DNA of 64,000 nt, taken from IMG/VR virus record IMGVR_UViG_3300033143_006101, positions 186,001 through 250,000 of that record, one strand, 5' to 3'. How positions within the stretch are numbered: the first letter of the stretch is position 1; every line of letters begins with the position of its first letter. The notes beneath the pieces were generated by a model. It did not search any database and had not been told where the DNA came from. It saw nothing but the letters and a program-made list of their open reading frames with translations. Below are positions 1 through 64,000 of the stretch, piece by piece. The position numbers and the translations under genes were made by a program.

Positions 1-190
1 CAAACCTTACTCATGATTTTTCAGACATAGGCCCTCTTAGTATAGTAATCAAAATGCAACAATGTAATGGACAACCTGTCGCTAAGATATCCGATTCACC
101 TGGAAAAATAATGTGCCAAGACGAGCAGTATCTTAATTATTTAAAAAGAGTATTCGAAGTAACAGCTGACTAATACACTGGAGATCAACT

Positions 191-457
191 ATGCTAAATT
201 CTTTACAAAAATATTTAATAAACCACAACAGTAAAGAGCTACAAGACTTCAAGTATCCCTTCATGCCTCAATGTATTATTCATGTTAGTATTACCATAAC
301 AAAACATTCCTTCTCCGATAAATTTTATTGGTATGGAAGAGTAGACTTTGAAAACGGCAATACTAAAGGTAAACAGCGATTTGGCGATAGTGATGATTTT
401 GAATCTTTAGTACATGAAATGAATGAATTTATAAAAAGCCTAGAAGGACAAAAATGA
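191..457 (+). CDS. hypothetical protein
   Basis: 88-aa ORF; stop overlaps the start of the next ORF (454). Confidence 0.55.
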   Translation: MLNSLQKYLINHNSKELQDFKYPFMPQCIIHVSITITKHSFSDKFYWYGRVDFENGNTKGKQRFGDSDDFESLVHEMNEFIKSLEGQK

Positions 458-777
458 AAGAGAACAGAATAACAATAGATTTTATGCATAATGACGAAAG
501 TTATTCTGCATGCTATAAAGCAGATTTTTACGCAGATAAATATATAGACCATCGTCTTCAAAAAGTATTGAAATGTAACGACACAATTGTAGGCTCTATG
601 ATTAAAGATAGAAACTTAATGAAAACCTTTTCGATTGCAGGTGATGGTATAGAAGAACACCCCCCACAATACGGATTCCCCCACATCACAGGAGCTATGG
701 AATATATAGCAGAACTTGATTTATTATTACCCCATTGGCTTATAAAACCCAGGAGAAAAGATGAGAATCTCGATTAA
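454..777 (+). CDS. hypothetical protein
   Basis: 107-aa ORF overlapping both neighbours. Confidence 0.55.
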   Translation: MKENRITIDFMHNDESYSACYKADFYADKYIDHRLQKVLKCNDTIVGSMIKDRNLMKTFSIAGDGIEEHPPQYGFPHITGAMEYIAELDLLLPHWLIKPRRKDENLD

Positions 778-2677
778 AGGACAACAACACAACCTCACTC
801 CCTCAAAGATCATAGGACAAGGAGGAGAAGCTGTCATATATAAAATAGATCAGAATACTGTTGCAAAAATATTCAAAGATAGTAATCACCCCGACTTCAT
901 TACTAAAGAAGAGAAAGATGCAGTTAAATTTAGACTAAAAGAGCACCAGAAAAAACTCCTTGAATTTCCCCAGGGGCTACCGTCAAATGTAATTGCACCA
1001 AAAGACATTATACAGGATAATAATAAAGTAATCGGGTATACAATGCAATTAGTATCCGCAGCTGAAGTATTGAAAAAGTACAGTGAAAAACAATTCCGAC
1101 AAATGGGCATAAATAACAGTACTGTAATAGATATTTTTTGGATGCTCAGAAATATTGTAACTAAAGTACATGAAAAAGATATAGTCATAGGCGACTTTAA
1201 TGATTTAAATATTATGGTTGTAAATACTAGTTCATATTTAATAGATACTGATAGCTTTCAATATGGGAAATGGTTATGCCGAGTATATACAACCAGATTT
1301 GTGGATCCATTAAATTGTAATGGAGAGATGATATTATCAAAACCACATAATAAAAATTCTGATTGGTATGCGTTCAATATTTTATTATTTCAATCATTAT
1401 TATTAGTAGATCCTTATGGAGGCGTGTTCAAACCAAAAGATAAAAGCCAAAACATACCTCATAACAAAAGACCTTTATATAGAATTACAGTATTCAACAA
1501 TGAAGTTAAATATCCTAAACCAGCAACACCGTATAGCATATTACAAGATGATCTATTACATCATTTCCAACAAGTATTTGAAAAAGATATTAGAACACCG
1601 TTTCCGGAAAAACTTTTAGAAATGGAATGGAAAAAATGTAAGAAATGTGATTTAATGCATGCTAGATCACAATGCCCTATTTGTATAGGCATAGTACCAG
1701 CACCAATAATAAAAGAGGCTATTCAAGTAAGAGGAAAAGTGACTGCTACAAAGAAATTTACAACAAAAGGTATTATCGTATTTGCTCAGGTATTAAATAA
1801 TAAATTATATTGGTTATTTACTAAAAAAGATGACAGTACCCCCATCTTATTTTTAGGTGTAGATAAAACAGAATCTGAATTACAAAAAGTAGTCCTAAGA
1901 CCCGGTAAAAGATTCAGAATATATAATAATTGTTATGTAGAAGGGCAAACTACAAAACTTTATTATAATGCAACTAAAACCAGGCACCCAGGACAGCAAA
2001 GTGCCCTCGATAGTCTGACCGTAGATGCTCTTGGTAGATTATCTATGTTTGATACTAATTCCAAACACATATATTGGGTAGATCAAGGAAAATTATTTAG
2101 AGATAATCAAACACATAGTATTGGTAACGATGCAACTACGATTGGAGAAATACTACAAAACCAAACATTATTCTGGGTAGGAGAAAAATTTGGATTTGGA
2201 TTTTATAGAGCGGGTAACTACACAACAGCGTTTACTTTCGATGCTGAAAAGAAAGGTATAAATGATACCATTATATTACCGTTTCATATCAAAGGACAAT
2301 TACTTGATTCCACATGTGTCTTTTCCAGTAATTTATGCTGGTTTTTTGTCTCAGTGCAAGAGAAAGGAAAAACAATTAATAAATGTACTGTCATTAACTA
2401 TATATTTCAACCTAATAAATGGGATTATAAAGAAGCAGAAGCTAATGATGGCTCCTGGCTCGGAGAAATACGAGGAAAAGCAGCCGTAGATAATATTTTA
2501 TTCTCAGCAACAGATGAAGGTATCGTTAGAATGAAAGCAGAAAATGATTGTATATATGAAGACACCGTATATCCTGATACAGAACCATTCGTTCATGCCG
2601 GATGTTATTTATTCATAGATCAAAATGGTCTTTATTCAATTAATAGAAATTCTATCACACATTTAAATATGAAATAG
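761..2677 (+). CDS. Ser/Thr protein kinase, YegI/TerY-associated type, with long C-terminal beta-rich domain
   Basis: Gly loop IGQGGEAVIY, AKIFK lysine, catalytic loop GDFNDLN, Mg-binding LIDTDS, CxxC-CxxC linker (CKKCDLMHARSQCPIC). Confidence 0.85.
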   Translation: MRISIKGQQHNLTPSKIIGQGGEAVIYKIDQNTVAKIFKDSNHPDFITKEEKDAVKFRLKEHQKKLLEFPQGLPSNVIAPKDIIQDNNKVIGYTMQLVSAAEVLKKYSEKQFRQMGINNSTVIDIFWMLRNIVTKVHEKDIVIGDFNDLNIMVVNTSSYLIDTDSFQYGKWLCRVYTTRFVDPLNCNGEMILSKPHNKNSDWYAFNILLFQSLLLVDPYGGVFKPKDKSQNIPHNKRPLYRITVFNNEVKYPKPATPYSILQDDLLHHFQQVFEKDIRTPFPEKLLEMEWKKCKKCDLMHARSQCPICIGIVPAPIIKEAIQVRGKVTATKKFTTKGIIVFAQVLNNKLYWLFTKKDDSTPILFLGVDKTESELQKVVLRPGKRFRIYNNCYVEGQTTKLYYNATKTRHPGQQSALDSLTVDALGRLSMFDTNSKHIYWVDQGKLFRDNQTHSIGNDATTIGEILQNQTLFWVGEKFGFGFYRAGNYTTAFTFDAEKKGINDTIILPFHIKGQLLDSTCVFSSNLCWFFVSVQEKGKTINKCTVINYIFQPNKWDYKEAEANDGSWLGEIRGKAAVDNILFSATDEGIVRMKAENDCIYEDTVYPDTEPFVHAGCYLFIDQNGLYSINRNSITHLNMK

Positions 2678-2690
2678 GAGGGCGTAATTA

Positions 2691-2804
2691 ATGGATCCAC
2701 TAAGAGAACGTAAACCAACTTTTAAAGAACAATGCTGGACTGCATTACCAGGAATAATATGTATCGTTATTATTTTAGGCGTAATAGTTTTTATATGTAA
2801 TTAA
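2691..2804 (+). CDS. small single-TM protein (37 aa)
   Basis: GGAGG upstream; MDPLRERKPTFKEQCWTALPGIICIVIILGVIVFICN. Confidence 0.45.
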   Translation: MDPLRERKPTFKEQCWTALPGIICIVIILGVIVFICN

Positions 2805-2834
2805 ATACAAAATAGGAGATTAAAGGAGGACACA

Positions 2835-3857
2835 ATGATAGTACCAAGTATTTACAAAAAAGATAACGCAGGAAGCTGGTCTTATAGACCAGATGAGATG
2901 AAAATATTTGAAGAAGCAGTGACTCACGCTAATGCAAATAAAATACCACATTCTTCAAAGGATAAGAAAAAAGTTCATCTATTACTCATTGATGTACAAA
3001 AAGATTTCTGTCACAAAGAAGGAAATTTGTATGTAGGAGGAAGAAGTGGAGAAGGAGCAATCGAAGATAGCCAACGTATAACAGAGTTCATCTATCGAAA
3101 AGTTGATAGAATAACAGAAATCACAACAACACTGGATACTCACTTTGCATTCCAAATTTTCTTCCCATGGTTTTGGTTGGACATTAATGATCGATACCTA
3201 GAAGCTCATTCTGTTATAGACACAGACATGATCAAGACCAGAAAAGTTAGACCTAATCCTGCTATAAGCTGGTGGTTAGCTAATAATAATTACATGTGGC
3301 TAGAGCAGTATGTTGCTCATTATACCACGGAGCTTGAAAAAGCTGGCAAATATCAATTGTATATTTGGCCACCACACTGCATTATCGGTAGCGAGGGGCA
3401 TAACGTAGTAGGGATCATACACGAAGCCAGGATGTTTCATTGTTTTGCTCGAGGGTCCCAATCCTTAGCTGAGATTAAAGGAGGGCATCCATTAACAGAG
3501 AATTATTCTGTGCTTTCTCCAGAAGTAAGAACGAGACAAGACGGGCAAGTGCTTACACAAAAGAATGTTAGATTCATTAAAACACTTTTAGATTCTGACA
3601 TTGTAATTATAGCAGGACAAGCAGCAAGTCACTGTGTAAAAAGTACAATTGATGATCTACTTGGAGAAATTAAAGCACAAGATCCGAGTCTTGCTAAGAA
3701 AATCTACATCATGAAAGATTGTATGAGTTCAGTAGTAGTTCCGAGTGGTCCGGATTTCACAGATGATGCTAATAACGCCCTAGATCAATTTGCATCTGAA
3801 GGTATGCACGTTGTAGAATCTACAGATGATAAATGGTTGGATGAGGCTTTATCATGA
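2835..3857 (+). CDS. cysteine hydrolase, isochorismatase/nicotinamidase family
   Basis: LLLIDVQKDFC, TLDTH, WPPHC, EIKG and GQAASHCVKST match the PncA-type D/K/C triad and metal ligands; RBS GGAGG. Confidence 0.85.
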   Translation: MIVPSIYKKDNAGSWSYRPDEMKIFEEAVTHANANKIPHSSKDKKKVHLLLIDVQKDFCHKEGNLYVGGRSGEGAIEDSQRITEFIYRKVDRITEITTTLDTHFAFQIFFPWFWLDINDRYLEAHSVIDTDMIKTRKVRPNPAISWWLANNNYMWLEQYVAHYTTELEKAGKYQLYIWPPHCIIGSEGHNVVGIIHEARMFHCFARGSQSLAEIKGGHPLTENYSVLSPEVRTRQDGQVLTQKNVRFIKTLLDSDIVIIAGQAASHCVKSTIDDLLGEIKAQDPSLAKKIYIMKDCMSSVVVPSGPDFTDDANNALDQFASEGMHVVESTDDKWLDEALS

Positions 3858-4043
3858 GTTGTATAGTGTGTGGTGAAGAACATGTAATAGTGTATATGGG
3901 ATTATCAGGAGCACCTAGTTTCTGTGAAAAACACGATACTTTAAAAAAAGCAGAGGAATACAGTATTGATTATGAACGACAACTAGAGGCCACAGGAAGA
4001 ATCGAAAACAATAAAAAATTACAAACAGCATGAGGAAAAACAA

Positions 4044-5300
4044 ATGACACAGGAAGAGGCAATTAACTCCATTTTTGGTGGAGATGACGTTTTTTTAACG
4101 GGAGGCCCGGGAACAGGCAAAACCCATGTAATTAATACGATTAAATCTATGATACGAAATAGAAATGTGGCCTGTACTGCCACAACAGGTATAGCTGCCA
4201 CTCATATAGATGGTAAAACTATACATTCATGGGCAGGGATAGGTATAAAAGGAGAGGCCGAACTTAATAACCTATCAGTTTTAGAAGATATTGCACATAA
4301 GAAGTGGACAAGAGAACGAGTTAGACAAACAGATATTCTTATCATAGATGAGATCTCCATGCTTCATCCATATCAATTACAAGCCGTTAATTTAATATGT
4401 CAATACGCAAGAAACACATCAGCTTTATTTGGTGGAATCCAAACTGTCCTATGTGGAGATTTTTTTCAATTGCCCCCTGTATTAGATAACTATCATGCTA
4501 ATGATAAAACATATGTCTTTGAAGCTGAAATTTGGGAGCACCTGGATCCAAAGATATGTTACTTATATCAAACATATAGACATGATGATACGGTATTTAT
4601 TTCAATACTGAATGAGATAAGAAGAAATAGTATATCAGATAGCAATAAAACAATGTTATACAATAAAATCAATCAACCAATTGATAATAAGTATAACCCA
4701 ACAAAGCTATTTGCTACTAATGCTGACGTTGATGCAATTAACAATTTGGAATTAGCTAAAATCCAAGAACAACCTCATTTTTTTACAATGGATAAATGGG
4801 CTATAAACGATTTTGCTCTAAAAAGTCTTTTGAAGGCTTGTTTAGCACCTGAAATACTACAATTAAAAGTTGGTGCGATAGTAATGTTTTTAAAGAATCA
4901 TGGTAGCTCGTATGCTAATGGTACAATTGGAAAAGTAATAAGATTTGATGAAGATGGAGACCCTGTAGTAGAAACAACTAATGGCACTATTGTCCATGTA
5001 CAACCAGACGCATGGGAAAGACAAGAATATAATAAAAGTTCAGGACTTAGCGAAACAATTGCTAGTGTAACTCAATTGCCTATACGTTTAGCCTGGGCGA
5101 TTACTATTCATAAATCTCAAGGTATGTCACTGGATTGTGCTGCAATGGATTTATCGAAATCTTTTGAAGATGGTATGGGGTATGTTGGGCTCTCGAGAGT
5201 ACGATCATTATCCGGAATTAAATTATTAGGATTGAATGATCAAGCTCTGAGAGTAGATGATAAAGTAATAGCATTTGACGAAGGAATTAAGGATATGTAA
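4044..5300 (+). CDS. Pif1/RecD-like SF1B DNA helicase
   Basis: Walker A GGPGTGKT, IIDEISM, CGDFFQLPPV, QLPIRLAWAITIHKSQGMSLD, YVGLSRV. Confidence 0.92.
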   Translation: MTQEEAINSIFGGDDVFLTGGPGTGKTHVINTIKSMIRNRNVACTATTGIAATHIDGKTIHSWAGIGIKGEAELNNLSVLEDIAHKKWTRERVRQTDILIIDEISMLHPYQLQAVNLICQYARNTSALFGGIQTVLCGDFFQLPPVLDNYHANDKTYVFEAEIWEHLDPKICYLYQTYRHDDTVFISILNEIRRNSISDSNKTMLYNKINQPIDNKYNPTKLFATNADVDAINNLELAKIQEQPHFFTMDKWAINDFALKSLLKACLAPEILQLKVGAIVMFLKNHGSSYANGTIGKVIRFDEDGDPVVETTNGTIVHVQPDAWERQEYNKSSGLSETIASVTQLPIRLAWAITIHKSQGMSLDCAAMDLSKSFEDGMGYVGLSRVRSLSGIKLLGLNDQALRVDDKVIAFDEGIKDM

Positions 5301-5302
5301 CT

Positions 5303-5917
5303 ATGAAATGGTATGTAGCAAGAACTAAGCATGGGGAAACTATATGTGAGCATACTACTTGGGACCAATTTAAATCTAAAGTAGACGGTGTGAAAGGTAT
5401 GACCTTTAAAAGTTTTGAGAGCAAAACAGCCGCTGAACAATGGATCCAACAACCACCAGTTCCTTATAGAACTGCAGACACCCCACACGAAAAGGATGTA
5501 ATTTATCTTTATGTGGACGGATCCTTCTCTTCAAAAAGAAACATCTCCGGATGGGGTTGGGTTGCTGTTAAAAATGATAAAAGAATAAGTGAAAATTATG
5601 GCTATCTAGATAATCTTTATGGCAGTAGAAATATTGTAGGAGAATTAACTGCCACACAGCAAGGAGTAGCAAGCATGACACCTATAAGAAATGGGCTTCC
5701 AATAGTTGTTGTACATGACTATATTGGTATAGCTAATTGGGCTTTAGGATATTGGGCAGCACGTAAAGAAGTAGCTATAGAATATAAACATTTCATGAGG
5801 CAATTCACTCATCTGATAGAGTCTAATCAATTGAGATTCGAAAAAGTAAGTGGACATAAAGATATTAAATGGAATGATTATGCAGACGAACTAACAAGAA
5901 AAGGATACCCTGATTAA
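5303..5917 (+). CDS. rnhA: ribonuclease HI with N-terminal hybrid-binding (Cauli_VI-like) domain
   Basis: N-terminal YVAR...WDQFKSKVDG...FKSF; catalytic YVDGS, GELTA, HDY, KVSGH...NDYADEL. Confidence 0.88.
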   Translation: MKWYVARTKHGETICEHTTWDQFKSKVDGVKGMTFKSFESKTAAEQWIQQPPVPYRTADTPHEKDVIYLYVDGSFSSKRNISGWGWVAVKNDKRISENYGYLDNLYGSRNIVGELTATQQGVASMTPIRNGLPIVVVHDYIGIANWALGYWAARKEVAIEYKHFMRQFTHLIESNQLRFEKVSGHKDIKWNDYADELTRKGYPD

Positions 5918-6309
5918 ATGAATGATACCTACACAGTACTAATAGAAAGATCATATTGGATAAGATTTATAACTTTCTTCCTTATCTCCAAATACAGAAA
6001 ACTAAAACACCATGAATGGTTTATAAATATAAAAGGTAATATTGCTTTAAAGAAAGCAGTAAAGCGTTATAGAAAAATTTATGTGGAGTATATTTTATAT
6101 GAAGATAATAAGAAAACGACTAAAAACTTATAGAACCTATATGGAATGCCCAGAATGTAAACAAGGGTTTATGATGTATAATATGACTGCAGTAAGTGGT
6201 GGAAAAGTTATCTTATATCGACATATTTGCAACAAATGTGGGATCGAGAAAGCATACGAAAAAACATATCCTTATGATACACAAGTAGAAGGAATAGCAA
6301 GAGTAGAAG

Positions 6310-6510
6310 ATGAATAAAATGAATTTAAAAAATAAAATACGAGTTGATATTGTTAGACATTTTATGTATTGGATTACTAGTATATTATGTATTATAGATG
6401 GCATTATTATAACTATTACTTTTGGATTTATAGATCCAGAATGGAGCTTAAATTATGGAAAAAGAACAATACATTACCAAGCAAAGTGGAGCGAACGATG
6501 GAAAAAGTAA
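6310..6510 (+). CDS. small membrane protein, paralog of 6498-6677
   Basis: hydrophobic segment with IIDGI..T.G...W shared with next ORF. Confidence 0.5.
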   Translation: MNKMNLKNKIRVDIVRHFMYWITSILCIIDGIIITITFGFIDPEWSLNYGKRTIHYQAKWSERWKK

Positions 6511-6677
6511 TACATTTCTTTAAATGGATAAAAAGTTTTGGTCTTATCATAGATGGAATTTGTGGGCTTCTTACTTTAGGAATGTATCGTAGTCGTTGGA
6601 ACCATAAAGCTTTGAAAAAAATAATTGTAATTCAATGTAATCAACGAATAAAATTAAAACAGGAGGCAAGCAAATGA
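6498..6677 (+). CDS. small membrane protein, paralog of 6310-6510
   Basis: ATG at 6498 (in frame with the tracked 6387 ORF); LIIDGICGLLTLGMYRSRW. Confidence 0.5.
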   Translation: MEKVIHFFKWIKSFGLIIDGICGLLTLGMYRSRWNHKALKKIIVIQCNQRIKLKQEASK

Positions 6678-7459
6678 GTACAGATGCAAATGATTTAATT
6701 CAAAGTGCCCAAGACGAAGGTCTAATCTCTCCAGAAAGTGGGAAAATATTAAACATACCGGATCTTGGAGCACAGATTCAAGACGCGTTAGGCGTAGAAG
6801 TGGACGATGTCCAAGCAAGTGAAGTTATCTTAGTTACTGTTATGCCAGATGATTCGGGATCTATTGCTATGGCCGATAATGAAGAGGCTATTCAAGAAGG
6901 TCATAATCTTGTACTAGATGCCTTGTTAGAATCAAAACAAACAGACGAGATTTTATTTCATACCAGATATTTAAATGGATATGTACTAAATCCATTCTGT
7001 TTTCTTAATACTGCTAATAAACTAACAGGCCAAAATTATCAAGCGGATAAAGGAACCCCGTTATATGATAATACAATTTTCCTATTAGCATCCATTCTAA
7101 CAAAAACCCAGGATTTTATGGACAATAATAGTGTACCCACACGTACAATTACATTAATTGTAACAGATGGAGAAGATATGCATTCAGTAAATCATACTGC
7201 AGACAATGTAAAAACAGTTATAACAGATATGCTAAAACAAGAGAATCATATCATAGCAGGTATGGGAGTAGATAATGGAGCTACTGATTTCAAAGAAGTA
7301 TTCAAAGAAATGGGTATACAGGATAGATGGATCCTTACACCCAAAAATAATGCGAGTGATATTCATAAGTGTTTTCAAGTATTTTCTCAATCTGCTATAA
7401 GAGCCAGCCAGGGTGCAGCAAACTTTTCCAAAACAAATTTAGGAGGTTTCGGAAACTAA
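6674..7459 (+). CDS. vWA (MIDAS) domain protein, TerY-like
   Basis: MIDAS-like DDSGSI, GTPLYD, LIVTDGED, AGMGV. Confidence 0.85.
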   Translation: MSTDANDLIQSAQDEGLISPESGKILNIPDLGAQIQDALGVEVDDVQASEVILVTVMPDDSGSIAMADNEEAIQEGHNLVLDALLESKQTDEILFHTRYLNGYVLNPFCFLNTANKLTGQNYQADKGTPLYDNTIFLLASILTKTQDFMDNNSVPTRTITLIVTDGEDMHSVNHTADNVKTVITDMLKQENHIIAGMGVDNGATDFKEVFKEMGIQDRWILTPKNNASDIHKCFQVFSQSAIRASQGAANFSKTNLGGFGN

Positions 7460-7461
7460 AC

Positions 7462-7489
7462 AAAAACCCCGCTACTCAGCGGGGTTTTT
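7462..7489. terminator. bidirectional intrinsic terminator between convergent blocks
   Basis: AAAAACCCCGC-TACTCA-GCGGGGTTTTT. Confidence 0.85.
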
Positions 7490-7626
7490 AAATAATTCCA
7501 TTATTTTATCAATTACTTCATCTACCTTGATATCCAGTAACTGTATTGTAGCATTATAGCAATCTAAATTAGTTAATGCATCATGATCTGGGAATCGCAG
7601 AACTAAATCTTTTGCTAATATTTCTT

Positions 7627-8808
7627 TTAGCTTCTCCCTAACATTAATGTCGTCCATTCATCTGTTTTAAGTAGCCCATCAAATTCCGGGGCATACACTA
7701 TTACCTCATTACCAATTTGTTGTAACAATAATCCAATAGTATCCTCATCTACTAATACAAAATCCCCTGGTTCAGCATCATTAGTATCAGCAACAGCAAC
7801 TTCTAATATTTCTACGACATCTATTGGAAGCACTAACTCTCTCTCTAAATCAGGAAGATATACTTTAGTTAATTTATTAAAAGTCTCAGATTGTAACCCT
7901 ATAAAATCACCTAAAACCACTTGTATCAATCCCAATGGCTGTTTAACAAAAATAGTTTGTTTAACACGCACCGGTTTAACATCAAAACTCCATTCTGGAC
8001 CGGCAGATTTAACACGATCAAGATTAGCAGAAGCTGTTTCTTCTGGTTCGATCCCCTCATAATAAGGACGCATTTTTTCTCTCATTTCTTCCGGAATCTC
8101 TTCACCCATAGACATCTCTGCAGGTATAGACATTTCCCCAAACATCATCGGAGCCAATGTGTATCTATCTACATTTACAGGAGGTAATTGAAGCATCAAT
8201 TCTGTCTTTTCTTCTATTATTTTATCTTCATCCTCCCACATATGTAACCCGGGAGCATCATTAGGTATCTGATCAATATCGCTAGGAGGATAAACATGAA
8301 GATATCCTTTACACCCAGGATGTGTCATCCAAAAAATTGGGGCTACGGGGTAACCTTGATTAGCCGCATCATCTTTAGCTGCCGCAAGTACCCCAATTAA
8401 ATCCCATGGATTCTTATCCGCTACCCTATCACAAACATCTTCTTTATGTGAAGGATCGGGATTAATTATGAAATCCATTACTACATATCCTAAACTTTGG
8501 AGATAACGTAAAACAGCAAAAGAATGATCAACATTAACATCCCCAAGTCTAGCATATAACTCATCAGGGATATTTAATTTATATGTATAAACTTTTACCT
8601 CTCCGACTTCTAACTGAGGTTCGATTACTGGGAGCTCATCTTCTTGATCTTCTAAAAAATTAGGGGGAACATCTTTTCCTTGTTCAACATCTTCTACTCT
8701 ATCTTCTATTTCAGTATCAGCAGAATCTTTATACTCATCCACAGGAGATCCAAAGAATTTTTTAACCTCACTCAAAATTGTATCAAAAACACCGGCTTGT
8801 TTATCCAT
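7627..8808 (-). CDS. acidic virion-type protein with MuF/gp7-like head morphogenesis motif
   Basis: EDVCDRVA...PIFWMTHPGCKGYL resembles the MuF C..C...HPNCRC signature. Confidence 0.5.
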   Translation of the reverse strand: MDKQAGVFDTILSEVKKFFGSPVDEYKDSADTEIEDRVEDVEQGKDVPPNFLEDQEDELPVIEPQLEVGEVKVYTYKLNIPDELYARLGDVNVDHSFAVLRYLQSLGYVVMDFIINPDPSHKEDVCDRVADKNPWDLIGVLAAAKDDAANQGYPVAPIFWMTHPGCKGYLHVYPPSDIDQIPNDAPGLHMWEDEDKIIEEKTELMLQLPPVNVDRYTLAPMMFGEMSIPAEMSMGEEIPEEMREKMRPYYEGIEPEETASANLDRVKSAGPEWSFDVKPVRVKQTIFVKQPLGLIQVVLGDFIGLQSETFNKLTKVYLPDLERELVLPIDVVEILEVAVADTNDAEPGDFVLVDEDTIGLLLQQIGNEVIVYAPEFDGLLKTDEWTTLMLGRS

Positions 8809-9238
8809 ATCTATACCACAATTCGTTCGTTTTTATCTTTAATGGCTTGATCAATTACATTAAATACTAATTCTCGCATATCATCTGGAACTAATCGCAT
8901 CACATTTGCTGTTACTTCCATAATTTCAACAGGTTGAATACTTCTAGAAGTATACACATTAAATTTACCTTCTTTTTTTATAATGTGAAACGAAAAATCG
9001 CTGTTTTCTATCTGTGGATCCATAGTTAAATTGTTTATTCTGTATTATTTTGTGCCTCAAACAATACTTGAGCTAATTCAGTGTAATACCCATGAACTTC
9101 ACTAACTAATTTATACATTACATTTTCAGGAACCGAACCAGCAAATACTCGAGTAATCATATCCTTGATTGACTTTTTTGTAGCTTGTTGTACTTCTTCT
9201 TCTGTACTAATTTTTCTCTTCATCTTGTCTCCTTAAAG

Positions 9239-9688
9239 TTATTCATCTCTAGTATAAATTTTTCTGTCTTCAAAAGCTTTATACGTATCGCTTTTGTCAG
9301 TATTTACATGACTAATATCTTTAGTACTTTTTATTTCCTTTGATCTTAGTTTAAATACTGATTCTTTACTAAGAAGTTGACTACCACCAGCATCCCATCT
9401 AACCATAATAGTGTCACCATCAGGACGAATACCTGTTACTTCCCCTATTCTAGCTGTGGATCTGGATTTTATAGTATCTCCTATTGAGATTTCCTCTTCT
9501 TGAATGAACACATCAATCAGATCTTCTCTTCTAGCCATTCTTAATGTTCTTTTAACCATTTGATTAGAATATCTTAAACCGTTATAAGCCATCCAATCCA
9601 TAATCTTTTCATTAGGTACATTGGATATAGCCATACGATATAATGGTACAATATATTCGGCATCTGCAGCCCATTTACTTCCAGACAT
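9239..9688 (-). CDS. hypothetical protein with C-terminal SH3/KOW-like barrel
   Basis: ISIGDTIKSR..RIGEVTGI....TIMVRWD; RBS GGAGG. Confidence 0.55.
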   Translation of the reverse strand: MSGSKWAADAEYIVPLYRMAISNVPNEKIMDWMAYNGLRYSNQMVKRTLRMARREDLIDVFIQEEEISIGDTIKSRSTARIGEVTGIRPDGDTIMVRWDAGGSQLLSKESVFKLRSKEIKSTKDISHVNTDKSDTYKAFEDRKIYTRDE

Positions 9689-9699
9689 AATAATTCCTC

Positions 9700-10038
9700 C
9701 TAAACAGGTATAATCTTTGCTTCTACTTTAATCTCATTTTCCTTCATATGTTCTTTATAACCGCCTGTTCTCTCAATTACTCTATTACAATACTTACAAA
9801 AATGTAACCCATTAGGTAGCAGCTCTACTGGATGCTTATAATTTTGTTGGCATTCTTCACCAGCACAAGCTTTACATAAATGCACATCCTTTTGTGAACT
9901 AAGCTTGATTCCTTGAATTATTTTTGGGTCTATCGGAGCACTGTGTGGATCTATAATAATAATCCCACAACTTTTGCAATAGTACTCTTTCAACGCAAAT
10001 TTACCAGGCTTAATATTAGGTTCTCTTCCTTGTATCAT
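9700..10038 (-). CDS. Cys-rich putative zinc-finger protein
   Basis: CKSC, CKAC, CKYC. Confidence 0.5.
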   Translation of the reverse strand: MIQGREPNIKPGKFALKEYYCKSCGIIIIDPHSAPIDPKIIQGIKLSSQKDVHLCKACAGEECQQNYKHPVELLPNGLHFCKYCNRVIERTGGYKEHMKENEIKVEAKIIPV

Positions 10039-10078
10039 AACGCTTAAATAATAGACAAAGTTTTTCTAAAATTAAGGT

Positions 10079-10762
10079 TTATTGCCAATTTATAATATTA
10101 GGTATCCATTGATCCTTATTGATTATTAAGCAACGAAACCTCAAATCTACCTCTGGTTTCCTACCTAAATTATATCCAGTAAGCACTCCCGGAACTTTTG
10201 TATGAATATGACTAAAACAAATCTTAACATGAACCCCGTTCACTAAATAAGGCTTTTGATACCAAGATTCTTCTCTTTCATTAGGATATTGATAGAATCT
10301 ACTATCTTTATCATACTCTCCTATTGAATAAAACACCTCTGGGTCCTGGTTCTCTAATGGTTGGGATGGATCCAAACCAGCATGCATTATATAATAATCT
10401 CCAATTTTTATAACTAAAGGAAGATCATTCATATAATTTATTATTCTTTCATCATCAATATATTTACCTAATTTCTTACTCAATTCCTCTTTCTTCTCAG
10501 GAACTTGTAAGTCATTTAAGAAATTTACTTCATATTCTCCTTTCACCGCATAGGCATTCATAGCATTATGCAAAAAACCAATTAAATCAATTATCTTAGG
10601 AGCATCTGTATCAAAGAAATCCCCACACAATATTAAAGTATCTGCATAATTATATCGTTGTTGAAAAAGAAGCCGCATAAGGGCCTCATGATCCCCATGT
10701 ATTTCACCTACGATAAAGTAACGCTTTGTATTTAGATCTGTCAGATCTAACAAGTTATCCAT
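10079..10762 (-). CDS. calcineurin-like metallophosphoesterase (PPP/PrpA-like) with degenerate motifs
   Basis: IVGEIHG, LCGDFFD, VKGEYE, MHAG, FSHIH. Confidence 0.75.
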   Translation of the reverse strand: MDNLLDLTDLNTKRYFIVGEIHGDHEALMRLLFQQRYNYADTLILCGDFFDTDAPKIIDLIGFLHNAMNAYAVKGEYEVNFLNDLQVPEKKEELSKKLGKYIDDERIINYMNDLPLVIKIGDYYIMHAGLDPSQPLENQDPEVFYSIGEYDKDSRFYQYPNEREESWYQKPYLVNGVHVKICFSHIHTKVPGVLTGYNLGRKPEVDLRFRCLIINKDQWIPNIINWQ

Positions 10763-11001
10763 TTGTTCTTACCCCCTTTCCTTTTATTACTCTAATCAAT
10801 TCATCTTTTGTTTTTGCTTTTTTTGCTTCAATAGGATTTATTGCAAAAGCCCAATTACATAAAACATTCTCTTCATAATCCCTCAAAGTTCTATAAGTCT
10901 TTTTTTTGCTATAAAGCTTATTATCACTCACTCCAATCCCCAACATCTAATGATCTACAAATCTTATATAATATCCACACCTAAAATTCCTAAATATATC
11001 A

Positions 11002-11499
11002 TTATGTATTCTCCAATTTCTTCCTATAAAACCTACATAATTCTGAAGTGATTCTTTTAATAATATACTTTTTTAAAATTTCACTATAAGTAGTATGAAG
11101 AGATTTAGCTACTTTTTTTACTGAAATTCTATCCTCTAACCATTTACATTTACTAGAATAACTCATTACTCCATACTTATCATTCAACTCATTAGCAAAC
11201 TTTATTGTATCTTCAACTAATACCTCCGGCACACAAAAATAAAACCTGTTTGGTTGTTTAACCGGATGAGTAATTGTTTTTAAATAAGCATGCTTACGTA
11301 CTTTCTCTTTTGCTTCTCTATATAAATTTGCTTTAGAAATTTTTACTTCTACTTCCACTACCTCTGAATCATTATATGCTAAGATATCTGCAATGGATCC
11401 ATAGGTAACTTCCGTAGCAGGTATATATCTTCTCTTGAATCTAAAATAATGTAAAAGAGCTGCTTTAATATATGCTGATGTGATTTTATCAGATGTCAC
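11002..11499 (-). CDS. PD-(D/E)xK nuclease-like protein (MmcB-like)
   Basis: ADILAY...EVEVKISKANL; likely GTG start at 11499 overlapping the RNR stop. Confidence 0.6.
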   Translation of the reverse strand: MTSDKITSAYIKAALLHYFRFKRRYIPATEVTYGSIADILAYNDSEVVEVEVKISKANLYREAKEKVRKHAYLKTITHPVKQPNRFYFCVPEVLVEDTIKFANELNDKYGVMSYSSKCKWLEDRISVKKVAKSLHTTYSEILKKYIIKRITSELCRFYRKKLENT

Positions 11500-14482
11500 A
11501 AGCACCGCCACCACATGCGTATTCTTTACCTCCCTCAGTATTATCTTCCATTTCGTACTCACCCAACAAACCAAAATTTACTTCTGGGAATTCTTTCATC
11601 ATTTTTCTATACGTATCAGCATCTATATCTTCATAAGGAGCCAATTGATATACATGATCATCAACAGGCATAAACGTTAAACCACATACATCTTCAAAAT
11701 TACTATATACCCAAGCAGCTACATCCAACCATTCATCTTCTCTAACATCAATTGTTATTGATGGATTATGCTCACACCAAAAATTACGTACCATCCTCCA
11801 ATACTCTAATTGTTGTAACGCAGAATCACCCAACACTTTAGCCCCCCTCGGTGCTTTGATAGGAAATTCTAAAACAAATCTTGTAGTATCCCCTCCTACT
11901 TCTTGAATTAACTCCATTCCTGCATCTTGCATAAGAAAAGCAAGAGGATCATTACTAGCAATCCGCACTCTTCTAATATAACATCCACTCTTTGTTTTTC
12001 TAGTATGAGCTCCAGGAGAACAATCAACTAAAGAAGATACAGTATTATGACTTACATAAGAATTAGCTATATAAGTATTATTTTCAGGAACCTCAAGATC
12101 TACTGTGTGTGCTACAGAATCTTCTATACCCTCAACAATATCAGGAATAAACTCTGTCATTCCAATATTATCAAGATCTTTATATAAATTTCCCAACCCG
12201 CTTTTATGCATAGCACCATTTCGTCCTTTTAGTATTGTAATTCTATATCTCATTGCTGATCCCCAAGAAGTCTCAGTTGGTAGCATTAGTCTACAAGAAC
12301 ATGTATGTCCAAGTGCTCGTAATACAATAGGCAACTGCCTCGCAAGTGTTTCAGAAATAGTACATAAAATTTTATAACCCCTACTAGAAACACAACCATC
12401 TGCATCAAAAAGACCGTCAATAAACGCTTGGATTATATGTTTAGGAGATCTTCTTATAAGAAGAGGAATATCTATATTATTAGTCTTATTCTTTATCAAA
12501 TCATTTGCCTTTAAAAAAGCTAAAAGAAATGTTGAATTAGCATATACATCTGCATTTCTACCAGATGCCCTTTCATAAATAAAACAATCAATATTAAATA
12601 ATTGTGAGATATACTCCCCAACTTTCTTTAAAGGAACCATATCATCACAACAACCCGCTATTCGTATTCCTTTCTTATGTGTACTACCATCTCCTGCATA
12701 TAGACCTAAAACATATGCTAATTTTTCATCTAAAATATCTGGTTGCTCTATCTCTTTTACATTACAATAAGGAGGCTCTACTTTAATTAATTTCTGTAGA
12801 CTACCCCCAGAGTACCCGCCTATCTTATAAGGTAAACAATCACCAATGGACATTTCTCGTAATTCTTTCCACTGGTATTCCCCATTTTGTAACACTCTAA
12901 ATTTATGATTAGGTGTTGCTTCTAAAACAATACCGGATTGCATATGAACACGTTTTGTTGGTACTTCCCCATTTACATGAAATTTAGTAGACTTTTCATA
13001 AGATGTTTCCTGTTCCACTTCAATATCATGATCTTGCCAATCTTCTCCATGAGTATCTCCTATTTCTGCTAACTCTAAAATACCTTCCGATGTAGAAATA
13101 AGAGAATCTGTGGACAAACAACCAGATGGTTTTACACATGTAATTGCTGCTGCTCTATTTATTCCTAATTTTTCAGCATACTTTTTATTTGTTTGAATAG
13201 CTACATGTTTTAAATCAGCCAACCACTTCTTTGCTGTATCATTCACATTACCTAATACTTTATGATCCCGTAATCCAGTAAAAGAAACCCCTAAAAGCCG
13301 TTCCTCTTCACAATTCATCTTCCATTCTTTATCAACGTATTTAAATTTCGTAAATGTAGATTGCCAGGTACCGATCATAGTAGCTATAATCACTTTTCTC
13401 TTAAGTGTTTCAAAAGTGTCTTCCGGACGAATAACCACTTCCGATAAGTTACACGTCTCTTTACTAGTCAATAATACTTCACCACATGGATTAACACCCA
13501 CAACTTTTGAGCCATCTCTCCTATCATTTTCACTTGCTTTCTTTTGTGCTGCTACCCTACTAAAAATACCTCTTTCTCCACTTTTAGAACGATAGAGGTT
13601 CTTCCATTCATCAATAAATGAAACTATATCCGGTACCCTAGTATAAGCTACAGAGTTGTTAGCGAGTTCTCGTTGTTTATTAATTTTCCAAAAATCACCC
13701 ATCTTAGCATTGGCCATTTGGTTATCAGTTAGATCCGAAAGGGATATACATGCAGACCTTCTAGTTCCCCCAGCTACAACAGCCTCCGATACTTTACATG
13801 CTATATCATGAGCATCAACAGGTTGAATTTGAAATCCTCTATTTCTTTCAGCAATATCAGTCACAAAATCAACTAATTCTATTAAAGGGCCGGGGCCTGA
13901 GGCTCTTCCCCCAAATGTTTTTAATCTCTCCCCAAATGGGCGTACTTTTGAATAATCACATTCAAAATCCTGACCTTCCCAAAGGCATTCCAATACTCTC
14001 TCAAATCCTTTAGCCCAACCTAAACGGCTATCTTCAAAAACAATTTTTTCTATAGCAGATCCATTCTTTTCTTTAATGGCAGGTAATTGTTGTATAAATT
14101 TTCTTTCTACACTGAAGCCTAATCCACAACCGTTCATAAGAACATAGAGGATTTCAGAAAAGTCTTTCAATTTAGTTATAGTTGTAAAAGCACAATTATA
14201 AAAAGAGAGGTTCTCAACATCCGCAGCTTTCCCAGCTGACCACAATGCTCTCATAGAAGGCATTACTTCAAGATTATATATTGCATTAAAAACATCCTTA
14301 CGTTCTTTTTCCGTAACTTTATCGCCAAGCTTCTTCTTTATATAATCACAATATCGACTTACTGTTTCATCCCAGGACTCTCTCCTTTTTTCTTTTTCTC
14401 TCCATCTAGAATACGAACGAACATATATAAATTCTTGAAACATCGTTTCGAATATATTTTCTTTTTCTTTCTTATCCGTCAT
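11489..14482 (-). CDS. nrdJ: class II (B12-dependent) ribonucleotide reductase, monomeric RTPR type, intein-containing
   Basis: PSMRALW, FYNCAF, GRASGP, GGTRRSA, NPCGE, CNLSE, CVKPSG|TVS, C-terminal ACGGGACDI. Confidence 0.95.
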   Translation of the reverse strand: MTDKKEKENIFETMFQEFIYVRSYSRWREKEKRRESWDETVSRYCDYIKKKLGDKVTEKERKDVFNAIYNLEVMPSMRALWSAGKAADVENLSFYNCAFTTITKLKDFSEILYVLMNGCGLGFSVERKFIQQLPAIKEKNGSAIEKIVFEDSRLGWAKGFERVLECLWEGQDFECDYSKVRPFGERLKTFGGRASGPGPLIELVDFVTDIAERNRGFQIQPVDAHDIACKVSEAVVAGGTRRSACISLSDLTDNQMANAKMGDFWKINKQRELANNSVAYTRVPDIVSFIDEWKNLYRSKSGERGIFSRVAAQKKASENDRRDGSKVVGVNPCGEVLLTSKETCNLSEVVIRPEDTFETLKRKVIIATMIGTWQSTFTKFKYVDKEWKMNCEEERLLGVSFTGLRDHKVLGNVNDTAKKWLADLKHVAIQTNKKYAEKLGINRAAAITCVKPSGCLSTDSLISTSEGILELAEIGDTHGEDWQDHDIEVEQETSYEKSTKFHVNGEVPTKRVHMQSGIVLEATPNHKFRVLQNGEYQWKELREMSIGDCLPYKIGGYSGGSLQKLIKVEPPYCNVKEIEQPDILDEKLAYVLGLYAGDGSTHKKGIRIAGCCDDMVPLKKVGEYISQLFNIDCFIYERASGRNADVYANSTFLLAFLKANDLIKNKTNNIDIPLLIRRSPKHIIQAFIDGLFDADGCVSSRGYKILCTISETLARQLPIVLRALGHTCSCRLMLPTETSWGSAMRYRITILKGRNGAMHKSGLGNLYKDLDNIGMTEFIPDIVEGIEDSVAHTVDLEVPENNTYIANSYVSHNTVSSLVDCSPGAHTRKTKSGCYIRRVRIASNDPLAFLMQDAGMELIQEVGGDTTRFVLEFPIKAPRGAKVLGDSALQQLEYWRMVRNFWCEHNPSITIDVREDEWLDVAAWVYSNFEDVCGLTFMPVDDHVYQLAPYEDIDADTYRKMMKEFPEVNFGLLGEYEMEDNTEGGKEYACGGGACDI
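12044..13120 (-). mobile_element. intein (359 aa) with LAGLIDADG homing endonuclease in nrdJ
   Basis: starts CLSTDS after KPSG, ends YVSHN before T; TPNHKF block B; LGLYAGDGS and FIDGLFDADG. Confidence 0.93.
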
Positions 14483-14767
14483 TATAATTTCTCCTTTAAT
14501 CTAAATCTTCGAAATCTAATTCCAACTGTTTAATAATCTCTTGCAGTACATGAATTTTATCTTCCTTCTCAGCAACACCTATTCCAATATATTCTGTCAA
14601 ATCTCTTATGTTATCAATACATAAACTAACACAGTGTATTGCATAAGATTTTTCATCTTTATTTTTTGTAGTATTGACTTTATCTAAATAATCCATTATC
14701 TCATTACAATTTCTATAAATATCATTAAGCCTTTGCTCTGTAACGTACATAAATAATCCTCCTGTTA

Positions 14768-15106
14768 TTATCTTTCGTCTCCTGATCCTTGTAATTTTCC
14801 TCTCTTCATTCTTGAATGAAGCTTATCTAAATTAGTTCGAGCCACACTGCCCATTGATACACCTAATTCTTTACAAACAGCTGAGAGATACCACATGATA
14901 TCTGAAGCCTCCTTAATAAGTTCTACTCTTTTCTCGTCTGTCATAACCCCATCATCATCTCGTATCATCTTTTTTATTTTTTCTGCAAACTCTCCTGATT
15001 CACCACATAAACCCAATGTTGGATAAACAATATTATTTCCTTTATTTGGATATATAGCAGTAGACCATGCTTGTTCTTGATATACATCAAATGTCATTTC
15101 ATTCAT
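14768..15106 (-). CDS. MazG-like nucleotide pyrophosphohydrolase
   Basis: LGLCGESGEFAEKIKK...ELIKEASDIMWY...NLDKLHSR. Confidence 0.9.
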   Translation of the reverse strand: MNEMTFDVYQEQAWSTAIYPNKGNNIVYPTLGLCGESGEFAEKIKKMIRDDDGVMTDEKRVELIKEASDIMWYLSAVCKELGVSMGSVARTNLDKLHSRMKRGKLQGSGDER

Positions 15107-15166
15107 TATAATAGCCCCCTCTATTTATATATATATATATGCTAAATACCAAAAATTTTACAAAAA

Positions 15167-16060
15167 TTATTCAGTATTTTCACCCTCTCCTTCATCATCT
15201 GGTGCCTCATCTAAAGGTCGTACTATCCTACCTGATCGTAAAACATCATCTTCAATACTATTAATTTTAGATGCTAACAAAGATCTCATTTCATGAATCA
15301 TAGGCTTATATTCCTCTTGTTGCTCAAGTTCATTTAAAGATAGTTGGATAGCACCCAACATCTTAGTAAGAACACTATATTTATATGACATAACTGCATT
15401 ATTCATTTCTTCCTTACCTCCAGGAAATATTTTTTTAACCATAAGCTCTTGTACTTTTACAGCATCATTCTCTAAATCATTTAATAGCTTATTAAGTTGG
15501 ATAAATTCCCCAGTTTCGAAATTCCCTAAGTTATCAATTTCTTGATTATCTGTTAATGTATCTATACGACTAGATATGGCATTTATTCTTTTAGCTTTTG
15601 ATTTAAGCACCGCTTCCATAGCACAAAAAAAATCTAGATCACCTTCTAACATTCTATCTACGAATTCATTAGCTTCAGTAGGACTATTTTCTCTCAATTC
15701 TATAATGTTTCTATTATTTCTAGATATATAGAAATGATTAGTGAAATGAATTCTTAAAGCATCTGGTGTAACATTGAATCTATAGATCATATCCTCATAT
15801 GGCATATGATCCCGGGCACGAGCCAAATTAATATCCATATAATCTGGACGAGTACATATAGAGCATAATCTACTACGCTTATGTATTTTACCGTATTGAC
15901 TAATATCTTCTATGACTTCGGGTTCTATAACAAGAGTAGATTCTTGCTCTATAGGAGCAATTTCAGTTGAAGGTTGCCTAGTTAAGACTTGTTCTGGTTC
16001 TGATTTGGAGGGGTCGTCTTTTTCTTCCTCATTAAAAATCATAGGATCATCATCACTCAT
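15167..16060 (-). CDS. hypothetical protein with C2H2-like zinc/HTH N-terminus (possible small terminase)
   Basis: CSICTRPD...ALRIHFTNH followed by coiled coil; function is inference. Confidence 0.35.
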   Translation of the reverse strand: MSDDDPMIFNEEEKDDPSKSEPEQVLTRQPSTEIAPIEQESTLVIEPEVIEDISQYGKIHKRSRLCSICTRPDYMDINLARARDHMPYEDMIYRFNVTPDALRIHFTNHFYISRNNRNIIELRENSPTEANEFVDRMLEGDLDFFCAMEAVLKSKAKRINAISSRIDTLTDNQEIDNLGNFETGEFIQLNKLLNDLENDAVKVQELMVKKIFPGGKEEMNNAVMSYKYSVLTKMLGAIQLSLNELEQQEEYKPMIHEMRSLLASKINSIEDDVLRSGRIVRPLDEAPDDEGEGENTE

Positions 16061-16456
16061 ATTATTTCCTCACACTAACAATTTTAACTTTATCACCTTT
16101 ATATCCTTTATGGATATCGCATTCATCTGTATTTGGGCATAATACTATATGCCCTTTTTCAACTACCATATGTACTTCAATAGTAGAACTTTGCTTTGGA
16201 TCCAATTCTGACACATGTTTACATTTTGTTAATATATCCTGGACTTTTAATTTTTCGATGTTCATTAGTTCTAAAAAATTAGCCAAAGAGATATACATTT
16301 CATCTTTTTTCTCATGCATTAATTGGAACTCTACATCATCTAATTCTTCTTGCTTCTGATTAATTTCATTTGAAAGTTTTGCCAATTTTTTCATCTTCTT
16401 TAAAAATTTTTTACCTTCGCCTTTTTTCTTAAAGACGTTGGAAAGAAATACCTTCA

Positions 16457-17938
16457 TTAGATACCAACCTTAATTAAACTTACATAACGTATTCTATTAT
16501 CTGCAAAATCAATCAGAGAAAACATATTATTAAAATACATATTAAAACATCTAACTAAAACTAGCCTGGATGCTATAGCTTGAAGCATAGCAGATTCAAT
16601 ACCTTCTGTTCTGCTTTCTAATTCAGATGCTATACGAGTTACATGAAAAGCAAAATAATAACGTAAATAATTCAATACTGTAGTAATAGAATTTGGTTGT
16701 AATGAATTATTTAAATGAGACACTATTTCTCTTCTACTTACTTCATTTAAAGCTTCCCCCGATGTAGCCTGTCTAATTGGTATCTTTTCCATTTTAACAG
16801 AATCCATATTAGTTTTAGAAACGTGTTGCTTTATTTCATTTTCAACAGTTAATAATTCTATTTGAGCGTTTTCTTTTTTCTTATTCAATTCATTTAACCT
16901 ATCTTCCAATACATTTATATCATCTACATTGTATGCATTGGCTTTTCGTAACTGATCAGTAATCCCATTCAATACAATATTAGTTGAATCCATTAAATCT
17001 TTAATTCCTTTTGTACTTCTCATCAAATTATCTTGTTGTTTTTTAAACACTTCTTTTTTATCTAATAAATACTTTATTTCTTTTTTAAATTCAGGGGTTG
17101 CTTGTATCTCAGGGACTGAACTATATAACCCATCTAATTCAACCTGAATTTTTGATATAATATCTAATACACTATTGAAATTTGTTGTTTCTTCTTCAAG
17201 TTTAAGTTTTAAACCATTATACTCTGCCACATATATTTTTTTATCATGATCTAATCCAGATATAACTCTTAATACACCTGATATCTTTTTTTGATCTGTA
17301 GAAACAGCTTCTATTTCAGAGACAAGGACAGCTATAGTATTTAATAATTCCTTTCTTCTTTTTTTAAGAACTTCTACTAAAGATTGGCTATCCGCTATCG
17401 ATGATTTTGATATAGTTCCAATATCAATTTCTTTTTTAGTTTCCCGCTCGGCAAACCTATCTTTTAAAGGACCATAAATAGACTCTATCTTTGTTCTAAA
17501 TTGTTCTGAAAAAGAAAATAAATTCTCAAACTCATTAAAGATATCATATACTGGTTTTGTCACAAGAAAATACTTAAATATATCCAAATTTTTAATAAAC
17601 ATTAATTGTTCTGGAATAGTTGTTTGATTATTATTTGAATAGATTTTATACTCTATACCTTCAAATTCTACAATAAGCTCCACCACACAACCATCCGGAA
17701 AAGAGAAAAACTGATAAAAAGTATTATGAATGATCTCTATAATATATAATGGGACCGGTTTATTTTCCGAAAATTCAACCTCTTCCGTTTGTGTTCCAAC
17801 AGTATACTTTAAATGGATCCATTTAAGATTCGAAATCATATTTAATACTTCATCAAACTGAATAAATACCGTTTTATAAATACTATCTTCTAATTGAGTG
17901 TGAGCTAAAAAATCTTCATATATTTTTTGTAATCTCAT
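16457..17938 (-). CDS. long coiled-coil protein, possible degenerate SMC/SbcC paralog
   Basis: globular ends around ~250 aa of heptad-rich sequence; no Walker A seen. Confidence 0.4.
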   Translation of the reverse strand: MRLQKIYEDFLAHTQLEDSIYKTVFIQFDEVLNMISNLKWIHLKYTVGTQTEEVEFSENKPVPLYIIEIIHNTFYQFFSFPDGCVVELIVEFEGIEYKIYSNNNQTTIPEQLMFIKNLDIFKYFLVTKPVYDIFNEFENLFSFSEQFRTKIESIYGPLKDRFAERETKKEIDIGTISKSSIADSQSLVEVLKKRRKELLNTIAVLVSEIEAVSTDQKKISGVLRVISGLDHDKKIYVAEYNGLKLKLEEETTNFNSVLDIISKIQVELDGLYSSVPEIQATPEFKKEIKYLLDKKEVFKKQQDNLMRSTKGIKDLMDSTNIVLNGITDQLRKANAYNVDDINVLEDRLNELNKKKENAQIELLTVENEIKQHVSKTNMDSVKMEKIPIRQATSGEALNEVSRREIVSHLNNSLQPNSITTVLNYLRYYFAFHVTRIASELESRTEGIESAMLQAIASRLVLVRCFNMYFNNMFSLIDFADNRIRYVSLIKVGI

Positions 17939-18443
17939 CTACAATCTCCTTTTAATCTAATATTCCGAGTTCTCTTAAATTAAAACTCTTTTTACAATAA
18001 GGGCATTCCACTTCTTCCTGGATTTTCTCATCTACATCTCTTATCAATTGATGCCCTTTCATACAAAAAGGACAATAAATAGCTTTAATTTTCTTAACTT
18101 TCATACTCCCCCCTATCCATTCTTTCCAAATCCCTAACATGTGCAATATGTCTTCTATGCATTAAACCATCTAAATACTTTTTACTTTCTTTTTTGTTCA
18201 TTACTAACATAGCGAATACATCTATGTTTAATGAATGATGAAATTCGTTTTTTCTAATCCATGACTTATACCACCACAATAAAATATGTTTATTCCATAT
18301 TCTATATTTAGTATTTCTAATTTTTTGAAGTAAAATCCAATCTAAATACCATCTTATATTGTTACATTTCTTTTTTATATAATCCCAAACATAATAATAT
18401 AAATAGAAGTTTATATGACTAATTATTGTCATTGTATTATCCC

Positions 18444-20537
18444 TTAATTAACATAACTAATATTATCTTCTGTTTTTCTAACAGTTATTATCTGAGGAAA
18501 ATCTTGGATATGATCCACATGCGAAATCACTAAGATTTGATCAAACCAATTCAATATCAAAGTAAGTACTTTTTGTACCAAATATTTATTATGATTATCA
18601 AGAAATCCAAAGGGCTCATCTAAAGTAATAAGACCTAAATTAATTTTAGATCGGTACCTTATCACCTTTGAGAACCCAAGACGTAGACCTATATTTGCAA
18701 CAACCTTTTCCCCACCAGAAAGCCGTTTATAACTTCTTTCCCTACCCGCGATTATAAAAGAGATAATAAGTCGTTTAGATTTACTAGTATCTTCAAAAAT
18801 ATTAACCGATATATCCGGTAATATCTGCTGAATTATTTCATTTGCAGCATCTTGGATTAGAATAACAGATTGCTGAAAGATATTACGTGGTATTTCTTGA
18901 AAAGCATTTATCAATATACCATGAAGATATATTGATTCTTCTGTTTCTTCTATATCATTATCAATATTTTCAATTTCTACTTCTAATTTATCCTTGTTCT
19001 TTTCTAATTGAGAAAGCTCACCGAGCTTCCTGTTTTTAACCTCTATAGATTCCTCCAGGAACTCCACATCTGCTTTCATTTTATCTAAGATAACTTTATC
19101 CGGAACAAAGTTATCTATAACTTTTTCTATTTCACGTATTTGCTTCTTTATACCAGAAACACTAAGCTCTGTTTCTCTATTCTTTTCCGTAGCCTGGTTC
19201 ATTTGAAGTTCAAGCTTTTCAATATTCTGTTCTTTAAGTAATTTCTCCTTTTCCAATTCATTTTTATTTTTAATTATATTAGCTAACATAGTCTCGGTAG
19301 CTGTAATACTTTCTTTAAATTCTTTTATAGTTTTTTCCAAATTTAATTTTCTAGTTTGAAAATCAGTTACATTTTTAGAAGTATCCGTAGCTAATCCAGT
19401 AAGCTCTATGATTTGTGCATTAAATTCTTTCTGCTTTTCTTGAAGATACTGCGGATCCACATCTTGAAAACAAGAAGGGCATACTCCCTCTTTCATTTTA
19501 CTTTTAGATTCTGTTAATAATCGTATTCTAGTCGAGTACTCTGCTAATACTACATTATATTTATTTAGCTGTTGATTAATATCCCCTAACTTATTTTCTA
19601 CAATATCCTGTTCCGTTTTTAAACTACTTATCTGCGTATCATCAAAATCACCCCTCTCACCTACCGCTTTTAATTTATTTGTAATTTCAATTATATCAAG
19701 TTGATCGGTATTGATACTGTTTGTAAAAGATACTTTAATATCATCAAATTCTTTTAACCCTTTTTCCGCATCAAACCTTTGCTGTCGCAATTCATTTAAT
19801 TTAATAGTAAATTGTAAAGAATTATCATATTTAATTATCTCATCTTGTAGCTCTTTTTTCTTCTTCTTTAAATCATCAAGCTCTGCAGCTATTGTTTTCT
19901 TTTCCGCTACTTTTATTTTAAGATCATCCATTTCCTCAATTTTTATTTTAGAGGTTTCAACTAATGTTTTCCTTGCACTAATTAATAACTTATTGGCTTT
20001 ATTAGCAGTCTTGTATGCAATTCTCCAAATCTCAAGATCTAATACCTTATCAACATAATTACGTCTTTCTTCTGGTGTAGCATTAATAAAGTTATCTATG
20101 TTTCCCTGTTCGAAAAAATTCGATGCAGTGCACATCTTATAATCCATACCCAAAACACGTATAATTTCCTCCTGGGTATGTTCTATTCTTTCTTTTGTTA
20201 AGGGAACATCATTTTCATAAAAATCTAGGTAGGATGAAGATTTAACACGACCGCGTTCTACTCTATATTGTTGACTGTTTAAAGTAAACTCGAGACGCAC
20301 AAACATTTCTTTATCTGTAAGCGAATCATTAACAATCTCATCTAACTTGCTAAATTCTCCCTCACCAAACAGAGCATAGATTATCGCCATTACTAATGTG
20401 GACTTACCAGATCCATTGGATCTATTTTCATTATTATCATAGACCCCGATAATCCCAGTGATACCATCCTGAAATTCAACTACATTATGCTCCTTATACG
20501 AACCAAAACCCTTTAATTCTAAACGGTTAATTTTCAT
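18444..20537 (-). CDS. sbcC: SbcC/Rad50 (gp46-like) SMC ATPase
   Basis: NGSGKST, FFEQG, zinc hook CPSC, LSGGEK, LDEPFG, ISH. Confidence 0.93.
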   Translation of the reverse strand: MKINRLELKGFGSYKEHNVVEFQDGITGIIGVYDNNENRSNGSGKSTLVMAIIYALFGEGEFSKLDEIVNDSLTDKEMFVRLEFTLNSQQYRVERGRVKSSSYLDFYENDVPLTKERIEHTQEEIIRVLGMDYKMCTASNFFEQGNIDNFINATPEERRNYVDKVLDLEIWRIAYKTANKANKLLISARKTLVETSKIKIEEMDDLKIKVAEKKTIAAELDDLKKKKKELQDEIIKYDNSLQFTIKLNELRQQRFDAEKGLKEFDDIKVSFTNSINTDQLDIIEITNKLKAVGERGDFDDTQISSLKTEQDIVENKLGDINQQLNKYNVVLAEYSTRIRLLTESKSKMKEGVCPSCFQDVDPQYLQEKQKEFNAQIIELTGLATDTSKNVTDFQTRKLNLEKTIKEFKESITATETMLANIIKNKNELEKEKLLKEQNIEKLELQMNQATEKNRETELSVSGIKKQIREIEKVIDNFVPDKVILDKMKADVEFLEESIEVKNRKLGELSQLEKNKDKLEVEIENIDNDIEETEESIYLHGILINAFQEIPRNIFQQSVILIQDAANEIIQQILPDISVNIFEDTSKSKRLIISFIIAGRERSYKRLSGGEKVVANIGLRLGFSKVIRYRSKINLGLITLDEPFGFLDNHNKYLVQKVLTLILNWFDQILVISHVDHIQDFPQIITVRKTEDNISYVN

Positions 20538-20836
20538 CTTATTTCATCTCCAAAGTCTATAATTTATATGTCTTCATCCTTATTGCTTTCTATATCAATA
20601 TTCATAGCATAATTCTTATATAAGTTACTTGAAATATCTAAAGCACTTCTAACAGATAAAGCAGCATCTAAAATACGTAATGCAATCCCCTCTAATTCAA
20701 TCTCTTCTGTGAGATACATCCTAATATTTTTTAAATCGTTAATAATCTCTACTAATTTGTATTCTATCATCATATACAAATCAGGAGTTTCACCTCTATC
20801 CATAAAGCCCTCCTAAACTTGAGTTATAGGATTCAT

Positions 20837-21268
20837 CTATTTAATTACTCCAATTGTTTGATTGTATTTTATTCCAAATTCCAGAGCTCCTTCATGTGTA
20901 CTCATTAAAATATCAATATGATTTCCTTTTATAGCACCTCCTGTATCTAAAGCCTTATACCATTTATTGTCGTAGTAAATAGTAGACCAAAGTGGAATAA
21001 TTTTAGGGTCTACAGCCACAATACTATAAATATTGCTCATTTCTGCCATTTTATACCCAGTAGCAATATAGCCTACCCATTTACCATTACATTTTCTGCA
21101 GGGGCAATATGCAGTTATAGTAAAACCCTTGATCTCCTTAACATTTGTTATGGAAACAGATGTTGACTTAAGCGGATTATACTCCAAACACCAAATAAAT
21201 ACTAATAATATCAAAATTCCCAAAATAAGATATACCATCCCTATTTTTTGACTAGATTCACACTTCAT
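20837..21268 (-). CDS. 3D-domain protein with N-terminal membrane anchor
   Basis: TITAYCPC...VAVDPKIIPLWS...ALDTGGAIKGNHIDI. Confidence 0.88.
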   Translation of the reverse strand: MKCESSQKIGMVYLILGILILLVFIWCLEYNPLKSTSVSITNVKEIKGFTITAYCPCRKCNGKWVGYIATGYKMAEMSNIYSIVAVDPKIIPLWSTIYYDNKWYKALDTGGAIKGNHIDILMSTHEGALEFGIKYNQTIGVIK

Positions 21269-22391
21269 CTTGCACTCCTCCCGCTTTTTCTAAAAATTCA
21301 TTACCCAAAATCGAGATCTTACTTAATAAATTCCACCTATCTTCCTTTTTCAACTTATCTACTAAATATGTGTTTAGTACTTTGAAAGGATCAATAGAAT
21401 CTACCTGAATTTCTATAGAAGATTTATTATTTTTGGCTTTTTTATACCTTACATTCTCTAATTTACAACCTTTAGTGTCTAAAAGCTCCCCTAACGCTGT
21501 TTCATCCACTTTTTTATCACTGATAGTGGTAACAAAAACCACTCGATTGGTTGGCATCCTAAAACCCTTAAAATATCCTAAAATATCCTCATTTTCGGGT
21601 ATTTCATAAGAAACAAATTCCCTTAAACCCATTATTTTCTCAAAAATATGGCCACCATCCGGTTCTATTAACACATATCCCTTATCTTGGTTAGCATCCG
21701 CGAGATCATGATAAAAAAGTGACCCGGGGTATATCACTCTCATATTATTTTTCTTATTATAACATTGGTATCGATGAGCATGCCCAAGCAAAAGAATTAC
21801 CTTCTTCTGTTTAAAATAATCAAAGTCAATTGTCTCCGTAAACCTAGAAATCATAGTAGATTCACTACCTACTTTCACATCGGAATCATATACATGAGCT
21901 ACAATAATAGATTTATTTTTACAATTCTCTACAACACGCAATAAAGCTTCATAGGTTGGGGCATTCCTATCTTTAGAAGTTTCAAAAGGTAAATATGGTA
22001 TAAACCACACATCCCATTCACCCCATGTTGTTCCATGATTAGTATCAACATCGAGTAACCATATATTTTCTAATTCTAATTCATGTACAAAAATCATAGA
22101 ATTAGAATGCATGCTTACATCATGATTACCCGTAATTAAATAAAAAGGTTTTCCTAATGCGTCCATTCGATGAATCCATTGTGTAAGAAATGCTATATTT
22201 TTAGTAGTTGGATGTGGGGTATGAAACATATCACCACCAAACACAACCATATCTACATCATCTTGTTTTGCTCTTTCATATATAGCATTCAAAGCATTCC
22301 TAGCCTCCTGTTCAGCTGTAACTAAACCACCAGGCTCCTTAATTGAATGCGTTTTTATGCCTAAATGGGTATCACTAAAAAATAATATCAT
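21258..22391 (-). CDS. sbcD: SbcD/Mre11 (gp47-like) nuclease
   Basis: FSDTHLG, GGDMFH, TGNHD, AH, LGHAH, YPGSL. Confidence 0.92.
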   Translation of the reverse strand: MILFFSDTHLGIKTHSIKEPGGLVTAEQEARNALNAIYERAKQDDVDMVVFGGDMFHTPHPTTKNIAFLTQWIHRMDALGKPFYLITGNHDVSMHSNSMIFVHELELENIWLLDVDTNHGTTWGEWDVWFIPYLPFETSKDRNAPTYEALLRVVENCKNKSIIVAHVYDSDVKVGSESTMISRFTETIDFDYFKQKKVILLLGHAHRYQCYNKKNNMRVIYPGSLFYHDLADANQDKGYVLIEPDGGHIFEKIMGLREFVSYEIPENEDILGYFKGFRMPTNRVVFVTTISDKKVDETALGELLDTKGCKLENVRYKKAKNNKSSIEIQVDSIDPFKVLNTYLVDKLKKEDRWNLLSKISILGNEFLEKAGGVQDEV

Positions 22392-22451
22392 TTCTCACCC
22401 TCCTTAAAATTTTCGTCTATTACAACATAAAATAAGTGTTCTTTAATAATA

Positions 22452-22985
22452 TTAACATTCAGGCACATCCACTTTATCCCATTCAAACCATGTCCGACAA
22501 CTCTCATTTTTACATTCAGTATCCCAAGGAGTAATATCTTCCTTGCATTCTGGACAAGTATAATCCCAATTATAAAAATCATCATCATATTCTGTTCTGG
22601 TTTTTACTTTAGGAATAGGAATCCCTTTACCACGTATATTTTCTTGTTGTTTTACCTGAGCTTTACTTTTCCCTGAATTAACTAAAACCTTATCAAAATA
22701 ACCAGGTCTAACAGTGGTTCCTCCTGTTTTACCTTTTTTTATTCTATCTGTTATATCATTAATTATTCGCTTAATTTTATTTTCCCCATATACAGAAGTA
22801 ACAGATTTCATGTGTTTAATACGTCTTTTAGTTAAACTAAGATTACCACCATCTTTAGCACCACCAAAATATAAATAGTCACGATAAAAATTATGTAAAA
22901 GTAACCCATAATCTTCCCCATAAAGATTTGTACATTGTTGTTTAAACGATGTTCTTTTTATTTGATAATGATCTGCTAAAGACAC
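22452..22985 (-). CDS. hypothetical protein with C-terminal zinc ribbon
   Basis: CPECKE...ECKNESC. Confidence 0.5.
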   Translation of the reverse strand: MSLADHYQIKRTSFKQQCTNLYGEDYGLLLHNFYRDYLYFGGAKDGGNLSLTKRRIKHMKSVTSVYGENKIKRIINDITDRIKKGKTGGTTVRPGYFDKVLVNSGKSKAQVKQQENIRGKGIPIPKVKTRTEYDDDFYNWDYTCPECKEDITPWDTECKNESCRTWFEWDKVDVPEC

Positions 22986-23971
22986 TACTTGTTTTCCTTC
23001 ACTTCATTCAATTCGTATGCTTTTCCAGTCAGATGAGATATTGTTTCAATCAAACTCTCTATTAATAACCTCTCATATGTTTTAGTGACCTTTTTAATAT
23101 TATTAGATTTCATATTACTAATTAATTCTGATGTAATCTTAGCTAATTTCTCAACATAATTAGCTACAAGAGTTTTGGCATCCGTTGGGACCTTAGTCTT
23201 TCTTTTTATAGTATCATCTGATAAATCTCCATTCTCAGACATTTCTTTCATATTACTACGAAGGGATTGAGAATCCATACCCCCATCACCGGTACTCTTT
23301 ACAAAATTCTCTATCACATTTTTCCGGGCATCCTCATTATCCCTAAAATCAGGATTCCTAGCAGTTTCTTCCAAAACAGAATTATATCGTTTCTGCATTA
23401 ATTCCTTTTGCTCTGCATTACCCTCTATCATCTCTAATATTTTCTGATGAAAACTAATATTACGCTCTATAAAATCAAATTTATTAACTGCCATTTTAAC
23501 AACATACACAGATACACCTACATGATCACTAATATAGTATATCATCCAATCATCCGCCTTAGTTTTATCAGGTTTCATTTGATCTAATTCTTCTGGAGGT
23601 AAAGATTTCAACATTTTCCAATACTGATGTATAGCAGCATCCCTTTCTACAGAAGCAAGCTTCTCTTTCAAACAATCTAATAGTAATTGCTTTTCCAAAA
23701 CCTGTATATCATTTAAGTTATCTAAGATTAGACACGGTAATTCAGTTACCCCCAAAGCACAAGCAACACGAAACCTACGTTCACCATCAAGAATAACATA
23801 AACAGGGTCTCCTCCACGAGTTGCTATCCTTCTAACAAAAAGTGGAATTAAAACCCCATAATCCTTGACAGAATCCATTAAAAATTGTAATGGTTCTTCA
23901 TCAAAGGTTTTACGCGGTTGAGTAGTGTCGGCTTGAAGTGTACTAACAAGTAACATTTCAATAGTTTGCAT
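22985..23971 (-). CDS. parB: ParB/Srx N-terminal domain protein
   Basis: QPRKTFDEEPLQFLMDSVKDYGVLIPLFVR...ILDGERRFRVA; start placed at MQTIE (23971) behind AGGGGG. Confidence 0.8.
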   Translation of the reverse strand: MQTIEMLLVSTLQADTTQPRKTFDEEPLQFLMDSVKDYGVLIPLFVRRIATRGGDPVYVILDGERRFRVACALGVTELPCLILDNLNDIQVLEKQLLLDCLKEKLASVERDAAIHQYWKMLKSLPPEELDQMKPDKTKADDWMIYYISDHVGVSVYVVKMAVNKFDFIERNISFHQKILEMIEGNAEQKELMQKRYNSVLEETARNPDFRDNEDARKNVIENFVKSTGDGGMDSQSLRSNMKEMSENGDLSDDTIKRKTKVPTDAKTLVANYVEKLAKITSELISNMKSNNIKKVTKTYERLLIESLIETISHLTGKAYELNEVKENK

Positions 23972-24162
23972 TTTAAGACCCCCTAAATTTTTTTTCGTCA
24001 TATATTATATAAAGTACAACTAACATAATCTTTACACTTTTTTTTCGTTTTTATTTCTTTTTTTTTTGGTTATCTTTAGTTCTTTTTCTTTTAGTAACAG
24101 AGCGTAGCGTTTTGCCGTTCTCACAGATCCCTAATAGCTCATTCCCTACAGATAATAATTGT

Positions 24163-24272
24163 TTGACTTTAAAGTCAATCACTGGGAACTGGCACTTACA
24201 TTTTTGGTGTTTTTAAAAAATAAAAGTCAATCACTGGGAACTGGCACTTTTTAGTACTTGACTTTAAAGTCA
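24163..24272. repeat. two palindromes and a 27-bp direct repeat pair between divergent parB and wHTH genes
   Basis: TTGACTTTAAAGTCAA (24163-24178), TGACTTTAAAGTCA (24259-24272); AAAGTCAATCACTGGGAACTGGCACTT at 24171-24197 and 24223-24249. Confidence 0.9.
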
Positions 24273-24303
24273 TGTGCTCTTAGTGTTTGGAGGTAAAAAA
24301 GTC

Positions 24304-24873
24304 ATGAATAATAATAAAAAATGGTACATAATTGACTGGAAAAGCGGTATAAAAAGAGTTATTGATTTATTTAAATTATATCCGATTGTTGAACAGTCAG
24401 ATAAGGATTTATTTTTACTATTTGGATACAAGAATTTGTCTCCAGGAGATAAGGAAACTTATTATTTAATAAAGGAGTTAGCAATTCTTAATGAAAAGAA
24501 ATATAAGCGATATCAATGTCAGGTTTCCCTGGGTTATTTAGCTGATGTTTTAGATACTACAGTGGAATGCCAATCAAGACGAGTAAAAAAGTTAAAATCC
24601 GCTTATTTGTTAAAAATTATACCATCTAAAGCTGATACTAATACATATATTCCTTTAATAAAAGCTTATCCTGATTCTACTTTAGTATCAACTATCATAA
24701 AATTAATCCGTCGTAAAAAATTATATGCAATGATGAGTATTTATGAGCAAGAAAAAGGTATAATACAACATCCTGCCTCTTTAGAATCTATCAAATATCT
24801 TGTTAAAAAGGTACCTGCTTTTACAAGGTATCTTAGTAAAGAGTTAAAGTCTAAAATACAACCATCCCTTTAA
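24304..24873 (+). CDS. winged helix-turn-helix protein (HTH_36-like, possible replication initiator)
   Basis: LSPGDKETYYLI..L...CQVSLGYLADVLDTTVECQSRRVKKLKSAYLLKII; GGAGG before ATG 24304. Confidence 0.6.
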   Translation: MNNNKKWYIIDWKSGIKRVIDLFKLYPIVEQSDKDLFLLFGYKNLSPGDKETYYLIKELAILNEKKYKRYQCQVSLGYLADVLDTTVECQSRRVKKLKSAYLLKIIPSKADTNTYIPLIKAYPDSTLVSTIIKLIRRKKLYAMMSIYEQEKGIIQHPASLESIKYLVKKVPAFTRYLSKELKSKIQPSL

Positions 24874-25681
24874 AATATTCCCATTTCTACCATTTAACTC
24901 CTTAAAAAATAGAAAATTTTTTCTATCATTTTAGATGATAAATACATTTATTCTATTTTTGTATAGAGGAGTTATACTATGGCTGACATAACAAAAGTTA
25001 ATTCTACAAAAGGATTAGTTACTTTAAAAGAAGAAGATTTACTCGAAAATAATCTTATGAGGTATATAAGAACTTCATTAAAAGGTATTGGTAAGAAAGG
25101 ATTACTTACAGATCACCCCTTCGAGACAGTAGCTGCAAGCATGTTTAAAGAGAAACACCCAAGTGATCAAGTAAAGCTCGCGGAGAAGTGTTTGCTTAAA
25201 TGTAATAAAGACGGGGATATTTCAGTAGATGTTGTACTTCGCATTTCTAAAGATGTTTCTGAAGGTTTATATGAGATGCACCCTACCAAACAAGTGTTCA
25301 AAAAACAAGAAGTAACACGCGGTGACAAATAGCGGAGGAAATTATGAAATCAGTTAAAGATGTTTCTGGTAGATCTATTCATGTTGGAGATCCGGTTTGT
25401 GTATTACCTGATATAGAATTATCTAAAAAAATTGGTGATTATATGGATTCACTTCTTATAGGTGTTGTTCATCGTATACGTCAATCTGGTCAAATCAGTG
25501 TTAAGGTTGGAAGTGTTGGTTTACATTCCGAAAGGCACCAATTAAGTAAAATAGATTTAAAAGATAAAATAGATGATGTTATTGCTCGTTTAGCACAAGA
25601 TATAGAAACATTGCAATTACAAAAGGAATCTGATATTCTAAATTCTATGTTGGATCCAACAGAACTTTAAGGAGAATTTTC

Positions 25682-27664
25682 ATGAAATATTATATACATA
25701 AAGGAAAAATCAAAGAAGCAGCTAAAGAATATAAAATACCTTTTGATAAACTTACTCCAGAGAATGAAGCAAAAATTGAGAAATGGGTCGAAATGGGAAA
25801 AGCTGATGTAGTATATGGTCCTGAAGGAGTTACTGTTTATACTACTGAAGAAGGTTCAGCTATGGATCCATTAGAAGAAGCAGAACAATCTTTTGTTAGT
25901 GAGGTACCGATAGTAGAAGAAGAAGAAATAACAGAAGAAGAAGGATTAAAAGCAATGGAAGAAAATCTTATTACTGAAGGTTATAAGTCATTGAATCTTC
26001 CTGAAGGTTTTTTAAAAAATAAAACAGTAAGAAGTGTAATAGAAAATTTCGAAGCCGAAACAAACTCACAAGTACTTAATGATAAATTATTTGTTAGTCC
26101 AGAAGGAATGGATTCTTGGAAAACTATTTATTATCCGGCTCTTAAAAGTTATTATGGAGAGCTTGCTAGTAAAGAAAAAGAAATTACAGAAAAAGATCTC
26201 AAAGAACCAACATTAGAAGAAAGTTTAGTAGATACTCTTTATTATGCTAAACCTCATGAGCAACTTAATCCATGGTTTGAAGAAGGTCAAGATATTGAAA
26301 TAGTAAATATGCCAGATGATCCTACTGGTAAAGTTATATTAAAAGCTAAAGATGGTAAAGATATCCCTATTTCATTAGATAACATAAAAAAATTAATAGA
26401 TAATGGATATTTTGTATTAAAAGAAGATCCTTTTAAAATGTTTAAGAATATCGCTTCTATCAACTTAACTAATTTATTAAAACAGGCCGAAGAACAATCA
26501 GTTAAAGAATTACGAAAAAAAAGAGACGAGCTTAAATCTGGATTAAAAGAAGTAAGACAATTAATAAATGATTTCTCAGTAGAAGCAGATAGAGAATTAA
26601 ATGAGATAATGTCTGGACGCATAAATATTTTAGATTGGGTGTCTAAAATACCAGGAGGGAAATCCCCTGCTCGTATTACAGAAGTAGAAGAAAAAGCTAA
26701 AAGAGAACAAACTTCTCCTATGGAAGTGATTGAAGAAGGAAAGCCACAACAAAAATCTTCTGCAGAAGTACCGTTAGAAGAAGGATTAGCAATAGATGTA
26801 CCAGAAGAAAAAGAATCAATTCCTGGAGAGGAAAAACAATTAGCTGGGAAAATAAAAACAATTACTGAAGCAACACATTATGCAATCCAAGAACAAACAA
26901 ATAAAGCATTAGTTAATTTAGATGCACTTTATAGTACAATTGCCAGTGATATAGACGAAGATTTATTACGAGACCCGGATTTCAATGCTAATTATACAGA
27001 AAAAATAAATATAGCTGATAAAATTATAAAACGATTTTCTACATTAAAACCTTATAAGTTCAAACAAGATGCAGGTGAAACTAAAGGAAAAGAAAAACTT
27101 CCTGAGGGTATGGGCCAAATGTCTAAAGTAGAAGAAGGACCTGCAATGTATGTTGGTGTGGGGGCTGATTTTTTAAGGAATTTTGTTAAGAGCATGCTCA
27201 ATAGGGATATTACTTCACCAGATCAAGTGCACGCTGAAGTACAGAAATTTTTTGCTATAGGTGAAGATGAAGAAGGTAACCCACAAGTAAAAACTCCTAT
27301 TTCATTATTAATTCATTCTGACTTTGTTGATGTTACTCCAACTGAAGATGCGGGTCCAATTGAAGAAACAGAAGAATATACTGGAGAAGCACCAATAACA
27401 AAGCTCAAGGAATTAGGACCAGAAGCAATAAATGTTGCTATCAATGATATAAAACAACAATTAATAAATTATAACAAATATTATAATTATTCACCTGCAA
27501 GACAAGACATGATTAATAAAATTATGGAAGAATATAAAGTTACTTATGAAGTAGCCGAACATTATTATGAAGAAGCAAAAGAAGAAGCACGGGAAACAAT
27601 GACAGATGAAGAGGAGATTATTCATGACTATACTCCTTCAGAAAGAGAAATGCAACATTTATAA
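25682..27664 (+). CDS. acidic hypothetical protein, probable virion/head protein
   Basis: 660 aa, Glu-rich, directly upstream of portal; LLKQAEE motif. Confidence 0.5.
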   Translation: MKYYIHKGKIKEAAKEYKIPFDKLTPENEAKIEKWVEMGKADVVYGPEGVTVYTTEEGSAMDPLEEAEQSFVSEVPIVEEEEITEEEGLKAMEENLITEGYKSLNLPEGFLKNKTVRSVIENFEAETNSQVLNDKLFVSPEGMDSWKTIYYPALKSYYGELASKEKEITEKDLKEPTLEESLVDTLYYAKPHEQLNPWFEEGQDIEIVNMPDDPTGKVILKAKDGKDIPISLDNIKKLIDNGYFVLKEDPFKMFKNIASINLTNLLKQAEEQSVKELRKKRDELKSGLKEVRQLINDFSVEADRELNEIMSGRINILDWVSKIPGGKSPARITEVEEKAKREQTSPMEVIEEGKPQQKSSAEVPLEEGLAIDVPEEKESIPGEEKQLAGKIKTITEATHYAIQEQTNKALVNLDALYSTIASDIDEDLLRDPDFNANYTEKINIADKIIKRFSTLKPYKFKQDAGETKGKEKLPEGMGQMSKVEEGPAMYVGVGADFLRNFVKSMLNRDITSPDQVHAEVQKFFAIGEDEEGNPQVKTPISLLIHSDFVDVTPTEDAGPIEETEEYTGEAPITKLKELGPEAINVAINDIKQQLINYNKYYNYSPARQDMINKIMEEYKVTYEVAEHYYEEAKEEARETMTDEEEIIHDYTPSEREMQHL

Positions 27665-27685
27665 TATGAAATAGGAGATGAAAAT

Positions 27686-30600
27686 ATGGCGAGAAGATTT
27701 AGTACAGGTGGACCAGAAAACTTCAATGATATCTTGCCACGTACTATTTTTGCTGAAGCTGACCCAGAAAGATTAGATAAAACAGGAGCATCTTTTACAG
27801 GTTATCCTGGGTTAGGAAATTCAGTAAATCAGATGGTAACTTATGGTGCAGGTAATAATATATTACGAAATCCTTCACGAAGATTTTACGACCCGGAAAT
27901 AACAACTACAGCTATTTATTTACCGCGAACTGTTAAACAAAAAAATAGATGGTGTAGATGGTTCTATGATCATGATGAGTTAGTTGGAGCTGTATTAGAT
28001 TTGCATGCTGAACTTCCTTACTCCCGGGCAGAGATCGTAGAAAAAGATACTTATGTTAGAAAATTAGTAGAGGAATGTTTTAGTCGTATAAACTTTTTCT
28101 CTATGCTTCCTATCATAGATCTTGAGTTTATGAAAATAGGAGAAGTATTCATACATACTCCATGGGATGATACCGAAGGTATGTGGAGTCATATCATTGT
28201 ACACAATCCTGACTTTGCAGAAGTAAGGTTTACTCCTTTTGCTGATCAAGAATGTACGATAGAATTAATTCCAGATGATGAACTTAGATCAATTGTACAT
28301 TCTACTAAACCAGAAGACCAACAATTAAAACGTAGAATACCGGATGATGTGTTTAGAAGAGTACTTACTGGAAAGAATATAACTTTGGATCCGTCAGAAG
28401 TAACTCATATTGCTCGTCGAAGCAATCCTTATGATATTAGAGGAACTTCAATAATCAATCGTATTTTTAGACTTTTAATGTATGAAGATAAACTACGAGA
28501 AGCTCAAATTACTATTGCAGATAACTTTATATACCCATTAAAGATATTTAAACTTGGTGATCCAAAAATTGGTTGGATTCCTAATGAGACACATCAAAGA
28601 GCTCTGGCTCAAATGTTGCAGCAATCTACTTTCGATCCCAACTTTAGTCTTATTTATCATTACGGTTTGAATGTCGAATTTCATACTGTGGCTGATAAGG
28701 TAATGAGATTAGAGAAAGAATGGTCTGATATTACTGAAAAGAAAATGATTGCTCTCGGTGTTGGTAAACAATTTCTGTCTGGGGAAACAACATATGCGTG
28801 TTTTGTAGAAGGATCAAAAATACTAACACCAAATGATATTGTAAATATTGAAGATATATCAAATGATGATAAAATATTAGATAAAAATGGAATGGTACAA
28901 ACTGTAGTAGATAATTGGTGTGAAGGAATCCCAGAGACAATTACAAAAATAAATTTATGGGGTGGAAAAGAATTACTATGTACTAATAATCACAAATGGC
29001 CTGTTTGGATGTGGCCTAGAAAATGTGCTTGTGGATGTGATAGAGATCTTACAGCTGGAAGAGCGTTTGCACATGCAATGAAATATTCTTCTAATTATAA
29101 ATTGAAAAAAGTAGATTGTGGTAGGGCTACGATTAATTCGAAAGAATCTTTAGGTATACCTATTGATTATGAATCAATTAATAAAATAAGTGCTTCTGAA
29201 ATAAAAGAATGGGATTATTTAATGATCCCAAGAAATTTTGAGATTATAGAAACAGATACTACAAAAGACGAAGCCAGATTATTAGGGTATTTCGTGACTA
29301 AAGGTAGCTTTTCTAAACACGCCAGAACCAAGAATTTAACAGGTATCAATCTAACATTCGGTATCACAGAAGAAAATACTTTAGTAAAAGATACTGTAGA
29401 TCTTTGTGAAAAATTTGGTATTCCTGTTAGAGATGTAGAAGAAAAAACAAATTCTCTTCGGATAAGATCAATAGACCGAAAAGAATTTAAAGATAAAGTT
29501 TTGTGGTTTAAAGAACACGCTGGAGAATATTCTCATCTCAAAAAATTATCTAGTACTGTAATGCATTGGCCTCTTGATCTTAAAGAAGAGTTGGTGAAAG
29601 GTCTTTTTAAAGGAGATGGTTGTCAACAAATAAATAAAGTTAATAATGAACATTCTGTTCATTATACTACTACATCTAAAGTATTAGCTTATCAAATAGA
29701 ACTAATATTAGCTCAATTAGGTTTTCCTATTAATTGGACAATACAAGATAACTCACATAGAAATAGGAAAATGACTTATAGATTAGATATTTATGGAAAA
29801 TTTGCATTCGATTTAGCTAAATTAATTTGGGAAGATGATTGTATAATAAATTTTAATGATTCAAAACAATTTTATGGGCAAAAAGCTTGGGTGGATAATG
29901 ATTATATATATATTATGGTCAAATCTGTTGAAGAAATTAAAAATGATAAAAAAGTATATAATTTAACAGTAGAAAATTCCCATAGTTATTTAATAGAAAA
30001 TATAGGGACATATAATTCAGCTAATGTTGCATTACAAACTCAGTTAGCACGTTATAAAGCTAAGCGTGATCTATTTCAAATTAAATGGATCCATAAAATG
30101 CTTAGAATAATGGCTGAGCGTAATGAATGGTATCGTAGAGATAAAAAAGAACTTGTAGGACAATATAGAGTAAAAAGAAAAGGCAAAGAGCTACAGGAAA
30201 GATTGATTATACCTAAATTAACCTGGCATAAAAAGTTAATGATGCGTGATGATCAAGCTTTCTTAACTTTTATGAACAATGTATATGCTCAAGGTAAAGG
30301 CCCTATTAGTACAATAACACTTTTACAGTATATGGGGTTGAGTCTTGAAGATGAATTAGAGAATAAAGTAAAACAAACTGAATTAGAAGAAAAGATTGGG
30401 GCTCTTATTCATCCTATAACACAAATTGCAGGTGGTATGACTGCTAAAATTAAAGATAAGTTTAAATTTGGGAAAAATAAACCTGAAAAAGAAATTACTG
30501 GAGAAGAGTTAATGAAATTAGAAACAACTTCTCCTACATCAACTCAGTATTCTGGTTCTCAAATGGAACATCCTAAAGGTGATTTAAAGAAATTAACTGT

Positions 30601-31981
30601 TAATGAAGCTAAGTTAAGAGAAGCCCAACTAGATATTGAGACCACAAAACAATTGCATCCTGTTGATGAAAAAGTATGGTTTGATAATCTAGAGTCTCCA
30701 AGCGTACCATCCGAAGTTAAATTATTACTTATTAATCTCAATAATAAACTTAATGCAATAGATAAACGAAATAATGGAGATTATAAAGAGGGACTTATTA
30801 AAGAGACTAATAATATTAAATCTGTATTAATAGATTTGTACAAGCAAGGTAAATTACATTCATATAATATTACAGGATTTTTTCCTATTTATAAACAATA
30901 TTATTCAACTCATGAAGCATTAACAGATTATTCTGATCTTGTATTAGCAGAAGAGTTTGAACAATGGATCCATAAGATAATTGCTATTGATGTAGAAAAG
31001 CAAGAAACATTCAAGCATTTACGAAATGTTGGGAATGCCTGTTTTTGTTATGGGCAAGTTAAAGGTTACCAAGAGCAAGGTGTTAATACATTAAAAATAG
31101 GGAATTTATTAGTAAACGAAGGACTTAGATATTCATCAAATGAATTATTAGATAAGGGATGGAATTTAAGTTCATTATTGTCTCCCAAGAATGAAATTGT
31201 TATTTTATATCCTTGTATAGAAGGACATGATGATGATATGTTTAATAATAATCTAGATCCTCAAGTACAGAGGTATAGGGACGCAGTAATTTCAGGAATA
31301 GCAATAAAAGATTGTCCTATTGAATATATGCCTTATATTAACAGAATTTTTAATAAACTTGGTAAACATATAAATAAAAAATATGATACTATTGTTTTTG
31401 TTAAAGATGTTATAGATTTAAAAAAATGGGAAGAAAGAAAGGCAAAAGACATTGAAAATGAGGCTTCCTCCGCAGATGAAAAAACAAAGAATTTAATGGT
31501 AATAAATTCTTTAGGATATGAAAAATTACAAAAGAGAGGTACAGTCCCTACATTTACTGACGGAAGAACACTTTATATATCTAATTGGATTGGGGTAGAG
31601 GAATTCCCATTAACAAGTAAGTTACTTAGGCTATTAGATATTACAGATGAGATTGGAGATAAAGCCATTAGAAAAGCATTTAAAAAGAAGAGTTTAGATT
31701 TAACACAAGATGATATTCAAACTTATCGAGTATTTAATTATATTGTTCCTATTTCTGATGATCCACAAAATCCGAGAGGATTTAAAATAAGTAAAGAATA
31801 TATGGATACTACGGATCTTGATTTTAGATTAAAACAAGGAAAGATGTGGGATTTAAATGGAAAATGTATGGGAGCTGATGACACTGATGAATTAAAACTT
31901 TTTAATGATAATTTAAGGATATGGATTGATTATCCACATCTATTAAATGTAGATTTAGCAAAATCTTTTGAAGTACTATAA
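27686..31981 (+). CDS. portal protein with intein and long C-terminal extension
   Basis: position before protease/scaffold/MCP; VTHIARRSNPYDIRGTSIINRIF and KIFKLG...WIP segments typical of large-phage portals. Confidence 0.75.
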   Translation: MARRFSTGGPENFNDILPRTIFAEADPERLDKTGASFTGYPGLGNSVNQMVTYGAGNNILRNPSRRFYDPEITTTAIYLPRTVKQKNRWCRWFYDHDELVGAVLDLHAELPYSRAEIVEKDTYVRKLVEECFSRINFFSMLPIIDLEFMKIGEVFIHTPWDDTEGMWSHIIVHNPDFAEVRFTPFADQECTIELIPDDELRSIVHSTKPEDQQLKRRIPDDVFRRVLTGKNITLDPSEVTHIARRSNPYDIRGTSIINRIFRLLMYEDKLREAQITIADNFIYPLKIFKLGDPKIGWIPNETHQRALAQMLQQSTFDPNFSLIYHYGLNVEFHTVADKVMRLEKEWSDITEKKMIALGVGKQFLSGETTYACFVEGSKILTPNDIVNIEDISNDDKILDKNGMVQTVVDNWCEGIPETITKINLWGGKELLCTNNHKWPVWMWPRKCACGCDRDLTAGRAFAHAMKYSSNYKLKKVDCGRATINSKESLGIPIDYESINKISASEIKEWDYLMIPRNFEIIETDTTKDEARLLGYFVTKGSFSKHARTKNLTGINLTFGITEENTLVKDTVDLCEKFGIPVRDVEEKTNSLRIRSIDRKEFKDKVLWFKEHAGEYSHLKKLSSTVMHWPLDLKEELVKGLFKGDGCQQINKVNNEHSVHYTTTSKVLAYQIELILAQLGFPINWTIQDNSHRNRKMTYRLDIYGKFAFDLAKLIWEDDCIINFNDSKQFYGQKAWVDNDYIYIMVKSVEEIKNDKKVYNLTVENSHSYLIENIGTYNSANVALQTQLARYKAKRDLFQIKWIHKMLRIMAERNEWYRRDKKELVGQYRVKRKGKELQERLIIPKLTWHKKLMMRDDQAFLTFMNNVYAQGKGPISTITLLQYMGLSLEDELENKVKQTELEEKIGALIHPITQIAGGMTAKIKDKFKFGKNKPEKEITGEELMKLETTSPTSTQYSGSQMEHPKGDLKKLTVNEAKLREAQLDIETTKQLHPVDEKVWFDNLESPSVPSEVKLLLINLNNKLNAIDKRNNGDYKEGLIKETNNIKSVLIDLYKQGKLHSYNITGFFPIYKQYYSTHEALTDYSDLVLAEEFEQWIHKIIAIDVEKQETFKHLRNVGNACFCYGQVKGYQEQGVNTLKIGNLLVNEGLRYSSNELLDKGWNLSSLLSPKNEIVILYPCIEGHDDDMFNNNLDPQVQRYRDAVISGIAIKDCPIEYMPYINRIFNKLGKHINKKYDTIVFVKDVIDLKKWEERKAKDIENEASSADEKTKNLMVINSLGYEKLQKRGTVPTFTDGRTLYISNWIGVEEFPLTSKLLRLLDITDEIGDKAIRKAFKKKSLDLTQDDIQTYRVFNYIVPISDDPQNPRGFKISKEYMDTTDLDFRLKQGKMWDLNGKCMGADDTDELKLFNDNLRIWIDYPHLLNVDLAKSFEVL
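28799..30016 (+). mobile_element. intein (406 aa) in portal, with LAGLIDADG-type domain
   Basis: TTYA|CFVEGS start, CTNNHKW block B, VYNLTV..SHSY block F, GTYN|S end; LLGYFVTKGS and LVKGLFKGDG. Confidence 0.9.
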
Positions 31982-32007
31982 TAAATTTAAATTTAGGAGA
32001 ATTTACA

Positions 32008-32265
32008 ATGGAAGACAAGAAAGCGTATACTTTAACAAATGATGATTTTTTTGACATTGAGCAAATAATTAAAAAAATTGCAAAAGATAATAACATCGGT
32101 GATGTTGAAAATGTTACAATTAATTTAACAGCTAATGAAGGCATGGCTAGATTCAAAATAGCTAAAAAAGACGATGATGACGATAAGGATGATAAAAAAG
32201 ATAAAGAAAAGGATAAAGAAGAGAAAGGTGAAGAAGAAGAAAAAGAAGAGGAGAAATGTGATTAA
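32008..32265 (+). CDS. small protein, paralog of 50058-50240
   Basis: IEQIIKKIAKDNNIGDVENVTINL..NEGMARFK plus charged tail. Confidence 0.6.
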   Translation: MEDKKAYTLTNDDFFDIEQIIKKIAKDNNIGDVENVTINLTANEGMARFKIAKKDDDDDKDDKKDKEKDKEEKGEEEEKEEEKCD

Positions 32266-32277
32266 AGGAGTTTAATC

Positions 32278-32682
32278 ATGACAGATAATAAAGTAGATAA
32301 ATTACCAGGAGGCATAGGCGATAAAATGACTCCTGGTTCTGTAGATCCGAAGGAGCTGGAAAAGGGTCAGAAGATAGAAATGGAGCATACTAAGGATCCA
32401 GAGGTTGCTAAGGAGATAGCTTTAGATCATTTAACAGAATTCAAAGATTATTACAAGCGTCTTGAAAAAATGGAAGACGATGCTGAGAAGGATAAGGAAA
32501 AAGCGGAAGCTGAAAAGGATAAGAAGAAAAAAAAGAATAAGGGAGCCGATCTTCCTCTGAAAAGAGACATTAATTGGAAATTAATGTTAGAAGGTGGCAA
32601 TGTAGAAAGTGTTGAAGATCTGTTAAATAAGCATGCTAATTGTGGGAAAGATCATGACGATGAAAAAGAAGAAGAGGAATAG
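32278..32682 (+). CDS. DUF5661-like phage protein
   Basis: LPGGIGD...ELEKGQKIEMEHTKDPEVAKEIALDHLTEFKDYYKRLEKME. Confidence 0.7.
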   Translation: MTDNKVDKLPGGIGDKMTPGSVDPKELEKGQKIEMEHTKDPEVAKEIALDHLTEFKDYYKRLEKMEDDAEKDKEKAEAEKDKKKKKNKGADLPLKRDINWKLMLEGGNVESVEDLLNKHANCGKDHDDEKEEEE

Positions 32683-32722
32683 ATATCGATGGGAGAAAAT
32701 TATAAGACCTGGAAATAAATAA

Positions 32723-33874
32723 ATGGATTTTATTGAAGCAAAGACATTAAGTGCATTATTAAAAACAGCAGCTGAAGAAGAGCATGCTGTTTATGATATG
32801 AGGGTAAAACTTTCCTATGTAAAACATATGCCAGGTCATAAAAATTCTAAAGGTGAAGCTGCCCCATGGGTTATTATAGATCATGATGATGGTAAAGTAC
32901 TTTCTTCTCACAAAACCAAAGAAGAAGCAAAGAGTCATCTTCGTGATATGAAAATACATGGTTCTGTTAAAACTGCTCAAGATGAAGAGGAAGAATATGA
33001 TTTAATAGAAAATCTTCCTTATGAAGATCCAGCATTTGAAAAGATTGAAGAAGAGGAGGCATATACAGAGGAACAATTAATGGGACAAGAAGAAGAAAGT
33101 GTTGTTTCTGAAGAAGCTATTCAATCTTTTTTTGGTGCAAGTTCAGATGAATTAGCCCAACAATATGTAGAAGAAGTTGGTACTGTCTCTGACGAAGATC
33201 ATTGGAAAACACTTAAAAAAGAATTAAAAATTACTGATTTTAAAGAGCTAGAAAGACAAGAAGAATTAATGAAAGATTTACCTGAAGACATTCAAGCTAT
33301 TCGAGATAAAGGAGTTGTGACTAAAGAAGATGTACAATCAATAGATGAAAAATATTGGGATAAGTATAAACAGGTAGATTTATTAAAATTGTTAGGAATT
33401 AGCGATAAATCTTATACCGCTTTATATAACAATGAAAAAGATAAAATATTAAAAGATCGTCAACACAGACCTTATTTTGAATGGTGGGAATTAATATCAA
33501 ATGAACAAACTGCAGCTATACATAAATTAATTGATCGGTTTATGCCTTTCATTCAAGATTACATATATGAGTGGTTAGGGACAAGAGTAAAGGAATTGTA
33601 TTTAGCAAAATTCCAAGAATTATATGGAGATTGGCAAGATCCAAATGACCCGGATGCTGTATTTAAATATATTTTTAAATCTGTAATTAACCAAGCATTT
33701 TCTTTAGCTAGAAGACTTAAATTAAAATCGGAATCTCCTTTTGCAAGAAGAAGTAGTATAATATTTCATGATAATAGAATAATTAATTACTGTGATATAT
33801 ATAATATAAATGAATTAGTTAAATATGCAGATCATGTTATAAATCTTGAAATGGACATTTCTATTTATGCATAA
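32723..33874 (+). CDS. acidic hypothetical head-module protein
   Basis: 383 aa; short N-terminal module (PWVII...KVLSSHKTKEEAKSHLR); KTA motifs. Confidence 0.5.
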   Translation: MDFIEAKTLSALLKTAAEEEHAVYDMRVKLSYVKHMPGHKNSKGEAAPWVIIDHDDGKVLSSHKTKEEAKSHLRDMKIHGSVKTAQDEEEEYDLIENLPYEDPAFEKIEEEEAYTEEQLMGQEEESVVSEEAIQSFFGASSDELAQQYVEEVGTVSDEDHWKTLKKELKITDFKELERQEELMKDLPEDIQAIRDKGVVTKEDVQSIDEKYWDKYKQVDLLKLLGISDKSYTALYNNEKDKILKDRQHRPYFEWWELISNEQTAAIHKLIDRFMPFIQDYIYEWLGTRVKELYLAKFQELYGDWQDPNDPDAVFKYIFKSVINQAFSLARRLKLKSESPFARRSSIIFHDNRIINYCDIYNINELVKYADHVINLEMDISIYA

Positions 33875-34343
33875 AAATTATGAAAGAATACTAAAAAGAA
33901 AACTTGCTTATTTACTTCAAACATCAGATACTTCTATTATTAATTCTCCTGCAGTACCTAAAAGTTATCTACGATTTGATGAACAAAAAGAGCAGGAAAT
34001 TGTTGTATGGATCCGTCAATTACAAGGAGAGGATAAGCAACAGATCATGGATAATATAATAGACAAGTTTAATATTTCAGAAGAAGATGCTGAAAGATTG
34101 TTTTTTGTAGCTTATCCAGACGGGCTTAGTTTCCAGGAAGAAGAAAACATAAATCAGTTCGAACCAGAATTACCTCAATGCAACCAATCACAATTTATAG
34201 ATGATTCAATTTCAATTATAATCGATAATCAAAACCCATCGGATTTAGTAGAAGATTATGAAATGGATCCAGAGATTGCACGCCTTTTTATTCAATATCT
34301 AATGTATATGCTAGGCGATAGAAATATCATACAATTACCTTAA
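33846..34343 (+). CDS. hypothetical protein
   Basis: ORF in head operon. Confidence 0.5.
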   Translation: MKWTFLFMHKNYERILKRKLAYLLQTSDTSIINSPAVPKSYLRFDEQKEQEIVVWIRQLQGEDKQQIMDNIIDKFNISEEDAERLFFVAYPDGLSFQEEENINQFEPELPQCNQSQFIDDSISIIIDNQNPSDLVEDYEMDPEIARLFIQYLMYMLGDRNIIQLP

Positions 34344-34401
34344 AATTAGTAAAAAATTCACTATTCTTTGAGAGAATGTATATCAACTTAAGGAGAATTG
34401 T

Positions 34402-35298
34402 ATGGATCCGAAAACAGGTTTTGTAAGTAAAACTTATGAATATAAACAATTTCATGAGTTTTCTAATAGAGATAAGGATAAAATCGCAGAAAGTATAGAA
34501 ACAAAACATGGTAGTCATTGGTTATCTCCTACTGTAGAAGATTGGATTTACGGAACTACACGAGCATTAGATTGTGGTGACTTTTATGGTAATATTAATA
34601 AAAAAGCTCTTTGGGAGCATGCAGTAAATAAGAATGCCGATTATTTTGATATAACAGAATTAGAAGATGTACATCCCGAAAAAGATATAGAACGCTATCT
34701 CACTTTCAGAACAGCTGCACTTTATAGAGATCACAAATCACAAAGCTTAGAACTTGCAATTGGATTACTTTTTGATAGTACATTATTAAAAGATAAGTAT
34801 GATGATATGCATGTAACTGCTTTGTTTGGTTTAGATAAAAAGAAAGCTCCAGCGATAGCAAGATTACTTCACGATTATCCAACCAGAGTTGGAACCAGTA
34901 TGGGATGTTCGATAAAATATTCTATTTGTACTCTATGTGGTCATGAAATTAAAAGCGATAATGATTTTTGTGATCATTTGCTTTATAATCGAGGTGGGCG
35001 TTTTCAAGGCAAAAGAGTTGCTGAGATACTAAAAGGTGTAGATTTCTATGAGCTATCTGTAGTAAATGCACCGGCTTGTCCAACTGCTTTTGTGATTGAT
35101 GCAATATCTAAAGTAGTTCCTGGACGTTTACTTAAAATTGCTAATACAAATGAAGGTTTTGCAGTAGCTCACATTATGATGAATGTATATAATGCTATTA
35201 AAACAGCAAGTACAGTAAATGAAAAGAAAAGACTTTCTAATCAATTGGATATGTTAATAGTAAAGTTACAAGAGCTTGATGCTAAAAGAATAGCATAA
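34402..35298 (+). CDS. putative prohead protease with zinc-binding insertion
   Basis: LYRDH, TSMGCSIKYSICTLCGH..FCDHL, FYELSVVNAPACPTA; between portal and scaffold/MCP. Confidence 0.7.
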   Translation: MDPKTGFVSKTYEYKQFHEFSNRDKDKIAESIETKHGSHWLSPTVEDWIYGTTRALDCGDFYGNINKKALWEHAVNKNADYFDITELEDVHPEKDIERYLTFRTAALYRDHKSQSLELAIGLLFDSTLLKDKYDDMHVTALFGLDKKKAPAIARLLHDYPTRVGTSMGCSIKYSICTLCGHEIKSDNDFCDHLLYNRGGRFQGKRVAEILKGVDFYELSVVNAPACPTAFVIDAISKVVPGRLLKIANTNEGFAVAHIMMNVYNAIKTASTVNEKKRLSNQLDMLIVKLQELDAKRIA

Positions 35299-35311
35299 TT
35301 GAGTATATGCG

Positions 35312-37288
35312 ATGCCAGATGGAAAACATGACATAACAGAATTAGAAAAAGGAGATAAACATATTACCCCGGGAGTAGGGGCTGATTTATTTATTCGCAA
35401 AAAGTTACCTGGTGCTCAAATAGGTAGAGGTTACATTATTGATGTCTATGAAAATGGTGTCAAGATGGATACTCAAGAAGTTCCTACTAAAAAAGAAGTT
35501 ACAGAACTTATAAGAGTATTTAAAGATAAGTATCGTACTGATAGAGCATTCCAAAATGAACTTCAAGTACATATAACTTATAAAACTAAAGAAGAGAGAG
35601 GGGAAGTACCCGAAAAAGCTCCCGAAGAAAAAGGGAAAATACCAGAAATTGCATTAGAAAAGGAAAAAGAATTAGAAAAAGCAATTCCCCCTGTTGAAGA
35701 AGTAAAAAAAACAAAAGAGGAGAGACCTATGGCTTCAATAGATAATATCTTAATGAAACAAGCAAGTTCAATTAATGGATTAATTTTAAGATTACTTAAT
35801 CCTGAATTGCCTATTAAAGTAAGGAATGCCGAAGAACCTGTAATACCAGGACCATTAGAAACTGTTAGTAGTGTTCCTGCTACTCCGGCTACTGAAAAAG
35901 GTTATGATAATATAGAACAAGTAAAAGCATATATTGTTAATGAAATTATAACAAAATTTGCTACTTTTGTTTCTAACCGTATTAAAGATGCTGGTGGAAT
36001 AGAAGTAAAAATTGATGATCTATATAATCCTTTAAAAGGATGGTATGGTGCATTAGGTAGAGCTATTGAAGACTGGAATAGAATGAGTAAAGGTGCTTTT
36101 GTTAAACAGGATATTGAAGATATTGTTGTTGAAACAGAAAAAATATTGTTATCTAAGGATCCAACGTTAATTTCTAACAAATCTGGGGTACAAGTAGATC
36201 AACGTGTTGCAGATTTAATGTATGAAGTTGGATCTAAAAGTGTAGGGCAAAAAGGGGATGCCGAACAAGGTGGAGAATTAGGTGGTGATCCAGCAACTTC
36301 TAGAAAAGCTAGTGAGGATGAAGGTGAAAAATATGAGCCTACTGAAGAAGATAAATTGTATGAGTTTACTCGTCAAATTCAAATAAACGGAATTATGGAA
36401 CCAATAGAAGCAATAGCTCAGAATTTAAATTTAAAAGACTCTTCAATGTTAATGTCTTTTTATAAGATACTTAATAAAAAATCTGCATTGAATGAATCAG
36501 AAACTATTGCTAAACGATGGATTGAAGAAGAACTTCATAATAAAAAACAAGAAGTAGAAAAGTATGAAAGTCATGTAAAAGATTTTTGGAAGTATGCTGA
36601 AACAATTGAAGGTGAAATGCAAATTGATGAAGCATTTTTAAGTTGGTTACCTGATAATAAATTTTCATCTATGGATGTACAAGAAATTTGGAATAGAGTC
36701 TATGATGATGTTGTAAATGTTTTCTTCAAGAAAGAAGCAGCTCTTTATTTAAGTAGTTCTGTAATAGAAAGCTTATTTCCTGGAACTATGAGTGCAATAG
36801 GGGAAACAATAACTACTGCAGTAGCAGAAGGAGTAGATCTTAATAGTTTTAAAGATATGATAGATCAATCGGGTTTAATACAAACCATGCTTAGTGAAGC
36901 TTCCGGTATTGTTTTACAAAATGGATTAGCTATTGCTAGTAGATTTATAGAAGCTGGGAAAGGAGAAAGCGAATCTGAAATAGTTGAAAAAGTACAGCAT
37001 GCTGCGGAACATAGCAATGTAGTTCAAGGAATAACATCTTTCTTGCAAAGTTATTTTGGTGATTTATATAAAGCTGGAAAACGAGAATATAGAGCATATC
37101 TTATGGAAGTAATGAATCAAATTAAGAATGCTTTAGATCAAAATTGGGATGCAATTACAGCTGAATTTGAAACAAATATAAGACAACATATACGCGAAGC
37201 TACAGGTACATCAGAAGAGGCCCCCGCAGAAGAAACCCCTGCAGAGGCTGTTCCTACAGAAGTACCTACAGAAGGTGTCAGAGTTTAG
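35312..37288 (+). CDS. acidic hypothetical head-module protein
   Basis: 658 aa; several KxA motifs. Confidence 0.5.
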   Translation: MPDGKHDITELEKGDKHITPGVGADLFIRKKLPGAQIGRGYIIDVYENGVKMDTQEVPTKKEVTELIRVFKDKYRTDRAFQNELQVHITYKTKEERGEVPEKAPEEKGKIPEIALEKEKELEKAIPPVEEVKKTKEERPMASIDNILMKQASSINGLILRLLNPELPIKVRNAEEPVIPGPLETVSSVPATPATEKGYDNIEQVKAYIVNEIITKFATFVSNRIKDAGGIEVKIDDLYNPLKGWYGALGRAIEDWNRMSKGAFVKQDIEDIVVETEKILLSKDPTLISNKSGVQVDQRVADLMYEVGSKSVGQKGDAEQGGELGGDPATSRKASEDEGEKYEPTEEDKLYEFTRQIQINGIMEPIEAIAQNLNLKDSSMLMSFYKILNKKSALNESETIAKRWIEEELHNKKQEVEKYESHVKDFWKYAETIEGEMQIDEAFLSWLPDNKFSSMDVQEIWNRVYDDVVNVFFKKEAALYLSSSVIESLFPGTMSAIGETITTAVAEGVDLNSFKDMIDQSGLIQTMLSEASGIVLQNGLAIASRFIEAGKGESESEIVEKVQHAAEHSNVVQGITSFLQSYFGDLYKAGKREYRAYLMEVMNQIKNALDQNWDAITAEFETNIRQHIREATGTSEEAPAEETPAEAVPTEVPTEGVRV

Positions 37289-37926
37289 TTTGCGATATTA
37301 ATGATTTTTACTTTTTGCGGTTGAAAATTTAAACATTCTAATACTTTTCTAGTAAAATTATCTTCAATAGGTTCAGTAGTAATATATTCTATTAGATTTT
37401 CAATATCTTTAAATGTTTGTGCTTCCTTATCAAAGGACATACTCAAAAAATAATCTACATGAGTAAACTCTAATACTGAAATATCAATACCAGAAAGTCT
37501 TATAAATTCCTGTATATCTTTTATATAAATTCTAATATATGATTTCTCTTTTATAAAAACTATTGTTATTATCTCACCTTTATCTTTCTTTTCCCTCATA
37601 AAAAATTCTGGATGCACATCAATAGTAGGAGACTCAGCTAATACTTTTTTCATTATTCGTTCTAAATAAGCTATAGTATAATCAAAACTCGCTTCTTTAG
37701 TTATATGTTTCCAGGTATTTTTATACGTATCTAAAAACGGATCATACGAATATCCACCATAATGTACACGAGCAAACCATTCTTCTGGAACATTTTCGGC
37801 ATGAATTAAAGGTTGTATCTTAGTATGAAGTTCTTCTATTTTTGCGATAAGTTTTAATATAAACATGTCTTGTGTATTGCTTCTTTTGTGCACTATTTCC
37901 GACAACTTAATGAGATTATTGTTCAC
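37285..37926 (-). CDS. hypothetical protein (single minus-strand gene in the head module)
   Basis: 213-aa ORF with GGGGG RBS; stop overlaps the 35312 ORF stop. Confidence 0.55.
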   Translation of the reverse strand: MNNNLIKLSEIVHKRSNTQDMFILKLIAKIEELHTKIQPLIHAENVPEEWFARVHYGGYSYDPFLDTYKNTWKHITKEASFDYTIAYLERIMKKVLAESPTIDVHPEFFMREKKDKGEIITIVFIKEKSYIRIYIKDIQEFIRLSGIDISVLEFTHVDYFLSMSFDKEAQTFKDIENLIEYITTEPIEDNFTRKVLECLNFQPQKVKIINIAN

Positions 37927-38057
37927 ATTACCCCCTTTTAATTAATATATACATCTAATATACATTAGTTTAAAACCAATGTCAACTTTTTTTGTACAAA
38001 TACCTTAAATTTTTTAAAAATCTTTCTAATATTTTAATACTATGTGCAAATAGGGGT

Positions 38058-38576
38058 ATGCTAATGTTAAACAATAAAATTATTGATGCTTATGCTAAAG
38101 ATTTTTGGAAGTTTGCTAGTACAACTAAAGGTACACATCAAATAGAAGATATTTTTTTTGAGTGGGCAAAAGAAGCTAACATAACGTTTGCTGAATTTGA
38201 AATAGTTTGGGGAAAAGTAAATGCTGATGCATATCAAGCTTTTGGTATGAAAGAAGCATATAATAAACAACAATTATTACAAGATCTTATTCAAAATTAT
38301 AATAAATATTTATTTGGAATAGGAAAAGAAGAAGACATAAGTGCACCTCCTATCATTGAAGAAGAACAACTTCCAGAAGAACCAATTGAAGAAGACAAAC
38401 CAGAAATGTCTATGGACGAAGATGAATTAAGATCAGACGTTGGAGAATCAATACCAGAAACTTCTCCCGGTGCCGATGAAGGTATTGGAAGAAGACCAAA
38501 AATGGTAACTAGTCCAGCAGAAGCTGGAGAAGAAAATTTAGTTGGCTCACTTAAAGTAAACTTTGACGAACGTTAA
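38058..38576 (+). CDS. acidic hypothetical protein
   Basis: ATG 38058 behind AGGGG. Confidence 0.5.
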   Translation: MLMLNNKIIDAYAKDFWKFASTTKGTHQIEDIFFEWAKEANITFAEFEIVWGKVNADAYQAFGMKEAYNKQQLLQDLIQNYNKYLFGIGKEEDISAPPIIEEEQLPEEPIEEDKPEMSMDEDELRSDVGESIPETSPGADEGIGRRPKMVTSPAEAGEENLVGSLKVNFDER

Positions 38577-38672
38577 TTAATACACCGTTATTACTACCTA
38601 CCTTATTAACTTTTTGAGCTCGATATCCTTAAATTTTTGAGTGCGTTTTCTATATTTTAATCAGATTAAAAT

Positions 38673-40997
38673 ATGGGGAGAGCTATGCCTGATCCGTTAG
38701 ATACAGCTAGTACATTTCAGGAAATGCCTTCGTTACATGGAGAAGGTAGTCAAACACCACCTGATCCATCAAAAGCTACTGGAGCACCAACTCCTATTGG
38801 TTCGGGTAAACCAATAACACCAGCAGGAAAACCTGGAGCACCACCTATGGGTGGAGCACCTGGTGGAGCGGGGATGCTCGGAGCAAAACCTGGGGCACCA
38901 AAACCTCCTGCAATATCTCCCGAAGAACAACTCAACTATGATTCACTTGATACGTTGAGGCAAGATATAACTAGATTAATGAGAAATGATGAGATTGAAG
39001 ATCTTGATTCATTAGTTGATAGATTACTAAATGAAGATTGGAGAGTTGAGAGAATAACAGACTTAATGGATTTTCGCAACTTTTCTACAGTTCAGGAATT
39101 ATTTCAAGATGCCTTAAGTAAAAGCTATAAAGAAGAAGAGGAGAAGAAGAAACAAATGGGAGCACCACCACCCGCAGGTGGAACACCTCCTGGTGGAATG
39201 GGGGGCATTCCCATTGAACCTCCTAAAAAACCGGATAATGATCTAACGGGGCAAAACATGCCAAAACCGGAAGCGAATACAAAAGGAATTATAAAAGAAG
39301 GTGTAGATCCTTTAGAAGCAAGTACTAAAAATCTAAATGTGAGGAGTGGACTTATGAAAAAAGTACTACTGAAAGATGGTACTCTTGTAGTCAAGGAAGC
39401 AGCTTCTGCTTCTGAAGTAATTGAGGGTATCTCATCAGCAAGACGTAGAGTAGAAGCACTTATAGACGATTATAAAGATGCTTATTTAAGACATGCCGGA
39501 CTTGAAGCACTTAAGAAAGAAGGCATGGGTCCTTTTGGAGACATGGGACCAGGTGGGCCTCCTGGTGGGCCTGACATAGGCGGTGGTTTAGATCTTGGTG
39601 GACCAGATATGGGTGAACCGGATCTTGGTGGAGTATCGGGGCTTGAAGATATAGTAGGGGCTCTTAAAGATGCTATCCAGAAACTTACCGATTGGCTTTC
39701 AAAAGGTAAAGACACTAAGAAAGACGAGGCTCTTCCTGCAGCTGATGCCGGAGATCTCGAAGATGAAATGGGTAAAGCTAAAGAACCTATGGACAAAGCA
39801 AAAGGTATTTTATCAGGACCTCCAAAGAAGAAAGACGAGGATTCCGAAGATAAAGATAAGGACAAAGATAAGAAAGAAGAAGCCGGAACTGAAGGCGATA
39901 CTAAGCAAGCAGTAGCTGGTGATGCAAAGGGTGAGAATACTCCTGTTGGTTCAGATGCACCAATGAAAGTAACTATGGGAGAAACAAAACCACCTGGAGA
40001 TTCAGGACAAACTAGTAAGGAGAAAACTCAAATGAAAGATGGAGAAGGCGGAGTAAAAAAGGCTGATTTAGACGAAGTTGTAGAAACTGTTGTTGAGCGT
40101 GTTGTTGATGACGCGACTGCACCGACAGAAACTACACCGGATCCTGCACCAGAGACTACTTCTATGGAAGCAGCACCTGAGGGTGGGGAAGGCGATGTAG
40201 CAGAACCTATTACAGCAGCGACTATCGTTGATCAGTTAGAAACACGTTTAGCAGAGCTTAAGAAAGAAGCAAATCTCTATCCATTCAAAGACCTCAACAA
40301 ACAGCAAGTAGATCCTATTAACGCACAGACTGCATCAGATCAAGCATCAACAATTAACACAGAAATATCTGGTGGAAACCATGCAACTAAAGAACCTCAG
40401 CGTGGGGAAACTTTAGCACCTGGTGATATTTCAACAACTAATCCTACAGTTGGACAGGGCAATCCATCAGAAGCACCAAACAGTAAAACTGTTAATGCTC
40501 CTGCGGCAGGCAAAGTTTCTGTTGAAGTAGCTGAGAAGATTCGTCAGTCAAGTGTTGAGAATGAAAGAGCTAAAGCAAAACTTTCTGTTGAGCTTGCATG
40601 CCAGCAGCAACTTAAGGGACTTATTGATAATCCTTTGAGAGTGGCAATGGTTAAGAATATGATTGAAGCAGGAATTGCTGAAGCATCTGCTGAAGCTATC
40701 GCATTCAACTCTTTCTTAGATGGATATGAGGAATCACAAAAACTTGTTATGAAGGAAGCTTTTGAAGAATTCATGACCAAGGATATTGATGAGTTTATTA
40801 AAATAGCGAAAGTTACTAAAGAACATAGAGTAAAAGAAGGCTCCCAAGCGTCTGTAGAGAACGTAGAAGAAGGAACACGAAATAAAACCGCGAGTTTAGA
40901 TTCAGCACCTCTGAGAGGATCTCAACCAAATAAGGGTCGTAAAGAGGATTATAGCAAATATTGGACAGATGTCGCTCGTGAAAGAAGAAATTGGTAA
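38673..40997 (+). CDS. scaffold / head assembly protein
   Basis: 774 aa, Gly/Pro low-complexity blocks alternating with helices, ends with short conserved-looking tail, upstream of decoration and MCP genes. Confidence 0.6.
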   Translation: MGRAMPDPLDTASTFQEMPSLHGEGSQTPPDPSKATGAPTPIGSGKPITPAGKPGAPPMGGAPGGAGMLGAKPGAPKPPAISPEEQLNYDSLDTLRQDITRLMRNDEIEDLDSLVDRLLNEDWRVERITDLMDFRNFSTVQELFQDALSKSYKEEEEKKKQMGAPPPAGGTPPGGMGGIPIEPPKKPDNDLTGQNMPKPEANTKGIIKEGVDPLEASTKNLNVRSGLMKKVLLKDGTLVVKEAASASEVIEGISSARRRVEALIDDYKDAYLRHAGLEALKKEGMGPFGDMGPGGPPGGPDIGGGLDLGGPDMGEPDLGGVSGLEDIVGALKDAIQKLTDWLSKGKDTKKDEALPAADAGDLEDEMGKAKEPMDKAKGILSGPPKKKDEDSEDKDKDKDKKEEAGTEGDTKQAVAGDAKGENTPVGSDAPMKVTMGETKPPGDSGQTSKEKTQMKDGEGGVKKADLDEVVETVVERVVDDATAPTETTPDPAPETTSMEAAPEGGEGDVAEPITAATIVDQLETRLAELKKEANLYPFKDLNKQQVDPINAQTASDQASTINTEISGGNHATKEPQRGETLAPGDISTTNPTVGQGNPSEAPNSKTVNAPAAGKVSVEVAEKIRQSSVENERAKAKLSVELACQQQLKGLIDNPLRVAMVKNMIEAGIAEASAEAIAFNSFLDGYEESQKLVMKEAFEEFMTKDIDEFIKIAKVTKEHRVKEGSQASVENVEEGTRNKTASLDSAPLRGSQPNKGRKEDYSKYWTDVARERRNW

Positions 40998-41021
40998 TCA
41001 CTTTATTAGGAGGAAATTATT

Positions 41022-41723
41022 ATGAGTACAGACTTAGCACCAATAGGTCGTCGTGGAATAGTTAATTCAGCAAGAAAACTTAGTCAGTTCGCCAAGCCTG
41101 GTTACATGTGGAGAGATGCAAGTGCAGTTTTCCAACAAGGTATGGTAGCTACTAAGGGAAGTGACGGAGAGCTTGAAGTTGCTTCAAGTACAAGCAAGAT
41201 TCTTACAGGTATCTTCAATTGCCATAAGGCAAGTACTTTTAAGAGACCTGTAGTAGAAGAATCAATCACTTTTACAGGAGCATTAAGTGTTATTTCATTA
41301 GCACATCCTAATGTTTCTAAAGTAGTTGTAAACAAAGTATCCGATGGTTCAGCATATACTGTAACAACACATTATACAGTACAGGCTGCTGCAGGTACCA
41401 TTACACATGTTGGTACTATCGGCAACACAGAAACAGTTAATGTTTCTTATCTTTATGAAGATCCAGATCTTGCTGCTCTTGATCAGACTCAAAAATCAAG
41501 AAAAGCATCTATCCTTGCGGATGGTGAGATTGCTCTCAAGATTTATGATACTTCTAAGATCATGACTGATTCAGGCGGATATGACGAAAATGTAAAAGTA
41601 ACTTGTGATGATGACGGATTAGTTACAACAGGTGGTAGTATTCAGCTTGGTTATGTTACTAAGCCACCTACATCTGGAGATCCAGAATTACACATTATGT
41701 TAGATATAGTTTCAACATTCTAA
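41022..41723 (+). CDS. capsid decoration-type protein, paralog 1
   Basis: shares GRxGIVNS, GxFNCHK, DQT, GxVTKPPTxGDPELH with 41859-42554; between scaffold and MCP. Confidence 0.6.
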   Translation: MSTDLAPIGRRGIVNSARKLSQFAKPGYMWRDASAVFQQGMVATKGSDGELEVASSTSKILTGIFNCHKASTFKRPVVEESITFTGALSVISLAHPNVSKVVVNKVSDGSAYTVTTHYTVQAAAGTITHVGTIGNTETVNVSYLYEDPDLAALDQTQKSRKASILADGEIALKIYDTSKIMTDSGGYDENVKVTCDDDGLVTTGGSIQLGYVTKPPTSGDPELHIMLDIVSTF

Positions 41724-41858
41724 CATGGCTTAAAACGAATTTAATCATCTGTATTTGATGTGTATTGTTTTCGATTTATAGAAATACCTCTTTAAGTACT
41801 AATAACGAAACGATCAGAAAGAGGATTACTAACTAAGGAGTAAAAGGAGACATAAACA

Positions 41859-42554
41859 GTGAGCAATGTAATAATGCCACCAGTAGGGAGACATGGAATT
41901 GTTAACTCTGTTCGCAGAATAACAGGAAATGTAGTTCCAGGCTGGAGGGCAGTTGACCCAGAGTCCCAGTTTATAGCTGGTTACATAGCTGCACTTAACG
42001 ATCAAGGAAAAGTTACGGTGGCAGATGCCGATAGCGAAAATCTTCTCGGCTTATTTAACTGCCACAAAACTTTAAACTTTTATGTTCCTGTTGAGGGAGA
42101 AGAAGGAACTTTTACAGGAGTAGGATCCTACATAGCAATTACTAACGCTTATATTAAAGAAAATTATGAGCGAGTACTAAGTGCCGATAGGGAAACACTT
42201 TATGTAAGGGATACTGATTATACCATGAATTACACGAATGGTTTAATCACTCATACTTCAACAGGAAGCATTGGGTCTACAGATACAATTCTACTTAATT
42301 ATACGTATCGAGATCCCAATGTTAGTGGACTTGATCAAACGCTATCTGGTTTTTGTTCTATTATAGAAGGAGACGGTGAAGTTGCCACTCTAGTTTATGA
42401 CACCAGTGCTGCTTGGCGAGTAAATGTGGATTTAAGAGTAGGTGTAGATGGAATACCCACAACTAGTGGAGAAGGTAAGAAACTTGGATTTGTTACTAAA
42501 CCTCCCACAGCTGGGGATCCGGAACTACACTTTCAAATGAGACTTACTACGTAA
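41859..42554 (+). CDS. capsid decoration-type protein, paralog 2
   Basis: tandem paralog of 41022-41723; GTG start behind AAGGAG. Confidence 0.6.
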   Translation: MSNVIMPPVGRHGIVNSVRRITGNVVPGWRAVDPESQFIAGYIAALNDQGKVTVADADSENLLGLFNCHKTLNFYVPVEGEEGTFTGVGSYIAITNAYIKENYERVLSADRETLYVRDTDYTMNYTNGLITHTSTGSIGSTDTILLNYTYRDPNVSGLDQTLSGFCSIIEGDGEVATLVYDTSAAWRVNVDLRVGVDGIPTTSGEGKKLGFVTKPPTAGDPELHFQMRLTT

Positions 42555-42578
42555 AATTTTAAAGAGGAGAATGCAATT

Positions 42579-43742
42579 ATGTGGGCAGAAGGAATTGAAA
42601 GAAAGTCCGTGGCAAATGTTACTCCAAGTAAATATGATGAGAGACTTCTTAATCCTAAAGCTTTCGGTGGAATGAATACTGCAGGTAAGCACACTGCTTC
42701 TGCAGAAGACATGTTTAACTCTAAGGGAGAACTTAATGCTTATAGCAAAGAAGACGCTATAAATCAGCAAATGAGATTCGCTCAACTTAGAGCTAATTAC
42801 CAAAGACCTGGAAAACAAGCCCAGTCTTACTTCACACCAGAAGAAAGACAAAGAATAGTTGAATCCGTTTTTGCTGCTGATGAGCAGGAAAGACTTAGAT
42901 TCGGTGCGGAGATGATCCCATTGATTCTTGACAGATTGGACTATGAAGGTTTTATTCGTCAGGTTTTTAGAACCCATCAACTTGCACAAGGACAGATTAA
43001 CTCCTATGAAAAGGACGTTAATGTTACTGCTCTTGTAATACATGAAGATGGTCAGACAATCGAAAGCGTAGTTAAAGGTAATAGAATTTTCCCACCAGAA
43101 TTCTTAGTAACAGCAATGCCAAAAATTACTATCTCTGAAATCGCAACACGTCAATACGACATAGTAGATAGAACACATGACAAGACTACTTTCCAAATCA
43201 TGCTAACTGAGGACAGAAATGGTCTTAGAGAATTGTATCAGTCAGCTACATTAGAGAACTCACTAATTAACGTGACTTCAACAATTAGCAAGAGTGTTCT
43301 TGAAACACTACAATACGAAGTCGAAAGACACAGATTGCTCGTTGATAAGTTTATTATGAACAGAGCTGAACTTGGTGACTTGAAGAAAAATATTAACGCA
43401 ATTGATTACGATCCAATCACATCTCGTGACCTGTTATTAACAGGTATATTTGGATCAATCTGGGGAGTTAACATCTATGTAACAGCTGGTGTTGACGAAG
43501 CAGGTATTGAAAACGTATCTGTACCAGAAGGAATGATCTTCGCAGTAACAGAAGGAAGATATTTAGGAGCAATGCCTATTAGGGTTGACCTTACTGTACT
43601 TCCTGCAGATCAATTCATTTTTGGAGCACCTCAATATGGTTGGTTGTTCGTTGAGCAAATTTCTCAAGTTGTTGTTAATCCAAGATCTGTAGCGTGTGCC
43701 GTTAAGAGCAGTGCGACCGTGCCTCAGTGGATGAGTGCATAG
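42579..43742 (+). CDS. major capsid protein (HK97 fold)
   Basis: 387 aa, strong RBS, biased codon use, followed by strong terminator; position after scaffold/decoration genes. Confidence 0.85.
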   Translation: MWAEGIERKSVANVTPSKYDERLLNPKAFGGMNTAGKHTASAEDMFNSKGELNAYSKEDAINQQMRFAQLRANYQRPGKQAQSYFTPEERQRIVESVFAADEQERLRFGAEMIPLILDRLDYEGFIRQVFRTHQLAQGQINSYEKDVNVTALVIHEDGQTIESVVKGNRIFPPEFLVTAMPKITISEIATRQYDIVDRTHDKTTFQIMLTEDRNGLRELYQSATLENSLINVTSTISKSVLETLQYEVERHRLLVDKFIMNRAELGDLKKNINAIDYDPITSRDLLLTGIFGSIWGVNIYVTAGVDEAGIENVSVPEGMIFAVTEGRYLGAMPIRVDLTVLPADQFIFGAPQYGWLFVEQISQVVVNPRSVACAVKSSATVPQWMSA

Positions 43743-43775
43743 CCAATATCTGACCAGTAATTAAATTTGTAAAAT

Positions 43776-43807
43776 AAAACATCCTCTCAAATAGAGAGGA
43801 TGTTTTT
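43776..43807 (+). terminator. intrinsic terminator after MCP
   Basis: AAAACATCCTCTC-AAATA-GAGAGGATGTTTTT. Confidence 0.85.
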
Positions 43808-43888
43808 AGTTAGATGTTATAAAAATACAAAGAAGTGCGAAAAATAAAAATTCTTGACAATGACATATAATAAATATTAAAAAGTATA

Positions 43889-44857
43889 ATGAAAAAATTA
43901 ACTATAGAACATATGCATAATATTGCTAAAGAAAGAAAAGGCGAATGCTTAACCAAAATATATAAAAATAATAAAGAAAAAATGATCTGGAAATGTGAGG
44001 TTGGGCATATATGGAAAGCTATATTTTTAAGCATACAAAAAGGAACTTGGTGTCCTAAATGTTATGGAAGAGGTATATATTCTTTTGACGCACATTTTTT
44101 TGATAAAATTAATACAGAAGCAAAAGCTTACTTTTTTGGTTTTTTATTGGCAGATGGATATAACCCAGAAAAAAGAAATGATATAATTTTACAACTTGAT
44201 AAAAAAGATATAGAAATTCTTTATCAATTTAAGAAGATAATTAAATCAACATATCCTATTTATCAATATAATTATCTCCATAAAAAAGGGGGATGCCCTT
44301 GTGTTTTTAGAGTTAACAGTCATTATATGAGTAAAGTACTTTTTAATCATGGAATGGTTCATAACAAAACAGAAAGTTTAGATTTTCCTATATGTATTCC
44401 TGATCATTTATTACATCATTTTATTAGAGGTTTTTTTGATGGAGATGGTTCCTTTAAAAAAGATAAAAATAGTTTAAATTTTGTTATCTGTGGAACTATA
44501 AATGTTTTATCAAAATTACGAAACATATTAATCAAAAAATGTTTTCTTAAAAGACATAATAAATTATATTTTCCAAAAAAAATGCCTTCATATTTTAGAA
44601 CTTTATCATATTCGGGTAATGATGCTTTGCGAATAAGAGATTATATGTATAATAAAGCTACATTATACTTATTAAGAAAATATAATATTGCTTTTTCATA
44701 TGACTATAAATATAGAGGAAAAGAAGTAGTAGAAATGAATAAAGAAAAAATTAAGCAATTATATTTAAAAGGAAAAAAAATATATGAAATAGCTAAGATA
44801 ATAAAATGTGATCGACATCTTATAAGCCCAATATTAAAAAATTTAAGAATTCATTAA
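43889..44857 (+). CDS. free-standing LAGLIDADG homing endonuclease with N-terminal zinc ribbon
   Basis: WKCEVGHIW...WCPKC; KAYFFGFLLADG; HFIRGFFDGDGS. Confidence 0.88.
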   Translation: MKKLTIEHMHNIAKERKGECLTKIYKNNKEKMIWKCEVGHIWKAIFLSIQKGTWCPKCYGRGIYSFDAHFFDKINTEAKAYFFGFLLADGYNPEKRNDIILQLDKKDIEILYQFKKIIKSTYPIYQYNYLHKKGGCPCVFRVNSHYMSKVLFNHGMVHNKTESLDFPICIPDHLLHHFIRGFFDGDGSFKKDKNSLNFVICGTINVLSKLRNILIKKCFLKRHNKLYFPKKMPSYFRTLSYSGNDALRIRDYMYNKATLYLLRKYNIAFSYDYKYRGKEVVEMNKEKIKQLYLKGKKIYEIAKIIKCDRHLISPILKNLRIH

Positions 44858-44863
44858 AAAATT

Positions 44864-44892
44864 TTGACTTTGCCTATAGAAATGTGTATATT
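44864..44892 (+). promoter_or_regulatory. sigma70-type promoter
   Basis: TTGACT-17 bp-TATATT upstream of 44921. Confidence 0.65.
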
Positions 44893-44920
44893 CCTCTAAT
44901 TTTCTAAAAGGAGGTAAATT

Positions 44921-45403
44921 ATGACAACAGAAGTTAAGAACCAAGAAGATGTGGATTGTTTTAATAGTACTGCAAAACATATCGAGTTTGTCAAACGTTA
45001 CATGCAGAAAGTTTTATCGCTCCTACAACAACGGGCAGGGGCACATGATAAATCTAAATTAAAAGAACCGGAATTTGAGTTATTTGCTAAATACACACCT
45101 GAATTAGCTGGCTTAACATATGGTTCAGATGAATACAAAGAATGCATATCTAAATTAGCTCCTGCTTTAGAACATCACTATGCTAAAAATAGGCATCATC
45201 CGGAACACTTTAAAAACGGCATTCGAGACATGAATTTAATAGATATAATAGAAATGTTTGTTGATTGGTATTGTGCGGCAATGAGACACAATAATGGAAA
45301 TATTAGAAGAAGTATAGAATACAACCAGGAAAGATTTGATTTTTCAGATGATATTACTAAGATTTTTTATAATACCATCGAAATTTTGGACATTTCTAAT
45401 TAA
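44921..45403 (+). CDS. DUF5662-like (HD-related) protein
   Basis: HIEFV, HDKSKL, LTYGSDEY, ALEHHYAKNRHHPEH. Confidence 0.75.
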   Translation: MTTEVKNQEDVDCFNSTAKHIEFVKRYMQKVLSLLQQRAGAHDKSKLKEPEFELFAKYTPELAGLTYGSDEYKECISKLAPALEHHYAKNRHHPEHFKNGIRDMNLIDIIEMFVDWYCAAMRHNNGNIRRSIEYNQERFDFSDDITKIFYNTIEILDISN

Positions 45404-45531
45404 ATTAGAAAAATTTTTGTAAAATAATCTGTGTTTCGGCTTTATATAGATAAGGGCTATAACAATAGTTTATAGGTCGGAACACAGATTATACTAAATA
45501 AATAAATATATAGAGACTTTGGAGTTATACA

Positions 45532-46383
45532 ATGAACGACGTTTTCCTATTACAAAATAGGTGGAAAGTACAAAATATTGTACATAACTGTAAACATAAA
45601 AAACACAAGAAATTGATTATGGATAGTTTTTTACTTTCTCGAATAACACGAAGAACTGAAGAACAAACTAAATTATTACATATTAATATAAAAAAACTGG
45701 TGGAATTAAATAAGAAGAAGGATTGTAGCTTTTCTAGAGATACTATGTGTTTACTATTTCTTCCTTTAATAATAAAAATAACTACAGAATTATATTACAA
45801 ATATTGTAGAAAACATTATCTCAGAATAATGTATAAAGATATATTTCAAGAAGGGTTCGTTATATTTTTAAAATTATTAGACAAGTATGATAATAGAAAA
45901 TCCGCTTTTCCTTATTATATAAAAATAATGTTAAAATTCCATTTAAAATATTATGTATTGGAGGTTATTAAATATATTAAGATGACATCTACCAGAATGG
46001 TGGCCAATTCTCTGGCTGTGGATAGGAGTTGTGCATCTGAACATAAAGTAGTGTTAAATGTATTGGTAAGTATACTTTATCAAGATATCATAGATATAAT
46101 CAAAATAATTAGAGTATCAAGAAATAGAGCACCCAGAACAATTAAAACTGTTTGTGATGAATTACTTCTTGGTCCTAATACAATACAGGGAGTAGCCACG
46201 AAATTAGGACTAACATATCATTCGATATATCAAGTTTATCAAAGAATTCAAGTAAAAGTAGCAGAAATGATTAATAATAATAAATATGCTACTTGTCATG
46301 TGGATATTAATATTGCTTCTGCTACAGTATCAGGAAGTAACACTTATAATTTTACTGTACGTAATAGAAAATTCAATGAATAA
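45532..46383 (+). CDS. phage-encoded sigma70-family-like factor
   Basis: region-2-like KDIFQEGFVIFLKLLDKYDNRKSAFPYY; region-4-like HTH TIQGVATKLGLTYHSIYQVYQRI. Confidence 0.65.
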   Translation: MNDVFLLQNRWKVQNIVHNCKHKKHKKLIMDSFLLSRITRRTEEQTKLLHINIKKLVELNKKKDCSFSRDTMCLLFLPLIIKITTELYYKYCRKHYLRIMYKDIFQEGFVIFLKLLDKYDNRKSAFPYYIKIMLKFHLKYYVLEVIKYIKMTSTRMVANSLAVDRSCASEHKVVLNVLVSILYQDIIDIIKIIRVSRNRAPRTIKTVCDELLLGPNTIQGVATKLGLTYHSIYQVYQRIQVKVAEMINNNKYATCHVDINIASATVSGSNTYNFTVRNRKFNE

Positions 46384-46636
46384 GGAGAAAAAATATGCTA
46401 GACTTAGGAGGACAAGTATTATTAGATGTATCAGAGATTATTTGGGTAGAAAAGGTTGAGGGCTCTATGGCACTAAAACTATCCTTCCGAACAGGGAAAG
46501 AACAATTTATTGAATATGATACTGAAGCAGAAATGCATACAGATTATATGATGATAAAAAGAGCTAAAGAAAGACTAACAGAGGAAATAATTAATAAAGA
46601 TATAGAAAGAGAAATTTAAATTAAAGGAGAGATGAT

Positions 46637-47518
46637 ATGAAAATAACAATTTTAGGTTGTGGAAACGCTTTTAGTAAAATCAATTATAATCAATGCTTTC
46701 TGCTAGAAGCTGACAGTAGAAAAATGTTAATTGATTTTGGAGCTAAGGCTCCTCTTGCTTTACATAATGCTGGTATAGATATCAAAGAAATTGATGATGT
46801 CTATATCTCTCATTTACATGGGGATCATATTGGTGGTCTTGAAGAAATGGCATTTTTACGTTATGATTGGTATAATAGACCAGTGCATTATAATGAAAGA
46901 TCTATTAAAGACGCTCCTCCAAAATTGATTGCTAATGAACATTTGATGGGTGATCTTTGGAAAAAATCATTGTGTGGTGGATTAGATTCAATGGAAGGTT
47001 TTGATGCTACATTAGAGACATATTTTATACCTAAACCAATAAAACCTAATAAAACATTTAGATGGATGCAGTGGGACTGTCAGCTGATACAACAAGTACA
47101 CATTATGACAGGATCTATTATATCCAGTACATTTGGTTTATTTATGGAACAAAGTGGACATCCAACTATATATTTTACTACAGATAGTCAACATTGCTCC
47201 CCGCGACAAGTAGAGATATTTTATGCTAAAGCAGATATAATCTTTCAAGATTGTGAATGTATTGGTGTAGATACTAAAGAAATGGAATTTAAATTCAGTT
47301 CGGGAATACATGCTAATTATGCTCAATTATCTGGTTGGAAATCAGCTAATAATGTTGTACTTTCTGATGAGATTAGAGCTAAAATGTGGCTCAGTCATTA
47401 TCAAGATTTTGTTACAGAAGATAAAGACTTCTTCGGTAATGTTTGTGATTGGACCGGAATGTCTTGTGCTGACGGATTTAAAGGGTTTCTTACAGTCGGA
47501 CAAGAAATAGAAGTATAA
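46637..47518 (+). CDS. MBL-fold metallohydrolase, Apyc1-like cyclic-nucleotide phosphodiesterase
   Basis: GCGNAFSKINYN, SHLHGDHIGGLEEMA, LWKKSLCGGL, FQDCE, GIHA, LSHYQD. Confidence 0.75.
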   Translation: MKITILGCGNAFSKINYNQCFLLEADSRKMLIDFGAKAPLALHNAGIDIKEIDDVYISHLHGDHIGGLEEMAFLRYDWYNRPVHYNERSIKDAPPKLIANEHLMGDLWKKSLCGGLDSMEGFDATLETYFIPKPIKPNKTFRWMQWDCQLIQQVHIMTGSIISSTFGLFMEQSGHPTIYFTTDSQHCSPRQVEIFYAKADIIFQDCECIGVDTKEMEFKFSSGIHANYAQLSGWKSANNVVLSDEIRAKMWLSHYQDFVTEDKDFFGNVCDWTGMSCADGFKGFLTVGQEIEV

Positions 47519-47600
47519 ATTATCTAAAAAAGTCCTTAAAGTTTCATCTATCCTATCTAATATTTAAGAAGTAGTAAAATATTAAATAGAGGTAGATGAA

Positions 47601-48593
47601 ATGAACCCATTAATAAAAAACCCAGATTTAATGGATAAACTCCACAAGCAATATAGTGCAAACGGAGGAATCCAAGGTCAGTTTGATGTAAATTCTAATA
47701 CTGTTTTGCCTGCACAACAAACAAGTGTAGATCAATCAGTAAACCAAGCTCCAATAGACTGGAATCAAGCAAATGATAACACAGTACCTGATTCACAGCC
47801 AAAAGTAAGGAGTGCAAGTAATGTACCTGGCCCAGGCCCATTGCCGGATCCTACAGAACCGGTACCTGTAGAAGATAAACCGGGGCAACAAGAGGCACCT
47901 ACACCTGCACCTACGCCTACACCTGCACCACAAAGATCTATACAGGACCAGATTCAAGAAGTTGAGTCTAAACTTGGGGAAGCACCGCAGAACATTGCTG
48001 ATGTTACTGCCCGGGCAAAAGCTTTCTTAGACGAATACAATGATGAAACATTTTATGTAGAGAATCAATCGAATGGGCATATTGTAATTTCTGATATGGA
48101 TATTACAATTAAGCGAGCTAAGTGTGAGGACTTGTTAAAATTTGCAACGCTTGAGGACCTTAAAAAGTCAAGAGATTTAAGAGCTATGTTAGCAAGTGCG
48201 GGATTACGCCCAATGTTAAAGAGGTTAACGCAAGAGGAATATTTAGTAAAGAAAAAACGTGAGTATGATAATAAAAGAGTTGTAGAGCAAATGAAAACAC
48301 AGCATGCTCAGACTGCTCAACAGAATCCTCAACAGCCTCAAGCACAACCGCAACAACCTCAACAAGTAACACCTAGAATAAATCCAACTATTCTAAGTAA
48401 GCTTGAGAAATTAAGACTCTCTACAGTACCAGAAAGTGCTCATTTAGGATTAACACCACCAGAATTTATTGAATGGGTGTTAACAGAAAGCTTATCATCA
48501 GAAGAATTAGATTTTGTAGCAAGTCATCCTAATGTAGTACATAACAATGAGATAAGAACAGCTGTATATCAGCGAAAGAGTGAAATAGAGTAA
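47601..48593 (+). CDS. Gln/Pro-rich hypothetical protein
   Basis: 330 aa with PT/PQ low-complexity linkers. Confidence 0.5.
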   Translation: MNPLIKNPDLMDKLHKQYSANGGIQGQFDVNSNTVLPAQQTSVDQSVNQAPIDWNQANDNTVPDSQPKVRSASNVPGPGPLPDPTEPVPVEDKPGQQEAPTPAPTPTPAPQRSIQDQIQEVESKLGEAPQNIADVTARAKAFLDEYNDETFYVENQSNGHIVISDMDITIKRAKCEDLLKFATLEDLKKSRDLRAMLASAGLRPMLKRLTQEEYLVKKKREYDNKRVVEQMKTQHAQTAQQNPQQPQAQPQQPQQVTPRINPTILSKLEKLRLSTVPESAHLGLTPPEFIEWVLTESLSSEELDFVASHPNVVHNNEIRTAVYQRKSEIE

Positions 48594-48607
48594 AGAGGTA
48601 TTGATAA

Positions 48608-48979
48608 GTGAAGAATAAAAAGATAACTGTATCTCAAGTAGATTTAAATACTGGGGATCAATTAAAAATCCCTTGTAGTTTATCAGGTGAGGACGATCCA
48701 AATCAACGAGAAGCCTCACCCAAATTTATTCATTTTATAAATGGAACAGGCAAGCTGATAGAGATCAATCTACTCAGCAAAACGGAATTATCAGAGTACA
48801 CTACTTCAACTGGAAATTTTGAAGGAATGGGAATAGCAAACGGAGCTACTTATAATAGCATGCTATTAAGCATTGATCCAGAAGATTCAAATAATCCAAT
48901 CGATTATATATTAGTCAAGAAAGCCGAAGCAGGTGATGTCTCTGCAGTATTAGATGTCTACTGCATTAACTATGTGTAA
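48608..48979 (+). CDS. hypothetical protein
   Basis: GTG start behind GAGG. Confidence 0.5.
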   Translation: MKNKKITVSQVDLNTGDQLKIPCSLSGEDDPNQREASPKFIHFINGTGKLIEINLLSKTELSEYTTSTGNFEGMGIANGATYNSMLLSIDPEDSNNPIDYILVKKAEAGDVSAVLDVYCINYV

Positions 48980-49111
48980 AAGGATCCGCTTAGAATGTCA
49001 AACTTGTCTGTTTTTCTTTACGGTAAGTAAAAAGAGATATGATAATAAAAATGAGATGATTCTCTGTCGTTATTGTGAGAGCCCTAATTTAGTACTATTA
49101 AGACATTCGGA

Positions 49112-50044
49112 GTGCACATGCTAAGATTAATTAATATTGCGGAACAAACTAGTACCGGTTTAACATTTAGTACAGAAGAAATAACAGAAAAAGATAAAGT
49201 AGCATATGTCATGTATGATACTAGTACAGGTATAGCTAATATGAATGATTATTATTCTTGGCGTACCTTGACTACTTCTACTGGAACTTCTACACTCTTT
49301 GAGTTAGATATAGACAATACTAAAAAATATCCTGGTACTGATGATAACGTATTGGATTACGATATTTTTGATCCTAAACTATTTAAAGTAATGACATGGG
49401 CAGAGCATGAAGTCATTCAAATGTTATTATCACGAATAGATTTAATTCGAAGACGATTCCCTAATCCCGGACCTACAATTTCAGATACAGATGCTATAGG
49501 GCAAGGTGGAGTAATAGGGTTTGGTGGAGGATGGGATAAAAAATTCTCTCTTGAAGAATTAAGACATATGGTGGAGGGAGCTCTTATTGAAGTAAACATA
49601 CACCCTCCGGCAACTGAATTCTGGTGGCAATATAGTAGTGAAGATAGGGATAAAGCATATAGCCCCTATCAAAGATCAGAAAGCTTAGGGATACCATATA
49701 AATTTATAGATTTAATAGTACATGGGGCCATCATTAGATGTCTTACAGCATGGGGTATTTTAGAAATCGATATTAATTTTAGTTCTTCTGATTCAGGACT
49801 AACAATAACATATGATCGTGTGGGGCACATATCAACCTGGATGCAAAATTTATTAAATGATTATAAAGAGATGAAAACTTTTATTAAGATGGATTCTATT
49901 AATAGTTATGGCGTAGGAGTCGGAACGTATCCATTTGCTGTATCAGCTCTTTGGGGTGCTGCAATGAACATGATTTCTCAAGGTGGAACAGTGCCTCTTA
50001 GTTCTATGTTAGGATTTGGAATCAGAGCAAACACACCATTATAG
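49112..50044 (+). CDS. putative head-tail adaptor/neck protein
   Basis: FSLEELRHMVEGALIEVN...DLIVHGAII...SDSGLTITYDR pattern typical of neck proteins; inference. Confidence 0.5.
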   Translation: MHMLRLINIAEQTSTGLTFSTEEITEKDKVAYVMYDTSTGIANMNDYYSWRTLTTSTGTSTLFELDIDNTKKYPGTDDNVLDYDIFDPKLFKVMTWAEHEVIQMLLSRIDLIRRRFPNPGPTISDTDAIGQGGVIGFGGGWDKKFSLEELRHMVEGALIEVNIHPPATEFWWQYSSEDRDKAYSPYQRSESLGIPYKFIDLIVHGAIIRCLTAWGILEIDINFSSSDSGLTITYDRVGHISTWMQNLLNDYKEMKTFIKMDSINSYGVGVGTYPFAVSALWGAAMNMISQGGTVPLSSMLGFGIRANTPL

Positions 50045-50057
50045 AAGGAGATTTAGT

Positions 50058-50240
50058 ATGAAAATTAACAGTAACACAGTTCAATTAGAAACAGAACATC
50101 ATCAAGCCGTTGAAACAATTATCAAAAAAATTGCTTCAGAGAATAAGATTGAAAACGTTGAATCTGTTTCAATAACTTTGGATCCAAAGCAAGGTATGGT
50201 ACAGTTTAAATCTATCAATAAAGATGAGCGTGGACAATAG
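50058..50240 (+). CDS. small protein, paralog of 32008-32265
   Basis: VETIIKKIASENKIENVESVSITLDPKQGMVQFK; ATG 50058 behind AAGGAG. Confidence 0.6.
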   Translation: MKINSNTVQLETEHHQAVETIIKKIASENKIENVESVSITLDPKQGMVQFKSINKDERGQ

Positions 50241-50243
50241 ATA

Positions 50244-50921
50244 ATGTCTTGGATAAGTGAAATACAAAGACAAATTAAACAATTAGTACCATCAACAAAA
50301 GCTTATCTCAATAAAAAGCCTGGTAGAGAAGTAGAAGCCAATTTTACAGAAAGAGCTTCGGATTTAGTATTTACTTCTGATGAGGAGATTGAGATAAAAA
50401 AAGATTTCTTAACTCTTAATAGATATTCACGACCAGGTAAATTGCGAATAGCTATTAAAGGCATAGAAATTCATTGGGTGGCTAACCCAAAAACTTCCGC
50501 AAAGTTCAATAGAAATTATTTTGAACTAAGAAAAGGAGGTAAATATGGATTTGGTTCTACACAATTTATCATTGATTTAGACGGTGATATTATTCAGATG
50601 ATACCAGAAGCAGAAATAGCTTACTCATCGGGAAGTAGTTCAGGATATAAAGATGGAATTAAAACAAGATTAGGAAGTAAAACACCTTACTATTATACTT
50701 TATCTATTGAATGTACACATACTAATTGGAAAGGTGAAATGGATCAGTCTACACATAATGCTCTTGTTGAACTATGTGTTCATCTTTGTAAGAAATATAA
50801 ATTAACAGCAAGGGATTTATATCTACATTATGATATAACAGGAAAGAATTGTCATAGATGGTTTGTAGATAACCCTGAATTATGGGGTGAGTTTAGAGAT
50901 GAGGTAGATGTAGAATTGTAA
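50244..50921 (+). CDS. N-acetylmuramoyl-L-alanine amidase (Amidase_2), probable endolysin
   Basis: IEIHWVAN, STQFIID, LSIECTH, LHYDITGKNC. Confidence 0.88.
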   Translation: MSWISEIQRQIKQLVPSTKAYLNKKPGREVEANFTERASDLVFTSDEEIEIKKDFLTLNRYSRPGKLRIAIKGIEIHWVANPKTSAKFNRNYFELRKGGKYGFGSTQFIIDLDGDIIQMIPEAEIAYSSGSSSGYKDGIKTRLGSKTPYYYTLSIECTHTNWKGEMDQSTHNALVELCVHLCKKYKLTARDLYLHYDITGKNCHRWFVDNPELWGEFRDEVDVEL

Positions 50922-50948
50922 TTTTTTTACCGACATAACATTTTTTAC

Positions 50949-50977
50949 TTGACGAAGGAGAACTAAATTGTTATATT
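50949..50977 (+). promoter_or_regulatory. sigma70-type promoter with extended -10, upstream of the tRNA array
   Basis: TTGACG-17 bp-TATATT with TG at -15/-14. Confidence 0.75.
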
Positions 50978-51150
50978 GTAAACATGAAAATGCGAAGACA
51001 AATATATTTTACCAACCCGAACCTAAAACCGAATTGCCTCTCGGTACAGGGATGGTTATGTCCAGATCATGGCACAGAGAACATCTATGCGGTGATAGGG
51101 AAAGGTAGGTCTGCTTTTCGTTAATTGATATTATTCATTATTTTACTCTC

Positions 51151-51185
51151 AAAAACGAAAGGCGAAAACCTTTCGTTTTTTTTTT
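51151..51185 (+). terminator. intrinsic terminator just before the first tRNA
   Basis: AAAAACGAAAGG-CGAAAA-CCTTTCGTTTTT plus T tract. Confidence 0.8.
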
Positions 51186-51229
51186 GGTTTTTTAATTGGT
51201 ATCTGGAGATGCTAGTTTTTTGTAGAAAG

Positions 51230-51316
51230 GGTGAGTTGGCAGAGCCCGGTTTATTGCACTGGTTTGCTAAATCAGAGGGTGTAACAGCCCCGAAGGTTCA
51301 AATCCTTCACTCACCG
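51230..51316 (+). tRNA. tRNA-Ser(GCU)
   Basis: GGTGAGT/ACTCACC acceptor, CTGGT-TTGCTAA-ATCAG, long variable arm, G73, no CCA. Confidence 0.93.
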
Positions 51317-51583
51317 AATTACTGCTAAAACAATAAAAGAAATGAAATTGTATGATATTATAGCAAAGATAATGCAAAGATAACGATTATTACTGATAAA
51401 CCAGTAATAATTCTCGAATCGCGAATAGCGAATGGAGGGCTTTATGATAGCATATCAATGTATACGTAAAAGTTGTGGTAAAATAATATCATCTCATGAG
51501 GTCTTAAGAATAAGAAGACCTGATAAAATAACTAAGAAATGTCCTCATTGTAAAGGGCAAGTTAGTAAAATACATGTGAAATA

Positions 51584-51670
51584 GGAGCGGTGGCAGAGTC
51601 TGGCTAATTGCGTCAGTCTTGAAAACTGAAGGGTGTAACAGCCCCGTGGGTTCAAATCCTACCCGCTCCG
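51584..51670 (+). tRNA. tRNA-Ser(UGA)
   Basis: GGAGCGG/CCGCTCC, TCAGT-CTTGAAA-ACTGA, same GGGTGTAACAGCCC arm as Ser(GCU), G73. Confidence 0.93.
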
Positions 51671-51682
51671 AAGGAGAATGAA

Positions 51683-51981
51683 ATGGGGGCAAACGAAAAA
51701 AACCTTGGATCCATCAAGTAGGTCGAGTTGTTGCAAATAATGCAACAGTTGTTTCCGGGGAACAAACTTTTCGATTGGTAGACACGTTAGGAATACCATT
51801 AGAAATCATCCTGGAAAGGTTCGAGCAAGAAAATATTGTAGTCCAGTGGCAAAAGTTTTATGACATGGGACTAAAAGTAGGATGGAACGAACAGACCGTA
51901 ATTGATCGAATGAAGTATGCTATTATTGATATTTATGGTATCCATTATTGGGAAGAAGTAAATAAAAGATTAAGGAGGTAA
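51683..51981 (+). pseudogene. small protein resembling an AlaRS helical segment, frameshifted near its start
   Basis: AAGGAG 6 nt before ATG 51683, which stops at TAG 51719; the -1 frame reads KKPWIHQVG...VSGEQTFRLVDTLGIPLEIILE. Confidence 0.5.
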
Positions 51982-52019
51982 TACCATGTTATAGTTAAAT
52001 CCAAGTAAGGAGAAAGATT

Positions 52020-52223
52020 ATGGCACATGGTTACAGGGCTTCCCGGATGTCTAATCATTGTGGGTATGACTATTGGAGTGCTAGAAAGCACAATAGAAAT
52101 ACCCTAAACAAAGCCAGGTGGTTAAGCCCAACAAGGCATAAATATTCTAAAAAGCTTACGTATCGAGAAGAACGAAAGATGAATAAACAAATTATTCAGG
52201 AGGACTTACATGAACTGTATTAA
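52020..52223 (+). CDS. small basic hypothetical protein
   Basis: RBS GGAG; GYDYWSAR. Confidence 0.55.
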   Translation: MAHGYRASRMSNHCGYDYWSARKHNRNTLNKARWLSPTRHKYSKKLTYREERKMNKQIIQEDLHELY

Positions 52224-52263
52224 GGAGGTTGGAGTTTTCTGACTTTAATGTTAGGAGGCTCTT

Positions 52264-52554
52264 ATGTTTTACTCTTGGAATAGCTGGACAGGAGAATACG
52301 ACGAACACGATTGTCCTGTTTGGTGGATGTTGAATGATCATATTGGATATTATAGAATCCAACGAACGCAACAAGAAATGACTCGTTGGTACAGAGATTT
52401 AGAAGAACCAGTAAAGCTAAGACAACGGAGAAGTCCAAAAAACTTGAATCCGTGGATCATTGAGACGATCCCTAGTAGATGTTGTTCTAAATCCTGGAAA
52501 GACCTGTATAAAATTCGCAGGCAATGGCAGGCCCCGAAAACTATAGTACGGTGA
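52264..52554 (+). CDS. small basic hypothetical phage protein
   Basis: RBS GGAGG; RTQQE...RRSPKNL...KSWK...RRQW. Confidence 0.6.
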   Translation: MFYSWNSWTGEYDEHDCPVWWMLNDHIGYYRIQRTQQEMTRWYRDLEEPVKLRQRRSPKNLNPWIIETIPSRCCSKSWKDLYKIRRQWQAPKTIVR

Positions 52555-52631
52555 AACCTGTAAGATATTTGACAACTCCGGTCTCATTTTTGTTCAGAAT
52601 GTAACCTCAAGGTTACAAACTGAACACTTTT

Positions 52632-52715
52632 GGTGCAGTTGAGCAGTGTGGTGTGCTTAGCAGGCTGTAAACCTGTGCTCATTTGAGATTAGTGGTTCGA
52701 TTCCACTCTGCACCA
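52632..52715 (+). tRNA. tRNA-Tyr(GUA), bacterial type
   Basis: GGTGCAG/CTGCACC, GCAGG-CTGTAAA-CCTGT, long variable arm, G1-C72, A73. Confidence 0.9.
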
Positions 52716-52794
52716 ATTTTAAAATCTATTTGAATCTTAAAAGTGATTGATAAATTACTACTCTTTAAATAAGAGTTACATAGGAGGTTCGAAT

Positions 52795-53054
52795 ATGAAA
52801 TGTGAAAATTGCAACAACGAGCACGATGGTTCTTATGGTTCTGGTAGATTCTGCTCTGAAAAATGTGCTAGAGGATTTTCTACGACGGTAATTCAAAGAA
52901 TAACAAAGAAGAGAACCTGGAACTAATTTGTCCTAATTGTCATTCCTTGACTGTAAATTATGGTTCTTTAAACATGGGTAATGGTAGAAAATATTATAGG
53001 GATTTAAAAAGAAAACAAGCAGGTGTAGCTCAGATTGGGAGAGCACAAGACTGA
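52795..53054 (+). pseudogene. internally deleted HNH endonuclease
   Basis: N-terminal MKCENC..HDGSYGSGRFCS (stop 52926) joined out of frame at ~52884 to DGNSKNN..ENLELICPNCHS..YG..N.GNGR, which runs into tRNA-Phe. Confidence 0.7.
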
Positions 53055-53092
53055 AAATCTTGGTGTCGTCGGTCCGATTCCGACCATCTGCA
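53019..53092 (+). tRNA. tRNA-Phe(GAA)
   Basis: GCAGGTG/CATCTGC, CAAGA-CTGAAAA-TCTTG; T-loop TCCGATT. Confidence 0.9.
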
Positions 53093-53234
53093 TATAATAG
53101 GACAAAAATCGGGGCATTTTGTCCCGATTTTTGTCCCGATTCAAATAAAATGTAATTTTTTGCAAAAAAAAGTGTAAAATTATGTCTAGTTATACTTTAT
53201 ATAAGTAGGGCATAAAAAGTAAAGGTTATAATAT

Positions 53235-53651
53235 ATGTCGTATAAAAATAAGCAAAGGCAATTAGAATACCAACGAAACTGGATGAGGAAAAGAAGAAAT
53301 ATGTTTTTTTCAGGTAAAGTTTGTGCGAAATGTGGGTCTTCAAAAAAATTGGTATTACATCATATAAATCCAGAAGAAAAAGAAAGTCATTATGTTTGGT
53401 CGTGGTCAGAAAAACGAAGAGAAGCAGAGCTTAAAAAATGTGTTGTTTGGTGCGAAAAGTGTCATATTGAATATCATACAAATAAACGGAGATTAAAAAA
53501 TATACATGGTACACGTACTGGATATAATAAGTATAAATGTCGTTGCGATGCTTGTATACAAGCTAATAGCCTATATCAAAAACAATGGCGTAATCAAAAA
53601 CAATTAGCTGGCGTTGTGTCCGAACTGGTTAGGTCATCGATTGCAACTTGA
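53235..53651 (+). CDS. HNH endonuclease, C-terminus overlaps tRNA-Cys
   Basis: CAKCGS..LVLHHINP...CVVWCEKCHIEYH; HGTRTGY..CRCDAC. Confidence 0.85.
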   Translation: MSYKNKQRQLEYQRNWMRKRRNMFFSGKVCAKCGSSKKLVLHHINPEEKESHYVWSWSEKRREAELKKCVVWCEKCHIEYHTNKRRLKNIHGTRTGYNKYKCRCDACIQANSLYQKQWRNQKQLAGVVSELVRSSIAT

Positions 53652-53681
53652 TATATGCAGGTTCGAATCCTGTCAACGCCT
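53610..53681 (+). tRNA. tRNA-Cys(GCA)
   Basis: GGCGTTG/CAACGCC, ATCGA-TTGCAAC-TTGAT, U73. Confidence 0.9.
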
Positions 53682-53687
53682 AATAAA

Positions 53688-53760
53688 ACTCCCAGAGTTC
53701 GACTGGCTGAACGCCTGTGTTACAAGCAGGTATGTCTTGGTTCAAATCCAAGTGGGAGTA
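53688..53760 (+). tRNA. tRNA-Val(UAC), atypical (G8, G32)
   Basis: ACTCCCA/TGGGAGT, GTTC/GAAC D-stem, CCTGT-GTTACAA-GCAGG, CTTGG-TTCAAAT-CCAAG. Confidence 0.8.
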
Positions 53761-53774
53761 ATAAGGAGAATAAT

Positions 53775-54362
53775 ATGTTTGAATTACAAGATTATTTAAA
53801 AAAATACGAAGATTTTAATGTAATAGATACAGATGCTTATTGTATTACAAAATCTAATATGAAAGATCAATTAAGTCATTGGGGTGCAGAAGAGATTGCT
53901 GAAAGATCATTTATTAATGCTCTTTGGATTACTTGTTCAGAATCCGGAAAGATAATATCATCAGATAATTTTGCAGAAACTGGACTAAAACATTTATTAG
54001 AAGCTGTACAATACGAAGTAGAAAAGAAGAGGAGACTTGTAGATGCTTTTCTTTTTAATAGAGCAATGTTAGGTAACATGAAACATTATGTAAATGCTAT
54101 TGATTTTGATCCTATAACGGACAAGGATAAATTAGTAACGGAGGGTATTTTTGGTAGTTTGTGGGGAGTAAATATAACAATAATTACTACAATACCTCAT
54201 AAAACTATTTTTTCAATAGAAGCTAAAAATACTTTAGGCTATTATCGAGTAGAAGGAGATATATTAGAAATAGGAATTAATCCAGATGCAGTAGCAGTAG
54301 CAACTAAGAAAAAGTATATAAGGTCTAAGTTAGAACCTTTACCTTTAAACCTTGAAGAATAA
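53775..54362 (+). CDS. truncated major capsid protein paralog (195 aa)
   Basis: LEAVQYEVEKKRRLVDAFLFNRAMLGNMKHYVNAIDFDPIT...TEGIFGSLWGVNI aligns by eye with MCP LETLQYEVERHRLLVDKFIMNRAELGDLKKNINAIDYDPIT...TGIFGSIWGVNI; ATG 53775 behind AAGGAG. Confidence 0.8.
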   Translation: MFELQDYLKKYEDFNVIDTDAYCITKSNMKDQLSHWGAEEIAERSFINALWITCSESGKIISSDNFAETGLKHLLEAVQYEVEKKRRLVDAFLFNRAMLGNMKHYVNAIDFDPITDKDKLVTEGIFGSLWGVNITIITTIPHKTIFSIEAKNTLGYYRVEGDILEIGINPDAVAVATKKKYIRSKLEPLPLNLEE

Positions 54363-54363
54363 T

Positions 54364-54436
54364 GGGAGCGTAGCTCAATTGGGAGAGCGTCTGCCTTGCA
54401 CGCAGAAGGTCGCGAGTTCGACTCTCGCCGCCTCCA
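54364..54436 (+). tRNA. tRNA-Ala(UGC)
   Basis: TCTGC-CTTGCAC-GCAGA, G3:U70 wobble, A73. Confidence 0.92.
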
Positions 54437-54716
54437 ATGGATCCATTAAGTTAGATCCCCCTTCTCTACACCAAGAATGCTAAAATATGAGGGGCTATGA
54501 GTAGAGAACGGGTATTAATAGCCCCTCATAAATAAGATGATATGAAGTAATCCACTATCAGGAGGTATACCATGTCATCTTGTAACAAATTATTAACCAC
54601 TGCATTATGGATGATTGCAGGGTGTCTCATAGCGATACTTTTAACCTTGTTCACTTTTATGAACAAGATGGATTTAATACTTCAAACATTAAAAAGTATG
54701 GCTGTTCTTTAAAGAC

Positions 54717-54855
54717 GGGGGAGTGCAGGCCAATGGTTGGCCATCTGATTTTGGGTCAGACAAAGCACTGCATTAAAGCTGTATCAACTTGAACCTTTTA
54801 GGTTCCATAAGAAACCAGCGTACAAGCATATCGGTTCGATTCCGACTCTCCCCCA
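54717..54855 (+). ncRNA. tRNA-like RNA 1 (UUG loop) with 70-nt variable-region insertion
   Basis: GGGGGAG/CTCCCCC, GGCC/GGCC D-stem, TCTGA-TTTTGGG-TCAGA, TCGG-TTCGATT-CCGA; insert 54761-54830. Confidence 0.85.
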
Positions 54856-54857
54856 CA

Positions 54858-55073
54858 TGGCTCAACTGGTATAGCCAATCAGTTAAACGCAGAGATAACA
54901 GGCTCCTTTGAAAAAAACATGAGAGTCTCTGACAAAGGAAAGTTGATCACTAAACCTTGATACAAATCGCATGCGTGTATCTGCCTTCCAGGAAAGACTG
55001 GTTTACCCTATGCTTTCATCGGCATCGCCTTCATCGGCGTGATAGGGGTTGACAGCTCGGAAAGACGGGCAAC
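54858..55073 (+). ncRNA. candidate ~215-nt structured RNA
   Basis: ORF-free, GC-richer; hairpins CCAG-GAAAGA-CTGG, GCTCG-GAAAGA-CGGGC, ACCCTAT/ATAGGGG, CGCC/GGCG, GATAC/GTATC. Confidence 0.55.
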
Positions 55074-55075
55074 AC

Positions 55076-55218
55076 GGCGAAGTAGCCAAGTTGGGTAAAG
55101 GCACTAGAATTGAAATCTAGCTAACAGCAGACTAACTAAATTAACTTGAACTCAGAAGAGTTCCCCATAACTTAGTTTACAAGCAAAATTATCGATGGTT
55201 CGAGTCCATCCTTCGCCA
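55076..55218 (+). ncRNA. tRNA-like RNA 2 (UGA loop, A73) with 73-nt variable-region insertion
   Basis: GGCGAAG/CTTCGCC, CTAGA-ATTGAAA-TCTAG, GATGG-TTCGAGT-CCATC; insert 55121-55193. Confidence 0.85.
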
Positions 55219-55220
55219 AT

Positions 55221-55357
55221 GCCCGAGAAGCTCATGGAGAGCACTTTTTCTACTAAAAAAGAGGTAACAATTCTTTTGGGTTATTTCAACTTGAACTCTT
55301 TAGAGTTCCATCGGAACTAACTTACAAGCATTTGCCGTTCGATTCGGCACTCGGGCT
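55221..55357 (+). ncRNA. tRNA-like RNA 3 (irregular anticodon loop) with 71-nt variable-region insertion
   Basis: GCCCGAG/CTCGGGC, GCTC/GAGC, CTTTT-TCTACTAA-AAAAG, TGCCG-TTCGATT-CGGCA; insert 55262-55332. Confidence 0.85.
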
Positions 55358-55377
55358 CATAAAATTTTAGAGGGTTT

Positions 55378-55761
55378 ATGCCATACAAGGATAAGGAGAA
55401 GCAATCAGAGTATCAGTTGCAATGGATGAAAGCTAGAAGAAATGCTTTCTTTAATGGCAAGTGTTGTAAAAAATGTGGGTCTATGTTTAACTTAGTCTTA
55501 CACCATAAAAACCCAGCCGAGAAAGAAGATCATAGGATATGGTCGTGGTCGGAAGAAAGAAGAAATGCAGAACTTAAAAAATGTGTTGTTTGGTGTTTAT
55601 CATGTCACATAGAACATCATGCTGATAGACTGAGATTAAAAGAAATACACGGCACAAGAACTGGTTATAAGAATTATGGGTGTCGATGTAAAAAATGCAC
55701 ACAAGCAAATACGGTTTACATAAGAAATTGGAATAGAAGAAAAAAAGGGGTATTCGTCTAG
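55378..55761 (+). CDS. HNH endonuclease, paralog of 53235-53651, C-terminus overlaps tRNA-Glu
   Basis: LVLHH.NP, WSWSE.RR.AELKKCVVWC..CH, HGTRTGY...CRC shared with 53235. Confidence 0.85.
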   Translation: MPYKDKEKQSEYQLQWMKARRNAFFNGKCCKKCGSMFNLVLHHKNPAEKEDHRIWSWSEERRNAELKKCVVWCLSCHIEHHADRLRLKEIHGTRTGYKNYGCRCKKCTQANTVYIRNWNRRKKGVFV

Positions 55762-55819
55762 TGGACTAGGACATCGGGTTTTCAATCCGACAACAGGAGT
55801 TCAATTCTCCTATACCCTA
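55747..55819 (+). tRNA. tRNA-Glu(UUC)
   Basis: GGGGTAT/ATACCCT, TCGGG-TTTTCAA-TCCGA. Confidence 0.92.
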
Positions 55820-55832
55820 ATAAGGAGACAAT

Positions 55833-56489
55833 ATGAAACCAAGTGATGCAGGCATAGCAAACTCATTACATTTTACGAGTAAAGATTATCCTGAAGAGGT
55901 GAAGAAGAATTTTCTTACTATCACCTAGGATGGGAAAAGAGGCAGACCAAAGTTTCCTGAAAGGACTTGTTCACGATGTGAAAAGATTACTGAGAGGAAA
56001 AACAAATCCGGGATGTGTCAAAAATGTTTAAAACTTACTAACAAAGAAAGAAGAGAGGAAGAAAAAGCAGCTGAGCCTAAGTATAACTGTAAAGAATGCA
56101 CTGCACCGATTACCAGGCATAGTAAATCAGGATTGTGTCAGACATGTTTTAGTTTAACTCGTACCAAGATGCCAACAGAGGAAGTACTCGAAGAAGATGT
56201 TAAAAAATTAAGCGTAATAGCAATGAGTAAAAAGTATGGGGTATCTGATGCAACCATAAACAAATGGATGAGGCTTTATGGAATAAAAAGAGTACTTTCT
56301 TGGCGTAGGACATTGCCATCCGAAGAACAGCTTAAAAAAGATTTAGTGGATCTGCGGTATGACGATATAGCAAAGAAGTATAACGCAACAAAAAACCAAA
56401 TTAACAAATGGATAAAGCATTACAATCTACAAGGCTATAAAAAGATTTTAAGAATAGAGGGAAAGAAAAACGAAAACAATAAAGGGTGA
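55833..56489 (+). CDS. zinc-finger plus HTH-repeat protein, interrupted by an in-frame TAG at 55926
   Basis: AAGGAG-ATG 55833 is in frame with the tracked 56013 ORF; CSRC/CQKC/CKEC/CQTC; two HTH-like repeats. Confidence 0.55.
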
Positions 56490-56931
56490 TTTAATCAAGT
56501 TAGCATTGGAAGGGCACTTCGATGTTATTATTCATGGATGTAATTGTTATCGTACCATGGGTAAAGGTATTGCAAGTACTATTAAACGAGTTTTTCCTGA
56601 AGCATACACAGCCGATAGAGAAACACGTGCCGGAGCCAGCAAGCTTGGTACTTTTTCTCATGCTACAGTCGTAAGACCAAAGGGAAGAATAACTATTGTA
56701 AATGCATACACACAAGACAGATTTAATCCTAAATACAGTAAAGGAAAAAGCATGGCTGATTACCGGGCAATAACTGATGTAATGAAAAGCATCAAAGTGG
56801 CATTTCACGGATTTAGAATTGGTTATCCTAAAATAGGAGCAGGGCTTGCTCGTGGTGATTGGAATAAAATATCTGAAATTATTGATAGAGAGTTGGAAGG
56901 AGAAGATCACACGTTGGTAGTATTACCATAA
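56470..56931 (+). CDS. macrodomain (ADP-ribose-processing) protein with apparent ACG start
   Basis: KTIKGDLIKLA, IIHGCNCYRTMGKGIA, VNAYTQ, YPKIGAGLARGDW. Confidence 0.8.
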   Translation, partial: TKTIKGDLIKLALEGHFDVIIHGCNCYRTMGKGIASTIKRVFPEAYTADRETRAGASKLGTFSHATVVRPKGRITIVNAYTQDRFNPKYSKGKSMADYRAITDVMKSIKVAFHGFRIGYPKIGAGLARGDWNKISEIIDRELEGEDHTLVVLP

Positions 56932-56936
56932 AATAC

Positions 56937-57011
56937 AGAGGCATAGCATAGTTTGGTCAAATGCAGCGGGTTTTGATCCCGTGATCTCAAGTTCAAATCT
57001 TGATGCCTCTA
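56937..57011 (+). tRNA. tRNA-Gln(UUG), conventional
   Basis: AGAGGCA/TGCCTCT, GCGGG-TTTTGAT-CCCGT. Confidence 0.9.
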
Positions 57012-57630
57012 ATAAAGGAGATAGATGTGGGTGAAGAGCATAAAGATTGTGATTGTGGTGGTGATGAAGATGATTGTGTTTGTGACAATGATGATGATAT
57101 AATTATACTAGATGATGAAGAAGACATAGAGAAAATAAGCACTCCAAGTATAAATAATTTGTTAGAAACAATAATTAAAGAATTACAGACTATGAATACT
57201 AAAATAGAAAAGATTAATAATAAATTAAAAGCATTAAGTGATAGGGTAGACGAAATTTATATGGATGGTTTTTGATATGGGAAATTAAGATGAAACCAAA
57301 TGATGTATTAAAATGGGATCCACATTGGGTTAAATATAGTGACCCCAATAAAGATAGATTAGTCAGTTTAAAAGTAACACATCTTCGGACAGAGACTTCT
57401 GTAGAAGTACGAAATTATGCATCAGGTTTAGATTATACTGTCACAATGGATTTTTTAAAAGATCGATTACATGTACTGACCGATTACACAGATGGAAAAA
57501 GAATGTAAGTGTGGAGCCATGATGCTCCATATAACATTTGCTAACAAAGCAAAGTTAGCAGTATATCATTGCAAGAAGTGTGGAAGAACAGTCACAGAAC
57601 CATTAAATGAAACTATAAAGAGGATATAAT

Positions 57631-58740
57631 ATGAAAGCACCACCAAAGAAAAAAACAACAGGTAAAGGTAAAACAGCAAGTAAAAATGCCCCTAAGAGAA
57701 AACCAGTAGAAAGAGAAGAAATTTCAAAGGTTGAAGAGATATTCTCAGAGGACAATGCTCGTATAAGATTCGGGGTAGAATGTGTACCAGCGATTAAGGT
57801 ACGAATGCAATCAGATCCAAATTCTTTTGCCCATTTGTTTCATAGTTATATATTAGAGCAAGGGCAGATAGGATGCCATAACTTACACCCACCAAGAAAA
57901 ATTCTTTACCTGGAAGATAAACAAGAAGGTCCTGAGAGTTTAGGTACTCGAGTAGATATTAGTAATAAAACTTCAAGGGTTTTTCCCAGTGAATATGTTA
58001 TAGCCATAACTGTGGATATACCCCTATCAGAAATAGCGATTCGTACCAAGATAGACATACTCCATAAAGAGCTTGTTGATACAGCTTCTTCAAAATTAAA
58101 CAGGAATATAGCTACGAATTGGCTCAAGCTTCTTTATGCCTCTGCACTGGTTAATAAAAATATTAAAACTCTAAGAAGCTTCTGGAGGAACATCCCAGTT
58201 ATTCGTTGGAAAGTTCTTTTTAGTTTAATCACTAAAGCGAGAAGTAAAATTCATCAAAGGGGGTACCAGACATTGGTATTTTTAGTTCACCCGGCAACAC
58301 TTGCGGAATTGGAACTATTTCTTGGAGGCCATCTAAGAGTAACTTCAACCAGTTTTCCATATGTTAAACAATCAATATATGTTCCGGAAGGGTTTGTGCT
58401 TATATTTCCCAATGATAGGACTATGGCTGCAAAGAATATACGAATAGATTTGACTGCGTTTGGGGCTAATAAGTTTGTTATGGGATCAGCTACCTTTGGG
58501 TTTATGTTTGTACAGTCTGAGTCCTCTGTTATTCTTGATCCCGAATCCGTAGTTTGTATTAGAATGAGTAATTTTAAAATTCCTGGTTATCTAAAAGAAA
58601 TTAAGTCTTATCTGATGCCTACGGTTTTTTCTAAGCTAAAAGAGAAAAGCATAAAGCTGTGGGGAAAAGTTAAGAAGTTAAAGAATAAGATAATGAATAG
58701 GATAAAGAAGTTTAGGAAGAAAAATGCTGGAATCGCATAG
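57631..58740 (+). CDS. divergent near-full-length major capsid protein paralog with basic termini
   Basis: RIRFGVECVPAI vs MCP RLRFGAEMIPLI; RVFPSEY vs RIFPPEF; IRIDLT...FGFMFV...DPESV vs IRVDLT...YGWLFV...NPRSV. Confidence 0.8.
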   Translation: MKAPPKKKTTGKGKTASKNAPKRKPVEREEISKVEEIFSEDNARIRFGVECVPAIKVRMQSDPNSFAHLFHSYILEQGQIGCHNLHPPRKILYLEDKQEGPESLGTRVDISNKTSRVFPSEYVIAITVDIPLSEIAIRTKIDILHKELVDTASSKLNRNIATNWLKLLYASALVNKNIKTLRSFWRNIPVIRWKVLFSLITKARSKIHQRGYQTLVFLVHPATLAELELFLGGHLRVTSTSFPYVKQSIYVPEGFVLIFPNDRTMAAKNIRIDLTAFGANKFVMGSATFGFMFVQSESSVILDPESVVCIRMSNFKIPGYLKEIKSYLMPTVFSKLKEKSIKLWGKVKKLKNKIMNRIKKFRKKNAGIA

Positions 58741-58809
58741 AGGTCGAGTGCACCTGCCTTGTAAGCAGGAGGGTAAACCCCCGCGTCAGTTCAAATCTGA
58801 CTTCCAGCT
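58726..58809 (+). tRNA. tRNA-Thr(UGU) with long variable arm
   Basis: GCTGGAA/TTCCAGC, CCTGC-CTTGTAA-GCAGG, 15-nt variable region with GGG-TAAA-CCC, U73. Confidence 0.85.
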
Positions 58810-58811
58810 CA

Positions 58812-59260
58812 TAAAGCAAAATGCAGATACTGCTTTAGGAAGTTAGAGATACTTCTAAAAAACTCCGTACATACTACGATAGTGTATGGGTGCTCTTTCT
58901 GCTGAGATCCTTATGGGAGTAGAATCACTAGGAGGCGAGACTGGTGAAAAACTAAAAACCGCCAGAAGACTAAAAATGCTGCATCGTTTTTAGTCTGAGG
59001 TGCTTGATGGCGAAAGTTAGACGCTGAGTAAGGGCGGAAACGTCAAGAAAGCCGAGGTTGTGATATTAGCAACGAGCATATGGGTATCAAATCCCATTCA
59101 AGCACATCTCTGTTCGGATCGTTGGTCACTGTTTGGGTAGAATCCTTCTGAGATACCGTAATTCGATCTTTATGCCCAACATTGTGCATGCAGAGTAATC
59201 CTCGGACCGAATGTACCCCTTAAGGAAGGAGCTAAGGTTTGGGGTATTTAATTGAAGGTA
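58812..59260 (+). ncRNA. candidate large structured RNA A with embedded tRNA-like module
   Basis: ~450 nt without a long ORF; AAAGCA/TGCTTT, AGACTAAAAA/TTTTTAGTCT, GTGCTTGA/TCAAGCAC, ATGGG/CCCAT, TACCCC/GGGGTA. Confidence 0.6.
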
Positions 59261-59267
59261 TAATTAA

Positions 59268-59728
59268 ATGATAAAAAGATGGAAAGATAACGATATACTT
59301 ATTATGAAAAGTATGATTAATGAAAAGACAAGCCCAGAAATTGCAGAGATATTTGAAACTTCTACTAAAGCAATTAATAGTTTATTCACAAGAAGAAAAA
59401 TTATTCGAAATAAAGAAATATCAAAAGAGCATGTTAGAAAAAGTTTGATAAAAAGAAATAAAAAAAATTATGGGGATAAAAATGGTAACTGGAAAGGAGG
59501 AATATCAAAAAATAATTATCATTACAAAAAATTACAAATTGAAAAATTTCCAGAGAGAGAGTAAAGGCACGAGGTAAAGTGCATAAAGCAATTAAAAGCG
59601 GAAAGTTAAAAAGAAAACCATGTGAAATTTGTAATTCAAAAGATGTGCAGGCACATCATAATGATTATTCTAAACCACTAGAGGTTAAATGGTTTTGTAG
59701 AAAACATCATAGAGAGTATGAACAATAG
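59268..59728 (+). pseudogene. HNH endonuclease split by an (AG)5 repeat, abutting tRNA-Asp
   Basis: NGNWKGG then TAA at 59562; removing one AG gives RVKARGKV...PCEICNSKDVQAHHNDYSKPLEVKWFCRKHH, ending at TAG 59726-59728. Confidence 0.75.
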
Positions 59729-59799
59729 GAGCTTTAGTTTACTTGGGAAAACACTACCCTGTCACGGTAGAGTAAGGAGATCGAAACTCCTAAGCTCCG
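59728..59799 (+). tRNA. tRNA-Asp(GUC)
   Basis: GGAGCTT/AAGCTCC, CTACC-CTGTCAC-GGTAG, G73; T-loop ATCGAAA. Confidence 0.9.
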
Positions 59800-59802
59800 A
59801 AT

Positions 59803-60198
59803 TGTCAGGTAGGTTGCCTCACGAGAGGCTCGGCATTTGATAGTACCAATCCCGTAATTAGTAGGGCTATCAAATACTGCTCGGTACTGGTTAGGGTCTG
59901 AGTCAGTTTGGTTTCTAGAAAAGCTAGATTATTATAGTTTCATCAGGTTATTAGGACCGCTTCGTGAAGCAACTTGGATGAACAACTTCTAGCTGATCAT
60001 TCTGAAGAACTTGGCGGTTAGGGGAAACAGATGTGATAAGGATGAAGATTGAAACTAGGATCCAATTGTAAACTTATCTTACTTAAAAATAGTAGAAGGG
60101 ATTGAGGCGACTCCCACTCGGTTTATAATATTAAATAAACTCTAACTATTCTGAGTAAAAGCCTTCACCCTAGATTAGCGACCTGGGGCTATCTGACA
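59803..60198 (+). ncRNA. candidate large structured RNA B closed by a terminal helix
   Basis: TGTCAGGTAG (59803-59812) pairs with CTATCTGACA (60189-60198); AGGTTGC/GCGACCT, GCCTC-ACGA-GAGGC, TTTGATAG/CTATCAAA. Confidence 0.6.
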
Positions 60199-60229
60199 CA
60201 ACTATGGATCCATAGTTATTTGGGGTATA

Positions 60230-60703
60230 ATGATTAACGTATTTATGACAATACATCAGAAACAGCAATCTCTTATTAGTCCAGAGGCTACTGATACTAT
60301 TACTTCAATTTGTATTACAGCAATTATTATTTGTATTATATTATTTATATCTGTACTTTTTATGTTATATAGAAATAAATGGATATTTGGTAATGCTCTT
60401 ATTCTTTCAAGAATGGTGTTTGCAAGACAACTTAATACTCTAATGTTTCAAGAAGCAGAAATTTATACTAGTGAAGAATTGTATGCTAATAATTGGTCAT
60501 ATAATAAAATGCTTTTTTCAATTTGGGTATGGACACCACTAAAAATGGCTTATAATAAGAAAATGTTGGATTATGTTGTAATGGGTGTGTTACCTGATAT
60601 TAGGGAAAGAATTATAGATGTTTCTATTGAAGAAGTCTGGAAGAAAAACCCAAAACCATGGGAAGCATTAAAAAAAAGAACTTATGGCTTTCTGTGCAAT
60701 TGA
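60230..60703 (+). CDS. membrane protein
   Basis: TM segment ICITAIIICIILFISVLFML. Confidence 0.55.
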   Translation: MINVFMTIHQKQQSLISPEATDTITSICITAIIICIILFISVLFMLYRNKWIFGNALILSRMVFARQLNTLMFQEAEIYTSEELYANNWSYNKMLFSIWVWTPLKMAYNKKMLDYVVMGVLPDIRERIIDVSIEEVWKKNPKPWEALKKRTYGFLCN

Positions 60704-60706
60704 AGG

Positions 60707-61159
60707 GTGTGTACAATGATTATAACAAATATTGCGATAGCTCTTATAACTATTTTAGTACTTATTGATGTTATATTATTAACCGCTAATATTATGGATA
60801 AAGATAATAATCTAAGTATACTAAGCTGTATTGGTGGAATATTTATAATTGTACTTATTACATGGTTTATGATAGTAGCACCTACATTTAAGGATAGTGA
60901 TAAAGAACTAAAGAGGTTAGAAATGTCATTAATAAAAGAACCAAAAGAAATGACTCTACATTCTTTGAATAAGGAACTAGAAAAATATTATGATGAGCAC
61001 GGTCGTGAATATGGAGAAGAAAGTAAGATATTCTACAAATGTGAATTAGAATTATTTGATAGAATAAGAGAAGCAATTAAAGATGATAGAGAAACTCTAG
61101 TACTATTTGAGTTTACTAGAAAATTTGCTGAGATGAAATCAGCTTGTGCGGGGAATTAG
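60707..61159 (+). CDS. two-TM membrane protein
   Basis: two N-terminal hydrophobic helices. Confidence 0.55.
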   Translation: MCTMIITNIAIALITILVLIDVILLTANIMDKDNNLSILSCIGGIFIIVLITWFMIVAPTFKDSDKELKRLEMSLIKEPKEMTLHSLNKELEKYYDEHGREYGEESKIFYKCELELFDRIREAIKDDRETLVLFEFTRKFAEMKSACAGN

Positions 61160-61161
61160 AT

Positions 61162-62346
61162 ATGAAAGAATTAATAAATAGACAAATCGATGGTAAAATA
61201 AGTAACGATAATGTAGAAGAATGTAATTCCAGTTATAAGGCAACTATCCTAAAGGGAGCACCCAAAGGACTTGCTGTTTTTGAACAATATGGTAATTTAG
61301 TTCTTAAGCAAATAACACATGATGTTGTTACACAACATACTTTAGATAAAAAATTATTTTTGACTTTTGTGCTACATCTTCCTCTTAGAAATGAAAATTT
61401 AGACGCTTTATTTTTAGAGAAATTTTCTGAGCTAGGAGATGTTTATAGAATGGAAGATGGTTTAATGAGTTATAAAAGTATCGTAGTAGCAAAGGATTTT
61501 ATAATTCGATACGAAAGTGGGGAAAGTACTGTTAAAATAGCTCATATTTATCTTGCTCTGCATGTACAAACACTACAACAAAGAGATATTCTTATTTTAA
61601 AATTAAAGGAATTATTTAAAGATCATATTGTTACTGATATAAATGTAAACGTATCATTTTTTTATCTTACTAAACATGGATTAAAAAATTTAGGTTTTGA
61701 TATGATATATACACCCGAGCTACCCGAAGTAAATTATCCTTACATTTCAATTGATAAAAATGTTAAGGATATGAATGAATATATAGAAAAATATATTAAA
61801 AGTGAATCTCCTATAATTATTCTAATGGGAGAACCTGGAACAGGTAAAACAAGGTTTATTAGATATCTTCTATCAAAGTTAAAATGTCATTATAATGCAG
61901 ATTGGAATGTATATTTCACAGTGGATCCGGAAGTGCTAAAAGACACGGTGTTCTTTGTGAATTTTATGGCTTCTACGTCAAGAGCAATGGTAGTAGAAGA
62001 CATGGATAAAAATCTTCACGCGAGAATAGAAGGCAATGAGGTAATGTATAGTTTACTTGGAATATCTGATGGCATCATAAATATAGAAGAAAAGAAAATG
62101 ATCTTTTCTACTAATCTACCTTCTATAAAAAATATAGACTCGGCTATTATCAGAGAAGGTAGATGCTATGATATTCTAAATTTTAGAGCATTAACTGTAA
62201 ATGAATCAAATGCATTTTTAGCATATAATAAAAAAGGGGATTTAGATTTAGTAAAAGATTCATATACTCTTGCTGAACTATATGCACTAATAAACGGTAA
62301 CCCTAATAATTCTCATATAAGAAAAACAGGATTCAAAAATGAATGA
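61162..62346 (+). CDS. AAA+ ATPase
   Basis: GEPGTGKT, VVEDMD, STN, SAIIREGRCYD. Confidence 0.85.
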   Translation: MKELINRQIDGKISNDNVEECNSSYKATILKGAPKGLAVFEQYGNLVLKQITHDVVTQHTLDKKLFLTFVLHLPLRNENLDALFLEKFSELGDVYRMEDGLMSYKSIVVAKDFIIRYESGESTVKIAHIYLALHVQTLQQRDILILKLKELFKDHIVTDINVNVSFFYLTKHGLKNLGFDMIYTPELPEVNYPYISIDKNVKDMNEYIEKYIKSESPIIILMGEPGTGKTRFIRYLLSKLKCHYNADWNVYFTVDPEVLKDTVFFVNFMASTSRAMVVEDMDKNLHARIEGNEVMYSLLGISDGIINIEEKKMIFSTNLPSIKNIDSAIIREGRCYDILNFRALTVNESNAFLAYNKKGDLDLVKDSYTLAELYALINGNPNNSHIRKTGFKNE

Positions 62347-62718
62347 GAATAAACACTGGCAAGTTATGGTAATGCGAAGAAGGTGGTATCATGCTTTATA
62401 CTATTGGTTAAGAAGACTTCGTGGGAGAGATTTTAGTAAAGCTAAAGAGTATTTTGTAGGATTTCATATGAAGATTACAGATGATGGTATAATGGATGAA
62501 CCTACTTGTTCTCATATAGTTGAGACTTTTGAAAGTACACAAGGTTATACGCCTGCTTATGAAACTTTATCAGAAAGAAATAAGGATGTTAAATATGAAT
62601 GATTGGTTGTTAACTATTATAATGCTTATATTAATAGTTATGTGTATTATATTATTAGGTATAGGTGAATTACTTCAAATGATTTTAGTGGTATTGAAAT
62701 GAAAAGGAGATAATTAAA

Positions 62719-63111
62719 ATGTTAGATGATTTATTACCTCCTATAGGAGGATGTCCAATATCAGTTACTTTATGCAAAGATTGCCGTTATTTGTCTAGTG
62801 GAGGTTCTGAGCCAAGTGTAAACAGTGAAGAGTATAAAGAAGTAAAAAAGAAGTATCCGCATGTACAAAATATGCTGACAAAATATAGAGAGTGTAGTAG
62901 TTTTAATGTAATTTTCAGAATTTTTAATTCTATGGTAAAAAGGTTTTTTGGGGATAAAATACAAACGGTTCTTAATGAAGATGACTATTGGGATTTAAGA
63001 CTTCTACTCAGTTATGCACATTTTGTAAGAACAGGAGAAAAGAGAAAGGATATTGAAGGTCCTGAAAATGAAAATGATCTTGATGAATGTATAGAATGGA
63101 AAAGATTATAA
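62719..63111 (+). CDS. hypothetical protein
   Basis: RBS AAAGGAG; ends 1 nt before tRNA-Asn. Confidence 0.5.
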   Translation: MLDDLLPPIGGCPISVTLCKDCRYLSSGGSEPSVNSEEYKEVKKKYPHVQNMLTKYRECSSFNVIFRIFNSMVKRFFGDKIQTVLNEDDYWDLRLLLSYAHFVRTGEKRKDIEGPENENDLDECIEWKRL

Positions 63112-63183
63112 TGCTGGGTAGCTCAGAGGGAGAGCTCGTGTTTGTTAAACACAGGGTCGGCGGTTCAATCCCGTCCCCAGCAG
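63112..63183 (+). tRNA. tRNA-Asn(GUU)
   Basis: TGCTGGG/CCCAGCA, loop TTGTTAA, G73. Confidence 0.9.
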
Positions 63184-63369
63184 ATAAAAATAGATTTTGG
63201 AGATGTTAGTTATGGCAGAAAAAGTAAAAATAATTGTACTTAAGTCTAGGAATAAACGATTGAGAGGCATGAGGAAATTCATTACTGAACATATTGATGA
63301 ATTGGATTGTTTATTCACTGAAAAAGAACAGGACAAATTGAATAAGATTAAGGCAAGGAGAAGTTCTGT

Positions 63370-63726
63370 ATGCTAGTAAAATTATTAAACTGGCTCATTA
63401 AACGTCTTAAGTTAACAGGAAAGATTTCAGATGGGTATCATACTTTTGATGAATTGTATGAACATAGAGTAAGATTGTATTTAGCTCTTTGTAAACATGG
63501 CCCCAAGTTTGTCTGGAAGTCACGGAAACATTCAGATGGAACTTCATACCCTGGATGGTTTTTGTTAGGAATGAATACCGTTCCCGGATTGCAAATGACG
63601 TATCATATTCCGGATAAGTATTGGGATCACTGCCAATAGTATCGAGAGTTAGATCAAGCTCCTAATTTTGATGGACATACATCGAATGATGTACTAACAA
63701 GAATCCACAGAGAGTTGATTATTTAA
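63370..63726 (+). CDS. conserved-type phage protein interrupted by an in-frame TAG at 63637
   Basis: SDGYHTFDELYEHR...KHSDG...GWF..G...TYH; after TAG continues YRELDQAPNFDGHTSNDVLTRI to TAA 63724. Confidence 0.6.
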
Positions 63727-63752
63727 GTTGTAATAGGCATCATATTAAAAAA

Positions 63753-63827
63753 CGGGGTGTAGGCTAGTCAGGCTAAGTCGCCTGCTTTGGGAGCAGGAAA
63801 TCGGAAGTTCGAATCTTCTCACCCCGA
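63753..63827 (+). tRNA. tRNA-Pro(UGG)
   Basis: CGGGGTG/CACCCCG, CCTGC-TTTGGGA-GCAGG, A73. Confidence 0.93.
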
Positions 63828-64000
63828 ATGATAAGGTTATTCATATGAAAAAATATACCAAAGAAGAAAAACAGCAAATTGAAAAACTAGTACGTTTTGG
63901 AAAAACAAATAAAGAAATTCCTGCTTTATTAAATAGACCCTTCGAGTCTATTAAAACTTTTATAGCACGTAATTGTTCTAGGTATAAAATAGTAAAAGAT

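What the first reader, a model, noticed from the sequence alone, without database searches (positions are those of the whole stretch)
1302..60212. Highly iterated palindrome TGGATCCA across the window
By eye I count 18 copies: 1302, 2692, 4543, 5441, 9015, 10367, 11394, 16197, 17814, 25651, 25863, 30026, 30965, 34264, 50179, 51706, 54438, 60205, plus about 15 more GGATCC cores. At ~30% GC an independent-base model predicts roughly 0.5 octamers and about 4 hexamers (my estimate). Copies fall in all three reading frames (V-D-P, W-I-H, Y-G-S) and in intergenic DNA, so one protein motif cannot explain them. Phages usually avoid such palindromes. Inference: a HIP1-like methylation-linked signal, or a binding, packaging or replication mark.
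Basis: partly seen in the sequence, partly recalled or inferred. Interest (0 to 1): 0.65.

Follow-up and report, generated by a model that had tools for sequence, protein, structure and literature searches.

The report
Iterated TGGATCCA palindrome in jumbo phage
A 253-kb uncultured jumbo phage carries about ten times more copies of the palindrome TGGATCCA than chance, codon usage or its protein sequences allow, while its more distant relatives avoid the same GGATCC core; this points to a DNA-level signal whose reader is still unknown.

Summary
The window holds 18 TGGATCCA, against 0.94 expected, and 34 GGATCC, against 8. The whole 252,876-bp phage genome holds 54 and 116, and TGGATCCA is its most over-represented octamer.

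With amino-acid sequences kept and synonymous codons shuffled, ORFs hold 35 octamers against 8.4±2.5. Rare codons (TCC 7%, ATC 12%) are recruited to build the word in all three frames.

Sites are spread evenly along the genome and within genes, and are about three-fold denser in intergenic DNA. About 16 copies are independent instances of a 22-bp perfect palindrome (half-site TTAACTATGGA). Most lie at tips of intergenic hairpins, and seven cluster in an iteron-rich region beside a Mu Gam-like gene. Coding copies often carry the extension on one side only, which looks like independent half-site recognition.

Relatives at 83-85% capsid identity have 0 octamers and avoid GGATCC. Fragments of the nearest relatives (87-93%) share the excess, at different positions.

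The phage has two cytosine-5 methyltransferase genes of unknown specificity, and no Vsr, MutH or BamHI homologue.

Best reading: a clade-specific, dyad-symmetric DNA recognition element read by an unidentified dimeric protein. A HIP1-like, methylation-linked origin is a close rival.

The parts
1302..1309 (.). TGGATCCA in ORF 761-2677(+), read V-D-P
2692..2699 (.). TGGATCCA; with the preceding A it forms ATG-GAT-CCA, the start of a 37-aa membrane-like ORF behind a Shine-Dalgarno site
4543..4550 (.). TGGATCCA in the Dda-like helicase ORF 4044-5300(+), read L-D-P
5441..5448 (.). TGGATCCA in ORF 5303-5917(+), read W-I-Q with the rare ATC codon
9015..9022 (.). TGGATCCA with one extended half (TTAACTA), in the spacer between minus-strand genes; the 70-aa ORF called there has no Shine-Dalgarno site
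10367..10374 (.). TGGATCCA in ORF 10079-10762(-), read L-D-P; relatives have V-D-P, L-V-P or L-E-P without the word
11394..11401 (.). TGGATCCA followed by TAG, just 3' of the ribonucleotide reductase gene, in ORF 11002-11574(-), read Y-G-S with the rare TCC codon
16197..16204 (.). TGGATCCA in ORF 16062-16457(-), read L-D-P; relatives have L-D-G, L-K-T or L-D-K
17814..17821 (.). TGGATCCA in ORF 16457-17938(-), read W-I-H; relatives have W-I-K or W-M-S
25651..25658 (.). TGGATCCA inside a 14-bp palindrome, in ORF 25344-25670(+), read L-D-P
25863..25870 (.). TGGATCCA preceded by CTA, in ORF 25682-27664(+), read M-D-P
30086..30093 (.). TGGATCCA in the portal ORF 27686-31981(+), read W-I-H; six relatives have W-I-Q without the word.
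30965..30972 (.). TGGATCCA in the portal ORF, read W-I-H; relatives have W-T-K, W-M-K, W-A-K or W-I-H (ATA)
34264..34271 (.). TGGATCCA in ORF 33846-34343(+), read M-D-P; relatives have M-D-A or I-D-D
50179..50186 (.). TGGATCCA inside a 14-bp palindrome, in ORF 50016-50240(+), read L-D-P. A paralogue at genome 14,173-14,514 carries the word at the same codons; relatives have L-S-Q or L-N-Q.
51706..51713 (.). TGGATCCA in non-coding DNA 36 nt after tRNA-Ser (51584-51670)
54438..54445 (.). TGGATCCA starting at the first base after tRNA-Ala (54363-54437)
60198..60219 (.). 22-bp extended palindrome (19 of 22 to the consensus) centred on TGGATCCA at 60205-60212, 18 nt upstream of ORF 60230-60703
5519..61928 (.). 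16 further GGATCC cores that lack one or both T/A flanks; first at 5519, last at 61923

Best explanation
TGGATCCA is the invariant core of a dyad-symmetric DNA recognition element. The full form is a 22-bp palindrome whose half-site is TTAACTATGGA. I infer that it is read on double-stranded DNA by a homodimeric, sequence-specific protein made by this phage clade, or made in its host only in infected cells.

Full-length, presumably high-affinity, copies sit in intergenic spacers. Many are at the tips of intercistronic hairpins, where a palindrome costs nothing. Seven lie within 3.5 kb of an iteron-rich region next to a Mu Gam-like gene, which I take to be the early control region.

Bare or half-extended octamers are kept at roughly one per 4.7 kb throughout coding DNA. 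They are paid for with rare codons and amino-acid replacements. This implies selection, or a conversion-type drive, on the number of sites rather than on their positions.

Shown: the excess, its DNA-level nature, the extended consensus, one-sided half-site extensions, restriction to one clade, and turnover of positions. Inferred: that a protein reads it, and what binding achieves. My guess for the function is genome-wide marking or organisation of phage DNA, plus local control in the Gam-side region. Cytosine methylation of the GGATCC core by one of the two phage C5 methyltransferases may coexist with this reading. It would explain why this lineage can afford a site its relatives avoid.
For: Size of the excess:
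- Octamer excess is about 10-fold against Markov orders 1-3, and it is the top 8-mer in the genome.
- It survives protein-preserving synonymous shuffles: 35 against 8.4±2.5.

Codon-level evidence:
- [L/M/V]-D-P is realised as the word 19 times, against 5.4 expected.
- x-G-S-z is realised 11 times, against 1.3 expected.
- W-I-[H/Q] is realised 5 times, against 0.8 expected.
- The [L/M/V]-D-P tripeptide itself occurs 45 times, against 26 expected from amino-acid frequencies.

Distribution:
- 17 of 54 copies are intergenic, where about 10% of the genome lies.

Extended element:
- Flanks carry information out to ±7.
- About 16 copies lie within 3 mismatches of the 22-bp palindrome.
- Flanks beyond that are unrelated, apart from the two overlapping tandem copies 18 bp apart, so these are convergent instances and not duplications.
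- The flank motif never occurs with a different core.
- The TAG extension follows the octamer in 7 of 62 coding half-sites (1.45% expected, P=3e-5), mostly on one side only, and in 25 of 46 non-coding half-sites. One-sided extension is what independent monomer contacts predict and what a hairpin does not.

Uniqueness and clade:
- The 14-mer core of the palindrome occurs 10 times here, and once each in only 25 other contigs of 2.9 million viral contigs.
- Five fragments of the nearest relatives hold 5 octamers against 0.41 expected (P=7e-5).
- More distant relatives hold 0.
Against: - No candidate reader protein was identified. There is no XRE-type HTH in the genome, and no Pfam hits for ORFs around the cluster except Mu Gam.
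- Ascertainment by the core inflates its apparent invariance.
- Left and right flanks covary modestly. That could reflect a structural requirement (hairpin or cruciform) or a mixture of two site classes.
- Dispersed intragenic binding sites have no demonstrated function in any phage.
- A restriction-type 6-bp core, and a relative excess of one-base variants at the outer positions, are the hallmarks of methyltransferase-linked HIPs.
Confidence: 0.42

Rival explanations
1. A HIP1-like, methylation-linked palindrome. One of the two phage C5 methyltransferases (or a host enzyme) methylates GGATCC. Methylation-directed or very-short-patch-like biased repair, or selection for a dense set of methylated sites, then ratchets near-cognate words into TGGATCCA across the genome.
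For: - The word is an octamer palindrome around a 6-bp restriction-type core.
- Enrichment is graded: 6-mer 116 against 39-48, 8-mer 54 against about 5.
- One-base variants are in relative excess at the outer positions (observed/expected 1.8-5.9) and not at inner ones (0.5-1.4). Elhai reports the same pattern for HIP1 (PMC4390886).
- GGGATCCC is a described alternate HIP with the same core.
- There are two C5 methyltransferase genes at genome 126,430-127,209 and 127,542-128,420, with octamers in the spacers around them.
- Relatives that lack these genes avoid GGATCC (best match in G001 is only 25-28% identical).
- Positions turn over between relatives, as a generative process predicts.
Against: - The specificity of both enzymes is unknown. 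As far as I recall (not checked here), the characterised BamHI methylases are N4, not C5.
- One of the two genes has only motifs I-VIII.
- Two unrelated prophage elements with a ~70% identical methyltransferase show no GGATCC excess.
- There is no Vsr, MutH or BamHI homologue in the phage.
- The deamination-type neighbours TGGATTCA and TGGATCTA are not depleted.
- Density is 214 per Mb against 1000-2000 for HIPs, and no periodicity is seen.
- A 6-bp enzyme does not explain the 22-bp consensus or the TAG half-site extension.
Confidence: 0.3
2. An RNA-level or single-strand structural element. The palindrome exists to form hairpins (terminators, processing or stability signals) with a GAUC tetraloop, and the coding copies are incidental.
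For: - Intergenic copies fold into strong hairpins (z-scores -3.8 to -7.6).
- Several are followed by a U-run and then the next gene's Shine-Dalgarno site.
- Stems around the octamer differ in sequence but stay complementary.
- Nearby extra half-copies pair with it.
Against: - It cannot explain 35 intragenic octamers built with rare codons and spread uniformly along genes.
- Those copies lack two-sided extension: mean arm extension is 0.68 nt in coding DNA.
- One-sided TAG extensions do nothing for a hairpin.
- Many other intercistronic hairpins in the same operons lack the word.
- An octamer alone gives only a 2-bp stem.
Confidence: 0.1
3. Passive imprint of the host. The host genome is itself rich in the word, or the host's repair machinery is biased, and the phage merely drifts toward it.
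For: Oligonucleotide usage of phages often tracks that of their hosts (general knowledge). The trait is shared by a subclade from three different studies.
Against: - The phage brings its own polymerase, helicase, recombinase and SSB.
- Building a 50%-GC word runs against the AT bias of a 33%-GC genome.
- The 22-bp consensus is unique to this genome among 2.9 million viral contigs.
- The host is unknown, and no genome with a comparable excess was found. The best case seen, a Clostridiaceae genome at 51% GC, has 95 in 2.4 Mb, which by my own uniform-base estimate is about 2.6-fold.
Confidence: 0.08
4. An artefact: a peptide or codon-usage effect, duplicated sequence, or BamHI-linker or assembly contamination.
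For: GGATCC is a common cloning and linker site. [L/M/V]-D-P is a plausible peptide.
Against: - Protein-preserving and codon-order shuffles both fail to reproduce the excess.
- All three frames plus non-coding DNA are involved.
- Flanks are unrelated except for the two overlapping tandem copies.
- ORFs run through the sites, and protein-level alignments to homologues at the sites show no gaps.
- An independent assembly from another sample is 99.97% identical over 3.5 kb, including two GGATCC.
Confidence: 0.02

Closest known systems
HIP1 (GCGATCGC) and alternate HIPs such as GGGATCCC in cyanobacteria (Elhai 2015, PMC4390886; Xu, Lawrence and Durand 2018, PMC5861425)
   Same: An octamer palindrome around a 6-bp restriction-type core. 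It is strongly over-represented against Markov and codon-aware nulls and occurs in all frames and in intergenic DNA. One-base variants concentrate at the outer positions. DNA methyltransferase genes are present in the genome. One alternate HIP shares the GGATCC core.
   Different: - It lies in a phage genome of 33% GC, not a cyanobacterial chromosome.
- The excess is about 10-fold (214 per Mb), against 15-300-fold (1000-2000 per Mb).
- No periodic spacing is seen.
- Sites are not conserved between relatives.
- The cognate methyltransferase is unproven.
- The word extends to a 22-bp consensus, which the HIP papers read here do not describe.
Stoperators of cluster A mycobacteriophages (L5, Bxb1): dozens of repressor-binding sites dispersed through the phage genome (recalled from the literature, not retrieved here)
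   Same: One short site is iterated tens of times across a phage genome. Many copies lie in short spacers between genes of the same operon, which implies a single phage-encoded reader protein.
   Different: Stoperators are asymmetric 13-mers oriented with transcription, almost all intergenic, and tied to lysogeny. Here the site is a perfect palindrome, two thirds of the copies are intragenic, and no repressor or integration module was seen.
Dispersed palindromic architecture sites in bacteria: parS/ParB, NBS/Noc, SBS/SlmA, matS/MatP (recalled from the literature)
   Same: Palindromes of 12-16 bp bound by dimeric proteins, present in tens of copies and often inside genes, acting on chromosome organisation and not on local gene expression.
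   Different: None is known in a phage at this density. No ParB, Noc or MatP-like gene was identified here; there is only a weak PhuZ/TubZ-like tubulin hit.
REP/BIME-type extragenic palindromes
   Same: Intergenic copies form stable hairpins between co-transcribed genes.
   Different: REPs are excluded from coding DNA and are spread by RAYT transposases. No Y1 transposase is present, and most copies here are intragenic.
Restriction-site avoidance in phages, and VSP-repair-driven excess of CCWGG in E. coli (recalled from the literature)
   Same: The same class of word (a 6-bp Type II site) is under strong compositional pressure. Relatives G001 and G002 show classical avoidance of GGATCC, and this phage shows total avoidance of GCGC.
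   Different: The sign is reversed for GGATCC in this lineage, and no Vsr gene is present.

Membership tests
HIP (highly iterated palindrome) class | Palindromic octamer that is the most over-represented 8-mer of the genome | tested here: met
   54 observed against 5.1 (order-3 Markov); ranks first among all 8-mers
HIP (highly iterated palindrome) class | Present in coding DNA in all frames and in non-coding DNA, beyond what codon usage or peptides explain | tested here: met
   35 against 8.4±2.5 under a protein-preserving shuffle. By position of the leading T in the codon the counts are 21, 11 and 5, and 17 are intergenic
HIP (highly iterated palindrome) class | A methyltransferase in the genome that recognises an inner part of the palindrome | not testable with these tools
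   Two C5 methyltransferase genes are present but their specificity cannot be read from sequence. Two elements with a ~70% identical enzyme lack GGATCC excess
HIP (highly iterated palindrome) class | One-base deviations biased to the first and last positions | tested here: met
   Outer variants have observed/expected 1.8-5.9; inner variants 0.5-1.4
HIP (highly iterated palindrome) class | Density near 1 per kb (1000-2000 per Mb) | tested here: not met
   214 octamers per Mb and 459 hexamers per Mb (against PMC4390886)
HIP (highly iterated palindrome) class | Sites conserved between related genomes, and periodic spacing (Xu et al. 2018) | tested here: not met
   Of 14 alignable GGATCC positions counted (9 in G000, 6 in the nearest relatives), only one is shared. 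The spacing CV of 0.89 is indistinguishable from random
Dispersed operator / stoperator-like binding-site array | One extended consensus shared by independent copies | tested here: met
   About 16 copies lie within 3 mismatches of a 22-bp palindrome. Flanks beyond it are unrelated, apart from the two overlapping tandem copies
Dispersed operator / stoperator-like binding-site array | Preferential location in short intergenic spacers | tested here: inconclusive
   Intergenic DNA is enriched three-fold (17 of 54 in about 10% of the genome), but two thirds of the copies are intragenic and spread uniformly along genes
Dispersed operator / stoperator-like binding-site array | A cognate DNA-binding protein encoded by the phage | tested here: inconclusive
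   No XRE HTH and no family hits near the cluster except Mu Gam. Most small ORFs were not examined
Dispersed operator / stoperator-like binding-site array | Asymmetric site oriented with transcription (stoperators proper) | tested here: not met
   The site is a perfect palindrome
REP/BIME elements | Confined to extragenic DNA and associated with a RAYT (Y1) transposase | tested here: not met
   37 of 54 copies lie in called ORFs; there is no PF01797 match

The most novel reading that the evidence does not exclude
This would be the first HIP-like system in a virus. A jumbo-phage subclade descends from ancestors that avoided the restriction site GGATCC. It has turned the same site into a genome-wide self-mark, about one per 4.7 kb and embedded in a 22-bp dyad element. 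The mark would be written by phage cytosine methylation and read by a dedicated phage protein, to organise, protect or discriminate phage DNA from host DNA. Because the phage is small and the trait is young and clade-restricted, it could make the long-open question of what HIPs are for experimentally tractable.
Probability: 0.2. Interest if true: 0.85.

Novelty: new variant of a known kind. Interest (0 to 1): 0.6.

Why it matters
Over-represented palindromes of the HIP type have been known for thirty years, mainly in cyanobacteria, and their function is still debated. Phages are the textbook case of the opposite behaviour, palindrome avoidance.

Here one phage lineage shows both behaviours at once. 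GCGC, CGATCG, AGGCCT and GCTAGC are completely absent. GGATCC, which its relatives avoid, is 2.5-3-fold enriched, and the octamer is 10-fold enriched, at the cost of rare codons and amino-acid changes.

The contrast between enriched and avoiding relatives gives a natural comparative design for finding the responsible gene. A 253-kb genome with about 54 sites is also a far simpler test bed than a cyanobacterial chromosome with thousands. If the reader protein exists, its 22-bp site would be a new phage DNA-recognition module.

Tried and rejected
- **Peptide or codon explanation:** rejected by synonymous and codon-order shuffles and by per-frame counts.
- **Duplication or repeat-family explanation:** rejected. 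Only the two overlapping tandem copies, 18 bp apart, share flanks.
- **Linker or assembly artefact:** rejected. Protein-level alignments to homologues at the sites show no gaps, and a second sample yields the same sequence.
- **VSP-type signature:** no clear depletion of deamination neighbours at the octamer level. AGATCC/GGATCT is low, but AGATCT is low in all relatives too.
- **Genes that could drive a HIP-type ratchet:** no Vsr, MutH, BamHI, N6/N4 or Dam-type methyltransferase, or Y1 transposase.
- **Methyltransferase specificity:**
  - PDB gives only generic HhaI/HaeIII core similarity.
  - NCBIfam gives only the dcm superfamily.
  - Phage-database hits carry no informative names.
  - Neighbourhoods of homologues show orphan prophage genes without a restriction enzyme.
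- **Spacing and position:** no periodic or even spacing, and no bias toward gene ends.
- **Promoters:** there is no excess of sigma-70-like promoter matches in the clustered region, and none was seen at the palindromes.
- **Rfam:** only tRNAs were found.
- **Searches for the 16-mer and 14-mer palindrome** in viral, metagenome and genome collections returned only single, unrelated hits. A 288-kb phage with 21 octamers turned out to be 51% GC, unrelated and not enriched.
- **A Clostridiaceae genome** with 95 octamers in 2.4 Mb is only mildly enriched and has the wrong GC content to be an obvious host.
- **Closer relatives:** two single-protein scans of viral contigs found none. Nucleotide-level alignment to relatives was too weak, at 65-75% identity, to trace individual substitutions.

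Full report
**What the window is.** The window is bases 186,001-250,000 of a single 252,876-bp contig. The contig has 33.3% GC and a 72-bp terminal overlap, and IMG/VR classes it as complete. It is an uncultured jumbo phage.
- Structural and packaging genes: portal, HK97-type major head protein, large terminase.
- Replication and recombination genes: a PolA-type polymerase with a UDG domain, DnaB-like and Dda-like helicases, a UvsX-like recombinase, SSB, an SbcC-like nuclease and a ribonucleotide reductase.
- At least 13 tRNA genes.
- Intein-like insertions in several large genes.
- No isolated phage is close. The best capsid match is 38% identical, to an enrichment-culture virus.
- Strong AGGAGG Shine-Dalgarno words suggest a host that uses a canonical Shine-Dalgarno sequence. 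The host is otherwise unknown.

**The observation.**
- TGGATCCA occurs 18 times in the window, against 0.94±0.99 in dinucleotide-preserving shuffles.
- GGATCC occurs 34 times, against 7.98±2.71.
- Genome-wide there are 54 octamers and 116 hexamers.
- Markov models of orders 1 to 3 predict 4.2-7.0 octamers, and the word is the most over-represented 8-mer of the genome.
- 47% of GGATCC cores carry both the T and the A flank.
- Among the sixteen palindromes of the form xyGATCy'x', only this one is in excess.

I called 398 ORFs with a simple longest-ORF rule, giving 90% coding.
- I shuffled synonymous codons within each ORF of at least 80 codons, which keeps every protein sequence and hence every dipeptide. 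The shuffles give 8.4±2.5 octamers (largest 16) against 35 observed, and 41.9±4.4 hexamers against 88. Shuffling codon order gives 3.7 and 28.
- In the window alone the figures are 11 against 2.8±1.5.
- Per frame:
  - 45 [L/M/V]-D-P tripeptides are spelled as the word 19 times (5.4 expected).
  - 98 suitable x-G-S-z contexts are spelled so 11 times (1.3 expected, using TCC, a 7% codon).
  - 7 W-I-[H/Q] contexts are spelled so 5 times (0.8 expected, using ATC, a 12% codon).
  - The tripeptide [L/M/V]-D-P is itself 1.7-fold commoner than amino-acid frequencies predict.
- Where homologues in relatives can be aligned, they usually carry different residues at exactly these codons, for example portal W-I-H against W-I-Q in six relatives.

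The signal is therefore at the DNA level and is strong enough to alter proteins. The enrichment does not disappear under the codon-aware null.

**Anatomy.**
- Sites are spread along the genome as a Poisson process would place them (spacing CV 0.89; random 0.97±0.12).
- They are spread uniformly along genes.
- Intergenic DNA, about 10% of the genome, holds 17 of the 54, and several more lie in doubtful short ORFs.
- Flanks carry information out to about ±7, giving the consensus TTAACTA-TGGATCCA-TAGTTAA.
- About 16 copies lie within three mismatches of this 22-bp perfect palindrome, nearly all in non-coding DNA.
- They are not duplications. Outside the palindrome the flanks are unrelated, apart from the two overlapping tandem copies 18 bp apart.
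- The flank motif never occurs around any other core.
- Seven extended copies lie within 3.5 kb (genome 95.2-98.8 kb). This region sits where two gene blocks diverge, contains several tandem iterons and borders a Mu Gam-like gene. I read it as an early control region.
- Others lie in the 50-60-nt spacers of a long plus-strand operon (112-129 kb).
- In that operon and in the cluster, most copies sit in strong predicted hairpins (z from -3.8 to -7.6), usually at the tip. In the operon several are followed by a U-run and the next gene's ribosome-binding site. Other hairpins in the same operon lack the word.
- In the window, one copy is an ATG-GAT-CCA start codon region (2692), one starts at the first base after tRNA-Ala (54438), and one is a 22-bp extended palindrome 18 nt before an ORF (60205).

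**One element or two?** Coding copies rarely extend symmetrically. The mean extra arm is 0.68 nt, against 2.2 in non-coding DNA. They still carry the TAG extension on one side in 7 of 62 half-sites, where 1.45% is expected (P=3e-5). There is therefore a continuum from bare octamer through half-extended to full 22-mer. One-sided extension is what independent contacts by two protein monomers would select. It does nothing for a hairpin. This is my main reason for preferring a protein-read DNA element over a purely structural one, and over a 6-bp enzyme site alone.

**Phylogenetic distribution.**

| Relative | Capsid identity to G000 | Size | Octamers | GGATCC (expected) |
|---|---|---|---|---|
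| G001 | 85% | 217 kb | 0 | 2 (10-31) |
| G002 | 83% | 161 kb | 0 | 0 (12-19) |
| G004 | 67% | 236 kb | 3 | 19 (23) |

- G001 and G002 show classical restriction avoidance of GGATCC. G004 is neutral (octamer expectation 3.6).
- None of the three has the extended palindrome.
- Most core proteins of these relatives are only about 50% identical to G000.
- Five short contigs from the nearest relatives (capsid 87-93% or polymerase 66-69% identical, from three studies, 28.5 kb in all) hold 5 octamers against 0.41 expected (P=7e-5). All five have the form TTGGATCCAA.
- I counted 14 alignable GGATCC positions between G000 and these fragments. Only one is shared, an M-D-P in the polymerase.
- The excess is thus a trait of a subclade. 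It is maintained in number while positions turn over.
- In all of IMG/VR the 14-bp centre of the palindrome occurs once each in 25 other contigs, and ten times in this genome.

**Candidate writers.**
- The genome has two cytosine-5 methyltransferase genes in the operon that is richest in intergenic copies. They lie at 126,430-127,209 (motifs I-VIII only) and 127,542-128,420, separated by a 75-aa ORF.
- There is no N6/N4 or Dam-type enzyme, and no Vsr, MutH or BamHI homologue.
- The 292-aa enzyme belongs to a very widespread family of orphan prophage methyltransferases, about 70% identical across phyla. Two such elements show no GGATCC excess.
- Specificity cannot be read from the sequence.
- That this lineage tolerates 116 copies of a site its relatives avoid does suggest the site is protected here. 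Methylation by one of these enzymes is the obvious candidate, but this is inference.

**Weighing the explanations.**
- A HIP-type, methylation-linked origin accounts for the restriction-type core, the graded 6-, 7- and 8-mer enrichment, the outer-position bias of variants and the turnover of positions.
- It does not account for the 22-bp consensus or the half-site extensions. It also lacks a repair component, a proven enzyme, HIP-like density, conservation and periodicity.
- An array of binding sites for a dimeric protein accounts for the consensus, the continuum of site strengths, the intergenic bias and the cluster beside the Gam-like gene. It has no identified protein, and no precedent in phages for dozens of intragenic sites.
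- The nearest analogues are mycobacteriophage stoperators and the bacterial parS, Noc, SlmA and MatP sites.
- The two readings are compatible: methylation could write what a protein reads.
- I put the protein-read dyad element first (0.42) and the methylation-linked HIP second (0.30). Hairpin-only (0.10), host imprint (0.08) and artefact (0.02) are minor.

**Limits.**
- Gene calls are my own simple ORF calls.
- The host, the expression programme and the modification state of the DNA are unknown.
- No sequencing run was listed, so no reads were examined.
- The nearest relatives are known only as fragments, so the link between any gene and the trait could not be tested.

Noticed in passing
whole window and whole genome (G000): GCGC is completely absent from the 253-kb genome (0 against about 70 expected), as are CGATCG, AGGCCT and GCTAGC. 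CCTAGG occurs 2 times against 23, and CTAG is halved. This is strong classical restriction avoidance in the same genome that over-uses GGATCC. Relatives avoid different sets; for example G001 has 0 CTTAAG against 81, 0 CCATGG and 0 CTGCAG.
   Followed up: partly
window 27686-31981 (portal), 11489-14482 (ribonucleotide reductase); genome 599-2404 (thymidylate-synthase-like), 137366-140407 (terminase): Several essential genes are much longer than usual. They carry intein or homing-endonuclease-like inserts: an endonuclease family hit inside the reductase, an intein N-terminal motif in the synthase-like ORF, and a portal match confined to the first about 370 of 1431 residues.
   Followed up: partly
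window 55076-55218 (+): Rfam matches a tRNA over 143 nt that ARAGORN did not report. The sequence looks like a tRNA interrupted by an insertion of about 60-70 nt after the anticodon arm, so it may be an intron-containing or disrupted tRNA.
   Followed up: no
genome 95,100-99,500 (locus L051:3100-7500): An iteron-rich, largely non-coding stretch where two gene blocks diverge. It holds three tandem 21-bp repeats, 32-bp and 39-bp tandem pairs, a 28-nt perfect-type inverted repeat and seven extended palindromes, next to a Mu Gam-like gene (98,147-98,659). It may be a replication origin or an early control region.
   Followed up: partly
whole genome: The E. coli Chi octamer GCTGGTGG occurs 18 times (4.2 expected). 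16 copies are on the plus strand and 2 on the minus strand, and almost all lie in the sense strand of plus-strand genes. This is probably a coding Ala-Gly-Gly effect and not a Chi function.
   Followed up: partly
genome 152,823-155,402 (locus L121:823-3402, minus): Database homologues of the PolA-type DNA polymerase, including the 100%-identical entry, carry a family-4 uracil-DNA-glycosylase domain (PF03167) in the same protein along with the exonuclease and polymerase domains.
   Followed up: no
genome 143,802-144,881 (locus L120:11802-12881, minus): A weak PHROG match (E 3.8e-5) to PhuZ-type phage tubulin. If real, this phage may position its DNA with a tubulin spindle. That would be relevant if the palindromes act as organising sites.
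   Followed up: no
window 50016-50240 and genome 14,173-14,514: Two diverged paralogues within the genome carry TGGATCCA at the same L-D-P codons, while homologues in all relatives have L-S-Q, L-N-Q or similar. This implies either gain before an internal duplication, parallel gain, or gene conversion.
   Followed up: no
locus L161 (JGI sample 3300033153): A 3.5-kb contig from another sample is 99.97% identical to genome 227,194-230,708. The same phage strain therefore recurs in sibling samples, which could supply reads for methylation or polymorphism analysis.
   Followed up: no

What the first reader, a model, noticed from the sequence alone, without database searches (positions are those of the whole stretch)
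59803..60198. Large candidate ncRNA B, ~396 nt, closed by a 10-bp terminal helix
Starts 3 nt after tRNA-Asp, has no ORF, and its ends pair. The order terminal helix, GGTTGC/GCGACC helix, small hairpin, and a TAGAT before the closing strand loosely echoes RNase P P1-P2-P3, but the GAGGAAAGUCC/GGCUUA P4 core is absent. A and B total about 850 nt, so they might be one GOLLD-sized RNA interrupted by the HNH-tRNA-Asp cassette.
Basis: partly seen in the sequence, partly recalled or inferred. Interest (0 to 1): 0.65.

Follow-up and report, generated by a model that had tools for sequence, protein, structure and literature searches.

The report
Orphan non-coding spacer after phage tRNA-Asp
A 396-base gene-free stretch after a tRNA gene in a giant phage is real and probably made as RNA, but nothing links it to RNase P or GOLLD, and only one 50-base hairpin in it is conserved elsewhere.

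Summary
Window 59803-60198 has no ORF, even if any one stop codon is reassigned. It starts 3 nt after tRNA-Asp, and its ends form a 10-bp helix with pairing probability about 1.0. Its G+C is 0.41, against 0.27-0.28 in the flanking genes.

The interpretation does not hold. No Rfam family matches at E<=10. A and B do not fold together better than A with a shuffled B. Two related phage contigs, L005 and L051, have tRNA-Thr and tRNA-Asp as neighbours without the HNH gene, so tRNA-Asp is not part of an inserted cassette.

The structure signal is weak. The fold z-score is -1.9, the reverse strand scores -2.35, and the central 250 nt score about 0.

In both relatives, tRNA-Asp is also followed by a 240-440 nt ORF-free, G+C-rich stretch closed by a long-range helix. 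None of these stretches aligns with B. The only conserved piece of B is a ~50-nt hairpin (60028-60084). It is 86% identical to the start of another tRNA-adjacent non-coding RNA in a third contig, L021.

Best reading: B is a lineage-specific trailer or spacer RNA co-transcribed with the tRNA array, carrying one functional hairpin. The rest is uncertain.

The parts
59728..59799 (+). tRNA-Asp (anticodon GTC). Processing of its 3' end would create the 5' end of B.
   Evidence: ARAGORN; Rfam tRNA, 56.2 bits.
59803..60198 (+). B: a 396-nt ORF-free segment with G+C 0.407 (0.49 in the first 100 nt).
   Evidence: no ORF; G+C; 95th percentile of 396-nt windows in the coding part of the window; no Rfam match at E<=10.
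59803..59812 (+). 5' strand of the terminal helix (TGTCAGGTAG).
   Evidence: Pairs with 60189-60198; pair probabilities 0.54-1.0; anchored helix found in 1 of 300 shuffles.
60189..60198 (+). 3' strand of the terminal helix (CTATCTGACA).
59816..59829 (+). 5-bp hairpin GCCTC-ACGA-GAGGC.
   Evidence: Mean pair probability 0.97.
59835..59875 (+). Long hairpin: ATTTGATAG pairs with CTATCAAAT (9 bp), with a 23-nt top.
   Evidence: Mean pair probability 0.97.
60028..60084 (+). The one conserved module, a two-step hairpin. The outer stem is GATAAG/CTTATC (60035-60040 / 60073-60078). The inner stem is GATTG/CAATT. The internal loops are purine-rich and conserved.
   Evidence: blastn against L021:2314-2362 gives 85.7% identity over 49 nt, E 5e-9. 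In alignment A4, one outer-stem pair changes A-U to G-C. Covariance model R1 scores 82 bits in both and finds no other copy.
60168..60188 (+). 6-bp hairpin CCCTAG-(9 nt)-CTGGGG, directly abutting the 3' strand of the terminal helix.
   Evidence: Mean pair probability 0.99.
60102..60129 (+). Sigma-70-like hexamers TTGAGG-16-TATAAT. This is a consensus match only.
   Evidence: The region has 23 such matches against 22.4 expected in shuffles, so this is not evidence of a promoter.
60200..60217 (+). Perfect 18-nt palindrome AACTATGGATCCATAGTT followed by ATTT. It may be a weak terminator or processing hairpin between B and the next ORF.
   Evidence: Read from the sequence. The terminator scan did not call it.
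60230..60703 (+). Downstream ORF of 157 aa, a predicted membrane protein. Homologues in L005 and L021 are preceded by a DUF7873 gene instead of B.
   Evidence: no DUF7873 remnant in B.
58811..58997 (+). 5' part of candidate A: a conserved structured spacer between tRNA-Thr and tRNA-Asp. It is not part of B.
   Evidence: Alignment with L005:2540-2740. Stems covary, and two conserved loops, ATGCAG and CTGCAT, are complementary.
59268..59728 (+). HNH endonuclease gene split by a frameshift. The two frames overlap at 59543-59564. Together with the 3' part of A (58998-59267) it is extra relative to L005.
   Evidence: PHROG matches: E 1.5e-6 for the N-terminal piece and 1.6e-14 for the HNH piece. 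Translations. An independent assembly, L047, has the same sequence.

Best explanation
B is a lineage-specific, non-coding trailer or spacer of the phage's tRNA array.

Inferred mechanism:
- It is transcribed on the + strand together with tRNA-Asp.
- Its 5' end is freed when the host 3'-processing enzymes trim tRNA-Asp.
- It then folds into a bundle of hairpins closed by the 10-bp terminal helix.
- The palindromic hairpin at 60200-60217 lies between it and the next ORF.

Most of its sequence is under little or no constraint. One ~50-nt hairpin (60028-60084) is a conserved, transferable module, probably a binding or processing site. B is not RNase P, GOLLD, ROOL, tmRNA, a tRNA or an intron, and it is not half of a split RNA with A.

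Shown: no ORF, the composition, the terminal helix, conservation of the hairpin, the lack of family matches, and the lack of alignable orthologues.
Inferred: transcription, processing and any function.
For: - B is ORF-free under every single stop-codon reassignment.
- All stretches of 250 nt or more without an ORF of at least 70 aa, bar one of 272 nt, lie in the tRNA region of an otherwise densely coded window.
- G+C is 0.41 against 0.27-0.28 in the flanking genes.
- The terminal helix has probability about 1.0 and is anchored at both ends of the gap.
- Relatives that share the Thr-Asp gene pair (L051 also shares much of the wider tRNA order) have an ORF-free, long-range-closed stretch right after tRNA-Asp. 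In L005:2814-3255 the fold z is -5.3. In L051:11354-11592 G+C is 0.47 and a strong terminator follows.
- The 50-nt hairpin is the only significant non-coding match between the window's tRNA region and L021. There it opens a 231-nt RNA (fold z -4.7) that ends at tRNA-Gly.
[quoted passage not shown] GOLLD and ROOL often lie near tRNAs in phages, possibly co-transcribed (PMC5737381).
Against: - There is no transcript evidence.
- The fold z is only -1.9, and the reverse strand scores better.
- The centre of B is no more structured than shuffles.
- B aligns with neither L005 nor L051 after tRNA-Asp. At the same evolutionary distance, the first 190 nt of A still align.
- The conserved hairpin rests on two sequences and one compensatory pair.
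- The hairpin after B has only three U's, so it may not terminate transcription. B could then simply be a long 5' leader.
Confidence: 0.45

Rival explanations
1. The whole 396 nt is one discrete, stable, functional large RNA of a new family. It would be released from the tRNA precursor and act in trans, in the manner proposed for GOLLD, ROOL or T4 RNAC/RNAD.
For: - An anchored terminal helix with a hairpin stacked on its 3' strand.
- Raised G+C.
- Positional analogues after tRNA-Asp in L005 and L051.
- A densely coded phage genome would be expected to delete useless DNA.
Against: - Weak and strand-symmetric folding signal.
- No alignable orthologue in L005 or L051.
- No homologue in GenBank phages, IMG/VR, or the metagenome and genome collections.
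- Only 50 of 396 nt are conserved anywhere.
Confidence: 0.2
2. B is mainly a cis-acting region for the downstream membrane-protein operon: a promoter plus a long 5' leader. The conserved hairpin would be an operator or attenuator, and the terminal helix would be incidental.
For: - TTGAGG-16-TATAAT at 60102-60129.
- A G-rich ribosome-binding site and ATG follow directly.
- TTTGGGGTAT occurs exactly twice in 64 kb, each time just upstream of an ORF start.
- In L021 a TATAAT follows the hairpin.
Against: - Promoter-like matches are at chance frequency (23 against 22.4).
- Homologues of the downstream gene in L005, L021 and L022 have no B-like leader.
- In L021 the hairpin precedes a tRNA, not this gene.
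Confidence: 0.17
3. B is evolutionary debris with no function. It would be what recombination and homing-endonuclease traffic left in a tRNA array, for example decayed tRNA-like elements of the kind that fill the same position in L005.
For: - At least four HNH-type genes populate the array.
- The segment order differs between the window and L005.
- L005 has tRNA-like pieces with canonical T arms at the equivalent place.
- B has no detectable orthologue.
Against: - Debris of local coding DNA should have about 0.28-0.33 G+C, not 0.41-0.49.
- No tRNA-like remnant is detectable in B, even with relaxed ARAGORN and Rfam at E<=10.
- The hairpin is 86% conserved between phages whose neighbouring proteins share 29% identity.
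Confidence: 0.13
4. B is a diverged RNase P-like ribozyme, or the 3' half of a GOLLD-sized RNA split by an HNH-tRNA-Asp insertion.
For: Only the order of helices seen by eye, and the combined length of A and B (about 850 nt).
Against: - No Rfam hit at E<=10.
- The proposed P2 helix has probability 0.
- tRNA-Asp is ancestral next to tRNA-Thr.
- A and B gain less energy when joined than A with shuffled B.
Confidence: 0.02

Closest known systems
[quoted passage not shown]
   Same: Non-coding RNA genes embedded among phage tRNA genes on the same strand, with a homing-endonuclease gene in the same cluster (segB in T4, PMC2330249; HNH genes here).
   Different: From my own knowledge, the T4 RNAs are much shorter than B. 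Their transcripts are documented, whereas B has no transcript evidence. No sequence comparison with the T4 RNAs was run, but no blastn match to any GenBank phage record was found at E<=10.
GOLLD and ROOL large RNAs (PMC5737381; bioRxiv 10.1101/2024.12.08.627333)
   Same: Large non-coding RNAs often found next to tRNAs in phages and prophages, possibly co-transcribed with them.
   Different: No Rfam model matches at E<=10. B is shorter: ROOL averages 581 nt (PMC5737381). B shows no multi-junction, covariation-supported architecture, and no family of homologues is known.
Bacterial RNase P RNA
   Same: A terminal helix joins the 5' and 3' ends, and the size is in a similar range.
   Different: No covariance-model match. 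The proposed P2 helix is not favoured.
The 231-nt non-coding RNA upstream of tRNA-Gly in related contig L021 (undescribed)
   Same: It shares the ~50-nt two-step hairpin at 86% identity, is tRNA-adjacent and ORF-free, and has no Rfam match.
   Different: Outside the hairpin the two do not align. In L021 the hairpin is at the 5' end and the RNA precedes a tRNA. In B it is in the 3' half and the RNA follows a tRNA. The L021 RNA folds far better (z -4.7 against -1.9).

Membership tests
RNase P RNA | Match to an RNase P covariance model (conserved P4 core and P1-P4 architecture). | tested here: not met
   No Rfam family reaches E<=10 on 58600-60400 or on B alone.
RNase P RNA | P1-P2-P3 helix order at the 5' and 3' ends. 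| tested here: not met
   P1 is present. The proposed P2 (GGTTGC/GCGACC) has pair probability 0.0 and competes with hairpins of p 0.97 and 0.99.
RNase P RNA | Pre-tRNA 5' leader cleavage. | not testable with these tools
   Needs an in vitro assay.
GOLLD / ROOL | Match to the family covariance model. From my own knowledge, both families are in Rfam. | tested here: not met
   nothing at E<=10.
GOLLD / ROOL | Location near tRNAs in a phage or prophage. | tested here: met
   B lies 3 nt after tRNA-Asp in a 252,876-bp phage contig. Context alone does not define membership.
GOLLD-sized RNA formed by A plus B | The two halves pair with each other, and relatives lack the interrupting cassette. | tested here: not met
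   Energy gain is -4.9 against -12.0 +/- 3.4 for shuffled B. Relatives L005 and L051 keep tRNA-Asp and lack only HNH and the 3' part of A.
tRNA / tRNA-like / tmRNA | Cloverleaf with a T arm, detectable by ARAGORN or the Rfam tRNA and tmRNA models. | tested here: not met
   ARAGORN with default settings, and with introns allowed and a 90% threshold, finds nothing in B. Rfam finds nothing.
Group I / group II intron | Match to an intron core model, and interruption of a host gene. | tested here: not met
   No Rfam match. B lies between a complete tRNA and a complete ORF.
HNH-associated guide RNA (HEARO / IscB omega RNA) | Match to the model next to a large IscB-type HNH protein. | tested here: not met
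   No Rfam match. The HNH gene here is a small, frameshifted homing-type gene.
Non-coding RNAs of phage tRNA clusters (T4 RNAC/RNAD type) | Encoded within a tRNA gene cluster on the tRNA strand. | tested here: met
Non-coding RNAs of phage tRNA clusters (T4 RNAC/RNAD type) | A stable transcript processed from the tRNA precursor. | not testable with these tools
   No expression data are available here.

The most novel reading that the evidence does not exclude
In this clade of jumbo phages, the slot just after tRNA-Asp always holds a 240-440 nt RNA closed by a long-range helix. The RNA would evolve too fast to align: B here, a tRNA-like composite in L005, and a terminator-ended RNA in L051. B would then be one member of a new class of fast-evolving, tRNA-precursor-derived phage RNAs, built from exchangeable hairpin modules such as the one shared with L021.
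Probability: 0.15. Interest if true: 0.6.

Novelty: new member of a known kind. Interest (0 to 1): 0.3.

Why it matters
If B is a real processed RNA, it adds to the short and poorly understood list of non-coding RNAs that phages carry inside their tRNA clusters (T4 RNAC/RNAD, GOLLD, ROOL). It would also suggest that such RNAs can be assembled from movable hairpin modules in arrays that homing endonucleases keep reshuffling. As it stands, the practical value is negative. This locus should not be annotated as RNase P-like or GOLLD-like. The better-supported RNA elements nearby deserve attention first: the first 190 nt of A, the 50-nt hairpin, and the oversized tRNA-like genes.

Tried and rejected
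- **Rfam.** Searches at gathering threshold and at E<=10 on the window, the tRNA region, A plus B, and B alone found only tRNAs.
- **Recoded protein gene.** Rejected: every frame has mixed stop codons.
- **Paralogues of A or B in the window.** None.
- **GenBank phages.** blastn found only the HNH domain. A and B gave chance hits only at E<=10.
- **IMG/VR.** Scans with two flanking proteins, a tRNA-Asp pattern, an A-start pattern and the hairpin pattern returned only the source contig or chance matches.
- **Metagenome contigs.** The A-based pattern found nothing. The hairpin pattern found 14 chance hits.
- **Genome contigs.** 9 chance hits.
- **Synteny through proteins.** This gave L005, L021, L022, L006, L019 and L020. 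Through the RtcB gene next to the L021 hairpin it gave L048-L052. No further copy of the hairpin turned up, and there was no B homologue.
- **Strain variants.** L002 and L047 are 100% identical to the window, so they carry no information.
- **B as a decayed DUF7873 gene.** No tblastn signal.
- **B as a tRNA with a giant intron, or a tmRNA.** No.
- **Local alignment of B to the post-Asp regions of L005 and L051.** At shuffle level.
- **A small ORF inside the conserved hairpin** (TTG start, 18 codons here and 27 in L021). I read this from the sequences and consider it unlikely, because conservation is centred on the hairpin and ends at its 3' foot.
- **The hairpin as a general phage promoter.** Unlikely: there is one copy in the 64-kb window and one in the 10.6 kb held of L021.

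Full report
**Context**

The window is bases 186001-250000 of IMGVR_UViG_3300033143_006101, a 252,876-bp phage contig. It is densely coded and carries inteins, a PIF1-like helicase, a ribonucleotide reductase and an SbcC-like ATPase.

From about 50.9 kb onward lies a tRNA array, with 13 tRNAs by ARAGORN, all on the + strand. Every stretch of 250 nt or more without an ORF of at least 70 aa, bar one, lies in this array.

The local gene order is:
1. a 369-aa ORF
2. tRNA-Thr (58726-58810)
3. candidate A (58811-59267)
4. a frameshifted HNH gene (59268-59728)
5. tRNA-Asp (59728-59799)
6. candidate B (59803-60198)
7. an 18-nt palindrome (60200-60217)
8. a 157-aa membrane-protein ORF (60230-60703)

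**The observation**

B has no ORF of 20 aa or more on its own strand. It carries 7-19 stops of mixed kinds in every frame, so recoding of one stop codon cannot rescue a gene.

Its ends, TGTCAGGTAG and CTATCTGACA, form 10 pairs including one G-U, with ensemble probability 0.99-1.0 for nine of them. A helix that long, anchored at both ends of the tRNA-to-ATG gap, appeared in 1 of 300 dinucleotide shuffles. A long-range helix of 10 bp or more somewhere in the gap appeared in 54 of 300.

G+C is 0.407 overall and 0.49 in the first 100 nt, against 0.267 and 0.283 in the flanking genes.

Other signals are weak:
- The whole-B fold has z = -1.89, and the reverse strand has z = -2.35.
- 160-nt windows over 59880-60200 score between -1.3 and +0.6.
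Its own probability is 0.

**Known families**

No Rfam family reaches E<=10 in A or B. This holds whether the search covers 1.8 kb or B alone, where the filters are laxest. That excludes detectable RNase P, GOLLD, ROOL, tmRNA, tRNA, intron and HNH-associated RNA models. ARAGORN finds nothing in B even with introns allowed and a lowered threshold.

**Relatives**

Sequence searches of GenBank phages and IMG/VR found no homologue of B. Nor did pattern scans of the metagenome and genome contig collections with the A-derived and hairpin-derived patterns. Relatives came only through neighbouring proteins.

- **L005** (Logan SRR28147557) has an AAA ATPase 52% identical to the window's. Its order is ATPase, tRNA-Thr, a 200-nt spacer, tRNA-Asp, then about 770 nt without a called gene, then a DUF7873 gene, then the homologue of the 157-aa ORF.
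- **L051** (a 191-kb phage, JGI 3300063112) keeps much of the window's tRNA order. Thr and Asp are 1 nt apart, followed by 260 ORF-free nt with G+C 0.47. That stretch has a long-range helix and a strong terminator.
- **L021** (JGI 3300033145) has the DUF7873 C-terminus directly before its homologue of the 157-aa gene.

The L005 spacer is homologous to the first ~190 nt of A. It shows conserved blocks and covarying stems. Two conserved loops, ATGCAG and CTGCAT, are complementary in both phages.

That spacer runs straight into tRNA-Asp. Relative to L005, the extra material in the window is the 3' part of A plus the HNH gene, not tRNA-Asp. Joining A to B gains less folding energy (-4.9 kcal/mol) than joining A to shuffled B (-12.0 +/- 3.4). 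The picture of one RNA interrupted by a cassette is therefore not supported.

**What the relatives say about B itself**

B aligns with neither the L005 nor the L051 post-Asp region. The alignment scores are at shuffle level. It is not a remnant of the DUF7873 gene that occupies the neighbouring position in L005 and L021.

All three phages nevertheless have an ORF-free, G+C-rich, long-range-closed stretch right after tRNA-Asp. In L005 it folds with z = -5.3, contains three T-arm-like GGGTTCGAATCCC-type motifs and includes a 143-nt tRNA-like gene. This is positional conservation without sequence conservation.

**The one conserved piece**

Window 60028-60084 matches L021:2311-2367 (blastn: 49 nt, 85.7% identity, E 5e-9). 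It is a two-step hairpin. The outer stem is GATAAG/CTTATC here and GATGAG/CTCATC in L021, which is one compensatory change. The inner stem GATTG/CAATT and the purine-rich internal loops are unchanged.

In L021 the hairpin opens a 231-nt ORF-free RNA (z = -4.7, no Rfam match) that ends at tRNA-Gly. Outside the hairpin the two RNAs do not align.

It is the only significant non-coding match between these phages, whose adjacent proteins share 29% identity. A covariance model of it finds no other copy in the window or in any fetched locus. Public scans with its core gave only chance matches.

**Interpretation**

I favour, at 0.45, a co-transcribed trailer or spacer RNA. Its 5' end would be set by tRNA-Asp 3' processing. 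Its ends are held by the terminal helix, and only the 50-nt hairpin is under clear selection.

The rivals are:
- a genuine new large trans-acting RNA (0.2)
- a leader or promoter region for the downstream operon (0.17); the sigma-70-like match at 60102-60129 is at chance frequency
- non-functional debris of a recombination-prone array (0.13); composition argues against this
- the RNase P or split-GOLLD reading (0.02)

The closest documented analogues are:
- GOLLD and ROOL, which often lie near tRNAs in phages (PMC5737381)

B shares their context but none of their sequence or structure.

**Limits**

- There are no expression data.
- Only three diverged relatives were found, and two identical strain copies (L002, L047).
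- The conserved hairpin rests on two sequences.
- One of my notebook entries gave the window offset as 180000. The correct value is 186000.

Noticed in passing
window 58811-58997 (and L005:2540-2740): The first ~190 nt of candidate A is a conserved structured spacer between tRNA-Thr and tRNA-Asp. The first hairpin changes G-C to A-U. The last hairpin has a fully different stem but the same loop. The two conserved loops, ATGCAG and CTGCAT, are complementary, which suggests a kissing or long-range helix. This is better supported as an RNA than B is.
   Followed up: partly
window 58998-59267 and 59268-59728: The 3' part of A plus the HNH gene is extra relative to L005. Bases 58998-59110 fold as a tRNA-shaped multi-branch: an 8-bp closing stem GTGCTTGA/TCAAGCAC, with a T-arm-like hairpin ATGGG-TATCAAA-CCCAT next to its 3' strand. 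No tRNA tool calls it. This may be the leader of a mobile HNH unit.
   Followed up: partly
window 59543-59564: The HNH endonuclease gene is split by a frameshift in a GAGAGAGAG run. The same sequence appears in an independent assembly from another sample (L047). It is either a pseudogene or a programmed frameshift.
   Followed up: partly
window 54717-54856, 55076-55218, 55221-55358: Three tandem oversized tRNA-like genes of 138-143 nt. One scores 53 bits as a tRNA, with a 69-nt insertion in the variable region and a TGA anticodon. All three share a conserved insert: AACTTGAAC, a covarying hairpin, then ACAAGCA. One overlaps a weak Y-RNA-like (YrlA) match at 19.6 bits. L005:3104-3246 holds a similar 143-nt element.
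   Followed up: partly
L005:2814-3255 and 3237-3404: The stretch after tRNA-Asp in the relative folds with z = -5.3 and carries three T-arm-like motifs. It is followed by a 36-codon hydrophobic ORF bracketed by a 26-nt inverted repeat.
   Followed up: partly
L021:1214-1549 and 2307-2537: The related phage contig encodes a tmRNA (Rfam 116 bits; tag ATETPVLKAA) right after tRNA-Asn. It also has a 231-nt unannotated structured RNA (z = -4.7) ending at tRNA-Gly, just upstream of RtcB.
   Followed up: partly
window, whole; e.g. 54437-54446, 60204-60213: GGATCC occurs 34 times against 5.3 expected (6.4-fold), the most over-represented 6-nt palindrome. ATGGATCCAT occurs 7 times against 0.09 expected, mostly inside genes. 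Several other G+C-rich palindromes, such as CGATCG and GACGTC, are absent.
   Followed up: partly
window 55363-55761, 55929-56489, 59268-59728; L003:14458-14877: At least four HNH-type endonuclease genes sit among the tRNA genes. This recalls segB in the T4 tRNA cluster and may explain the mosaic spacers.
   Followed up: no
window 59238-59247 and 60219-60228: TTTGGGGTAT occurs exactly twice in 64 kb: about 20 nt before the HNH start and just before the start of the 157-aa ORF. It may be a shared translation or processing signal, or a junction duplication.
   Followed up: no
window 51230-63827 against L051:2972-12250: The tRNA gene order (Ser, Ser, Tyr, Cys, Val, Ala, Glu, Gln, Thr, Asp, Asn) is largely shared between two phages with almost no nucleotide similarity. 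What lies between the tRNAs differs.
   Followed up: partly
window 11489-14482 and 27686-31981: Both the ribonucleotide reductase and a 1431-aa protein carry inteins with LAGLIDADG domains.
   Followed up: no
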